Shown one piece after another: positions 1 through 64,000 of a stretch of 64,000 bases of DNA. How positions within the stretch are numbered: position 1 is the stretch's first letter; every line of letters begins with the position of its first letter. A model generated the notes under the pieces. The model did no database searches. It was not told the DNA's origin and saw nothing but the letters and a program-made list of their open reading frames with translations. The position numbers and the translations under genes were made by a program. Origin of the DNA: Octopus sinensis (taxonomy: Eukaryota); assembly GCF_006345805.1 (NCBI RefSeq), contig NC_043009.1, forward strand, positions 42,470,001 to 42,534,000. The letters run 5' to 3'.

Positions 1-545
1 CCATCAACCCCAGTGTCTGACTTGTACTTATTTTACCCTGAAAGAATGAAAGACAAAGTTGACCTTGGTGGAACTTGAACTCAGGACATAACACCAGAAG
101 AAATGCTGCTAAGCATTTTATCCAGTCTGAAAGTTTAAAGGAGAGCACTAGTCAATTACATCAACCCCAGTACTTGACTGGTACTTGATTTATTGACCCT
201 GAAAGGATCAAAGGCAAAATCAACCTCAGAGGAATTTAAATTCAGAATGTAAAGACAGATGAAATGCCACTAAGCATTTTGTCTGATATACTCACATTTC
301 TACCAGTTCACCACCTTAATAATAATAAAAATAGCAAGGTATCAAAGTTTGGCACAAGGCCAGCAATTTGGGGAGAGGTAAGTTGATTACATCAACCCCA
401 GTGCTCAGCTGGTACTTATTTCTATCAACTCCCAAAAAATGAAAAGCAAAGCCAACCTCGGTGAAATTTGAAATCAGAACACGAAGGTGGATGAAATGCA
501 CCTAACTTTTTGTCCACCATGCTAAAGATTCGGTCAGCTTGCTGC
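1..545 (-). mobile_element. Three adjacent degenerate family-B tRNA-SINE copies (Meta/MESC-like body)
   Basis: Repeated reverse-strand body motif GAGTTCAAATT...GCCTTTCATCCTTTC..GGTCAATAAA..AAGTACCAG...CTGGGGTTGATG at about 1-125, 148-318 and 330-545. Confidence 0.8.
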
Positions 546-555
546 CTTAATAATT

Positions 556-912
556 TTACCGAAATCAAAAAGATGTGGCATCTCAAGACAGTTACAATAC
601 TAGTGATTGTAGGAGCATTTGGAATGATCAAAACAAAAAAAAACTGAAAATTAAGAATGATCCTTGGCTTACCACCCATGTGAGAAGTGCAAAAGACTGT
701 CTTAACTAGTGTGTGACAAGTATTGAGAAGACTGCACCTATCTTATTTGTTTACATTTATGCTTTTTCTTTTTTCTCTTTGTCTTCCCCTTTTTCTCTGT
801 CACATGACTTTGTAAGTGAATAAGCTGATGTGTTTATTTTAATTTCCCACTAATGTATACAGTATGTTTCTCTGCCCTAGGTGTCAGGAAGACACTCTGC
901 AAGAAACGGAAA
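556..912 (+). mobile_element. R4/Dong-like non-LTR retrotransposon 3' end (degenerate RLE C-terminus plus 3' UTR)
   Basis: Reads EIKKMWHLKTVTILVIVGAFGMIK...EVQKTVL...VLRR. The 3' UTR GCCCTAGGTGTCAGGA is shared with the copy at 54035-54080. Confidence 0.7.
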
Positions 913-1363
913 CAGATTAGCTCTTTAACAAAACAACAGATACATTTCTTTTCCATCTAACTGATTGACCACACAATCAGTTTAGTAAATTTGAACTTTT
1001 GCAAGAAAATATGAGTTTATTTTCGCTCTGTCAGAGGAGAAAAAGTAGCCACGTAGACACATTCATTCCAGGGAATTTGTGTCTGGTTGAGGAAAAAGAG
1101 TTGATCCCCAGACAACACATCTGGTATCAAATACTTACCTGTTAGGGAAGCTATTAAAGGTATGCAAGAGCCAAATGGGATTACTAATCAGGGTGTTGTA
1201 TAAGCATATGTTTGTTGTTAATTTTTGCTCTCGACAGTTTAAATCTATCACCCAAAATACCCCAATCAGGGTAGGTATTGAACTATCTTTCTCTGTCTCC
1301 ATCTCTCTCCATTATTCTATCGATCCATTTCTCTGTCTGTATATCAGTCTATTTATCCATTTC

Positions 1364-1398
<35 letters not shown>

Positions 1399-1572
1399 GT
1401 TTAACGTCCGTTCTCCATGCTAGCATGGGTTGGACGGTTCGACCGGGGATCTGGGAAGCCAGAAGGCTGCACCAGGCTCCAGTCTTATCTGGCAATGTTT
1501 CTACAGCTGGATGCCCTTCCTAACGCCAACCACTCCGTGAGTGTAGTGGGTGCTTTTTACGTGCCACCTGCA
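1364..1572 (-). mobile_element. Family-C RTE/Ceph-like non-autonomous retroelement
   Basis: Minus strand TAAAAAGCACCCACTACAC...GGCGTTAGGAAGGGCATCCAGCTGTAGAAAC...GGACGTTAAACGATGATGAT, ending in a (GAT)n tail. Confidence 0.75.
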
Positions 1573-1772
1573 CAGTCAATTATATATATTCTTCTCTTGT
1601 CATATTTTCTCTGCTCTCTCTCTCTCTCTCTCTCTCACTCATTTCGCTCCCTCATCTCTCCAGCATGGCCACAGTCAACTGACTGAAACAAGTAAAATAA
1701 TAAAAGAATATATATATTTGTCTGTCTATCTGTCTATCTATCTATCTATCTATCTGTCTATCTATCTATCTA

Positions 1773-1835
<63 letters not shown>

Positions 1836-2387
1836 ATCTATCTATCTGTTTGTCTATCTCACTTTTGCTTTATTATTCTCTCTCACTCTCTCTCTCTTTC
1901 TAGTTTTCTTCTACTCTCCTTCCCCATATAAGCACCAGATTATCCATCTATATTTCTATCTATTTGTCTAGATTATCCGTCTACTTGTCTATCAGCTGCT
2001 TTATTTTTCTGACTAGTTATATATATATAGAAATGTGTATATGCATATGTATGAGAGCATAAATATATATATCAAATGGAAGTTTTATAAAACTATTCCG
2101 CACATATAATAACAGTCATACCAACAATCCAACATGCCACCATCATCAGCTGCCCCACAGATATCATTATGATTTCGACACCCGGGCAGTACCATTCAAT
2201 CCAGCAGTGTCAACAGCACTAAAATAAGTGTTGTTTGCGAACAAGCATAGCTTAGATATCTCCACATTCATTCAATCTTAATTCTAGAAAGGATTAAACA
2301 CTAACATTATTAATTAAACTACAACAAAGAAAACACATGTACCCTATGTACAAAAACAGTATAGGTAAATTAATAAGTCTATAAGTA

Positions 2388-2446
<59 letters not shown>

Positions 2447-2860
2447 GTATGTATACATATATAATAGGCATGTATGTATGTACCTTTGTATGTATATCAC
2501 AATATTACCTTTCCACCTGTTCATATACCTTCCTACCCATCTATGAACAATTACAAAAAAAAAGTAAGAAAAAAAAGAAAGAAAAATACCCATTTCTATT
2601 ATTCTTTACTGACATTTTTATTATTCTTTACTAGTCATTGTTCTTGTGCCTGTTCTTGCTTGGTCTGTGCTTACAAACTGATGCTTTATTCATTAAACTA
2701 TAAATGAAAATAAAATAGGGTCTGTTTGCTAAATAGACCATTTATCACTGGCTCTGTTATTTCTATATACATAATAGCAGGGCAAATAAAATTTCACATA
2801 TCTTCTTGAGGGTGTGTATGTATATGTGTGTGTTTGTGTGTGTGTGTGTATGTATGTATA

Positions 2861-2965
<105 letters not shown>

Positions 2966-3157
2966 ATTTATATGTACATTGAATGTGTGTATGTAGGTAT
3001 GTGCATATATGCAGGGATATATGGACGGATGAGTGTGTTTATGTATGTATGCAAATGTGCATTTGTTGTCTACCTGTCTTATGTAAATAACTATGTATAT
3101 ATATATATATATGGTGCATGTGTATCAAACTTTTTTGTTATGTATATGCATATATAT

Positions 3158-3226
<69 letters not shown>

Positions 3227-3490
3227 TATATACATATATATACATACATACATATACATACATACATATATATATATATATAGTGCCTTTACATTCAATG
3301 CACATAGTGACACAATTTTGAGTCACTATTTACCTACTTAAGAGAAGAATAGATGCAAGACAATAAAAAAACAGTGTATTGAAGACAATACACACTCGAA
3401 TGCTCACGCACACACACACCTTCATGATGAGCAGTGAACTGGAAGAAAGAGTTCTCACCACTACATTGGTAGATAAATTATTTCTCTTAT

Positions 3491-3896
3491 ACTCTTTTCA
3501 CTTGTTTCAGTCATTTGACTGCGGCCATGCTTGAGCACCGCCTTTAGTCGAGCAAATCGACCCCGGGACTTATTCTTTGTAAGCCCAGTACTTATTCTAT
3601 CGGTCTCTTTTGCCGAACCGCTAAGTGACGGGGACGTAAACACACCAGCATCGTTTGTCAAGCAATGCTGGGGGGGGGGACAAACACAGACACACAAACA
3701 CACACATACATATATATATATATACATATATACGACAGGCTTCTTTCAGTTTCCGTCTACCAAATCCACTCACAAGGCATTGCTCGGCCCGGGGCTATAG
3801 CAGAAGACACTTGCCCAAGATGCCACACAGTGGGACTGAACCCGGAACCATGTGGTTGGTTAGCAAGCTACTTACCACACAGCCACTCCTGCGCCT
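3491..3896 (-). mobile_element. Family-A CORE-type tRNA-SINE, full length, with internal (TA/TG)n
   Basis: Head AGGCGCAGGAGTGGCTGTGTGG...GGTTCAGTCCC, CORE-like TTGGGCAAGTGTCTTC, internal microsatellite, tail TGACTGAAACAAGTGAAAAGAG. Confidence 0.9.
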
Positions 3897-4249
3897 GAAT
3901 TGAATAGTCTAATACCATAGTGTTTATGCATATATCTATATATATCAAACAATTTCATTCTCATTGTATATACATGTGCGCATACACATACATGTATGTA
4001 TGTATGTACGTATGTATGTATGTCTATATAATGAGAGTGAGCTAGTTTGATAAACGTATATATATATGCACAAAACCTATGGTATCTGACTACTTAATTC
4101 TATCAAGAGAAATAATTAATTCATCAACCAATGCTGTGTTGAGGACTCATTATTCCAGGTTTTCACACATGAACGTGCATGTGTGTAAGAGTAGTGTCTT
4201 CAATATGTGTGCATGTGTGTGAGTATGTGTGTGTGTGTATGTGTATCGT

Positions 4250-4520
4250 CAGTGGTGGCGGCTTTATCTCGTATCCAACAATATAGTTTCTTCTTTACTG
4301 GATGCTCTCTTTATGGTGATGGCACTGAATGACTCTATAGACCAATTCTAGTATAAAAGAGTCGATGACATTGACTGCATGGCAGTGCTGCTGGAGAGCA
4401 AGGTTGACTTTACTGAGCCATTCTCTCCTGCCATTTGATTTCTTCCTTTTCTCTTCAGGTGCTTTTGAAGTTTTGTTTCGGATGGTGATGGAACGCCGCC
4501 TCTATAGTGGAAATCTTGCT
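4250..4520 (-). mobile_element. Degenerate RTE-type LINE ORF2 3' end
   Basis: Minus strand reads CSQCHRLFYTRIGL*SHS, resembling the C-terminal CxxC..RIGLxSH motif of RTE/BovB ORF2, preceded by a basic stretch (PEEKRKKSNGRR). Confidence 0.5.
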
Positions 4521-4636
4521 CATATGTAGTAAAGTTACTTATATTTCTTGTGTATCGTGTATCTTAATAATTTTCGTGTCTTCTTTCACGCTTTAGAAAA
4601 ACCTAACTTTCATAACTTAGCAAAAAATACCTTGCT

Positions 4637-4800
4637 ATGCCTAATTGCAATATACCCTCTAATGTAAAAGTAATTATGCCTTATCATCAAGTATATATTT
4701 GTATAAAAAAATACAAGCAGGGACAAGAACCCAAAACATTTAGAAGACGATACAAAAAACACGGACGGGACATTCGAAGCCTTCAATCTTCAATCAAGAA
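4637..4800 (+). mobile_element. Possible GIY-YIG endonuclease remnant of a Penelope-like element
   Basis: YKQGQEPKTFRRRYKKHGRDIRS loosely resembles the YIGQT..F..RY.EH motif; weak match. Confidence 0.3.
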
Positions 4801-4836
4801 CAGGATCATCCTCGCAATTTTGGCTGATATATGTAT

Positions 4837-4994
4837 ATAGGTGCAGGAGTGGCTATGTGGTAAGTAGCTTGCTTACCAACTACATGGTTCTGGGTTCAGT
4901 CCCACTGCGTGGCAAGTGTCCTCTACTGTAGCCTTGGGCCAACCAAAGCCTTGTGAGTGGATTTGGTGGAAGGAAACTGAAAGAAGCCCGTCAG

Positions 4995-5025
<31 letters not shown>

Positions 5026-5253
5026 ATATATGTTTGTGTGTCTGTGTTTGTCCCCACCATCGCTTGACAACTGATGTCAGTGTGTTTATGTCCCCATAAC
5101 TTAGCAGGTCGGCAAAGAGACCGATAGAATAAGCACTAGGCTTACAAAGAATAAGTCCTGGATGGGTGGGGGTGGGGGCGATTTGTTCAACTAAAGGCAG
5201 TGCTCCAGCACGACCGCAGTCAGATGACTGAAACAAATAAAAGAATAAAAAGA
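4837..5253 (+). mobile_element. Family-A CORE-type SINE, full length
   Basis: Same head, CORE, microsatellite and tail architecture as 3491-3896, in the opposite orientation. Confidence 0.9.
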
Positions 5254-5363
5254 ATATATATATATATAAACCCTCCTTCTTCCCTTCTTTCCTGAGCGTC
5301 AAATAATACTTTATTTGTTCCACATCCTTGCGTTGTTGTCTTTTTGTTTTCTTGTTTGGATTA

Positions 5364-5400
<37 letters not shown>

Positions 5401-5761
5401 ACTCACAAATACCTCCCATACTCACACACAGATAGGTTTAACTATACATACCTGCATATATATAGAGAGAAAATTGATGGATATACGTCAAAATGTATAC
5501 CCACGATAATTAAGGGCTCAGTTAAAATCAGATTTGTTGAACACCAACACTTTATAACATTATAATAAATCTAATTGTGACTGACTAGCATATATATATA
5601 CATAATTAGCCAAAACGATTTAATAGACTAATAAATTTAGAAAAAAATAGAAAATCTAAAATTCTGCTAAAAGTTCGTAATTTAATTACGCTCAGTAGAG
5701 CAGCAGCTGTCAGGGATTTCACTCAAAGAAAAAAAGAAAGAAAGAAGAAAGAAAGAAAGAA

Positions 5762-5794
<33 letters not shown>

Positions 5795-6146
5795 AGGAAA
5801 GAAAGAATCTATAGAATATGGTAACTTAAAAGACTGGGGGGTATATCAGCCGAAACGTGTTAACAACAAAGATAAGGACAAATATCCGTCAAATGTAAAT
5901 AATTTAAATAATGTAAATTATGTACATAGTTCCCCATCTCTTAAATATAGAACTGTATTAGATACACCAATGTCTGAAAGAAAGACGAGAAAATCATGAC
6001 CTGTGTATCTTATTCAGGACTTACCTACCTGGGGTTAAACACCAACTACTAAATCGTAGATAACTCCAATTAAGAGTGAATGTTCTGTTAGAATATATTT
6101 TACTTACCGTAACAGATTGGAGTAATTTTTGCCGTGATATATATAT

Positions 6147-6379
6147 AAGGCGGCGAGCTGGCAGAGACGTTAGCACGCCGGGAGAAGTGCTTCGCGGTAT
6201 TTCGCCCGTCGCTACGTTCTGAGTTCAAATTCAGCCGAGGTCGACTTTACCTTTCATCCTTTCCGGGTCGATAAATTAAGTACCAGTTACGCACTGGGGT
6301 CGATATAATCGACTTAATCCGTTTGTCTGTCCTTGTTTGTCCCCTCTATGTTTAGCCCCTTGTGGGTAGTAAAGAAATA
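6147..6379 (+). mobile_element. Family-B SINE, extended-tail subfamily; 15-bp TSD (6094-6108 / 6380-6394) and 38 bp of extra 5' sequence
   Basis: GGCGGCGAGCTGGCAGA head, B-box GAGTTCAAATTC, tail ...AGCCCCTTGTGGGTAGTAAAGAAATA. Direct repeat TATATTTTACTTACC on both sides. Confidence 0.85.
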
Positions 6380-6714
6380 TATATTTTACTTACCAGCATC
6401 TTCTTGCTGATCAACATCCTGCACAGATTATTTGTTTTTAACGATCAAATGCTTGTACTATACATTATCTCATACCCTCCACCAAAACGACGTTGCCAGT
6501 ACAGATGCACAATTACGTCATATGTCAGATGTCGAAATGATCGCAGAGCAATATTGAAACGGAGTGATTTGCTCGAAATCAAAACGCACCATCCCGTCCG
6601 GGAATTGAACCAAAGTCTACATGATCATGAATGCAACACCCCTAACCACTAAGCCTTGTCTTCAAAAACAAGAAACGCTACAATAACAGCAATAATACCA
6701 AGAATATATACTTA

Positions 6715-7212
6715 CTAGCAGTATCGCCCGGCGTTGCTCGGGTTTGTAAGGGAAATAACTATATAAGCATTTTTAGAGAGTTATAGCCAAAAAAAGCAAA
6801 ACATTGCACTAAAAATGGAAAAAGAATGATGGTAAATTCTTTTAAAAATCGTTGACTCATCGTAGACATTTTTAGAGAGATACTTCCCTTATATAATAGC
6901 GAAAAAATGCATTAAAATGGGAAAAAATGATGGTAAATTCTTTTTAAAATCGTTGACTCATTGTAGACATTTTTAGAGAGATACTTCCCTTATATAATAG
7001 CGAAAAAATGCATTAAAATGGAAGAAAATGATGGTAAATTTTTTTTAAAATCGTAGACTCATCGTAGACGCGCGCTAATACCCAGAAGGGCTCGATATGA
7101 ATCACGACTATAAAATACCCGGTTTTGGTTAAACTGCACCGCAAAATGTGGGAGTAGTTAGGAATCTAAATCGTAGGAGACAGACACACAACTTGACTTT
7201 TATATATAAAGA
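6715..7212 (-). mobile_element. Non-autonomous Helitron with ~100-bp internal tandem repeats
   Basis: Minus strand starts A|TCTTTATATATAAAAG and ends with hairpin CCCGAGCAACGCCGGG (6727-6742) plus CTAG|T. Internal units start at 6769, 6868 and 6969. Confidence 0.8.
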
Positions 7213-7457
7213 TATGATAGATTGTTATCTGTGGCAACAGAAATGTTTAATAATTAGGTGGAATGGTGGAAATTTAAAGAAATAAAACCAGATTTAGAAG
7301 TTAATTCTAAACTTGCAGATATTTGATTGACAGGTTTTCTGACAAAAAATTTGCTAAATCAAATAAATAGGTTAGTCAGCCATTGTTGATCAACAACAAC
7401 AATAGCAGCAATAACAACAGCAAAAACGAAAGCAATATCAACAGCGAAGACAAAATA

Positions 7458-7542
<85 letters not shown>

Positions 7543-7646
7543 TCCATTCATATGTTTTTACCAGGCATGTAAAAAATAACAAAATGGTACGTATGTATGT
7601 GTGTGTGTGTGTGTGAGTATGTGTGTGAGTGTGTGAGTCTGTGTAT

Positions 7647-7694
<48 letters not shown>

Positions 7695-7837
7695 CGATCT
7701 GTTTTGAGACTGCTCTGTTCCAGTAAGTTAAGCATGGCTTGTAATGATATACACAGTGAAGAAACAAAGTGAGGGCAGTTCCAGGGTGGTGGGCACGCTT
7801 CGTGGATGCCAATACCTTCATCCCTATCGCCACCACC

Positions 7838-7869
<32 letters not shown>

Positions 7870-8319
7870 CAATAACAACGACGACGGCGACAGCAACAAT
7901 GACAGCAACTGTAAACAGCAACAACAATAATACAAAACAATGACATGACTACATTAACAATTGTAGAGGTGGGAATATATATATATATGTGTGTGTGTGT
8001 ATATGTATGTATATGTATATATATATGTATGTATATATATGTGTATGTATGTATTTATGTATGTATATATAATGTATGTATGTATACATGAATGTATATA
8101 TATATAGATGTATGTATGTATATATGCACACACATATATGTGCATAGGGTGAGGGAGTGAGAGAGAGAGAGAGTGTGTGTGTGATTTCATTTGATTACCT
8201 CTGGTTTTGTGTTTATGAAGAAAGGTGTGTGCTAAAAGAAAGTTCCTCTGTGGCCAATAGAAAACAAGTAAGAAAGTCAGGAAAAAATGTCCTTCCAAAA
8301 CGGAAAATATTAATAATAA

Positions 8320-9104
8320 TGGTTTCAAATTTTGCCTCAAGGACAGCAATTTCGGGGTAGGGGATGAGCTGATTACAATGGACCCCAGTGTTCAACTGGT
8401 ACTTATTTATCGACCCTGAAAGTCAACCTCGGCGGAATTTGAACTCAAAACGTAACGGCAGACGAAACACCTATTTCTTTACTACCCACAGGGTGCTAAA
8501 CAAAGAGAGGACAAACAAGGACAGACAAACGGATTCAGTCGATTATATCGACCCCAGTGCGTAACTGGTACTTATTTAATCGACCCCGAAAGGATGAAAG
8601 GCAAAGTCGACCTCGGCGGAATTTGAACTCAGAACGTAACGGCAGACGAAATACCGCTAAGCATTTCGCCCGGCGTGCTAACGATTCTGCCAGCTCGCCG
8701 CCTTAGTATAGTGCAAAAATATTAATATCTGAATCACTAACTGGAATAAACTGTCTGCTGGATTCTAAAACACTTTGGAATAACTCCAAAAGTTTAAAGA
8801 TGTACTTATTACCTATGTCACTAAAATCACCAAGTAACTGATAAACTGTTGTTTCAGAAGGGAAGAGTAAAAACGCTGCTTAATACCGAGAGTGATGGAA
8901 CGGAAAATATCTTTATCGCGCTTACATATCTTAGTTTTTTTTCTTCTTAGGTTTTGATAATTCATATTTCGGTTTGGCAAGAGGCTTATGATTTTTAAGA
9001 GTAAAGTATGGCTCTCAAAACGCTAAATTTTCTAGACCATCGCATATATTGAGACGAAATACCGCTAAGAATTTCGTCCGGCTTGCTGACGATTCTGCCA
9101 GCTC
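8320..9104 (-). mobile_element. Older family-B SINE (8320-8471 plus 9052-9104) split by a 580-bp insertion (extended-tail SINE 8472-8704 plus unique flank 8705-9051)
   Basis: The two halves join into a contiguous consensus. AGACGAAA(C/T)ACC is duplicated at 8460-8471 and 9052-9063. The insert is a reverse-complement copy of 19602 to about 20184/20368. Confidence 0.85.
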
Positions 9105-9194
9105 AATAATAATGACGACGGCGATGATGATGATGAAGATGATGTTGACGACGTCAGTGACAGGGGCTATATAGCTTACTCAGCTTCAAATTGC

Positions 9195-9720
9195 TGACAT
9201 GAGGCACCCATTTTCCAAGTTTAGGAACCTTTCCAAGTTGTTGAAGATGATGATGAACTGTTGTATGGTTTAGACTGAACTTTATTGCCAATTCATCAAC
9301 TGATAATGCAGGATTTTCTTCAAGTAATGTCTAAAGGATCTTATCATCAAACTCAACTGGACGTCCTGTTCGATCTTCATCTTCAAGGCTGAAATCTCCA
9401 CTTCTGAAGTTTGCAAAGCATCTTCTGCAAGTTCTTTCATTCAAGCATTCTTTCCCATAAACTGAGTGTATGTTTCGAGTTGCTTCGGCTGCAGAGTTTC
9501 CTTTTTGTACTCATAAAGCATTATGTACCTTAAATGCTCTTTGGATACTTCCATATTAGAAAGGGTTTTAATCAAAGAAATTTTAATTCTGTTATTCTGT
9601 AAAATAATATTTAATTAGTTTAAATGCACACAAATGCATAAAAATAATTTTTAATTCCATTAGACATTCTAAAATACTTGAAAAAAGGTAAAATCGGACA
9701 GAACTTATAGGATGACCTGA
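9195..9720 (-). mobile_element. Mariner (Mos1/Hsmar-like) 5' half with degenerate transposase N-terminus
   Basis: TA|TCAGGTCATCCTATAAGTTCTGTCCG terminus. ATG at 9554 gives MEVSKEHLRYIMLYEYKK-GNSAAEATRNIHSVYG...FRSGDFSLEDEDRTGRP...KLGKWVPH, with one frameshift and one stop. Confidence 0.9.
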
Positions 9721-9774
9721 TAATTAAATTCTGTCTGTAATAGTTCGATGGAAGACACCAACCGGTTTTACAGT

Positions 9775-9975
9775 TTACACTGATGTTGCATGTCGTCGGC
9801 TTATCTTTCGGAATGAGAAGATATGGTCGTGATAACGGACCTTAAATTGGTTTGTAGAGGCTCCTATGTATGCGCATTTATGTTGTGGTGTGGTGACTGT
9901 GCATTCGTACATGAGGTTTCTTTGCATGCATTGCGCACCTGGAGAACTACGCTGCGTGGAAACAATTGTAGTGAT
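9775..9975 (-). mobile_element. Penelope-like GIY-YIG endonuclease fragment
   Basis: CMQRNLMYECTVTTPQHKCAYIGASTNQFKVRYHDHIFSFRK matches the PLE GIY-YIG pattern (N.IY...V...YIG....FK.RY..H..SFR). Confidence 0.8.
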
Positions 9976-10374
9976 TAAGAAATAAATGTCCAATCGTACC
10001 CGTACTTGGTGACTCCAATTTTTTCAATTACGTATTCACATACGAGAGATGCCCAAACGCAAACCTGGAAGTACGTATAATGCCACTACTGGATAGCACA
10101 GGGTAAATCTAAAGCTGGACGAGCTTTATACTGTGCCCTACTACTTTCTTAACAGAATATATCATAAGTATATATATATACACACACACACACACACATA
10201 GAGAGATAGACAGACAGAGGCAGGTAGATAAAAGAGACATAGATACACAAACATACATAAATACACACATATATGCGTGTGTATATTCTTTTAATTTTTT
10301 CACTTGTTTCAGTCATTTGACTGCGGCCAAGCTGGAGCATAAAACAAATCAGCGTAATAATTTACAATCAGTAA

Positions 10375-10530
10375 TAATGGCTTCAAATTTTGGCACAAGG
10401 CCAGTAATTTTGGGTGAGGGGTTAAGTCAGTAAGATCGACCCCAGTGCTCAACCGGTTCTTATTTTATCGACCCCGAAAGCATGAAAGGCAAGTCAACCT
10501 CAGCAGTATTTGAACTCAGAACGTAGAGCT
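10375..10530 (-). mobile_element. Family-B SINE, degenerate
   Basis: Reverse body motif CGACCCCGAAAG.ATGAAAGGCAAGTCAACCTC...TTTGAACTCAGAACG. Confidence 0.75.
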
Positions 10531-11244
10531 CACCACCTTCTGATTTTTGGACACTGATACATAATAAAGATACTGTTCAGTTCTCTCCTTACAACAAAGC
10601 CAAGTGTTGCTACTTTAGCCTCATCAGAGAACTCTCTTACGATCAACACCAAGTTCCTACCTAATATCATTTAATAAATAGGTTCTGAATAACTTCAACC
10701 AATTTCTACCTTCTCTTCTTCCTGATACACATCACACTATTCCTCTCATTCATAAATAGCTGTATACACCTCCTTGTATAACACCTCACATCTTATCTTC
10801 CATATAAGGCTGCGGCGATGCTGCGATATAAAGAAAACCTGTTATGTAAAAATGACCGAGATTCTGTTAGTCTTTGTTTCAAAATACCTCAACGAAAGAG
10901 TAAAAGCCATTCATTAAAATGTTTTGATCTTTCCAGCCTACACACGTTAATACGAGCGGTAAATCTTTTGTTGTCATTTAGTTGACGAACGAAGGTACAG
11001 ACAAACATCATTAGAAACTTGTTTGAGTCAGATCTCGGCTAAATAAACTTTCATAAGAATAGCCTGTGTTTCTGATTGGCTCGATGGAGACGTTTCTTTT
11101 CAATGAAAATGTACTATCTATATGGGGTGTGTATATATGTGTATGGTTTTGTGTATGTATATATATATATGTATATATGCATATGTATCTTCACACAAAA
11201 CATTATCTGTCTAGCTGTTTGCTAGTTTTTTTTCTCTCTCTCTC

Positions 11245-11309
<65 letters not shown>

Positions 11310-11332
11310 ATATATATATATATATATACACA

Positions 11333-11364
<32 letters not shown>

Positions 11365-11498
11365 CATACATATATATACATACATACATGCATATATATA
11401 TACATAATAATAATATTAGGGAGTATAATTCCAAACTTACAGGGAAAAATTCAATTTAGTATTAAATCAAATTTCACAATATAAATATATATATATAT

Positions 11499-11780
11499 AA
11501 ATTAGAGAAAAGCCACTATTATGTAATTCAAACAATGATAGCCATAAACCAAATCATATAGAAAAAATAAATTATATTATAAAACATATATCAAGATCAC
11601 AAAAAGTACAAAAAAATGAATAAACAATATATAATAAGTAAAAAGACTATATATTGTTTATTCAAATTTTTTGTACTTTTGTGATCTAGTTATGTTTTAT
11701 CATATATTTTATTTTTTCTATGTGATATGGTTTATGTCTATCATTGTTTGAATTACATAATAGTGGTTTTTCTCAATTTT
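11499..11780. repeat. Near-perfect ~280-bp palindrome (~134-bp arms, 14-nt loop)
   Basis: 11499-11633 is the reverse complement of 11648-11780, with scattered mismatches. Loop is ATAAGTAAAAAGAC. Confidence 0.9.
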
Positions 11781-11799
11781 TATATATATATATATATAT

Positions 11800-12170
11800 A
11801 GGGGAGAATTTACCAAAAAAATCATCAAAACACGAAGACAGATGGTGTAGACAACAGACAGATGTATTAGTATATCGCTCGGGAAGTGAAAAAGTCTTTA
11901 ACGTTTCGAGCCTATGCTCTTCCACAGAAAGGAACACAGAAAGAAACAAGGAGAGAAAATAAAGAATGTGTAGTAGCTAGCGATCTATCATGGCGAATAC
12001 CGGACAGAGAAGTCACAGAGAAGAGCTAGGAAGAAGGGGAGATAATAAAGTAGTGGTGATCCCAAAATGAAGATGCGCGTGCGTGTGTATAAGAGCGCAT
12101 GTATGTGCCAGCTTAATTTAATTCGTCCTTAGTCGAAAGACACCTGTTGTTAATGTCCTGTTATTTGTAT
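11800..12170 (-). mobile_element. Neptune-like Penelope 3'-end (pLTR) fragment with a hammerhead-like motif
   Basis: Homologous to 16590-16750 (GATCCCAAAATGAAG; GAGC-TAG-GCTCGAAACGT..AAGAC). Confidence 0.7.
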
Positions 12171-12456
12171 TTGTGCACCATTTCTCCATTTTTTCCCGCC
12201 CTTGTTTTCGTATACATTCGCTGCTTTCTTCCAAGGAATCTAGTGCTCTTAGCTTTGTTTTTCCTTGGGGCTGGCCAGATTGGAGCAATCAAGAGTATAA
12301 CCAGCCGAAATTGCAAAGATAATCTGGAACTCGATGAAGGAAAGAAAACTACGAATAACCCGTTTTCTTTGTATCGTCTGTCTGGATGTTTTGTTGTCCC
12401 TTTTTTGATTCATCTGTCTGGATGTTTTGCGCATTTGTCCCATTTTTGTGTGTGTG

Positions 12457-12548
<92 letters not shown>

Positions 12549-12819
12549 TGCGCATTTTACGATCTTTTATTTGCTTTGGTCATTAGACTGCGGTCATTTT
12601 GGGCGCCACTTTGAAGATTTTAGTCCAACGAATCGACCACAGTGCTTATTTTAACTTCAAGCCTGGCTTTTATCCTAACGTCTCTTTTGCCGAATTGCTA
12701 AGTTACGGGACGTGAATACACCAACACCGTTTCTTAAATAGTGGTGGGAGATAAACACAGGCACAAAGACGCCCACAGGTAGAAACATGCCCTTATATAT
12801 GTATATGTGTGTGTGTGTG

Positions 12820-13160
12820 TGAAGTCGCATGGCTCACTGGACGTTGGGAGTTCGATTCCTAGACAGGGCTGCGTGTTGTACTCTTAAGCAAGACACTTTA
12901 TTTCACATTGCTCCAGGTAACTCAGCTATAGTAATGAGTTGCAACATTATTGGTGCTAAGCTGTATCGGCCTTTGTTTTTCCCTTGGATTACATCGGTGG
13001 CATGGAGAGGGCAGAGTGGTTTGCATGGGCGACTGCTGGTCTTCGATAAAAACAACCCTAGATTGTGCGTCCGCCGGTGAGGTAACTTTCCCCCCAGACT
13101 TGTACCCCGGAAGGGAACCTCTTAGGTGCACCCATGGTCAGTCATGACCTACGGAGTCGA
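12820..13160 (+). mobile_element. CORE-type SINE variant (different tail)
   Basis: TGGCTCA...GTTCGATTCC head and CORE-like TTAAGCAAGACACTTTATTTCACATTGCTCCAG. Confidence 0.6.
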
Positions 13161-13184
13161 GTTCATATATATACTTACACTATG

Positions 13185-13362
13185 GGTTTCTTTCAGTTTC
13201 CATCAACAAATTCCACTCACAAGGCATTATTATTTAAAGAAGGTATGGGTGGTTCTGGCTTCAGTCCCACTGAATGGCAAGTGTCTTCTACTATAGCTTG
13301 GGCCGACCAATGCCTTGTGAGTGGGTTTGGTAGACAAAACTGAAGGACGGCCATCGTGTATG

Positions 13363-13429
<67 letters not shown>

Positions 13430-13680
13430 TGTATGTATGTATGTATATATGTATGTATGTATGTATGTGTATGTATGTGTATGTATGTATATTGGTGTGT
13501 ATGTGTGTATCCTTGTGTCTGTGTTTATGTTCCCGTAAATTAGCGGCTCGGCAAAGAAGATTGCTAAAATAAGTACCAAATTTTAAAAAGGTCCTGGAGT
13601 CGATTTGTTCGACTAAAAACAAAACCTCCAAGACGGTGACCCAGCGTGGCCGTAGTCAAAAGTACTAAAGCAAATAAAAC
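13185..13680 (+). mobile_element. Family-A SINE copy (13250-13680) preceded by an inverted head fragment (13185-13230)
   Basis: TTCAGTTTCCATCAACAAATTCCACTCACAAGGC is the reverse complement of the downstream GCCTTGTGAGTGG..TTTGGTAGAC.AAACTGAA. Confidence 0.75.
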
Positions 13681-14383
13681 GTGTGTGTGTACTTATATAC
13701 ACATGCATATATATATGCATATATTCATATGTGCATATATACGCATCGAGAAAAAGCGACAGAGAAAGAGGTAGGAAAAGGGAACAGCAAGGTGGAGTGT
13801 TGCAAGTTTGAGAGTAAATATACAAAGGTGTGTTATGTGCGCATTAGCAATTATATATATACAGGTATATATGCATTTATGTTTACTTTGTGTGTGTAAA
13901 TATACCAACACTTTTGTGAAAAGGTAAAGATGGGTGGTTGTATGCAAAATACAGACAACAATGGCAGACAGACATGAGGTACAGACTAAACATCTTAATA
14001 CAGGTATGATTACTAAGCTGGTAGTAGTTATTAATATGTTGCTAATGTAAGGTAGGGGTTTGGTCACAGATTTTTGTTTTTGTACTTATGTTTGTGTTTA
14101 TGCTTTGGTCATTCATAACACCGCTACTAAAACAAACAGACAGCACATACACAGGCACGCACACATATACAACGCACGCACATATATACACCGCGCGCAT
14201 TTATACACAAAAACTCACACATATATGGGTGGATAGACAAATACATACATACGTAGGCAGATGTAGATATATATATACAATGTTATGGATATATGACATA
14301 TGTGTGTGTGTGTTATGTATGCATGTATGTATGTATGTGCATGCATCAGATAGACAGACTGATATATATATCTATATATATAA

Positions 14384-14455
14384 GCGCGTAGGCTCGAAAC
14401 GTAAAAGACTTTTCCATTTTCCCGAGCGTCAAACTAATACATTTGCTTGTTGTTT
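14384..14455 (+). mobile_element. Short fragment of the same Penelope 3'-end/hammerhead family
   Basis: GCGTAGGCTCGAAACGTAAAAGACTTTTCC...CCCGAGCGTCAAACTAATAC. Confidence 0.7.
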
Positions 14456-14827
14456 CTAAACCGGTTTTCGTCATACATGCATACGTGCACACAGAAAAAT
14501 AATGCAAGCATATATAAGTATTCACCATCATAGGCACATATAGCAACTTATATATACATCTATCCACACACTAACCTTCAAACGTGTACATTATTTAGAT
14601 GTACGAACTGTGACTTACTGTCACTATCATCGACGGTATGCTTGTATACATAATCACACAAATACATTTTTCACTGTATATCGAAGCAGTATATCGCTGG
14701 TTATTGGCATATAGCTTGTGAGAATGCAACCATTAGTTTCATGCCGACTATTGCCCTTGGCATTACTGATGACACGCTGGCCAGAAGATCATAGCCTCTT
14801 TTATGCTGGAGGTGTGTAAATATATAT

Positions 14828-14894
<67 letters not shown>

Positions 14895-15576
14895 ATATAT
14901 ATATATCTGCTGTAATATTTACAGCTTTAAAAAATGTTATATATGAAACAATTGTACTAAATTACCGGATCCATTCTTGTTGCTTATTTTTGAATATAAT
15001 CACCCCGCATATTTTATGGGTAATACCATAAAAAATTCTGGTGCATCTAAATTAAGTACCATATTTATTTGAATCTAAATTGTTTGCTGAACTTATATAT
15101 TATATATATATTCTCTGGCTGGTTCAATGTTTGTAAAAAAAAGCGGAACGAAATATAGTGGAAAATTATAACACTTTCCGGGAGGGTAAGGAGAGTCACT
15201 TTGCATCAGTCGGTGTGATCCATGGTTAAAGCGTGTTAGTTGTGTGTGTGTGTGCGCAAGTATGTCATTCCCTTGTCCAAAAATGTCCACGTAGTCAAAA
15301 CGAATATCCGCTCATGAGAGCAGCGTACGAATTTTTTTTAGTTCAGGAAAGCACCCTTATGTGAATTGTTTAGAATGATTCTCCTGAGCGCCACCAAAAA
15401 GTTGCAATGCCTACTTCCGTTTGGATACGGTCTAGGCTGTACCAGTAATTTCCTGCTTCCTCCTTTAATCACCATATGTGTATGTGTGTGCTTATTTGTA
15501 TGTATGCATGCACGTACGTAGGTATTTATGTATGTGTCTTTCTCTCTCACTCTATATATATATGGGAGGGTAGTAT

Positions 15577-15705
15577 GCATGTATGTATGTATGTATGTAT
15601 GTATGTATGTATGTATGTATGTATGTAGTATGTATGCATGTATCATTATGTATGTGTGATTTATGTATGTATGTATGCATGTCATGTATGTATGTATGTA
15701 TGCAG

Positions 15706-15739
<34 letters not shown>

Positions 15740-16075
15740 TGTATGTATGTGTGTGTGTATTATGTATGTATGTATGTATGTATGTATGCATGCAGTATGT
15801 ATATGTATGTATATATGTATGGTATATGTATGTATGGATGTATGTATGTATGTATTATGTATGCATGCATGTATGTATGTTATGTATGCATGTATGTATG
15901 TATGTATGTATTATGTATGTATGTATGTATGTGTATGTATGCATGTACGTATGCATGCATGCATGTATGTATGTATGTATGTATATATGTATGTATGTAT
16001 GTATGTATGCATGCATGTATGTATGTATGTATGTATGTATGTATGTATGTATGTATGCATGTATGCATGCGTGCA
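15577..16075. repeat. Imperfect (ATGT)n microsatellite, ~500 bp
   Basis: Direct inspection; source of the MYVCMYVC ORFs. Confidence 0.95.
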
Positions 16076-16589
16076 TATTCTGTAAATATGACAGGAAAAA
16101 GTCAGATGAGACCAAGAGCTATTGGAGAATATGTGAATACTTATTTGAGATAAGAAAGAATAAGTTAAGAAGGATAAAAATTGAACAAGTACTTCAAAGC
16201 TATAACAAGCATGTGTACGTAACTACGTTATTCTTGTCAGAAACACTTGAGGCGAATTCAGCTTTATTAAGCTTCTTTTATTTATATCTGACAGCTTATG
16301 ATATAAAATTTTCTATCGAAACCTTAAGATTCATTAGAACGGGCTTAATTTACGGATGACATATCTAATTTCGAATGCTGTAATATAGAATCGTTATTAT
16401 TATTATTAATTATTTGCAATAAAATGTTGAAATTATAAAAACACTTCATGTACTTTATATATGTGTGTGAGCGTGTGTGTATGCATGCATGTATACATGT
16501 ATGTATAAACATATATATATATATGTATACATGTATGTATATATGATATATATATATGCACACACATACACACATATAGTTGAAAATTT

Positions 16590-18196
16590 ACAAAAAAAAC
16601 AAAAGACGAAGACAGGTGTATGAACAACAAGCAGCTATATTAGTTTGATGCTCGGGAAAGTGAGAAATTTTTTTACGTTTCGAGCCTACGCTCTTCAGCA
16701 GAATGGAATAAGAGAAATAAAGTATTGGCGATCCCAAAATGAAGGTTCACGTGAGTATGTGTATATGAGAATGTGTAAGTGTGTGTGTGTGGATAGGGGC
16801 TAGTGATTTTGACGTATGGATATGTGCGTGTGTGTGTGCGTTTGTAATATGTGGGTGTGTGGATGATGTTGTGTTGGTGTGCAGATGATGGTGTGTAGAT
16901 GTACAGATGATGGTCTATGGTGTGGGTGCTGGGAAGTGGTCGGTGCTAGTGTGTGTAGAGTGGTGTGGCGGCGTGGCGATGGCGGTGGGGTGTGAGAGTG
17001 AGGTTTGACTGTAGAGTGGAGGAGGGTGGGGTGGGTGGGTAGGTGTATGTGGGAGTGGGGTGTGTGGGTAGATGGAGGAGAATATCAATGAAGTGAAGTG
17101 GGTGTGGATGGAGGGTATCAATGAAGAGAGGAGAGGAGGAGAGTTGAGTTCATGTGGCACAAAGGAACGAAGAGAGAAGATTAATTCCTGTTCACGGTGC
17201 AAAAATAATCAGAACACAGACAGATATTGTAGTGAATGGCGCGAGACCGAGGTGTCATTGCTGAGTCTGACGTCTCAGAGGTGCTCCGCGAACCGGTCAG
17301 CCAAGCGGTGTCCCATTTGACCGATGTACATAGAAGTGCAGGTAAAGGAATCGGTGATATGATAGGGACGATGATGGGCTCCTGTGAGGATGATGGTTTT
17401 GGAGATGTAGGGGCAAGTGCGGCTGCGTGGAAAAGAGCAGGGGAACGAGCCAGGATGGGAGGTGGGGGTTAGGGAAGAAACTGTGGACCAGAAGGTCACA
17501 CAGGTTGTGGGCTCGTTTGAAGGAGAGAAGGGGTTAGCTGAGAGAAGATCTACGAAGTGGCGGGGTCGGACTGGAGTCGCCGGAAGGCTCGGAGAACGGT
17601 GCGTTGGAGGAGCAGGGTGGAGGGGTGGTAGATGAGGGAAAATTGGAGATAGGCAACAACAGGGAGGGTGCGGGGAGAGAGAGCAGATGCACGGTCCACA
17701 GAAGTGCTCTGGCAAGGGCTTTGTGGATAGAAGTGAGGGGATATCCACGAAGGGTGAAGTGGCGAGCCATGAGTTGAGACTGAGTCTTAAAGTCATGGTT
17801 GTCACTGCATAGCCTGCGCAGTCGGAGGAATTGGGAGTAGGGGATAGAGAGCATGGTATGGGTAGGATGAGAGGAGGAGAAAGTTAAGATATGAGTGTAA
17901 GTCGGTGTGTTTGTAGTGGATGGAGGGAATGAGAGCGTAGTTGTATATGTTGATCGAAATGTCGAGAAATGCGCCAGAAGTGTTGGAAATAGTGCAGGAG
18001 AATTCAAGGAGAGGGTGGATGATTAAACAAAAGAGAGGATGGCGTCTAGTTGTTCACGAAAGAGCGAAGTCGCACTGATACAGTTATGAATATAACGACC
18101 GTATAGTTCAGGAGCGGGACCAGTGAATCATGAGAATATTTGGGCCCCAACGAACAGGTTCACATAGTTGGAGCCCATACTCGTTCTCATGGCTAC
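16590..18196 (-). mobile_element. Neptune-like Penelope element, 5'-truncated (partial RT, Cys linker, GIY-YIG, 3' end with hammerhead-like motif)
   Basis: Minus strand: VAMRTSMGSNYVNLFVG, PELYGRYIHN (YIDD mutated), LSIPYSQFLRLRRLCSD, PGSFPCSFPRSRTCPYI, SFTCTSMYIGQMGHRLADRFAEHL, EQELIFSLRSFVPHELN. Multiple frameshifts. Confidence 0.92.
16674..16701 (-). ncRNA. Minimal type-I hammerhead ribozyme-like motif (non-canonical core)
   Basis: CUGCUGA-A-GAGC(GUAG)GCUC-GAAAC-GUA. A6 of CUGAnGA is replaced by C. Confidence 0.5.
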
Positions 18197-19004
18197 AGGT
18201 AAGTGTGTGTGTCAGTATATGGGGTGTATATGCTTGGTTAAAAAAAGGACTAGAATATTTGTTAACTATTTTAATAATAAACTGTACATTCTTTCATAAC
18301 AGCCCGAATGGTTTGTATAAGAAATTTATCTATTATGTTTCTGACGCCAAAAGATATTTGAAAAAAAGTCAAAGTTTTGTTGAGTGTTTAGTCAACAAAT
18401 TTTAATATGTGAATCACTGCCCGGGTACAATCAAAATTTGTCAAGATATCCGTTTCTGCTATTTTCAGACATATCTTTGTATCTTTAAATTTCAAGATTT
18501 TCAGTCAACAAAATTGGGAGAAAATAGACAGAAAATGATGCACAAATACTGAAATCAAGAAAATAATTTTACCCTGATACACAAATGTGTGTGATGCTCA
18601 CATTAGGGAAACATTTTATCACAAGTCTGGGTGATTAAGGCTCACCCTGAATTAAACGAGACTGATGACATTGCTTCACTATAACCATCCATAGCTTGTC
18701 ATTCGCAAGCAAGTATTGCTTGGTAAGATTAAACAAGTTTTAGCGAATTGTTTAACATGTCCATGTAATCACAATCAGACAGGGACCGCCTTTCAGTCCT
18801 CCAATTCTTGACTAAGTGGATCATCGACGATGTAACAAATGAAGGGAGACTTCCAGTTTAGTTCTGATGCATTAAACAAGACCTCGTTTCAGTTGAATAG
18901 ACTGGAGTAATGATCAAGGACGCAATACACCGCTTGTTCCAGGAACCGAACCCACTACCTTAAGAACGTGAACCTGATATACAAAACATTTGACTGCGTC
19001 TCTT

Positions 19005-19195
19005 ATTGGTTTCAAATTTTAGCACAAGGCCAGCAATTTAGGCGAAGTAAGTCGATTACATTGACGCCAGTGTTCAACTGGTACTTATTTTATCGACCCC
19101 GAAAGGATGAAATGCAAAATCGTCCTGGACAGAATTTGAACTCAGAACGTAAAGCCGGACGAAATGTCGCTACGTGTTTTGCTCAGCAGGGTAAT
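19005..19195 (-). mobile_element. Family-B SINE, degenerate
   Basis: Reverse body and head motifs. Confidence 0.75.
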
Positions 19196-19489
19196 TAGAA
19201 AAAATAGTTAATTAGAATTCATCAGGTGATATGTGTTTCTCAATAAATAAATAAATAAATAAACGCACTATAAATTTGAATAAAGCAGTTACAGAATTAA
19301 ACTACGAATTAATAATTGGGGGTCAAAGAAATATCCGTAGAATCATCCACTGAGCCATGTTCCTGATCCTGAAAGTCCTTCAGTAATATGTTTGAAGTAA
19401 ATATTTACCCATTTATATATTCTTTAAAGCTGATGATTCTTTATTAAAGACAATGAAATAGATTTCATTTAATAAGGGTTGCACACACA

Positions 19490-19534
<45 letters not shown>

Positions 19535-19951
19535 ACAAGTATTTACACTGAAAATTCAAACAATTTTTAAGTATTATTCTTGACAAGAAATAGCTACCAG
19601 CCTCAATATATGCGATGGTCTAGAAAATTTAGCGTTTTGAGAGCCATACTTTACTCTTAAAAATCATAAGTATCTTGCCAAACCGAAATATGAATTATCA
19701 AAACCTAAGAAAAAAAAAAAACTAAGATATGTAAGCGCGATAAAGATATTTTCCGTTCCATCACTTTCGGTATTAAGCAGCGTTTTTACTCTTCCCTTCT
19801 GAAACACCAGTTTATCAGTTACTTGGTGATTTTAGTGACATAGGTAATAAGCACATCTTTAAACTTTTGGAGTTTTTCCAAAGTGTTTTAGAATTCAGCA
19901 GACAGTTTATTCCAGTTAGTGATTCAGATATTAATATTTTTGCACTATACT

Positions 19952-20695
19952 AAGGCGGCGAGCTGACAGAAACGTTAGCACGTCGGGCGAAATGCTTAGC
20001 GGTATTTCGTCTGCCGTTACGTTCTGAGTTCAAATTCCGCCGAGGTTGACTTTGCCTTTCATCTTTTCGGGGTCGATAAATTAAGTACCAGTTACGCACT
20101 GGGGTCGATATAATCGACTTAATCCGTCTGTCTGTCCTTGTTTGTCTCCTCTGTGTTTAGCCCCCTGTGGGTAGTAAAGAAATAGGTATTTCGTCTGCCG
20201 TTACGTTCTGAGTTCAAATTCCGCCGAGGTCGACTTTGCCTTTCATCCTTTCGGAGTCGATTAAATAAGTACCAGTTACGCACTGGGGTCGATATAATCG
20301 ACTGAATCCGTTTGTCTGTCCTTGTTTGTCCTCTCTGTGTTTAGCCCCTTGTGGGTAATAAAGAAATATGTATTTCGTCTGCCGTTACGTTCTGAGTTCA
20401 AATTCCGCCGAGATCGACTTTGCCTTTCATCATTTCGGGGTTAAGTAAAGTACCAGTTACGGGCTGGGTTCGATCTAATCGACTTAATCTCTTTGTCTGT
20501 TCTTGAATCGTTAGCACGATGGGCAAAGTGTTTAGTGGCATTTCAGTATGTTTTAAGTTCAAATTCCGCCGGGGTCGACTTTGCCTTTCATCCTTACGGA
20601 GTCGATAAAATAAGTACCAGCTGAGCACTGGAATCGATGCAATCGATTTCCACCCTTCCCCACAAGTGCTGGCCTCCTCCCAAAATTTGAACCTA
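19952..20695 (+). mobile_element. Family-B SINE tandem array: one head, 184-bp units starting at 20001, 20185 and 20369, then an older copy
   Basis: (G/T)GTATTTCGTCTGCCGTTACG recurs with an exact 184-bp period. Confidence 0.9.
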
Positions 20696-20879
20696 AAATC
20701 TTTCCTAGCATACATAAAAAGGAACTGGTCTTTTGTATTTTGAGTCTGGGAAATGACGAGATGGTTGCAGTATGTTCGATCATGATTAACTTGGGGCTAA
20801 ACAAAAACAACAACAAAAGCTGCCACAACAACAATTGCTGCTGCTGCTACTACTACTACTACTACTACTACAATAATAA

Positions 20880-21080
20880 TGGTTTCTGCTTAAGACACAA
20901 GGGTGAGTATTTCAAAAGAGGGTGGAACTAGTTGATTACATGTATACCACTGCTTTTACCGGTTCTTCATTTTATTGACTCTGGAATGCAGAGTTGACCT
21001 TAATGGAACGTGAACTCAGAACGTAAAGAGCTGGAACAAATACCACAAGGCATTCAAACAATTCTGCCAACCATCCGCCC
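20880..21080 (-). mobile_element. Family-B SINE, highly degenerate, abutting (AAT)n
   Basis: GAACTCAGAACGTAAAG and ATTCTGCCA motifs. Confidence 0.6.
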
Positions 21081-21084
21081 AGAT

Positions 21085-21108
21085 AATAATAATAGTAATA
21101 ATAATAAC

Positions 21109-21164
<56 letters not shown>

Positions 21165-21168
21165 CAAC

Positions 21169-21250
<82 letters not shown>
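21085..21250. repeat. (AAT)n microsatellite
   Basis: Direct inspection. Confidence 0.95.
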
Positions 21251-21565
21251 CAGTAACAATAAAAAACAACAACAATAATAGTGACAATAAAATAATGCTT
21301 ACAATATCATTTTGAAATGTTGGCCCTCGTGACAATCTATGAAAAAAAAATGAGCTCAGTTTCCAAATTTCTGATAGTTAAAAGTCTGTGAATCCTACTT
21401 AATTGCCAAGTTTGCCAATTACAGGAATTGGTGTACTTAATACACAGACACACGCACGCACACACACACATACATATAATATATACTGATATATAGATAT
21501 ACACACACACATATATATGTATATATATCTATGTGTGTCTCTGTGTGTGTATATATGTATATGTA

Positions 21566-21610
<45 letters not shown>

Positions 21611-22417
21611 GCATACATACAGTCATATTTATATATATATATATATATAGTATTATGCGTGCGTGTGTGTGTGTTTGTACATGTATGTATATATGTCTTT
21701 ATTACAACATCATCAAGAACCTCTGATGGATGAGATGATTCGACAGAGTGTATTAGACTGTTCTAGCTAATGTCTCAGAAGTCTGTAACCGCTCTCTTGG
21801 CACGGGCACCATTTTCCGTATATTCCAGTAGTCACCGTCTGAGATGATTCATTTATAAAACCTTCTCTTTAATATCGGTTTCCTAACAGCAGAACGAATG
21901 TGGTGGTTCATTGGCCAGATTTGTTTTAAGCATTTTGGACTGTTTCTTTGCTGTTCAAGGCCTCTATGTTCTGATTCTGAGTTCAAATCCTGCTAGGAGC
22001 AACTTTGTGTTGTATGTCCCTAGAGTTGCTAAATGAAGTACAAATCAATTACAATTGATACATTTTTAGAATCCATTTGACTATGGCGTGAGAAGGATTG
22101 TAAAGATATAAAAATAAAACTCCATTTTTTAAGAAACGAAAGCGAATTGAGCTAAGAGTTATCAACAAATCCTATCGTCTAGCATGCTATAATACTGTTC
22201 CAAGAAACCATACCTTATGGCATTTATGAACAGACCAATGCATCTATGGCGTCGATCATCTAAAGAAGAAAAAGAATACAACTACAAAACCATACAAATA
22301 TCATATACTTAATGTATGTGTGTTGTTAAATGCTTGTTGCTGCAGTATTTCGTTTAAAAGAGGCCTCGTGGAGAATATTTGGCACTGATGCATAGAAAAT
22401 AGTGTGAAATGTCGATA

Positions 22418-22800
22418 TACAAGGTGTGATCAAAATTATTAGGACTATTGCTGTGATAACGGAGCTAAAGCATGCAGTGTGAAGTTGCCTGGCACAGATT
22501 GACCTTCAAACTTGTTACGCATGACACTAAGTTACAACATGCTCACCCACTTCCGTTGTTTATAGCAGAGCTTAGAAGTAAAGTGTGTAGAATATGGTCG
22601 TCTCAAAAAGAAGATCGGGATTCTGTTGCTTAGGTTCTCCTTGACTATGTCAAGAAAGATGAAAGCTTTTTAAAAATGATCATAACAAGTGATAAATCGT
22701 AGGTGTTAAGGCTATGACCCCAAAACCAAGGCTCAGACGTTACACTGGAACACCATGACAAGATTTGAAGACGTCGAAAAAATCGGGGGTTGATTTATTG
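22418..22800 (+). mobile_element. Internally deleted mariner remnant
   Basis: TA|CAAGGTGTGATCAAAA terminus. FLKMIITSDKS*V..YDPKTK (first catalytic Asp motif, TGDETW-like) and RFEDVEKI. Confidence 0.7.
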
Positions 22801-23397
22801 AACTAAAATTTCTTCAAATCATTGTTGCAGCATCGCCGCAGTCTAATACCTGAAAAACTACAAGTAAAAGATAAAAAAATATATAGGAAGGGTAATGGGT
22901 TCATGAGTTACATTCCTAGTCTAGGCAGTGCAGTGTGTCCTTGAGCAAGACACTTCATTTTACATTGCTTCAATCAACTCAACAGTAAAGGAGTGGTAAC
23001 CACTTACTGATGCAGCTCCCATTCTCCCCCTCTCTCTCTCTCTCTCTCTCTCTCACTCACTCCTGTGGTCTCATCCAGGATATATAGCTCAGTCAAGTGT
23101 AGGAGGATCAAGGGGTATTGATATATGCTCATAACATAGCACCAGTAGAACACTGTGATCAATGTAACCAATTTACCACCCTCCTCTGAAATTACTGGCC
23201 TTATGCCTAACCCTAACCCTTGTATGCAATGCATATGTCTCCTCTTTCCCAGTGTATACCGAATATATATTTTTTATTTTTATTTTATTTTTTATATTTA
23301 TCATTTCATTATTACATGTAAGCCCCCTTTATATCTGTCTCTGTATTGTCCCCCTCATCTTTCGCCCACGTGGAAAATAAATGAAATTGTTATTTAT

Positions 23398-23790
23398 CAT
23401 CATCATCATCGTTTTACGTCCGCTTTCCATGCTGCCATTGGTTGGACGGTTTGACTGAGGACTGGTGAGCCAAAGGCTGCACCAGGCTACAATCTGATCT
23501 GGCAAAGTTTCTACGGCTGGATGCCCTTCCTAATGCCAGCAACTACATGAGAGTGTAGTGGGTGATTTTTGTACCACCGACACGAGGGCCAGTCAAGCGG
23601 TTCTGGCAACGATCACGCACAAAAGGTATTTTTAAGTGTTACCTGCACGGGAGCCAATCCGTGGCCCTGGCAACGATGACGCTCAGATGTGCTTTTAACG
23701 TTCCACTGGCACGAGTGCCAATCAGGCGGTTCTGACATTGGCCACATCAGCGATTTTGATTTGTTTACACTTGCCTCAATAGGTCTTCAC
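23398..23790 (-). mobile_element. Family-C RTE/Ceph-like element with internal repeats
   Basis: Homologous to 1364-1572; repeated CTGGCAACGAT.ACGC units; (GAT)n tail. Confidence 0.75.
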
Positions 23791-23791
23791 A

Positions 23792-23841
<50 letters not shown>

Positions 23842-24002
23842 CAATTATTATTATTATTTATTATTTATTATTATTATTATTATCATTTATCATTATTATT
23901 ATTATTATTATCAATATTATTATTATTATTATTATCAATTATTATTATTATTTATTATTATTTATTATTATTATTATTATCATTATTATTATTATTATTA
24001 TT
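23790..24002. repeat. Imperfect (TAT)n microsatellite (similar block at 24550-24715)
   Basis: Direct inspection. Confidence 0.95.
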
Positions 24003-24009
24003 AAAGCAG

Positions 24010-24520
24010 CAAGCTCACAGAACCAAGCAAAATGCTTAGCAAAATCCAAGCAAAATGCCAAGCAAAATGCTTAGTGGAATTTCATCTGTCTTTATGTTAT
24101 GGGTTCAAATTCTGCCAAGGTCAACTTCGCATTTTATCTTTTTCAGGGTGGATAAAATAAGCACCAGCTGAACATTGGGGTCAATGTAATCAGCTCAACA
24201 CCCTCCTCTGATATTGTTGCTGTTGTGCCTTTAAGAGAAAGGCTTATTATTATCATCATCTGAATTTTTATCTGCATGTTTGATACTGTATCTTGCCGAG
24301 ACGCATCCGATGTCCTAGGGCGAGTGAAGGATAAGAGATGTTACAGTATGACTGAAAACTTGGGGATGGGAGGTAGTGAAATATCTTCGTGTAATACAAC
24401 ACAGGCATTTAAATGAACAGGGTTTTTCTAAGGATGTGGGTAGTACTTGTCAGCACAATCTTTTGGTTTTCTCTGAGACATGGTTCTCCTGGGATCTTAT
24501 CAATCTATCTATCTATCTAC

Positions 24521-24552
<32 letters not shown>

Positions 24553-24653
24553 TATATTATTATTATTATATTATTATTATTATTATCATTAATTATTATT
24601 GTCATTATCATTATCATTATTGTTGTTGTTGTTATTATTATTATTATTATTAA

Positions 24654-24714
<61 letters not shown>

Positions 24715-24895
24715 ACTACATGTTTAGTGGCATTTCATCTCTTTATATTGAGTTCAAATTTTGCCGAGGTCGACTTTGCTTTTCACTTTTTTTCAGGGTG
24801 GATAAAATAAGTACCAGTTGAATACTGGGATCGATGTAATCAACTTGCCACCCTCCCCTGAAATTATACTGGCCTTGTGCCAAATTTTAAACCAA
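24010..24895 (+). mobile_element. Two degenerate family-B SINEs (24010-24235 and 24720-24895)
   Basis: GGGTTCAAATTCTGCCAAGGTCAAC... and GAGTTCAAATTTTGCCGAGGTCGAC... bodies. Confidence 0.7.
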
Positions 24896-25751
24896 TATGC
24901 CATACACTTTTCTGAGTGATTCCTGTAGTCATTTAATAGGCTTCAATGCTGTATAATTCAATGAATTCATTATGATGAAATGCACAGGTGACCTTACTCA
25001 TATTTGAACCCTTCTCTTTAATTTTAATTTCTGACATGTGTGCAGGGTTATATTTTTTTGGAAAGGATTAGGATTGATTAGATTGCTCCTAATATCTTTC
25101 TTGTTTTTACCAACACACACAAACATACACACATACTCATATATGTATATGTGTAAGTGTGTGTGTACTGAGCTATGAATAAGCATGTATATTTATAAAC
25201 AGTGAGATAATTAAATATAAATACATATATACACGTACGCACATACACACACATATATGTATGTCTATATGAACATGGATACATACATAGCTGATTCAAA
25301 GACCACAGATCCAATCCATCACTGGAACTGTAAAAATCTGTAAAACCTTCCAGAAGTTTATCATTTAAGTATATATGAGCATGTCTAGATATGCAAATAT
25401 ATGCATGAGAAGACATACATAAGACAAAACATACAAATTTGCACGTATACATACATACATACATACATACATAGAAAAATACCCTGTTGTTGATATTGAA
25501 GGAGCCTTAGATCTAGATTAGACACTAGCTCATTCTCTATTGGCAATAAATCTTAAAATAAAAATGAATAATGACATACATATATATTAATACATAGTGA
25601 AATCTGTTAATCACTAGAATTCAAAGAAACCTTACGGCAGCATTCGTCCTATTTTTCTGGACTGCCATGTTAGCTTGGCGATAACTATTGATATAGATAT
25701 ATGGATAAGATTAATATTATTCATTTATTCATTTTATTGAATCTCTGAAGG

Positions 25752-25879
25752 ATTCTTTGTAAGCCTAGTACTTATTCTATCAGTTTCTTTTGCCGAACTG
25801 CTAAGTTACGGGGACGTAAACACACCAGCATCGGTTGTCAAGCGATGTTGGGGGGACAAACACAGACACACAAACGTAT

Positions 25880-25912
<33 letters not shown>

Positions 25913-26058
25913 CAACGGGCTTCTTTCAGTTTCTGTCTACCAAATTGGTCGGCCCGAGGCTATAGTAGAAGGCACTTGCCCAAGGTGCCACGCAGTGGGA
26001 CTGAACCCAGAACCATGTGGTTCGTAAGCAAGCTACTTACCACACAGCCACTCCTACG

Positions 26059-26060
<2 letters not shown>
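25752..26060 (-). mobile_element. Family-A SINE
   Basis: Head, CORE, microsatellite and partial tail. Confidence 0.85.
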
Positions 26061-26105
<45 letters not shown>

Positions 26106-26420
26106 TGGGGAAGGTCGGTTTATGGGATTACCTTAGGTTTCCCATCCATAAAGGGTTTAGCTTTATAGATAGGAAACCCCTCCCCACCCTTTAAAAAATG
26201 TTTATGGCGATTCTGATTCTGAAAAAAAAAATTGGCAAAAATCGCAACTTCAAAATTTCAATCCCCCGCCCCTTTATTTCTTCTTTTTTCACTTTTTACA
26301 GAAATTTTTTTGGGAAAATATGTAAAAAAATAAGGAGATTATGATTCTGAAAAAAATTTATATATATATGACGTATTATATAGACATAGAATTTATATAT
26401 ATATGACGTATTATATAGAC

Positions 26421-26740
26421 ATAGGAGTGGCTGTGTGGAACCACATTGTTCCGGGTTCAGTCCCACTGCATGGCACCTTGGGCAAGTGTCTTCTACTATA
26501 GCCTCAGGCCAACCAAACCTGAAAGAAGCCCGTCGTATATATGTATATATATATATGTATGTGTGTGCGTATTTGCTTGTTTGTCCCACCCTCAACATCA
26601 CTTGACAACCGATACTGGTGTGTTTACGTCCCCGTAATGTAGCGGTTCGGCAAAAGAGACCGATAGAATATGTCGATCTTCTCGACTAAAGGTGGTGCTC
26701 CAGCATGGCCACAGTCACATGACTGAAACAAGTAAAAGAG
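26421..26740 (+). mobile_element. Family-A SINE with internal deletions
   Basis: Head ATAGGAGTGGCTGTGTGG to tail GACTGAAACAAGTAAAAGAG. Confidence 0.85.
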
Positions 26741-26837
26741 TATATATAAATATATATGTGTGTGTATGTGTATCTTTGTGTCTCTGTTTGTTCCCTCACT
26801 ATCACTTGGCAACTGATGTCGGTATGTTTATGTCCCT

Positions 26838-27073
26838 TTAAGGGCGGTGAGCTGGCAGAAACGTTAGCACGCCAGGCGAACTGCTTAGCAGTATTTCATC
26901 TGCCGCCACGTTCTGAGTTCAAATTCCACCGAGGTCGACTTTGACTTTCATCCTTTCGGGGTCGATTAAATAAGTACCAGTCACGCACTAGGGTCGATAT
27001 AATCGACTGAATCCATTTGTCTGTCTTTGTTTGTCCTCTCTGTGTTTAGCCCCTTGTGGGTAGTAAAGAAATA
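26838..27073 (+). mobile_element. Extended-tail family-B SINE nested in a family-A tail, 17-bp TSD
   Basis: GGTATGTTTATGTCCCT at 26821-26837 and 27074-27090. The host tail resumes to about 27250. Confidence 0.9.
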
Positions 27074-27266
27074 GGTATGTTTATGTCCCTGTAACTTAGT
27101 TCAGCAAATGAGACCGATAAAATGAATAAGTTGTAGGCTTACACAGAATAAATCCTGAGGTTGATTTCTTCAACTAAAATCCTCTCAAGTGGTGCTCCAG
27201 CATGGCTGCAGACAAATGACCGAAACAAGTAAAAGGATAAAAGAATAAAAGAATATACATATGTAT

Positions 27267-27305
<39 letters not shown>

Positions 27306-27713
27306 TATATATATTGAATAAATTAATGTGTTACCATGTTGTAAACTTTGTAATATTTTAGAGCAGGAATTAGTATTTGTTTGGACTCATAAATTTCATG
27401 AGCTGATTTTCATTTATTCAGATCATTATTATATCCGGAGTGTAGCTGCTTTTTTATGTTTTTGTCAAGGAGGAGCTGGCTGTGTCAGTGGCCTTCACAG
27501 TTCCTCTGAGACCTCCAAGGCTGGTGAGATTAATATGGTTGATGGTTATCGTAAACAGCTGCAAGACTTATTATTGCAGGAACTAAAAAATATATATTAA
27601 AGAAAGAAAAAAAAAGGAATGGAGGAAAAGGAATTCTGGAAGCTTGATGTTCTGAGGAGCAGGATTTGGAAACAACAACAGGAACAGCAAGAACAACAAC
27701 AAGAACAACAATG

Positions 27714-27776
<63 letters not shown>

Positions 27777-27779
27777 GTA

Positions 27780-27991
27780 ATACTCTTTTACTTGTTTCAG
27801 TCATTTGACTGTGGCCATGCTGGAGCACCACCTTTAGTCGAGCAAATCGACCCCAGGACTTATTCTTTGTAAGCCTAGTACTTATTCTATCGGTCTCTTT
27901 TGTCGAACTGCTAAGTTACATGGACCTAAACACACCACCATCAGTTATCAAGCGAAATGGGGTGGGGACAAACACAGACACACAAACATAT

Positions 27992-28023
<32 letters not shown>

Positions 28024-28195
28024 TCATATATACGATGGGCTTCCTTTAGTTTCCATCTACCAAATCCACTCACAAGGCTTTGGTCGGCCCGAGGCTATAC
28101 TAGAAGATTCTTGCCCAAGGTGCCATGCAATGGGAATGAACCTGGAACCATGTGATTGGTAAGGAAGCTACTTACCACACTACCAATCCTGCACA
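27780..28195 (-). mobile_element. Family-A SINE, full length
   Basis: Complete architecture. Confidence 0.88.
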
Positions 28196-29040
28196 TATAA
28201 ATAATAAATAATAATAATAATGATATAATAATAATAATATTCTTGGTATAAAAGATGAGTTATAGCAAATATTCTGCTCAATACCAGATATCTGCTTGTC
28301 AGTTGTTTGACCTTAAACAGTTGAGCATGGCCCTTCGTGGCTGATGATATGTGCATATCTGACCACAAGCAGAAGTAGTGGGGTGGGGAGCATCATAGTC
28401 ATGGTGTTGAGAAGAATTCTTTGGGGTTTGAATAATTCACCTCTGGAAACATCTTTTGTGTATGATGGGCTACTCAGCCTGAAAAAAATTCTACTTGGGC
28501 CCCACCTTCAAGGTCATGCTCTGTTTAATCTTGATAGGAGATCACTATGTCATGCACATACAGTGTACATATGGTCCACATATGGTGCATGTCGTGCACA
28601 TATGGTGAACTTCAATAATCCTATAATCTACTCCAGAATTAATCTCATTAACTTATCTAGTATGTGCTACTTAGTTGTGATTGTTGTCATTCGGCCCCGG
28701 TCAGCCTTGATCAAGCAAATTAATGGTCAAAGAGGTTCCTAATTTGACAGTCCTATCACATTCTATATCAAGGAATTAACTACATTGTCCAAAATGTCCT
28801 TCCTATTTCTTATAGGACAGAAAGATGCGAGTGATTTGCAGGAAATTTTTGGCTGCTCTTTCTTGCTGGTTTCAGGGACTACATGGTATCCTGGAAATGT
28901 ATCTTTGCAGTAGAAGAATCCTTACAGAATTCGAGCAAATTGCGATAATATTTTGGGCAATGAACAAACAAAAAAAATAACTTCATCATTTCCTCATTCA
29001 TAAATCAAACAACAACAACAATAATAATAACGATAATGAC

Positions 29041-29093
<53 letters not shown>

Positions 29094-29240
29094 TAATGGG
29101 GAAAAAAATTAGGAAAAATATTTTTAAAAAAGAAACAAAAGGAAAGGAGATATGTTTTCTGCATTAACAATCTTACATTCTGAAGATTCTAAAGTTTCAT
29201 TTCAACTGTAACATAGGTTTCACAATTTTCAAGTATTCTG

Positions 29241-29287
<47 letters not shown>

Positions 29288-29743
29288 GTGTGTGTATTTT
29301 TCTAAGCATGCATAAATGTATGCTTGTGTGTATATATATATGTGGGTTGAAAATTTTATTTTAATTTATTTTACCATGAAATTTCAGTTTTAGAATAACT
29401 AAAGATAACAAAATTAATAAACAAGTTAAAGATCAAACTGGTAATCTGGGATTTGGAACTGTGAATGAAAATTCTTTAAAATGTAATAAATACATAAATG
29501 CATATGTATATGTCCATGTGTGTGTGTATGTGAGTATGAGAGTGTGTATAAGTACAAATATGCACACACATATATACTTATATATATATACATACACACA
29601 TAATATGCATATATATATACACACACACATATATACACACATATGTATACATATGTGCATATATATGTGTGTATATATATACATATATATATATAAGTAT
29701 ATATATAATATATATATATATACATATACATATATATATATAT

Positions 29744-29787
<44 letters not shown>

Positions 29788-30439
29788 TGTATACACACAC
29801 ACACATACGCATACATACATGGCAGTGGGAGAGTGGCAAAATTGTTGACATGTTATATCTTCCAGCTCTCTACATTCTGAGTTCAAATCCCACAACCTGC
29901 ATGGCGAAGACATCAGGAAATCACCTCAGTATTTATTCCAAATCTAGTCTCGTATGGTCATATCACCAGTTGTTCTACCTAATGTCATGAGTGGAGGCTA
30001 TGGAGAAGGGATTGCTGGAGAAGGTTCACATGCCCAAAACCTGCCCAAGGTCAGACCACCACTAGACGTGATATACATACATATATACCTACCTACCTAG
30101 ACATACACACACACACATACACAAAATCTCATTCTTCTATCCTTTCTTTCTTATACTCAGTACCCAATTACCACTGCTCGTTTTACCCCTCATCCACCGG
30201 CTCATTATTCTGCTCCTCGTCTTCTTCCTTTTCTCTCTCCATCAATTTTGAATATTGCTTCCGTGTTGCTGTTGTTCTTCTTATTCATTGTTATTGATAT
30301 TGCTGTTGTACTTGGGTCATACTTTTCTCCCTTCTCATATAGAGGTTTTTTTTCTTTTGTTGTGATGCTTGTTGTCATGGTTTCTCTTTGGTATTCCTGC
30401 ATTTCTCTGACTTTTCACCTTTCTTCTTTTAGAATTCCT

Positions 30440-30772
30440 TACTGACTTCTTCTTTCTAGATTCTTCTTCTTCTGCTTCTTTTTCTTTTTTATCTTCTTCC
30501 TTGCTTCTCTTCCTCCTTCTCTATCTTACTTTTTCTTCTTCTCCTTCTCCTTCTCATTTTCTATCACCTCCTCTGACTTCTTGCTTCTCTTTTTCCTTCT
30601 TGCTTCTCTTTTTCCTCCACCTCCTCATCATCATCCTTCTTCTCCTCCTCCTCCTCCTCATCATCATCATAATCATCATCTTTTTCTTCTTCATCATCAT
30701 CATCTTTTTCTTCGTCATTATCACCACCACTACCACCACCACCACCATCATCACCCTTCATCTCCTCTGCCA

Positions 30773-30804
<32 letters not shown>

Positions 30805-31000
30805 TTCTTCTTCTTCTTCTTCTTCTACTACTACTTCTCCTTCGTCACACTTCTCCCCTTCATTCATATCCATCTCTTTCATTCATATATTCTACCCTTC
30901 CACATGCCATCACCACCAACACTACCAACACCACCACCACCACCACTACAATCAACACCCCCTGCCCACCCAGCATTACCATTACCACCCATCAATACTA
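30440..31000. repeat. Compound (CTT/CAT/CAC)n low-complexity tract
   Basis: Direct inspection. Confidence 0.9.
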
Positions 31001-31326
31001 ACAGCATCTCTCATCTCTCCACCCACATTCTAACCTCAAATCAAAATTTGAGTCAAAGAGCAAGCCTCTCTGTGCAAGAGATATCTGTCTGCTACAGAAT
31101 CTCTGTAATAGACCAAATATATTCCATAAAGAAAGAAGGAACACAAGACAGTTAATGGCAGAAAGTAATTGAATAGGTAAAGAAATGGGAAATAAACAAG
31201 ATATTTTAGAATTTAAAATGAATGTTTATTTGGCAAAAAGATTGTATTAATGGTACAAAATCAAATATAATATTTCTCTTCCTCTTGTTTTTTCTCTCTC
31301 TTTTCTCACTTTGCCTTTGTCAGTCT

Positions 31327-31374
<48 letters not shown>

Positions 31375-31838
31375 TATTCTATCTTCCTTTCTCTCAATCT
31401 TTCTTTCAATACATATATGCATTTATATGCGTGTGGATGTGTGTGTGTATTGTATGACTATGCTTATAACAAAGTTTAAAAAGAAATTTAGATATATACA
31501 AATATATATAAATTTGTACTTACATACATGCTTATATATATATATAGATATATATACAGAGATAGATAGATAGATAGGTAGATAGATACATACATACATA
31601 TATACTTATAGATAAATCAGTGTATATGTATGTGTGCGCGTATACATTTACATACTCACACACACATATATACATATTATATATACAAACATATATATAT
31701 ACACACACATATATATATAGGTATATACCTATATATACATATGCATATATATGAATGAATGTATATAAATATATACATAGGTATATATATATATACCTAT
31801 ATATATATTTATATATATTCATGCATATACACATGTAA

Positions 31839-31875
<37 letters not shown>

Positions 31876-32454
31876 CATATATGTATGTATACATGTTTGT
31901 ATGCATGTCTATATGTATTATGCATCTGTGTACGTACGTGTATATGTATATATACATGTATGTATATATGTATTTGTGTATCTCTGTGTATGCAACTTTC
32001 ATCAAAACAGTGAATTCAACAAAAGTCATTTTGTTTTATCTAGATATACTTCTGCAACATATGTGTACATATGTGTGTGTGTTTGCGAATGTATAATATT
32101 TAAGTGTGTATGTACATATGTGTATATTTGTACATATATTTCATTGCATTATTTCTTCCTTTACATCCATTCAATATCGTATGATATTCTAAATATATTC
32201 TATTTGGTATGAACAATTTAAACTTCTCTTTAAAATTTGCTATGTACACACTCAACAGCCATCCATGGACATACATTCACACTCACGCACATGTATATAA
32301 ATGTGCATGTATTTCATATATGAATACATTCATATACACACATATTTTTATCTGTCTATATATACCTGATTGGATGTATGCATGCACGTGAATGTGCATA
32401 TATAGAAATATATATACCTATACATATACATATATAGATGTGTGTGTATATATG

Positions 32455-32492
<38 letters not shown>

Positions 32493-32842
32493 TATTTACA
32501 GATATGTATATATATACATATATAAACATATGCATACATACATATATGTGTATATATATGTATATATATATATATATATTAGTGTCTGTATATGTATGTG
32601 TACATAAACAAATTCAAGTATATTCGCTCACATAAGTTTGTATGCGTAGAATAATGTATGCATGTGTGGGGTTCAAATATCCATAATGAAATTTAAGAAC
32701 ATGCAATCTTTGAGAGACATATAACCACAAGCAGTCAAACATCCAAAGATATGCATGTATGCATACACATACAAACATACATACATATATATATATGCAT
32801 ATATAGATAGATATATATATATATATAATATATATATATATA

Positions 32843-32898
<56 letters not shown>

Positions 32899-33399
32899 CA
32901 TATATATACTTAATACTTATAAACATTTGTCTATTTGGTTTCATTCATTAGAGGATTTAAATGTTATACAAGTTCTGAGCTTTTAAGTTACTCTCCTGAA
33001 AAACATAAACACTTTTACACTTGGATACAGATGTCACACAAAACTCACCCTGAGGTTCAGGGCCAGAACTTGTATATAAGTTTACATATATTTATGAAAC
33101 CATATATTTATACTTGCATAGATACATGTATAAATTCATACAAGTATACATGTATGGCTACATGCATGTATACATATGCAAATATACATCCCTGCATAGA
33201 CCCACAGAGAGACACCCACACATTCCTGCATACATATATGAATGCATATATAGATACATGCATTTATATATGTATGCATACAGACAGACATCTATAATTA
33301 CGTAGATGCAAACTTAAAAGTTTATAATTTGGTATGAGTTTCATGCACACTAATGTATATAATTGCACATAAATATGATTGTAAGAATATCTTGTAATT

Positions 33400-33446
<47 letters not shown>

Positions 33447-34076
33447 TACATACACACATAATCATTGACACACACACTTACATATAGACACAAGCGTTCA
33501 CATAGGCATGTCCCCCTAAACCATAAATACTATGAAATATTTAAAGAATTTAGCATAAACATTTCCAGCTCTGCCTTGCATAATTTTACACAAGCTATTG
33601 CTATGCCTAACCTCATGAAATTAAAATCCTAGTATGATACCAAAACACTTCAAACTGTTATGGTATAAATACCAGTTCATACTGAATCCAAATTGCCATT
33701 CAAAAGATTTTATATACTGTGCCAGAGACACAGGCTTTTCTACTTCGCTGTTATAATGGGTAATCCATCAATTCCTTAAAAATCAATTAATACACATGCA
33801 TTTCTGAAGTTTAGCGCATATTGTAATCTCATACGTAAATTCCTGTCACATTTTTCAAAACAAAACTGGAAAATTCTATCATATACAAAGTGTAAGGCAC
33901 AAGCCTTGCCACCTCTGCACTTTGGAATCATATGAAATTATTTTTCTCCAATCTGCAGCTATTGATTGGATTATACATGTAACTCTGTTTATGTAAAGTG
34001 AGTATATATATGCATAAATACAAATGTATACATACATACACACACACATTTACATATATATATATATATATATATA

Positions 34077-34365
34077 TTTAAATATAAGAGAGTTACCGCT
34101 AAGTGGTTAACTCTAGTGCTAAAAATAGCTCCTTTTTCTGGTATAGCCACCAAAGTTGTTTCCAATAAGAAATAACATTACATTCAACGTAAGGAAAGTG
34201 AAATACAACGAAAAAATAGATTAACGCCAAACAATTGTTTCATTATTAACATAATATGCAATTTTACTCACATATTTATCTATAAATCATCAGCGACAGT
34301 TTGTCTTCGATACAATTTATTAGACCCTCACGAGCGTCAAATACGGTAACCCTCTTATATTTAAG
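34077..34365. mobile_element. MITE with 22-bp TIRs in a TA context
   Basis: TTTAAATATAAGAGAGTTACCG (34077-34098) versus CGGTAACCCTCTTATATTTAAG (34344-34365), 2 mismatches, flanked by TATA. Confidence 0.75.
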
Positions 34366-34569
34366 TATAAATTTGTATTGTCTCCCTGGTTTTTTATGTG
34401 CTAAGCCACTTGGTGTTAAACTGATGGTATTATTAAATTAATATCTAATTTTTCACCCTCATCTATGAATATATATATATATATATTTATATATAATGTA
34501 ATAATATAATATATAAATAACATATATATGCATATATACATACGTATACGTACAAACTTACATTTATAC

Positions 34570-34628
<59 letters not shown>

Positions 34629-34633
34629 TATAT

Positions 34634-34946
34634 GGGCACAGGACGTCACGAAACGTGTACAAGAACAAAATTCGAAGTACGAGAGCATGGAATATGAACT
34701 ATTTTTTCGAACAACGAAAGACACAAATGGAAAACAAGACAAACAACGCAAAGGACGACCTTTCATCAGTTGTTGGCTGTTTTTCTACTCTCGTATTTCG
34801 AGCATTTAACAACAATATACGCTTTCGATAAAACAGTTGCTCCCACAATGCAAATTAAATAAAATTTGGGATTTTTGCGGAGGGTCAAAATTGGCAACAC
34901 AAACAGGATTAATTTTGTTGTACACGTTTCGTGACTTCCTGTGCCC
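34634..34946. mobile_element. MITE with ~29-bp TIRs
   Basis: GGGCACAGGACGTCACGAAACGTGTACAA versus TTGTACACGTTTCGTGACTTCCTGTGCCC, 1 mismatch, within (TA)n. Confidence 0.8.
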
Positions 34947-35459
34947 ACATATGCATATATATGTATATATGCGTATAAATGATTGTGTGTGTATGTGGGG
35001 GTTTCCGTATCTACCTATATCTATATATCATACGATATTGATAATTTTACATGTGAAGAAATGTATTATTTAATTATCATATAATTATCTCTAAATAAAT
35101 TTTATTGAATTTTTATGCGAAATTTTACAGTAAAACGTTGCCATAAATTTCGAAAGACCTTCAAATATTTCAAATTCTTAATTAAAATAGCTTTTCATAT
35201 ATTACATAAGAAGGTTAAATCTTCTAAAAGCTTTACTACATTCAATAAATAGGTAACTAATTGTCAGAATTCTTATGTTTATTTTTATTCTTTAGTTATC
35301 CAGAGATATCACCAATAAATGCATACAAAAATAGTCTTTCTCAAATATGTTTACTTTTACTTTTATTCTTTCATTATTCACTGAGGTCACCATTAGGGAA
35401 ATGCAGAAATGTCTTAGATTGAATTCCTTCTAAGCGTTCTTTTGTAGACGTTTTCAATG

Positions 35460-35521
<62 letters not shown>

Positions 35522-35680
35522 CATATATGTATGTATTTATGTATGTATATATATATATGTATATACATATACATATGTGTGTGTTTGTGTGTGTGTGTTA
35601 ATAGAATGAAAACAATTGTCGACTTATAAGGGGAATTCTACAATAACAATGTTATTTTCTCTATACATATTTTTTGTCAA

Positions 35681-36209
35681 ATACGATGCCAAAGTTATAC
35701 CCTCCTCTGGGTTATAACTGAATTCATTAATAGAATTCAGAACGCCCTCTGGCGAGAACGAACTTAGTTCATTTTTTAAATTCTTTGAATATAGCTCCAA
35801 TAATTGTTGCTGTTGTTGTTGCTGTAATAGTTGTTTCTGCAACTCCTGTTGCTTTTGTAACTGCACTGTGGAAATTAATAGGTCTTCCGTTATTTAACAA
35901 GTTGCATCACGAACAAATTGTTTAATAATCTACGCGAGCTTCGAAACCCTTGTCGCCAGATTTTGTAATGTAATTTGTTACGTACAATAAATAAGATAAC
36001 CAGACAGCTGTAAAAACAATGTAACGAACTAGCAACTCTCTTTACGAACCAACAATCAATATTCCTTGTGAACTAACCAAAACCTTTCGACTTCACTGCG
36101 AACTAACACGAACTTCACTCGACTCCGAACTCTGAACTCCCTTGGATCGTTACTATTTATACTTTACTCGGACCAGTTTATCTATCGCAAGGGGGCGTCG
36201 TAACTAATC

Positions 36210-36215
<6 letters not shown>
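35681..36215 (-). mobile_element. Truncated Ty3/Gypsy LTR retrotransposon: 5' LTR (35964-36215), PBS (35948-35958), gag N-terminus (35681-35890)
   Basis: TGTTGTG...TTACA LTR with TATAAATA; PBS TGGCGACAAGG. gag reads (M)EDLLISTVQLQKQQE...FSPEGVLNSINEFSYNPEEGITLASY, resembling K02A2.6-type gag (F.Y.PE.G.TF..Y). Confidence 0.8.
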
Positions 36216-36270
<55 letters not shown>

Positions 36271-36389
36271 CATACACGTCACGAAATGGTATTCTCTCAA
36301 ACCAAGAAAGACAGTTCTACAACTTCTTGCCAAACAACCTACATATGTGGGTGTGTTTGTGTATAATTTGTTTATACTACAAACAAATC

Positions 36390-37420
36390 ATCATCATCAT
36401 CATCGTCGTCATCATCATCATTGTCTAATTTCCGCCTCCCATGCTGGCACGGGTGGGACGATTTGACAAGAGCCGGCTAGCCAGAAACCAGCACCAGACT
36501 TCTGTAACTGTTTTGGCAAGATTTTTACAGGTGGATGCCCTTCCTAACACCAACCACTCAGTAGAGTGCAGTTAGTGCTTTTTACGTGGCACAGGCACAG
36601 GCGAGGTCAATTTTGGCAAGGTTTTTTACAGCTGGATGCTCTTCCAGACACCAACGACTTTACAGTGTGGACTGGATGCTTTTAAGAGGAACCTGCACTG
36701 GCAGGGTCACCAAGTAACTTGTAACACAAACATTACAGTGATGTATGTAAGCCCACTCCTTTCATCAAACCAACATTGCCTGTACAGGTACACACTGCCC
36801 CACATTCCAGGTGTTGATGTGATTGTAGGGCAACATAAAATGAAATGGCTTGCCCAAGAACGTTTTGTCCAAGAATGCAAACCACCCCCTGGTACAACAA
36901 TGGAACATACGATCAGGTGTTGTCAAGTGTAACACACTAGCCACAAGAGCACGCACTCTCACACACGTACAAACACACACACATACACATACACATACAC
37001 ATACACAAACATACACACATACACGGAGACGATTACAAGTGACCGAAGCCTTTGACGCTGTTCAGTGCTTGAGTAGAAGCATCAAGCCAAGTGAAATAAT
37101 TGTCACGGCCGTTGTCAGTGTCATGTAAATGGGACCTGGAAAATCGTAGTCGTGGCCGTTTTCGGTGTCATGTAAATGGCACCCGTGCCAGTGGCACGTA
37201 AAAAGCACTTATTGCACTCTTGGAGTGGTTGGCATTAGGAAGAGCATCCAGCTGTAAAAACCATGCCAAATCAGACTGGAACCTGGTGCAGCTCTCCAGC
37301 TTAGCAGTTCCAATCAAATGGTCTAACCCCAAGCCAGCATGGAAAGCGAATGTTATATGATGACAACGACGATGACTTTGATGATGACAACGACAACGAT
37401 GATGATGATGATGATGATAT
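36390..37420. mobile_element. Two family-C RTE/Ceph-like copies in inverted orientation (36390-36720 minus; 37030-37420 plus)
   Basis: TGGATGCCCTTCCTAAC versus ATTAGGAAGAGCATCCAGC; (CAT)n and (GAT)n tails point outward. Confidence 0.75.
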
Positions 37421-37620
37421 ATAACGTCTATGTAAGACTTTGGAGTACTGAATTAAGCGGATGTGCTTCAAGAGGAAACAGCATAAACTATAACCCCATT
37501 TACATAGTTATATACACAGACACACAGACACACTCACGCGCGTGCACACATACACAGGTGTGTCTGTGTGTGTGTTTGCGTTGCAAGATTACTGAAGTTA
37601 AATCGTGTGTTGCAACAAAT

Positions 37621-37978
37621 ATATTTTGGGACGGTCATGTTTTTGCCAAATAAACACACGCACTGTATAATCGTTCTTCACTTCAGCTATATTTTTGTTC
37701 TTAGTTAGTTTAGTGTCCTTTGTTTTGAAATCTTTTGTCACACGTCCTGTGACCTCTTCAGCGATTCTCCGCCTCACGTGTCATTCTGAACAACAGAATG
37801 GGCTAAACAGGACAAGAGGAGACACATTGGATGGAGAATCATTGAAGAGGTCACAGGGCGTGTGACAAAAGATTTCAGACAAAGGGCAATAAAATAAGAA
37901 CAATAATAATGTTGAATGGAAGAACGAGTGTATAGTGCGTGTGTTTATTTGGCGAAAAGTATGACCATCCTGAAATAT
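37621..37978. mobile_element. Foldback/MITE with ~150-bp imperfect TIRs and ~62-bp spacer
   Basis: 37621-37770 is the reverse complement of 37833-37978. The inner 40 bp have 3 mismatches. Confidence 0.85.
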
Positions 37979-38190
37979 AACTATATGTGTATGTGTGTAT
38001 ACATGCATATATATGAGAGAGAGAAACAGAGAGAGGTTGACTATGTAAGCCAAACCCACGTGATTTTTTTCCTGTCTCTCTTCTTTTAATCTCCTTCCTT
38101 CTCTCCCTCGTTTCTCTGGAACATTCCTGTAAGAAGGATTCTGTCCAAAACCTAGCTTTATGCGGCAACTAAATAATATTAACTGTGAAC

Positions 38191-38610
38191 AAGGCGGCGA
38201 GCTGGCAGAAATGTTAGCACGCAGGGCGAAATGCTTAGTGGTATTTCGTCTGCCGCTACGTTCTGAGTTCAAATTCCGCCGAGGTCGACTTTGCCTTTCA
38301 TCCTTTCGGGGTTGATTAAATAAGTACCGGTTACGCACTGGGGTCGATATAATCGACTTAATCCGTTTGTCTGTCCTTGTTTGTCCCCTCTGTGTATAGC
38401 CCCTTGTGGGCAGTAAAAAATAAGAAACCTTAGCAGGCTGGGCGAAATGCTTAGAGGTATTTTGTTTGCCGCAACGTTCTGAGTTCAAATTCCGCCGAGG
38501 TCGACATTGCTTTTCATCTTTTCGACGTCGATAAATTAAATACCAGTTGCAGTCGATCTAATTGACTGGTCCCCTTCCCCAAAAATTTTGGCCCTTGTGC
38601 CTAGAGTATA
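38191..38610 (+). mobile_element. Extended-tail family-B SINE (38191-38422) fused in front of an older family-B body; composite flanked by a 12-bp direct repeat
   Basis: AATATTAACTGT at 38175-38186 and 38615-38626. The second body starts AGAAACCTTAGCAGG. Confidence 0.8.
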
Positions 38611-38779
38611 AAAAAATATTAACTGTTAACATTTCTTGTACCTCTGCTATATTTATGTACTATCTTTTGTGTGTGTGTGTGTACATCTATATGGGCAGAC
38701 ATATTTGCAACAGTTATTTGGAAAATTGATATAAGCACATCCTATTGAATGGTTTCTTAGCCAGACACGGTTAACATCC

Positions 38780-39053
38780 GTCTCATGTCACACCCTTCCT
38801 TTCATACAATAATCTCCAAGTTACCCACTCCTTTCTCACACTCAGTATCTCTCCCACCCCTCTCTCTCTATCATTCCCCTCTCTCTTCTGTCTCTGTCTG
38901 TCTCTCTGTCTCTCTGTCTCTCTCTCTCTCTCTGTTGTCTTATTTCACCTTCACCTTGCCCACTCTCTCTGTATCCCTGTCTTGTTCTCCGTCTCTTGTC
39001 TTTTTCCGTGTCTTTCTCCTCTCTCCCCATCACCCCCTTCTCTCTCTATCCAT

Positions 39054-39092
<39 letters not shown>

Positions 39093-39136
39093 CCTACTTA
39101 CCTACCTACCTATCTCTCTCTCTTTCTCTCTCTCTA

Positions 39137-39177
<41 letters not shown>

Positions 39178-40900
39178 TTTATAATTGCTGTTTAATTTAT
39201 TTCTCTCTCTTTCTTTCTCTCTCTTCCTCTTCCTTTCCCTCCCCCTCTCTCTATCTCATTTTCACCTTTATTCTGAGTTCCAACTGTCGCTTTCTCTCTC
39301 TCCCTCTTAGCCCTCTTGCTCTCTTTGCCCTTTCTTTCTCTGGCTCTCTTTCTCTCTCTTTCTGCCTCTCCCATCTCCCATTCCTCTCTCCTTCATCACT
39401 CTCCCTTACTTTCACTTACCTCCCACTCTTCCTCCCTGATCCTCGTCCATTCTCTTTCACAAGTTAACACACCAATTAAGGAATGTGCTTCTCGATGTCA
39501 TTGCTCAACCCTAAGGCAGTACTGCTCCAACAGACCTATGAGCAAAGGCTTCCCAACCGTGACCCTTCCATCTATGTCTACTGATCCAACAGATTTATGA
39601 TCAAAGCACTTCCAGCCGTGACCCCTTTCATCAATATATGTCAGGAACTCAGAACTACATTATGAAACACCACTTCTTTCAGATAATAGCCTGTGATTTG
39701 AGGAAAATTAGCTGATATTTCTAGCAGGGTGAACAATCTCATACATTCTCCTCCGATGGTTCTGCACCTATATGTAGTCACTTGACCTACTAGAAAGCAC
39801 AGCTAAATCTCTTTCAATCCTTACCCTATCCTGTTAAAAAATCAGACACATTGGATAACATAGACCAGGCTGACAAACAAACAGGATGGCCATGGCAGGA
39901 ATCATAGGTCTGCTTGAATAGAGATGACCTGGGGTTAAACAGTCATAGTAACAACCAGCTCTTCAGCTCACACTCATCTCTGACTTCTTCTTTTGCATTT
40001 TGAAAATTTCTCCACACTCTCCGCATTTTCTGTCCACATCACACTTATCTCAATGTCCTATATCCCAGCCCATAGCCTACGCCCATCCCTATACTCTCCT
40101 TCTATCTCTTACATTTCATCCTCTTCCCTCATATCCCTATCAACCACATCCTTGCCAGCTTTCCCCCATTCAGTCTCATCTCTTCTATCTCACCCTTCTC
40201 TCTTTGTCTCTCTCTCATTCGACCTCTCATCTTCCCCCACCACCATATACACATACACTACCACCACCACCACCACTACCACTACCACAACCATCATCCC
40301 TTTCACCATCGCCGCCACCACCATCACTACCACCACCACCACTATCACCATTATCATCACGACCACTACCACTACCACCACCTCAGCCAAACATCTCCAC
40401 CTCTCTGACTCTCTTCCTTAGCCTAACCCCACCCCACCCCACCTCCTGCCGTCCCCCTCCCCGTCTCTTACTTACCCCATCCCTCACACTTCTCATCTCT
40501 CCTTGCTTTCGCTTGTCTTCACCTCCCCAATTCCATTCTCACCTTCTCCTCCACCTCCTCTAACTATTCTTATGCTGTCCCCACCCCCACCACAACTACC
40601 ACCACCACCACCACCACCAAAACCATCACCTCCACTATCACCACCACCACCACCACCACCACCACCAAAACCATCACCTCCACTATCACCACCACCACCA
40701 CCACTGCCGTCTTCTCACTCCAACCCCACACACTTCCTCACACTATCACTAACACACCATCCACCCTCGCCCACCTCCCATCATCATTGATACTTCTCTC
40801 ACATCCTCTTCTTACATTTCATGCACTCCTCATCCTCCCCCTCACTCCTTCTTCACACATCCCCTTTTCTTTTTTTCTATCTCATACCATCACCCTAACC
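38780..40900. repeat. Pyrimidine-rich low-complexity region with (CT)n, (TATC)n and (CAC)n tracts
   Basis: Direct inspection; an interspersed-repeat remnant lies at about 39480-39960. Confidence 0.85.
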
Positions 40901-41059
40901 TCCTCCCACTCCCTCATTGCCAGTTGTTTTATGTTTTTAACGTCCTGTTGTGCAATATAATTCCTTCAAATCTCTACAAGAGTTTCTCTGCAACGGCCCG
41001 CCGCCAGACTAAATGATCCTTCAAAGATGGTGGTGGGGTTTTAGGCACATAACTAAAAG

Positions 41060-41525
41060 CAATGATGCTGGTGGTGGTGATGATGATGATGATGATGATG
41101 ATGGTGATGGTGATGATTGTGGTGATGGTGGTGATGATGGTGATAGTAGTGATGGTAATGATGATGATGGTGGTGGTGGTAGTGATGGTGATAGTAGTGA
41201 TGATAATGATGATGATGGTGGTGGTGGTGGTGGTGGTGGTGATAGTGGTGATGATAATGATGATGATGGTGGTGGTGGTGGTGGTGGTGGTGGTGATAGT
41301 AGTGATGGTAATGATGATGATGGTGGTGGTGGTGGTGGTGGTGGTGTTGGTGATAGTAGTGATGGTAATGATGATCATGATCATGATCATCGGTGGTAAT
41401 GAGGATGATAATTGATAACACTGATGGTGGTCATCTTGATGATAATAACAACAGCAGTAATGCTGCTGCTGATGGTAATGATGACGATGATGATGGTGAT
41501 GACGACGACAATGATGATGATGATA
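41060..41525. repeat. (GAT/GGT)n tract with a higher-order repeat
   Basis: GGTGATAGTAGTGATG(G/A)TAATGATGATGAT(GGT)n recurs about 5 times at 41140-41380. Confidence 0.85.
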
Positions 41526-41771
41526 TCGTAGATTAGTGCAATATTACAAATTTCTTTTCTGTTGGGGTAGCAGTGGAAGAAGTTAAAAAAAAGGTTGATA
41601 AAAATTCACCTCAACATTAAAGACTAACATTTCACCATTTCATAAGCACCAGGTGGATAACGATCAAGAGTTATTTTGGCAGGATTTGATCCCTAAAAAA
41701 ATGGAAGTTGATCAGAAATTATGACACTTTTTCATTTCTGTCATACTATACACTATCATTTTTAGTATTGT

Positions 41772-42095
41772 GAAAATTCTACATTTTATAAGTTCTCTGA
41801 ACTTTGTTTTATTTTCCAAAGACCCATGGAAATTCCATGTCTTACAAATTCTCTTATTTCAGATTTGTTCTTATGAATCTATAGAAAACCCCAAGTTGTG
41901 CAAATTATATTTCTATTATTTCCACTGATTCACAGAAATCCCATATTTTGTAAGTTCTCTACTTTCTGTTTTGTTTTCATTGAGACAAGGAAATTCCACA
42001 TTTTATGAATTCTCTTGTTTCAGTTTTGGTACTGTGGATCTTTGGAAATTCCCCAGTTTCTGAACGGTCTTATTTCCATTTTGATGCATGTATTC
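41772..42095. repeat. Degenerate ~55-bp minisatellite, 6 units
   Basis: GAAA(A)TTCCAC.TTTT.T.AATTCTCT.. unit starts at 41772, 41829, 41884, 41935, 41990 and 42045. Confidence 0.7.
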
Positions 42096-42264
42096 ATGGC
42101 ATTGTTTTCATTATGTCAAACAGTCTGGATTTGGTTTAATCATTAAGGTTGTATAAAGTATAACTCTGAATAATTGTTTCCTTATGGTAAAGATTTTATT
42201 TTATCGTCAATTGTGTTCCATACTTTTAAGCTTGTTTTATTTGCTACACTCAAACACATACATG

Positions 42265-42332
<68 letters not shown>

Positions 42333-42454
42333 TACAAAACTAGCACTTCAACGGTTTCAATGATGAAAGTTTGGTTCCAGTTGATCCAATCAACAGAACA
42401 ACCTGCTCATGAAATTAACATGCAAGTGGCTGAGCACTCCACAGACACATGAAC

Positions 42455-43995
42455 CTTTATTTCAAATTTTGGCACAAGGCCAGCAATTTCAGGGAAGGGG
42501 GTAAAGTTGATTACATCGACTCCAGTACTCACTCAACTGGTATTTATTTTATTGACATTGGAAGGATGAAAGGCAAAGCTGACTTCGTTAGAACTGCTGC
42601 TGTTAATATTGCTATCAGTATTAAGATTCCCAATAATGGCCTTGCTGTTCTGTAGCATAATTTTTTTAGTGGAGGGCAGCTCTTAAGATTAGCCATGTCA
42701 ATGCTTACATTTCTATTACTGTTATTTTTTTTTTTCACATTAAAAAGGCATATGACATGGATAATGTATTGAAGGGTTTCCGGGTAAGTCAATTACATTG
42801 ACCTTAATATTCAACTGATACTTACAATAAAAGGCAAAGACGACCTTGGCAGAACTTGAACTCAGAATATAAAATCAACTGAAATGTCACAATGTATTGT
42901 GCCCAGTGTGCTAATGATTCTGACAGCTCTTTGCCTTACTGCTGCTTTTAATACTGATTTCAATATTGTTACAAAATTGTGGAGGCACATGGCTTGATGG
43001 TTAGGGTGTTGGACTCATGGTCGTAAGATTGTGGTTTCGATTCCTGAACTGGGTGACGCATTGTGTCCTTGAGCAAAACACTTCATTTCATGTTGCTCCA
43101 CACCACTCAGATGGCAAAAATGAGCAATCCTGCAGCAGACCGGTGTCCTGTCCAGATTGGTAATATATATTCGCCATGGAAACCAGCCTTATGAGTCTGT
43201 ATGACTCGGGAAGGAACTTTACTTTTTAAAGGAAACAAGCTGGCAGAATTGTTTACATGCCAGGCAAAATGCTTAGTGGCATTTCGTCTGTCTTTACGTT
43301 CTGTGTTCAAATACCACCAAGATCAACTTTGCCTTTCATCCACCGAGGTCGTTGCCAGTACCCTGGACTGGCTCCTGTGCAGGTGGCACATAAAAAGCAC
43401 CATCTGGGCGTGGCCACAGCCAGAGCCGCCTGACTGGCCTGTGCAGGTGACATGTAAAAACACCCGCTATACTCTCGGAGTGGTTGGCGTTAGGAAGGGC
43501 ATCCAGCTGTAGAAACTCTGCCAGATCAGATTAGTGTCTGGTGCAGCAATCTGGTTCACCAGACCTCTGTCAAATCGTCCAACCTATCCTAGCATGGAAA
43601 GTGGACGTTAAACGACGACAACGATGACGACGATGACAATGATGATATATATATATATAAGAGGAGATGGTATTATCAGGGGTCAAGGAAATAAGTACCA
43701 GTTATGCACTAGGGTTAATCTAATTGATTTACCTCATTCCATACAATTTCTGGCCTTGTGCAAAAATTTGAAACTAATATTTAAGGCAGCAAGCTGGCTG
43801 AATTGTTAATATGGTGGTCAAAATGCTTAGCGGCATGTCATCCATCTTTACATTTTGAATTCAGATTCTACCCAGGTTGACTTTGCCTTTCATCTTTTCA
43901 GGGTCAATAAAATAAGTACCAGTTGAATACTGGGGTTGATGTAATCGACTCACCACTTCATGTAAAGTACTAGCTTCATACCAAAATTTAAAAAC
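42455..43995. mobile_element. Cluster of SINE remnants: family B (42455-42590 -, 42780-42930 -, 43235-43350 +, 43785-43995 +), CORE variant (42980-43200 +), family C (43360-43645 +)
   Basis: Diagnostic body motifs as described above. Confidence 0.7.
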
Positions 43996-44159
43996 CAATG
44001 TCATCAGTGATTGCAGATTTCTGAAAGGACAGCTTCTGGTCCATAACATTAGTGATGGTGGGAGTGTTTGTAACACAATGCAGAACAAATACTACAAAGG
44101 ACTACATTAAAAAAGCACCAGCTTTTCAGTTTGCATCCTTCACTTACTCTTTACTGTTT

Positions 44160-44580
44160 ACTCTTTTACTTGTTTCAGTCATGTGACTGTGGCCATGCTG
44201 GAGCACCGCCTTTAGTCGAGCAAATCGACCCCAGGACCTATTCTTTGTAAGCCTAATACTTATTCTATCTGTCCCTTTTGCCGAACCACTAAGTTACGGG
44301 GACTCACTAGCATTGGTTGTCAAGCAATGTTGGGGGGACACAGACACACAAACATACACACACACACATACATACATACATATATATATATATATTATAT
44401 ATATATATATATACATATATTTGACGGGCCTTTCCCAGCTTCCGTCTACCAAATCCACTCACAAGGCTTTGTTCGGCCTGAGGCTATAGTAACAGACACT
44501 TACCCAAGTTGCCATGCAGTGGGACTGAACTTGGAACCATGTGGTTAGTAAGCAAGCTACTTACCACACAGCGACTCCTA
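44160..44580 (-). mobile_element. Family-A SINE, full length
   Basis: Complete architecture. Confidence 0.88.
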
Positions 44581-45077
44581 CTCTTACTGGTACTTATTTT
44601 ATGAAGTCCAAAAGAAACTGACTTTGTCAGAATTTGAACTTGAACTCCAAAGATATATAACTAAAGTCCAGAATGCAGCTTACCAATTCTTTTACCCTTT
44701 CTCCCCAGACTCCTTGAGTCCACTCCTAATTCTTCATTTTCACATTAACGTAGATAATTTATTATTTGATTGAAACAAAACACCAAAGTAGACACTGAAA
44801 ACATTCTTCAAATCGCTCAAGTATTTTCATAATCTTTCTTATTTCACCAACCCATTATTGCTGCTGTTGTTGTTGTTACTATTATTATTATTATTATTAT
44901 TATTATTGCTTGTTTGCTTATTTAATTTAGTTTACTTTCATTATTATTTTTTTGTCAACCTGTTATCCATTTCAATTTCAGTCCAAAACACAAAAAACTG
45001 TACTGTTTTTATATACACAAAGACAGCAGGCATTCAAATGTACATATATATATATATAAAGGCACAGATATACATAT

Positions 45078-45116
<39 letters not shown>

Positions 45117-46004
45117 CACACACATATATATGTATATATATATGTATGTATACATATATATATATATATATATACATATATATATGTGTATATGTATTTA
45201 TGTATATAGGTATGTATAGATATAAGTATGTATATTTGTATGTATATATATCAATAGAATGGGATGCAATGCAATAGCGAAAGAGTGGAAGAGAGAGAGA
45301 AAACAAGAGAGAGAGAGATAGAACAAGAGAGAGAGAGCGAGAGAGAGAAGGAACTGTAAGAGCTTATGAAATATCTACTGCCTGTGGCCATTTTGTTTTG
45401 ATAAGGTTTAATAATAATGTTTCAACTGATTGACTTTATTTTAAGAAAAACAAACGTTGAGATCAATAAGTAATCCCAAATCAGCAAACAATTTAATAAA
45501 ATCTATTTATATATTTATCTATTTATTGAACTCCTTTATTGATTTAATTGTCTATTTATCTTGTCTCAATAGAAAAAAAATATCTTTGTTGTTACTTCAG
45601 CATTTCTTGCTTCAGTTAATATCTGTGTTTGTTTTCTTCTACAGAAATATAATTTACTCAAGTGGGTATGTTTCTTCATGGGAATATTCCTACTTTATTT
45701 GGACTAAAGTCCTTACAAGTGCTTGCTTTTCGTTCATCTAGGTCCTATGTTCAAATCAAACTAAAATCATTTCAGTGTTTCATTGTTAAAAAAATTGCTG
45801 ATGTTGTTCTTGCTGATGTTGTTGTTGCTGTTGATGTTGTTGTTGTTTGGCACTAAATCTGCCATGATCAGTCACAAATTGTTAATAAAAACAGCAACTG
45901 CATTTAGACAAGCAGCTAGTTTATTCTTCCTCCATAAGGAGCCTAATGGAAGAATCTATCTTAAGCAAAAAGGGGGTGAAAAAAAAACAGTTATTCAGAT
46001 AGTG

Positions 46005-46210
46005 ATAGGCACAGACGTGGCTGTGTGGTAAGAAGATTGCTTCCCAACCACATGGTTTCGGGTTCAGTCCCACTGCGTGACACATTGGGCAAGTGTCTTC
46101 TACTGTAGCTTTGGGTCAAGCAAAGTCTTGTGAGCGGATGTAGTGGATGGAAACTGAATGAAGCCCATCACATATATATATACATATTTGTATACACACA
46201 CACACATATA

Positions 46211-46243
<33 letters not shown>

Positions 46244-46366
46244 TTGTGTGTTTTTGCGTTTGTGTTTGTTCCCCCATCACTGCTTGACAAGTGGTGTTGG
46301 TGTGTTTAAAACATAATACTACAACTTATAATAATAATAATAGTAGTAGTAGTAGTAGTAGTAGTT

Positions 46367-46458
<92 letters not shown>

Positions 46459-47085
46459 TATTTCAATTTTTTGCCACAAGGGCAGCTTGGGAGAGGGGAT
46501 TAAGTCAATTACATCAACCCCAGTGTTTCACTGGTACTTAATTTATTGACCGCATAAAAGATGAAAGGCAAAGTCGACCTTGGCAGAAGCACTATCAGTG
46601 TTCTTTTATAATGGATTGGCATTATTCTTTTGTAATGGACTGCTGCTGTTTATAAACAGCATTTGCAAAGCAATGTAGGAGACTCCATTTATTGCTCAGC
46701 CTGTTAGTAACAGCCAAATGTCCCTCAAATTACATCAAGATATCTTAAACAGTCATTCTTATGCCACCCTTTTCTTTTTTCTTCTCTCATCACCTATTCT
46801 TTCTTTTATTCTTTTATTTGTTTCAGTCATTTGACTGTGGCCATGCTGGAGCACCACCTTAAAGGGTTTTTAGTCTAAGAAATTAACCCCAGGACTTATT
46901 CTTTGTAAGCCTGGTAATTATTATATATATACAACAAGCTTCTTTCAGTTTCCATCTACCAAACTTACTCACAAGGCTTTAGTTGACATTAAACTATAGA
47001 AGAATACACTTGCCTAAGGTGCCACGCAGTGTGACTGAACATGGAAACATGTGGTTGGGAAGCAAATTTCTTACCACACATCCAA
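46005..47085. mobile_element. Family-A SINEs 46005-46305 (+) and 46805-47085 (-), with a family-B remnant at 46475-46590 (-)
   Basis: Head and CORE motifs on opposite strands. Confidence 0.8.
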
Positions 47086-47218
47086 CCTTCACCTAGGCCC
47101 CATGTTAATAACTACACCTAGTCCTTTCTACCCAGAATCTTGGCCTTCTGGAAATCCCCTCTCTGTTCATATCTTATCTTAACTGCAAGAGATCACTCAC
47201 AAATATTCAACAGAAACA

Positions 47219-47453
47219 TTGACCCTTAAGCATTGAGGTTATTTTACCAAATATAATACTTCTTTATTCACATTGTTTTGAATTAATCATGCATTATCTT
47301 GTAACTTTGAGATTTCGATGATGTGACTTGTGACTGTATATTTTTAGAATGACATAGTAGGGTAGGTGTGAAAGGCTAGATCTGGCCAGTTTGAACATGA
47401 AACAGGTTGAATATTTTGACCGGATATGGCAGGTTTAAATGCTAGAATGTTAA
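47219..47453. mobile_element. Degenerate piggyBac-type MITE
   Basis: TTGA|CCCTTAAGCATT ... AATGCTAGAATG|TTAA: decayed TTAA-flanked short TIRs. Confidence 0.45.
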
Positions 47454-49369
47454 TTGCTTCAATCTCATGCTTGATAAAGGCTTATAAAGGTCAAGGGCAC
47501 TGAACATCCTCCTTGCCCAGAAACAGAAATGACACGTTAGATACGTAGTCAAACATAGCCTTAAAAGATAGGTTGGTCCTGGTTGGAATGCCTTTGTTCA
47601 TAGCTTTGCTCGATTAGGGTTGCCTTGAGGTTAAACAACAACAACAAAGCCAAAAACATGAAATTTAACAATTTAAAGAATACAAATTATAAAAATGGCT
47701 CCTTCCGAAATCTATTTAATTGTAGAAGATGTTAGGAATCGGTAGATTCCAATCTCATTTAAGTACACAAAACTAGGAATAAAACTTTGTTAACACATCC
47801 TTATCTTGATGCAATCAGTTGTCGGTGTCTGAGAATGACGATTGCATTTTAGCAGAATTCTCACAGACCGACAAGGGATCTATGGAGTGCAATAGCTTGT
47901 TAAATAAGAAAACATTTTGATAACAACAACGCGATTAACAACAAAAAAACAAAAAATGCTTATTATTATCAATTGAATTGAGAAAACAATAACAACATCA
48001 ACAACATCTATAAATGATGCATATAATGCATTTTTCTTTAAAAAAAAAAAGGAAAAACAAGTGAAGGGAAGATAGCAAAAAAAAATATATAAAATATATA
48101 ATTAAAATAATCTGAGGGAAAAAAATAAGTGTTAAGGAGTGAAATTAAAAATATTATCTTAATTTCTGTACTGTAGCTTAGCAACAAATAAAAGATGATG
48201 GCAATAATATTTAATGCTTTAGCTTAGCTCTTCGACTTTTCTATCTATCTATGCAATTTCAGTTTTTTTTTTCTTTTATTTTTTAAATTATTTTTTCCAT
48301 GGTGCTGTGGAAATGGAAATGATGCTATTTTTCTTTTTAAACTGGAAACATTTGAAAAACATTTATTTAGTTTTTTTTGGGATATTTCTTTTAGCTGTTA
48401 TTCATTTATTTTGATTAATTTACATTTTGTATGCTCATATATATAATATATATATATATATATACACATACATACATACATAAATACATGTGTGTGTGTT
48501 TGTGCTTGTATGTGGTGTGGGGTGGGGTGGAGTGGGGTGACGCTTGGGGTTGGGGAGGGTTGGAGTTACTCAGAGATAAATTTAACTTAAACCTGTGAAT
48601 AAATACACGTGCAACATAAATTGACAGAAGTATTAATGTCTATATATATACACACACACAAGCACATGGTCTGTAAGTTTCACTTTCCCTTTTACTAACA
48701 ATATTCGGATAACAAAAACTTGATGAATAAGCTGACAGGGGATGATGAAGATGATGATGACGACGACGATGATGAACATGATGATAATGATTATAATAAT
48801 AATAATAACAACAATAATTATTTCTTGGCATAATGACACAGTTGTGTCACTTGTTTTAATCTATCTGTGCAGTAATAAAACAGGAGAGGTCTATAGAATG
48901 ATACCGTCAGAATACTTCAGTTATGGTCTTGTTTAAACACACTAACAAAATGTGTTTTTATGTACAGAATAGTTTACACTGTATAGGAAGTTATTTTATG
49001 CGACAGAATGGCCAGGAATACATCATTTCTGATATCAGTTACAAGTAGAAAGCAATGACAGGCAACGTGATTCTTTTTGTGCTTTGTAATGAACTAATGA
49101 TGATTTAAATTCTTCATCTAAAGAGAAGTCAAACAAAGGCTAAAGCAACACCGATTCCTTCCTTTTCAACGACACCTTGCAATCCATCATAATATCCATT
49201 CACTTACTGATGGCACAACTTAACATTCCTCTCCATACTCCCCATTCCATTCTTGGTCCATTGATAAATTCCAAAGCTACAAAGTTGTTTTTCACCAATC
49301 ATCGTTGTTCCATTTCATGGTGGTCTTCTTAGATCCTTAGTATTCGTGCAACTCTTTCCAAAAAAATAA

Positions 49370-50670
49370 TGGTTTCAAGTTCTGGTACTGTGCCAGTAAT
49401 TTTTAAAGGGATGCAAGAAGTCAATTGCATCAACCCCAGACTGGAATGCATTTTATCGACCCCAAAAGGATAAAAAAAAGCAAAGTTGACCTTGGTAGGA
49501 TTCGAACTCAGAATGCAAAGTTGGAAGAAATGCTGCTTTTCAAAAAATAGATATTAAAAATGTATAAAAAATAATGACTAAATATTTGACAAAATGGTGT
49601 AAAAATTTTATGACAATCATATGGAACTTTTGGCCTGATTGAACTTGTTACTCTTATAGATTTTTAATGCATGGTTTTAACATTTGGTTGTCCTACCTTG
49701 GGCCAACACCACAGACTGAAAACACCCATAATTAATCATGTATAAAACATGAATCCTACCATTTTGTACTAAATTTTAACTGAATCATGGGGCCAAGATA
49801 AAAATTGGAAAGGAAAGAATTTGCACCAAAATTTGACACTGACTTATGAGTGTGACTTATCTATAAATGCAGTGTAAATAATTACTTGTGTAAATAACTA
49901 TTGTTACTTACACTAGTTAATACCAATAGTTGTTTTCTGTTGACTTCACTGGAGCACTTAGGATCTTTAACTAAGAGCCAAATTCTAAGTTTTGAAGTTT
50001 GGAAATCTAACATTTGTAATGCCCAAGAACTTGATTATTTTATACTAAAGAAATTAATTTGAAAATTATTTTACATCTGCTGCTATTAAAATTAGACAAT
50101 TGGTTAAGTGAATTGGTTGAGCATTAATTAAAATGCTTGCTTTATTTAATTGTAGATCTAACTTTATGATCTAAGTTCAAATCTTGTTGAATAGAAATTT
50201 ACCTTTCATCCTTCTAGGGTTAGCAAAATAAAGTGTTAGCCAAGTAGAGGGTACTAGGATCAGTTCAGTATTTCTATGTAGCAATCTTAGATGGAATGCA
50301 ATTATAACAGGGAAGGGTGACATAACTTTGAAATGTAGTTGTGCAACTGAGATATTTGCTTTTCTTAATCATGTAGTTTCAGGTTCAATCCCAATGCATG
50401 GCACCTTGGACAATTTGTCTTCTACTTGAGCCTCCCACAGAACAAAACCTTGTGAATAGATTTGATTGAGGGAACTGAAAGTATCCCATCATATATATTT
50501 TCTTTTATTCTTTTCTTTGTTTCAGACATTTGACTGCGGCCATGCTGGAGCACTACCTTTAGTTGAACAAATCGACCCTAGGACTTATTCTTTGTAACCC
50601 TAGTACTTATTCTATCGGACTCTTTTGCCAAGTGATGGTAGCGGGGACAAACACAGACACACAAACACAT
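49370..50670. mobile_element. Degenerate SINE remnants (B 49370-49540 -, B 50100-50260 +, A head 50340-50480 +, A tail 50505-50670 -)
   Basis: Partial family motifs. Confidence 0.65.
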
Positions 50671-50801
50671 ATATATGTGTATGTGTATGCATACATGTAT
50701 GTATATAGATATGTATATAAGCATATTTACATATAATATATACACATATATGAACAATGGACATTAAATGATGATGATGTATATGTATATATGTGTGTGT
50801 T

Positions 50802-50851
<50 letters not shown>

Positions 50852-51539
50852 ATACACACATATATAGACACACAAATCCTCATATCTCTGTATTTGCATA
50901 TCTATAAATGCATATTTAACAAAAATAATCATTTGAAATAATACTAAACACTTAATATTAAATTTTATATTTTATTTTTATTTCATTTTTTTATCTTCAT
51001 TTTTTATTTCTTCGGCACTAGATTTACAAGGAATTCCAGATATCACATCATGACTCAGCTAATTCTCTCTATCCGACTCCAACGTCTCTTAATCTCTTCG
51101 AGTTTATTCTTCAACGAAATTCTCCGAGTTTTTCCTCTGGAATGAATCCGTGAATCATATGATGCCATATTTGCTCATCACTCAATAATGGCTGTAGAAG
51201 GATTTAGATAGTTTTATAGATTAGAGTTTGGTAAAATACCTCAAGGTACCTCCTCATCATTTTTATTACACTTTCAGCCTTCCTTACAAATTTTCAAAGC
51301 TTAACTTTTATTGTTCATTCTTGTTTCTTGTCATTTTTATTTTCTTTGTTTATTCTTAATATAAATTTTATCTCCAATTTTTTTTTACAGTATTTGTTTA
51401 TTTTTATTTCAGTATTTTTTTTACACTTTTATTTATTTGTTAATTTATATATTTTTATTTTCTGTTTTGTTTTGTTTTGTCATGATTTTTGTTTGGTGAT
51501 GTTTGTTTTTTGAATTTTTGAATTAATCTGAAGGAAACT

Positions 51540-52085
51540 GAGAAAAGAGAGGGTATTTCCAGGGTTAGGATGTCTCATAAGAGAAGCAGAGAGAGGAAGG
51601 AAGAGAAAGAGTGGGGTCAGATAAGGAATAGGGAGATGTATAGTAGGAAAGCAAGTGGAAGGGGGGGGGAAGAGAGGGGTGAGAGGGAGAAAGAGAGATA
51701 AAGAGGGGAACAGTGGGTAGGGGAGGAAGAAAGAGAAGAAAAGTGAGAAAAGAGTGAGGGAGAGAAAGAGAGGAAGAGAGAAAAAGAGAGAGAGGGGAGG
51801 AGGAATGAGAAATGGAAGAGCAATGAGAGAGAGAGAGAGAGAGAGAGAAAGGAGGAATGGGAGCGAAAGAGAGAGGAGAGATGGGTGGGAGGAAGAAAGA
51901 GAGAGAAAGAGGGATAGAGATGGAGAGGGAAGGAGGGAGAAAGAGAGATGAAGTAATAAGGAGGAAGAGGGAAAGAAAGAGCAAAAGGGATGAGAAAGAG
52001 GTGTGAAAAGAAGAAAGAGAGAGAAAAGAAGAGAGAAGGAAAGGTGGGAGAAAAGACAGATGTGGAGAGAGAGAGAGGGAGAGAG
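51540..52085. repeat. Purine-rich (GA/GGA)n low-complexity tract
   Basis: Direct inspection. Confidence 0.9.
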
Positions 52086-52216
52086 ACCGTGATGCCTTCC
52101 TTTTATTTTGATTGATGCTCCTATTTCCTGCCAGTTGCTATTACTAAGAACTTGTAAAGTTTACAATTCCATATGAGTGCTAGCAAACCAGAAGGGGATA
52201 GTTAAGATCAGCCAGC

Positions 52217-52268
<52 letters not shown>

Positions 52269-52411
52269 GAATAAATTAATAAATAAATAAGAGAAATGAA
52301 ATGAAGTAAAAGGAACAAATAAATAAAGATAGGTATATCACTTCCTTTTGACAATTGGTGGAGATTGACCTAGAGAATATTGCTCATTGGAAGGAAATTC
52401 CTTCTCAATAT

Positions 52412-52442
<31 letters not shown>

Positions 52443-52462
52443 GATGATGATGATGATGATGA

Positions 52463-52667
52463 TACTCTTTACTTGTTTCAGTCATTTGACTGTGGCCATG
52501 CTGGAGCACCATCTTTAGTCAAGCAAATCGACCCCGGGACTTATCCTTTGTAAGCCTGGTACTTATTCTATCGGTCTCTTTTGCCGAACTGCTAAGTTAC
52601 GAGGACGTAAACACTCCAGCATCGGTTGTCAAGCGATGTTGGGGGACATACACAGACACACAAACAT

Positions 52668-52700
<33 letters not shown>

Positions 52701-52867
52701 CATGATGGGCTTCTTTCAGTTTCTGTCTACCAAATCCACTCACAAGGCTTTGGTCGGCCCAAGGCTATAGTAGAAGACACTTGCCTAAGGTGCCACACAG
52801 TGGGACTGACACCCAGAGCCATGTGGTTCGTAAGCAAGCTACTTACCACACAACCACTCCTACACCT
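52463..52867 (-). mobile_element. Family-A SINE, full length
   Basis: Complete architecture. Confidence 0.9.
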
Positions 52868-52900
52868 ACTTGAAGATGACGGATAAAAATAATAATAATG

Positions 52901-52969
<69 letters not shown>

Positions 52970-53218
52970 TCCTATCATAGTAGGTGCATTAGGCATGATA
53001 AAAAAATATTCAGACAAATACATAACAAAAACACCAGGAATTACAAACACATATAACATACAGAAAATTGCACTACTAGGCACTGCACACATCCTACGCA
53101 GAACACTTTCCATACAATAACCATCAGAGCATCACAACAAATCACAGCACATACCCAAGGCACACAGAGCTGCGCTCGGTAGTGAAGTGAAAGCACGCTA
53201 TAAAAATAAAACTACTAA
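52970..53218 (+). mobile_element. R4/Dong-like LINE 3' end embedded in (TAA)n
   Basis: PIIVGALGMIKKYSDKYITKTPGITNTYNIQKIALLGTAHILRRTLSIQ* (stop 53118-53120), intact frame, with TAA repeats on both sides. Confidence 0.85.
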
Positions 53219-53689
53219 ATAATAATAATAATAAGAAGAAGAAGAAGAATATGGGCCCTCACCTGCAAGGTCATGCACTGTTTATCTTGATATGAGATCA
53301 CCATGTTGTGCACACATGGTTGTGATGCATGTGCCTGGTGGACCCTTATCAGACAGGTAGTCATGATGGGTATATTGGGCTTCATATATTTGCACCCCAG
53401 TATCATTTTGATGGCATGCACTGCTCTCTCACTCAATAATAATAATAATAATAATAATAATAATTTAGGCACAAGACAAACAGTTTTTGCGAAGAAGCGG
53501 ATGTCATTTACATTGACTCCAGTTCTTGACTGATAATTATATTAAGGACTCTGTAAGGACGTAAGGCAAAGTTGCCCGTAATGTTAAGATTAAACATTTT
53601 GTCCTGTGTGCTTATGATTCTATCAGTTCACTGCCACAGTAATAATAATTATAAAGTTGTAACTGAGGCTGAAAATGTAAAATCTTGTA

Positions 53690-54110
53690 AAAGACCAAAA
53701 TAATTAAGTCTGTTTTGTGATTAACATAAGTATTCCTTGTAATCATAATACAGAGCCAAAAGAACTGGACAAGCTTAGAAAATACAAAGATTTGCTCATT
53801 GAAATTGAAAACAATGTGACATCTGAAGGCTGTTAAAATACCAGTGATTGCAGGAGCAAAAAAAGGAACTGAAAATTATTTGAGAATGATTTCTGGCTTA
53901 CCATTTCTGCAAAATGTGCAAAAGATTGCTTTAACTGATATATCACACATATTGAGATGAGCATTGTTGCTGCGAGAATGATAATCTCCCATGAACACTC
54001 TTGTGTGTTTATTTTAATGGCCTACAATGTATCTTTGCCCTAGGTGTCAGGAGACTTTCGGCAAGAAATGGGAACTAAATTGAAGGAATAACAAAATTCA
54101 TAATAATAAT
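53690..54110 (+). mobile_element. R4/Dong-like LINE 3' end (RLE domain, degenerate)
   Basis: CFVINISIPCNHNTEPKELDKLRKYKDLLIEIE..WHLKAVKIPVIAGA..VQKIALT..SHILR; ends in TAA repeats. Confidence 0.8.
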
Positions 54111-54641
54111 AATCATAAAAACTACTACTACTAGTATGATGATGATGATGATGATGATGATCGAGCAGTTACTGATACTTCAAACAACAATTCTTGTTAT
54201 CAAGATATTGAAACAAAGCATTGGATACATTCATTGTTGTCCAGTGTTTTTATCTTAGAGCCATGATGCATTAACACAGACATTTAAATGATGAACCACA
54301 AAGATTAAAAATGACATAGATTTTCTTTATCATTTCTTTTTTGTATAAAGGGTTGTTTCTTATTTTTTTCCGGACCAGGCTTTGGATTTGATGATCTGAT
54401 AAGAGTTTATGAAATAAGACAATGCTGAAGGATGCAGCCGTAATCTTACTGGGTCATCATTCTCGGCATCATCATCATCATCATCATCACCATCACTATC
54501 ATCATCACCATCATCATCATTATCATCATGATCATTAAGATAATCCATTAAGCTTATAGTGTTGAAAATCTATGAATATATCTACATGGATGGATATAAA
54601 TAAAGATGGATACGTATATACATACATAAATGCATGCATAT

Positions 54642-54675
<34 letters not shown>

Positions 54676-55040
54676 GTCATTCATCTTTCATAAGTAAAAG
54701 ACAAAAAATACCTTTTAGTCGATTTTTTCAACTATAACCTTGATGAATTTTAGTTAAACAAATCAACCCCAGGACTTTGTTTTTTAAGCTTAGTATTTAT
54801 TCTATTGGTCTCTTTTGCTGAACTGCTAAGCTACAGTGTCATAAACACACCAACACTGGTTATCAAGCAGTGTGGGGGAGAAAGATACACTCATAGATAC
54901 ATACATACATATATATATAATTATATATATATGTCCGTATATATACGTATATATATATATATACGTACATATATATACTTACACACATATATATATATAC
55001 ATATATATATACATACAGACATATACATATATGCACATAT

Positions 55041-55088
<48 letters not shown>

Positions 55089-55540
55089 ATACATGTATAT
55101 ATGTATATATAATCTACTAATATAATAATTTTAAATCCTACTATATCGTATAATAAAATAAAGTACATTAGAATTAATTAAAAATTATATAAACACATTT
55201 TAAAAATATATATACCTTACCTGTTATTCGTCTGTGGGGAAAGAAGATAATTCTGTGCTGGTGGGTTGTTTTACCAGGCTATACTTAATACATAAATCCA
55301 CCAGTGCGTCCTCAGGCTGTTTTTTTTATATTAATATTATTAACGGATCCTACTTAATCATACAAAATTCTAAGATATCTTCATTAATATAAGAATAAAA
55401 ATAAGAATATCTATATAAATTACTTCCTAATATATTTTTACAAAATTTAAAATATTTTAAAAATAAAAAAATTATAAAATTACAAAATTTTAAATAATTC
55501 ATAAAAATTTAATAAAATTAAACACCTAAAAATATAATAA

Positions 55541-55592
<52 letters not shown>

Positions 55593-55899
55593 GCCAAACA
55601 TAAAGAAACTCTCATCGACTATCATCAAATTAAACCGCCTATCTATATACACTCTACGGGAATTAATAGTTTATTGTGAAATTTACCCCTATCAATACTA
55701 TTATATGTTACCATTATTATGTCAAACGCAAGTTAATAATATTTAAAAAGTAAAAAGCCTCTATATATGTTATAAATTTATTGAATAAAAATAGTAAATG
55801 AAACTATTTACCACAATTAATAAAGGAAGAATACTTATCTGCATGTTTACTCCTTCTTTAACCTGTGCAAATGGCTGCACCTTCTGTCCTGTGCTAAAT

Positions 55900-57645
55900 A
55901 TTATGGGAATAAAAAACACTACTCTAAAATAATTTGAGAGTTAACAAAAAAGTATAAAATGAAGTAAATAACGAAAATGTATAAAATTGTTAATGAAGAT
56001 AAATAACAATAACAATATATCTAAAAATGTCAAGACGAAATATGGTTTAGAAAATAGAACTGAACCATATGTCCCTATACACCCTAGAATAACCATTAAG
56101 GACCATAAAAACAATTTTTATTCTAGCCATCAAGTAAGACTGATATGCCCAAGTAAATCCGATATAGGAAGATTAAGTAAACTTATGTTAGATAAATATA
56201 TAGATAAACTTAATACAGGAAATAACCTTAAATTATGGAGTTGTACCCGAGATACATTAAATTGGTTCAGCAATATTAAGGATAAAAATAGGTGTAAATT
56301 TATCCAAAGAGATTTGAAAATTATTATTCAGCTATTAACGAGATTATTCTAAATAAGGCCCTCACATATGCTATGAGAAAGGTTAATATGACATATGATG
56401 AAGTTAATGTAGTACTTTCGGCGAGGAAATCCCTAATTAGGTATAAAAATAAACTATGGGCGAGGAAGGACACAAGGGATTGCTGCGATATACCCGCGGG
56501 TGCCCCAGACTCAGCACAAATAACAGATTTAGTAGGAAGATACCTATTATCTGAACTTGGGTTAAAACATCTTAACTTAGAAGGAGGTCTTTATAAAGAT
56601 GACCTAATCCTAATAACGAAAAACTGCACTAATATATCATTAGAAAATATAAAGAAAAATATATAATTTTTTTAAAGAATTATAGTCTTGATATATGTAT
56701 AGAGAAAGAGCATTCTGCCGTTAACTACCTGGATGCAAACCTAAACTTAGTAACCAATAGAACCCAACCATTCCATCAATTAAAGGAGAATCTAAAGTAC
56801 ATTAATGCCCATAGCAACCGCCCTCACTCAGTCAAACAAGCACTAATAGAAAATATAGATAAAAGAATTTCCATGTTATCCTCGGATATAGACACCTTTA
56901 ATAAACATGCCTCTTACTATAATAGAGCATTAAAAGAAGCAGGATATAATACGAAAATTAAATTCTATAATAATTACGGACCAAATAATAATACTAGGAA
57001 TCATCCTAACGCTCAAACTAACTACAGAGGTAATAGCAAAGATAATAATAAACAATATAAGGAAAGAAATAAAGATAAATATAATATAAGTATAAATAAA
57101 AATAATATTAATAAAAGTGCTCATAGTAAGGATAATACCAAAAAGAATTCGAATGGAAATAAGCATAATTATTATACACCCACGAAGAATACAAAGACCA
57201 AGAACAATAATAATAAGATGAATTATAATAATAGTAATATTAATAATAAAAAACATAAGGAAATAATATGGTTAATTATCCCTTATGGAGTCCAAATCGA
57301 AACTAACTTAATTAAAGAAATTCTGAAAATAATTAAAATATCTTTTAAAAAGAATAAAGAGTATTCGAAAATATTCTCAAAAAACCCATCAGAGTGGGAT
57401 ATTCGACAACAAGAAACATTAGTAATATTATATCCTCTATAAACAACGTTAAATTAAATAAATTCTTTAATAACAATTTAACTAATATTAATAATAGTTA
57501 CGGAAGAAATGTAACAAACAAAAAACATAACCTTATACTAAATAAATGTACATGTAAAGATAAATAAAAAGTTAGAAGTAATAATAATTGCAACCTAGAT
57601 AATGTAATTTATAAATGTACTGTAAGCTCAAATAATAATAGTAAT
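55900..57645 (+). mobile_element. Penelope-like element (RT plus start of C-terminal GIY-YIG), Hydra-clade-like, about three frameshifts
   Basis: ITIKDHKNNF..VRLICPSKSDIG; FIQRDLK/NYYSAI; GAPDSAQITDLVG; GLYKDD; VNYLDANLNL; YINAHSNRPHS..YYNRALKEAGY; IIWLIIPY; VGYSTTRN; KCTCKDK..NVIYKCTV. Cut by (TG)n at about 57649. Confidence 0.9.
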
Positions 57646-57647
57646 AA

Positions 57648-57686
<39 letters not shown>

Positions 57687-57857
57687 TGTGTTCTACCTGT
57701 TATGCTACTCTAGCATCAAATTTATATTCGAAAATAAAGGTAAGGAAAAATTCTTTTATGCTAGCTCATCTTGTTCTTGCTTCTTTTTTTTTGTATTCAA
57801 ATCCTCCTTGTCAAAAAATTTTAATCACTTAGAATTCCAATGCAATAAATAAATACC

Positions 57858-58078
57858 TATTTCTTTATTACCCACAAGGGGCTAAACACAGAGGGGACAA
57901 ACAAGGACAGACATAGGTATTAAGTCGATTACATCGACCTCAGTGCGTAACTGGTACTTAATTTATCGACCCTGAAAGGATGAAAGGCAAAGTCGACCTC
58001 GGCGGAATTCGAACTCACAACGTAACGCAGACGAAATACCGCTAAGCATTTCGCCCGGCGTGCTAACGTTTCTGCCAG
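57858..58078 (-). mobile_element. Extended-tail family-B SINE, near consensus
   Basis: Tail CCCCTTGTGGGTAATAAAGAAATA followed by GGTATTT. Confidence 0.9.
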
Positions 58079-58411
58079 TGATCTACTGCCACCTCGGTGT
58101 CCACATTCTATTTAGTATGGTGGAGATTACCCTCTCAAGGCGCCAGGTGTTAAAACACCTGCAAGTCATGGACAGGTGAGACAACTCGTCCCAAATCCCA
58201 TTTAAGACTGATGGATGTCAATATTTTGCCATTTTTGTGATTTATCAACATCATACATGCAAACTGAATTGGAATTGAATAAACTACTAATCAATGACTT
58301 ATGTGCAAATATCGGGAAAGCTATAGGCTGGTATGGCTTAGAAAATACATTGGCAATTAACAAGTACCTTAACCCCTTGGGGGTCGATGGGGTGCTTCAG
58401 CCATGCAGCAT

Positions 58412-58842
58412 ATAGGCATAGGAGTGGCTGTGTGGTAAGTAGCTTGCTTACCAACCACATGGTTCCGGGTTCAGTCCCACTGCGTAGCACCTTGGACAAG
58501 TGCCTTCTACTATAGCCTCGGGCCGACCAAAGCCTTGTGTGTGGATTTGGTAGGTGGAAACTGATAGAAGCCCGTCGTATATATGTATATGTATATATAT
58601 GTATGTGTGTGTGTGTGTGTATGTTTGTGTGTCTGTAAAAGAGTAAAAGAGTATCTAGAGCAAAAACGCCTGGTGGAGTTTAACTCATCAGGTTAAACCC
58701 ATTTCTACGTCTATGTGGACTAGAGCAATGTAAAACGAAGTGTTTTTCTCAAAAACACAACACACAGCCTAGTCCAGGGATCAAAATAGCTATCTTATGA
58801 TCGTGAGTCCGACACCCTAACCACTTAGCCATCTGCTTCCAT
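58412..58842. mobile_element. Family-A SINE with its tail module deleted (58412-58652 +) and a CORE-variant SINE (58700-58842 -)
   Basis: The family-A head and microsatellite join directly to TAAAAGAGTAAAAGAG. Reverse tRNA-like head TGGCTAAGTGGTTAGGGTGTCGGACTC. Confidence 0.75.
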
Positions 58843-60117
58843 GGAAAATGGATACACAAGAATAAATTCAAATATAAATAGAAGCAATGCTAATGTAATA
58901 AACCTTACGGATCACACATACTTAATGTACATGATCCGTGTATTTGCTGGAAGGCTGCGATTTGGTATGATGGAGGTGACTCTCTTAAAGTATTGCGCGT
59001 TAAAGCACCTGAAAGTCATGGAGAAGCAAGACAACTCATTTCCAACGCCATTCAAGAGTATTCTTTTGGTATCATATCTGTGTTGAAATATACGGCCTAT
59101 ATTTCAATTAATTTTTTAAATAATAAAGTATTTACTAAAATAAGTTCGTCATTATTAATCTGGTGTTTGAAATAATAAATTAGCATTAAATTTTGATGGA
59201 AAATTTTCATTTCAATTACTCAAAAACAAGAGATTTGTATCATAGAATCGAAATCAGTCTTAGGCAAGTTGGTGGCATCAAAATGGTTAAACTTTTCCAT
59301 GACATCCAAATTCACTGTCCTTTGTAAACTGCTGCTACATCACACCATTGCAGACCAATTATAGTCCATTGGCACCTTAGACATCTTAGAATTAAATGGG
59401 TTTTTTTTCCAAAGAATAAAGAGAAATTCTAAATTCAAATTAATTACATTCACCCACTTCCAAGCACCATTACTTAATTCAGTTCCTGGTCTTTTACTTT
59501 CTGTTTCCTCAGTTTTCATCAGTTTTCTGTCTCTTATCTACTCCCACCCCACAATTTCTGTTTGTGCTTTTTTCTTCTTGCTTATTTGCATCTTAATTTT
59601 TTTTGTTTGAAGTCTTTACAAATCTCTTTCTCTTCTTTTCCTTTTCTATTGGTGTCTTACTAACACTCAATTTGTTATCCTCTCTCACACTCTTCCTACT
59701 CTCCTCTAAGTGATTCTCCCTCTATCTCTTTCTTCTTTTTCTCTATTTCTCTCAATATATAGCTTTGTAAATATTTCTTTCTCTTTCTATCACTCTCGCC
59801 TCTCATTTTATTACTGTCGAGTCTTCTTCATCCCGTCTCTATCCATATAAATAAATAAGTAGATAAGAATATCTTGAAGAAAATTATCGTTGTTCCAAAA
59901 CAATTCAAACAAATATATATATATACATTCATATACATACATGAATATTCACAGACAAATACATACAAATATACATGCATACATAGATACATATAAATAC
60001 ATATATATATACATACATACATACGTGTGTATATGTGTGCATGTATGCATACGTACATTTCGATAGAAAGATAAGCAAATGCATAGATAGATAGATAGAT
60101 AGATACATTGATAGATA

Positions 60118-60428
60118 TGTTTCTTTATTAGCCACACAGGGCTGCACACAGACAGGACAAAATTACAAGGTAGAGCTTTTATTTTGGGAGCAAAAGAAGG
60201 GGGTTTGGTTTTCGATCAAAAGGGATCGTAAATGGAAAGAAAGAGGACAAAAAAAGTGGGGATATAATACAATTTAAAAAAAAAGGGGGGATTTGATCAA
60301 TAGGGATCGTTATCACAGAAATGTCAATATGAAGTGTAAAGGGGAGGACAGGTGAGGTTTACCCGTGGAAAGAAAAGCCTACAGAAAAGACCACGGTAAC
60401 CTCGGTCAATGAAGTCACATGTTATATT
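60118..60428 (-). mobile_element. Putative LINE (L1/Tx1-like) 3' UTR ending in AATAAAGAAA, inserted in (GATA)n
   Basis: Minus strand ends CCTTGTAATTTTGTCCTGTCTGTGTGCAGCCCTGTGTGGCTAATAAAGAAA. The clade assignment is from recollection only; no ORF is present. Confidence 0.5.
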
Positions 60429-60556
60429 TCTTTTTTTTTTGCAAATAAGCAACTCTCTGTATTAATTTTTACGGTTCATAGAATCATAGTCATCCTTGCT
60501 ACATTCACCCATCTTTTTTTAAAACATTCACTAGACAAAACTTGCCTCTCTACATT

Positions 60557-60630
<74 letters not shown>

Positions 60631-60748
60631 CAGGTTAACAAAGATTTAAAGAATATTATTAACAGAAACAAACAAACAACTTGGGGATTTATTTTGAATA
60701 GAAATATTTTCATATTGTGAATCAAACATTAACAACATCAACAACCAC

Positions 60749-60780
<32 letters not shown>

Positions 60781-60795
60781 ATAGTAGTAGTAGTA

Positions 60796-60855
<60 letters not shown>

Positions 60856-61015
60856 AAAGAAAGTGTGACATAAACGGAGTCTTAAAAGCAAAATAAAGAA
60901 TTATATGTTTGTAAAATAAAAAATCAAATATTAAAAAAGCCAACAAATATGAACTGAGAAAAAAAAATTGGTATCAATGCGTTTTATTGATTCTGAGAGA
61001 TATAAGGCATAGGTA

Positions 61016-61052
<37 letters not shown>

Positions 61053-61544
61053 ACAAAGGAGAGAGACAGAGTAACAGATACAGTACATAGGCAAGAGTGG
61101 GGGGCAGAAAGTGAGAAAAAGAGAGCAGGGGGTGAGAGAGTAAGGAGAAGAAGGGAGGGAAGAGTTAGGTTTCTCTACGGTTGTTTCACACCTTACATAC
61201 TTTGTAATGCTTTAGTACAGTTGTTGGTACCAATGTCAGAGAGAATGTGATGGGGAGGGGAGAGTTTGGTGAGGATCTGAATAAGGAAAAAAGAAGGAGG
61301 GGTAGGAAAGGGGTGGAGGAAGTGAGAAAGAGAGGAGTGGGTGGGAAGAAAAGAACGAAACAAAGTTGTGGTGACGGTGCAATGTGTGTGTATACATACA
61401 CATATAAATAAACACACACATATATATTATATATATATATTATATATATATTATATACTTATATTTGCTCGTAAATATACACGTATACATACATGCGTAC
61501 GTATATATTTTTGTACATATGTATCTGCATATGCATATATATGT

Positions 61545-61576
<32 letters not shown>

Positions 61577-61833
61577 ATATAATACATATATATATATATA
61601 CATATATATATGCATAAATATATATACATATAAATATTTATGTAACATGTTTTTATACATATAAATACATATAAATATGCATATATATACGTATGAGTGT
61701 GTGTGTATATGTATGTGTGTGTACATAAAGAGAAAAAGAGAAATAGGTGAGAGGACGTGTGAAATATACATATATATATATATATATATACATACATACA
61801 TACACACACACACGTATATATATATATATAAGA

Positions 61834-61890
<57 letters not shown>

Positions 61891-62279
61891 CACACCACTA
61901 AAAAGAAAGTGAAGGAATGATAGTGATAGAATTAGGGAAAGAGTGAGAGATCATAAGAAAGGGAAAGAGCTAAAGTATGAGACAGCAATAAAGAAAGTGA
62001 AAAAAAACATAAAAAGAAGAAATGAAGGAGGGAAGATGTTTCCATTAGTTGTAGTGGTGGTTGGGGGGGGGTGAAGGAGAAGAAGTGCCTGCCAGAAAGG
62101 TGTGAAGCTGGAAAAAGGTGAGAGCATATTTTATTAAAAGTCAGTTCAGGCACCAAACAGAATGTAACCAACAAGAGAGGTGCCGAAGTTGTTTGATAAA
62201 GTTGCATATGATGTGAAGGTCGGGGGGCCAGGAGATGTGCGCGTGTTTTAGTGAGTGTACGTATTCGTGTACCTGTGTA

Positions 62280-62313
<34 letters not shown>

Positions 62314-62461
62314 TATAGTTGCTAAGTTGTTTTGTTGCGAAACAGTGGAGGTGATGAGGAGGCTGGATGAAGTGTGGGAAGAGAACTAAGACTACTTAGA
62401 GATGACAGAAAAGAGAAAGTAACTCTAAATAGACACAGTAAGAAAGATAAAGAAACAGATG

Positions 62462-62498
<37 letters not shown>

Positions 62499-62609
62499 TG
62501 TGTGTGAGAGAGAGAAGGCAAGGAGAAGTAGGAAGAATATAAAGAAGTGCTAAAAGTGAGGAAGATGAGCAGAACAAAAGAAAACCAAAAATAATATATA
62601 TTTACATAC

Positions 62610-62648
<39 letters not shown>

Positions 62649-63319
62649 GCACATACCACTATATTTGTATATATATATATATATATATCATACATATATA
62701 TATATATATAATATATATATATATATAATATATACATATTTATATATATGTATATATATGCAGATGGTGAGAAAAACGTTTGCGCTGCTGTTTTTTGCCT
62801 TTTCTTTTGTGGTATTGAAGAGAAAGATAATTGGTCTTATTTCAAGTTACCCCTTAATCATTCCATTGTATATAAGAATATATATATGTAAGTATACACA
62901 CACATACAAGTGTTTATGCATGTATATAGGTGTAATATACATACATACTAACATACATACATATATATATATATGATGGAACCAGTGATATTTTTGTATG
63001 AATGATGAGCTAAACTGAAACAAAAAGAAAGGGAAAAAAAGACAAATAAAAAATATGTTTAAAAAAAAAAAACAACGTAACATCATAGAAATAAAAAAAG
63101 TAGAAGAATATAATTTAGTAGATTTTTATGTGCAGAATAAAAGACCAGTTTTCTTAATCAATTAAAGCGTTTCAGTATCGGCTGAAGTCAGGATAATCCA
63201 ATAATGCAAAAATGGTAACGAATTAATAGAGTGAATGAAGAACAAGAAAAATACAAAGGTCACATCAATTTTCAATTAATTTCAATTAAGAATATCCTCT
63301 TACACTTCTTATTGCCTCT

Positions 63320-63803
63320 GCTTTCGCTTGTTTTTGTTGACGCAACTTTTCTTTTAATTTTTAGTTGTGCTTTGCATATAACAGCTGTTGTTGTTATTGT
63401 TGTTGTTGATGATGTTATTGTTGTTAAAGGTGCATGCGTTACTGTTACAACTGTTGTTGTTTTGTTTACATTGATGATCTTCATTAATTTTTGTTGTTGT
63501 TGTTGTTACTGTTGTTGTTGTTGTTGTTGTTGATTATGCTGTTGATAGTGGTGTATTTGTTGTTGTTACTGTTATTGTTTTTCTTGTTGTTGTTGTTGTT
63601 GTTGTTGTTGTTGCTTATGCTACAACTGCTGTTGTTAGCACCAGTAGTGTTGCTGTTGTTGTTATTGCTGTTGTTGTCAGTGGTGGAGTTTCTGTTTCAA
63701 ATATTGTTGTTGCAGCTATCTTCTTTGTTATTGTTGATGGCATGCTGGTAGTGGTGGTGGTAGGGTGGTGGCTGTTGTTAAGACAGTAGTGGTGGTGGTG
63801 ATG

Positions 63804-63839
<36 letters not shown>

Positions 63840-63916
63840 ATGGTAGTGGTAGCAGTAGTAGTAGTAGTAGTAGTAGTGGTAGCAGTAGTAGTAGTAGTGG
63901 TGGTCGTAGTAGCAGC

Positions 63917-63952
<36 letters not shown>

Positions 63953-64000
63953 AGTGGTAGCGGTAGCAGTAGTAGTAGTAATAGTGGTGGTGGTGGTAGT
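63320..64000. repeat. Compound (GTT/GTA/GGT)n tract running off the window end
   Basis: Direct inspection. Confidence 0.9.

What the first reader, a model, noticed from the sequence alone, without database searches (positions are those of the whole stretch)
6147..58078. A young LINE-tailed SINE subfamily with a palindromic 3' junction that nests inside SINEs, including its own family
Seen: copies ending ...TAAAGAAATA at 6379, 8472(-), 20184, 20368, 27073 and 57858(-) are followed by TATATTTT, GGTGTTTC, GGTATTTC, TGTATTTC, GGTATGTT and GGTATTTA. Each junction is therefore GAAATA-NN-TATTT, a mini inverted repeat of the element's own end (one mismatch in two cases). TSDs of 15, 12 and 17 bp start at these NN-TATTT sites. 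GGTATTTC occurs in the family-B head, and copies at 8472, 20001-20368 and 38191 sit in family-B SINEs while 26838 sits in a family-A SINE. The 38422 junction does not fit the motif. Known: 12-17 bp TSDs fit TPRT by APE-type LINEs, and Tx1-group LINEs are often target-specific. Inference: a sequence-preferring LINE mobilises this SINE into a site the SINE itself carries, giving self-targeting and tandem growth. I do not know of a description of this.
Basis: partly seen in the sequence, partly recalled or inferred. Interest (0 to 1): 0.72.

Follow-up and report, generated by a model that had tools for sequence, protein, structure and literature searches.

The report
SINE subfamily with a TATT-type insertion-site preference
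A 233-bp tRNA-like SINE subfamily really does insert next to a short AT-rich motif (NN-TATT, often GGTATTT) that the SINE carries in its own head, so it sometimes lands inside relatives; this is an ordinary target preference of retrotransposition, not a new mechanism.

Summary
The six junctions are not six independent events. The 8472(-) and 20184(+) elements share a 349-bp 5' extension at 97% identity. The 20184 and 20368 junctions are the SINE's own position 50 inside an in-register 184-bp tandem that has no TSD. The 38422 "exception" is not a priming junction: one 16-bp TSD flanks the whole composite, whose true 3' flank reads AA-TATT. That leaves five independent events. Four have TATT at +3..+6 (background 1.1%, P~8e-8) and three start with GGTAT (P~5e-9). 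Upstream TSD copies and uninterrupted host repeats show the motif comes from the target, not the element. Older short-tail copies of the same family use the same register (AT-TATT, often in (ATT)n). The preference therefore belongs to the family or its partner LINE, and the GAAATA/TATTTC palindrome is probably incidental. Self-nesting is proven once (12-bp TSD). Tandem growth by self-targeting is plausible but unproven. No partner LINE is in the window, so the Tx1 idea is untested. No outside copies could be retrieved. The copies lie 2-7% from their consensus, so they are not very young.

The parts
6147..6379 (+). Long-tail family-B SINE copy (full length, 233 bp). It is preceded by a 38-nt extra 5' segment (6109-6146). 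The TSD TATATTTTACTTACC lies at 6094-6108 and 6380-6394.
   Evidence: The 3' flank reads TA-TATT-TT. Three nucleotides (ATA) are ambiguous between the element end and the TSD.
8472..9051 (-). Retrotransposed unit made of a 5' extension (9051-8705, with up to 2 further nt ambiguous) plus a long-tail SINE (8704-8472). It is nested in sense orientation in a short-tail B SINE.
   Evidence: The 12-bp TSD is GGTATTTCGTCT (9063-9052) / GGTGTTTCGTCT (8471-8460).
8321..9104 (-). Host short-tail B SINE, split by the nest. The head is 9104-9052 and the remainder 8471-8321, ending ...TTTGAAACC. Its own TSD is ATTATTATT (9113-9105 / 8320-8312).
19604..19951 (+). Second copy of the 5' extension (97.4% identical to 9051-8705). 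The homology ends at the same 5' base (+/-2 nt) as in the nest, so it marks a defined RNA 5' end or a transcription start.
   Evidence: No SINE head lies upstream and no TSD was found.
19952..20505 (+). In-register head-to-tail array: U1 (positions 1-233; 19952-20184), U2 (positions 50-233; 20185-20368) and U3 (positions 51-189; 20369-20505). It is followed by a 5'-truncated short-tail unit, U4 (20506-20691).
   Evidence: TRF reports period 184, 2.8 copies and 91% matches. Relatedness to the 8704 copy is mosaic.
26840..27073 (+). Long-tail SINE copy nested in a family-A (CORE-like) SINE. The 17-bp TSD GGTATGTTTATGTCCCT lies at 26821-26837 and 27074-27090.
   Evidence: Uninterrupted family-A copies show the contiguous site GGTGTGTTTACGTCCCCGTAACTTAG.
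38191..38614 (+). Composite of a full long-tail SINE (38191-38422) and a 5'-truncated short-tail B unit (38423-38614). A single TSD, AATATTAACTGT[G/T]AAC, flanks the whole (38175-38190 / 38615-38630).
   Evidence: The 3' flank of the composite reads AA-TATT-AA.
57858..58078 (-). Long-tail SINE copy, with the head truncated or rearranged at position 12. The 3' flank is GGTATTTATTT (57857-57847). No TSD was found.
   Evidence: The flanks are not a decayed B SINE (z<1.5).

Best explanation
These are copies of the most recent ('long-tail', ending ...GTAGTAAAGAAATA) subfamily of a tRNA-like SINE family, family B. An unidentified LINE moves them by target-primed reverse transcription.

Shown:
- The first nick falls immediately 5' of NN-TATT(T), often GG-TATTT, and TSDs of 12-17 bp start there.
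- The motif is supplied by the target.
- Older short-tail members of the same family use the same register (AT-TATT) and often sit in (ATT)n microsatellites.

Inferred:
- The preference is a property of the family's partner LINE machinery, either its endonuclease or its priming step.
- A (TTA)n/(TAA)n-type specificity such as that of Dong-like LINEs is a lead only.
- The younger B subfamilies read GGTATTTCG at positions 50-58 of the head, where old copies read GGCATTTC. Their own head is therefore a good target.
- It gets hit in sense orientation. That gives one proven nest and, after homology-assisted 5' joining or later unequal exchange, an in-register 184-bp tandem.
- The GAAATA-NN-TATTTC palindrome is a by-product of an A-rich element end meeting a T-rich target.
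For: - Five independent long-tail TPRT junctions read TA-TATT, GG-TATT, GG-TATG, GG-TATT and AA-TATT.
- TATT at +3..+6 occurs in 4 of 5 against a background of 0.0112 (P~8e-8). GGTAT occurs in 3 of 5 against 0.00081 (P~5e-9).
- Upstream TSD copies contain the motif.
- Empty-site proxies exist in uninterrupted B and A copies.
- Copies whose flank lacks GG (6379, 38614) show that the element RNA does not end in GGTAT.
- Three of 8 short-tail copies have ATTATT flanks (P~8e-5). One has the TSD ATTATTATT, and two abut long (ATT)n arrays.
- The short and long tails end similarly: GCCTTGTGCCAAAATTTGAAACC against GCCCCTTGTGGGTAGTAAAGAAATA.
- About a third of the 27 GGTATTT sites in the window lie at position 50 of B SINEs, which cover about 7% of the window.
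- There is a proven sense-orientation nest at position 50 with a 12-bp TSD.
- Literature: Dong LINEs, including one in a snail, target (TAA)n (PMC3812793). Dong-R4 is the most abundant recently active LINE group in Octopus vulgaris (PMC13282606). TSD-start signatures tied to 3' ends are known for RTE-related SINEs (PMC6007223).
Against: - The sample is tiny: five independent events, all from one 64-kb window.
- No partner LINE was found and no outside copies could be retrieved.
- The short-tail (ATT)n may be partly an element-borne 3' microsatellite rather than target.
- GG at +1/+2 in 3 of 5 long-tail events is not seen in short-tail copies, so specificity may differ between subfamilies.
- The array at 19952-20505 has no TSD, and its history is mosaic and unresolved.
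- The organism was not identified by any tool.
Confidence: 0.6

Rival explanations
1. Homology-guided priming instead of endonuclease specificity. The master copy sits inside a B SINE at position 50, as U1 does in the 19952 array. Read-through transcripts then end ...GAAAUA-GGUAUUUCGUCU..., and this 3' flank base-pairs with the nicked target strand, steering insertions to GGTATTT-like sites and especially to other B SINEs.
For: - The 8704 nest and the 19604 locus carry the same 5' extension, and both are followed by GGT(A/G)TTTCGTCTGCC.
- The SINE has no internal T4 terminator, as seen by reading.
- Similarity of flanks to GGTATTTCGTCT decays with distance from the junction: 12, 7 and 5 nt.
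Against: - The flanks at 6379 (TA-TATTTT) and 38615 (AA-TATTAA) keep target bases where an RNA-templated GG would be expected.
- Short-tail copies share the register without any such flank.
- There is no direct evidence that any copy in the window is a master.
Confidence: 0.15
2. The head-to-tail B arrays and composites are not products of self-targeted insertion. This covers 19952-20691, 38191-38614 and also the three old copies in 2-548. They would instead be chimeric cDNAs made by reverse-transcriptase template switching between SINE RNAs, and/or DNA-level unequal exchange, slippage or gene conversion after a single event.
For: - One TSD flanks the whole 38191 composite, and there is none at the internal junction.
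- No TSD is present anywhere in the 19604-20691 array.
- The U3/U4 and o317/o118 junctions join a 3'-truncated unit to a 5'-truncated unit.
- Mosaic pattern over positions 50-233: the 8704 copy equals U2 at 8 sites and equals U1 at 3 sites.
- Arrays also occur among old short-tail copies.
Against: - Two successive junctions fall at exactly position 50/51, the same site as the TSD-proven nest. Template switching does not predict this without an ad hoc RT stop.
- A same-family nest resolved by homology at its 5' end would look identical, so the models are not separable here.
Confidence: 0.3
3. GGTAT(TT) is part of the element consensus (the true 3' end), and the apparent target preference is an annotation artefact.
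For: Four of seven copies are followed by GGT(A/G)T.
Against: - The upstream TSD copies at 9063-9052 and 26821-26837 contain GGTAT.
- Uninterrupted host-family copies carry the site.
- The copies at 6379 and 38422 lack it.
Confidence: 0.02
4. Chance in an AT-rich genome. The shared flank motif carries no information.
For: The window is 28-42% GC. A one-mismatch NNTATTT occurs at 6% of positions.
Against: Exact TATT at a fixed offset in 4 of 5 independent events has P~8e-8. GGTAT in 3 of 5 has P~5e-9. Even a generous correction for post hoc motif choice leaves this significant.
Confidence: 0.03

Closest known systems
L1-mobilised SINEs (Alu, Can-SINE) with the TT|AAAA nick preference
   Same: LINE-driven TPRT with 12-17-bp TSDs whose first bases carry the endonuclease or priming signature. 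In dog, for example, Can-SINE TSDs begin with A4 (PMC11699766). From my own knowledge, the SINE's own A-rich tail is itself a preferred target, which gives SINE-next-to-SINE clusters.
   Different: Here the element has no poly(A). The TSD start is T-rich (NN-TATT) and is not complementary to the RNA 3' end. The self-carried target lies inside the tRNA-like head rather than the tail, so hits give in-register partial tandems.
Microsatellite-targeting LINEs, especially Dong ((TAA)n; Bombyx, Anopheles, the snail Biomphalaria)
   Same: Short-tail B copies sit in or next to (ATT)n, which is the complement of (TAA)n, and one has the TSD ATTATTATT. The long-tail motif TATT is a fragment of (TTA)n. Dong targets (TAA)n (PMC3812793), and Dong-R4 elements are abundant and recently active in an octopus genome (PMC13282606).
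   Different: Long-tail copies insert at isolated TATT sites in unique DNA and in two SINE families, not in microsatellites. No LINE was found, so the clade and the endonuclease type are unknown.
RTE-related SINE insertion signature (Nishiyama and Ohshima 2018)
   Same: A non-poly(A) SINE and LINE pair with a reproducible TSD-start signature that correlates with the element's 3' end (PMC6007223).
   Different: That signature is a T at the TSD start about 10 nt downstream of a T stretch. No upstream T stretch is evident at the three TSD-defined sites here.
Tx1-group and other strictly site-specific LINEs
   Same: The idea that a LINE prefers a sequence carried by another repeat.
   Different: Insertions here occur in at least four unrelated contexts (unique DNA twice, family A, family B). 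This is a short-motif preference, not site specificity. No Tx1-like ORF is present in the window.
Chimeric retrocopies made by RT template switching (for example U6/L1 chimeras; my own knowledge)
   Same: The 38191-38614 composite has two RNA-derived units joined head-to-tail inside one TSD.
   Different: Both units belong to the same SINE family, so a same-family nest resolved by homology cannot be excluded.
Octopus tRNA-derived SINEs OK, OR1 and OR2 (Ohshima and Okada 1994, cited in PMC4758252)
   Same: tRNA-like short retroposons in a cephalopod-like, SINE-rich, AT-rich genome. Family A here has a CORE-like segment, judged by eye.
   Different: Identity with any named family was not tested, because no consensus library was available. 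The organism is inferred from my memory of these repeats only.

Membership tests
tRNA-derived SINE | tRNA-related head with internal Pol III A and B boxes | tested here: inconclusive
   ARAGORN finds no tRNA and Rfam finds no match. A B-box-like GAGTTCAAATTCC and an A-box-like TTAGCACGCCGGG are visible by eye. The head folds as one long hairpin, not a cloverleaf.
tRNA-derived SINE | Short, non-coding, dispersed and multi-copy, with variable-length TSDs | tested here: met
   24 B-family intervals lie in 64 kb, seven of them long-tail copies of 233 bp or less. TSDs of 12-17 bp were found.
tRNA-derived SINE | 3' tail shared with a partner LINE | not testable with these tools
   No LINE ORF or Pfam domain is present in the window. 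No eukaryotic genome or repeat library was available. DNA scans of the public collections gave only chance 19-20-mers.
Target-preferring TPRT (LINE endonuclease signature at the TSD start) | A non-random motif at a fixed offset from the 3' junction that is present in the pre-insertion site | tested here: met
   TATT at +3..+6 in 4 of 5 independent events (P~8e-8) and GGTAT in 3 of 5 (P~5e-9). The motif is present in upstream TSD copies and in uninterrupted host repeats.
Strictly site-specific LINE/SINE system (Tx1 group, R2, Utopia and similar) | Nearly all insertions fall in one defined multicopy target sequence | tested here: not met
   The targets are unique DNA (6379, 57858), family A (27073), family B position 50 (8472) and another unique site (38615).
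Microsatellite-targeting (Dong-like) system | Insertions lie within (TAA)n/(TTA)n arrays | tested here: inconclusive
   Short-tail copies: 3 of 8 have ATTATT flanks, one has the TSD ATTATTATT, and two abut long (ATT)n arrays. Long-tail copies are not in microsatellites and share only the TATT core.
SINE-derived tandem repeat or satellite | Head-to-tail in-register units of constant period | tested here: met
   TRF reports 20001-20505 with period 184, 2.8 copies and 91% matches. This is a single small array.

The most novel reading that the evidence does not exclude
The palindromic junction is mechanistic. The partner LINE's RNP would recognise the same GAAATA motif twice: at the 3' end of the SINE RNA, and on the primer strand of the target, whose bottom strand reads 5'-GAAATA-CC-3'OH at GG-TATTTC sites. 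The long-tail subfamily would then home to the hairpin-forming CGAAAT...ATTTCG segment of its own tRNA-like head and build in-register tandem arrays. That would be a retrotranspositional route from SINE to satellite DNA.
Probability: 0.08. Interest if true: 0.65.

Novelty: new member of a known kind. Interest (0 to 1): 0.3.

Why it matters
If confirmed genome-wide, the NN-TATT signature would be a practical handle for identifying the LINE that drives the large SINE expansion in this apparently cephalopod genome. It would also explain part of the SINE-in-SINE clustering and the small SINE-derived tandem arrays that complicate repeat annotation there. It does not require a new mechanism. It extends the familiar rule that a retroposon carrying its mobiliser's preferred nick site becomes a target for its own family.

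Tried and rejected
1. Outside copies. Exact-pattern scans of the metagenome, prokaryote-genome and viral collections with TGTGGGTARTAAAGAAATA gave only chance 19-20-mers. A protein search with the stop-free antisense SINE ORF found nothing. An exact look-up of a window ORF was not on record. No larger sample could be built.

2. Partner LINE. The ten longest ORFs have no Pfam domain.

3. Rfam and ARAGORN found nothing.

4. I tested whether the flanks at 57858 and 6379 are decayed B SINEs, which would have made them extra self-nests. They are rejected at z<1.5 against shuffles.

5. I tested whether the 38-nt 5' extension of the 6147 copy is homologous to the end of the 349-nt extension, which would have made the 'SINE' the 3' end of a longer element. 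This is not significant: 11% of random 38-mers score as well. The extension has no other copy in the window.

6. A tail stem-loop or junction hairpin as a recognition structure: z-scores are about 0.

7. I tested whether the long tail derives from the family-A 3' half. Only a 24-nt GT-rich block, GTTTGTCTGTCCTTGTTTGTCCCC, is shared (z~6 in 3 of 5 copies). The evidence is weak and low-complexity.

8. Sequence strings from the SINE were searched in the paper library, with no hits. One literature query timed out.


Full report
**What is there**

The window is AT-rich (28-42% GC) and full of short retroposons. It contains no tRNA gene, no Rfam family and no recognisable LINE ORF. The element in question is a 233-bp SINE that I call family B. 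Its head reads AAGGCGGCGAGCTGGCAGAAACGTTAGCACGCCGGGCGAAATGCTTAGCGGTATTTCGTCTGCC... and includes a B-box-like GAGTTCAAATTCC. BLAST with one copy finds 24 family-B intervals covering about 7% of the window.

Seven copies carry the extended tail ...AATCCGTTTGTCTGTCCTTGTTTGTCCCCTCTGTGTTTAGCCCCTTGTGGGTAGTAAAGAAATA:
- 6147-6379 (+)
- 8704-8472 (-)
- 19952-20184 (+)
- 20185-20368 (+), positions 50-233 only
- 26840-27073 (+)
- 38191-38422 (+)
- 58078-57858 (-)

Older copies share positions 1-170 and then end ...CCCCAAAATTGCTGGCCTTGTGCCAAAATTTGAAACC. The last ~25 nt of the two tails are visibly related. The long-tail copies are 2.2-6.8% from their own consensus and differ pairwise by 7.8% on average. 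They are the youngest B subfamily here, but they are not very young. I believe from memory that these repeats are octopod; no tool confirmed this.

**Checking the observation**

Five corrections matter.

1. The 8472(-) and 20184(+) elements are not independent. Both consist of the same 349-bp non-SINE 5' extension, starting (CT)CAATATATGCG, followed by the SINE. The extensions are 97.4% identical and the homology stops at the same 5' base in both loci.

2. At 8472 this ~580-bp unit is a clean nest. A short-tail B SINE with its own TSD ATTATTATT is split after GGTATTTCGTCT, and that 12-mer is duplicated.

3. At 19604-20691 no host head lies upstream and no TSD was found at any candidate end. 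Instead U1 (positions 1-233), U2 (50-233) and U3 (51-189) form an in-register tandem of period 184 bp (TRF), followed by a 5'-truncated short-tail unit. The 'flanks' GGTATTTC and TGTATTTC are therefore the SINE's own position 50.

4. The 6147 copy's TSD lies 38 nt upstream of the head, so this insert also carries extra 5' sequence.

5. The non-fitting 38422 junction is internal to a composite. A 16-bp TSD with one mismatch, AATATTAACTGT[G/T]AAC, flanks the long-tail SINE and a 5'-truncated short-tail unit together (38175-38190 / 38615-38630). The real priming junction is 38614|38615 and reads AA-TATT-AA.

**Is the motif more than chance?**

Counted conservatively there are five independent priming junctions:
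- TA-TATT-TT (6379)
- GG-TATT-TC (8472, read from the upstream TSD copy)
- GG-TATG-TT (27073)
- GG-TATT-TA (57858)
- AA-TATT-AA (38615)

Per oriented position in the window, TATT occurs at 1.12%, NNTATTT at 0.40% and GGTAT at 0.081%. Four of five with TATT at +3..+6 gives P~8e-8. Three of five starting with GGTAT gives P~5e-9. Post hoc motif choice cannot absorb that.

**Element or target?**

- Both GGTAT-type TSDs contain the motif in their upstream copy.
- Uninterrupted B copies carry GG(T/C)ATTTCG at position 50.
- Seven uninterrupted family-A copies carry GGTGTGTTTACGTCCCCGTAACTTAG contiguous.
- The copies at 6379 and 38422 lack GGTAT after GAAATA.
- The flanks of the 57858 and 6379 copies are not decayed B SINEs.

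The motif is therefore a target property.

**What it most likely is**

The short-tail copies are the natural control, and they show the same register. Three of eight have flanks AT-TATT-(A/T) (P~8e-5). One has the TSD ATTATTATT. Five of six have ATTATT directly upstream of the head. Two abut long (ATT)n arrays.

The preference for N|NN-TATT therefore predates the long tail and belongs to the family's mobilising machinery. Because short-tail copies end in GAAACC, the inverted-repeat relation between GAAATA and TATTTC is unlikely to be causal. In this AT-rich sequence I estimate the chance of a 5-nt reverse-complement match at some offset of 0-4 at roughly 2%. The tail and the junction have no significant predicted structure. 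I cannot exclude a mechanistic role, and I keep it as the 'novel case'.

The primer strand at GG-TATTTC sites ends 5'-GAAATACC-3'. That is identical in sense to the RNA 3' end, not complementary to it, so ordinary primer-template annealing does not explain the motif. Only the 6379 site has a 3-nt ATA overlap. An endonuclease or RNP sequence preference is the simplest reading.

TATT is the core of (TTA)n, the complement of (TAA)n. Dong LINEs target (TAA)n, including in a snail (PMC3812793). Dong-R4 is the most abundant recently active LINE group reported for Octopus vulgaris (PMC13282606). That makes Dong-like elements a lead for the partner and nothing more.

**Self-targeting**

Old B copies read GGCATTTC at position 50. 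The long-tail subfamily and a few short-tail copies read GGTATTTC. In the window about a third of the 27 GGTATTT sites lie at that position of B SINEs. A GGTATTT-liking machinery is therefore expected to hit B SINEs often and in sense orientation.

One such hit is proven (8472). The 184-bp tandem has its two junctions at exactly the same position, which fits the same process followed by homology-assisted 5' joining or collapse of the duplicated head. It lacks TSDs, however.

A three-way comparison over positions 50-233 gives a mosaic. The 8704 copy matches U2 against U1 at eight sites, four of them subfamily-diagnostic. It matches U1 against U2 at three sites. That pattern points to gene conversion, recombination or template switching.

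Composites also occur among old copies (positions 2-548), and the 38191 composite sits inside a single TSD. Template switching and unequal exchange therefore remain live alternatives for 'tandem growth'.

Nesting enrichment is significant only if arrays are counted as nests: 4 of 6 events against roughly 15% SINE coverage gives P~0.01. With TSD-proven nests alone it is 2 of 6, P~0.27 (and my arithmetic).

**A second rival for the preference itself**

If the master sits in a B SINE, as U1 does, read-through RNA would end ...GAAAUA-GGUAUUUCG and could guide priming by base pairing. The shared 5' extension and the shared 3' flank of the two related loci fit this. The TA and AA at +1/+2 of the 6379 and 38615 sites, and the short-tail data, argue against it.

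**Comparison with what is known**

Target-site signatures at the TSD start are standard for LINE-driven retroposition:
- TT|AAAA for L1, with A4-starting TSDs for Can-SINEs (PMC11699766).
- A T-stretch signature for RTE-related SINEs (PMC6007223).
- Microsatellite targeting by Dong, Waldo, Kibi and others (PMC3812793).

From my own knowledge, a SINE that carries its mobiliser's preferred site and so attracts its own family is familiar from A-tail hits in Alu. What differs here is that the self-carried site lies in the head, so hits produce in-register partial tandems. I found no paper describing this family's target site.

The Tx1 suggestion is untested. The data do not fit strict site specificity, because the targets fall in four different contexts.

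**Verdict**

- Observation: partly confirmed. It is real, but the events were overcounted, and one exception is explained.
- Interpretation: partly supported. Target preference and one self-nest hold. The palindrome, the Tx1 partner and tandem growth by self-targeting are not established.
- Novelty: a new member of a known kind.
- Interest: 0.3.

The decisive work is a genome-wide flank and TSD census and identification of the partner LINE. Neither was possible with the collections available here.

Noticed in passing
window 8705-9051 (-) and 19604-19951 (+): A 349-bp non-SINE sequence (97.4% identical in the two copies, with no other copy in the window) sits directly upstream of two long-tail SINE copies and ends at the same 5' base in both. 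It looks like a 5' transduction, or a longer transcription unit that uses the SINE as its 3' end. The 6147 copy carries an unrelated 38-nt 5' extension.
   Followed up: partly
window 19952-20368 vs 8472-8704: Mosaic relatedness. The 8704 copy shares its head and 5' extension with U1. Over positions 96-197 it instead shares eight sites with U2, four of them subfamily-diagnostic (GATTAAATAAG / GACTGAAT / GTCCTCTCT). This suggests gene conversion or template switching among SINE copies.
   Followed up: partly
window 23792-24003, 24550-24713, 8312-8320, 9105-9113: Old short-tail B SINEs sit at the edge of long (ATT)n microsatellites or carry ATTATTATT TSDs. This points to a (TTA)n/(TAA)n-type target for the older subfamily.
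   Followed up: partly
window 2-548 (-): Three old B copies lie head-to-tail. One junction joins a 3'-truncated unit to a 5'-truncated unit, much like the U3/U4 junction at 20505/20506. SINE composites are therefore not limited to the long-tail subfamily.
   Followed up: no
window 26438-27150 (+): Family-A (CORE-like) SINE 3' halves occur in partial tandem. Family-A copies end ...AAGTAAAAGAATA followed by (TA)n in about half of 12 copies. That end resembles the long-tail B end ...AGTAAAGAAATA, and a 24-nt GT-rich block is shared between the B long tail and family A.
   Followed up: partly
window 43342-43679 (+): A different ~340-bp repeat (GC-rich, ending in GAT/GAC triplets and (TA)n) is inserted inside an old B SINE, between 43341 and 43680.
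   Followed up: no
window 6812-7069; 15573-16069; 41062-41379: Other tandem arrays: a 101-bp repeat (2.5 copies, 94% matches), a long (GTAT)n of about 127 copies, and a 48-54-bp GGT/GAT-rich minisatellite that creates several spurious long ORFs.
   Followed up: no
window ~6160-6225 and the equivalent in every B copy: The B head is predicted to fold as one long hairpin (-38.7 kcal/mol, z -2.1) rather than a cloverleaf. The nest site GGTATTTCG forms the 3' arm near the apex (CGAAATGC-TTAG-CGGTATTTCG).
   Followed up: partly
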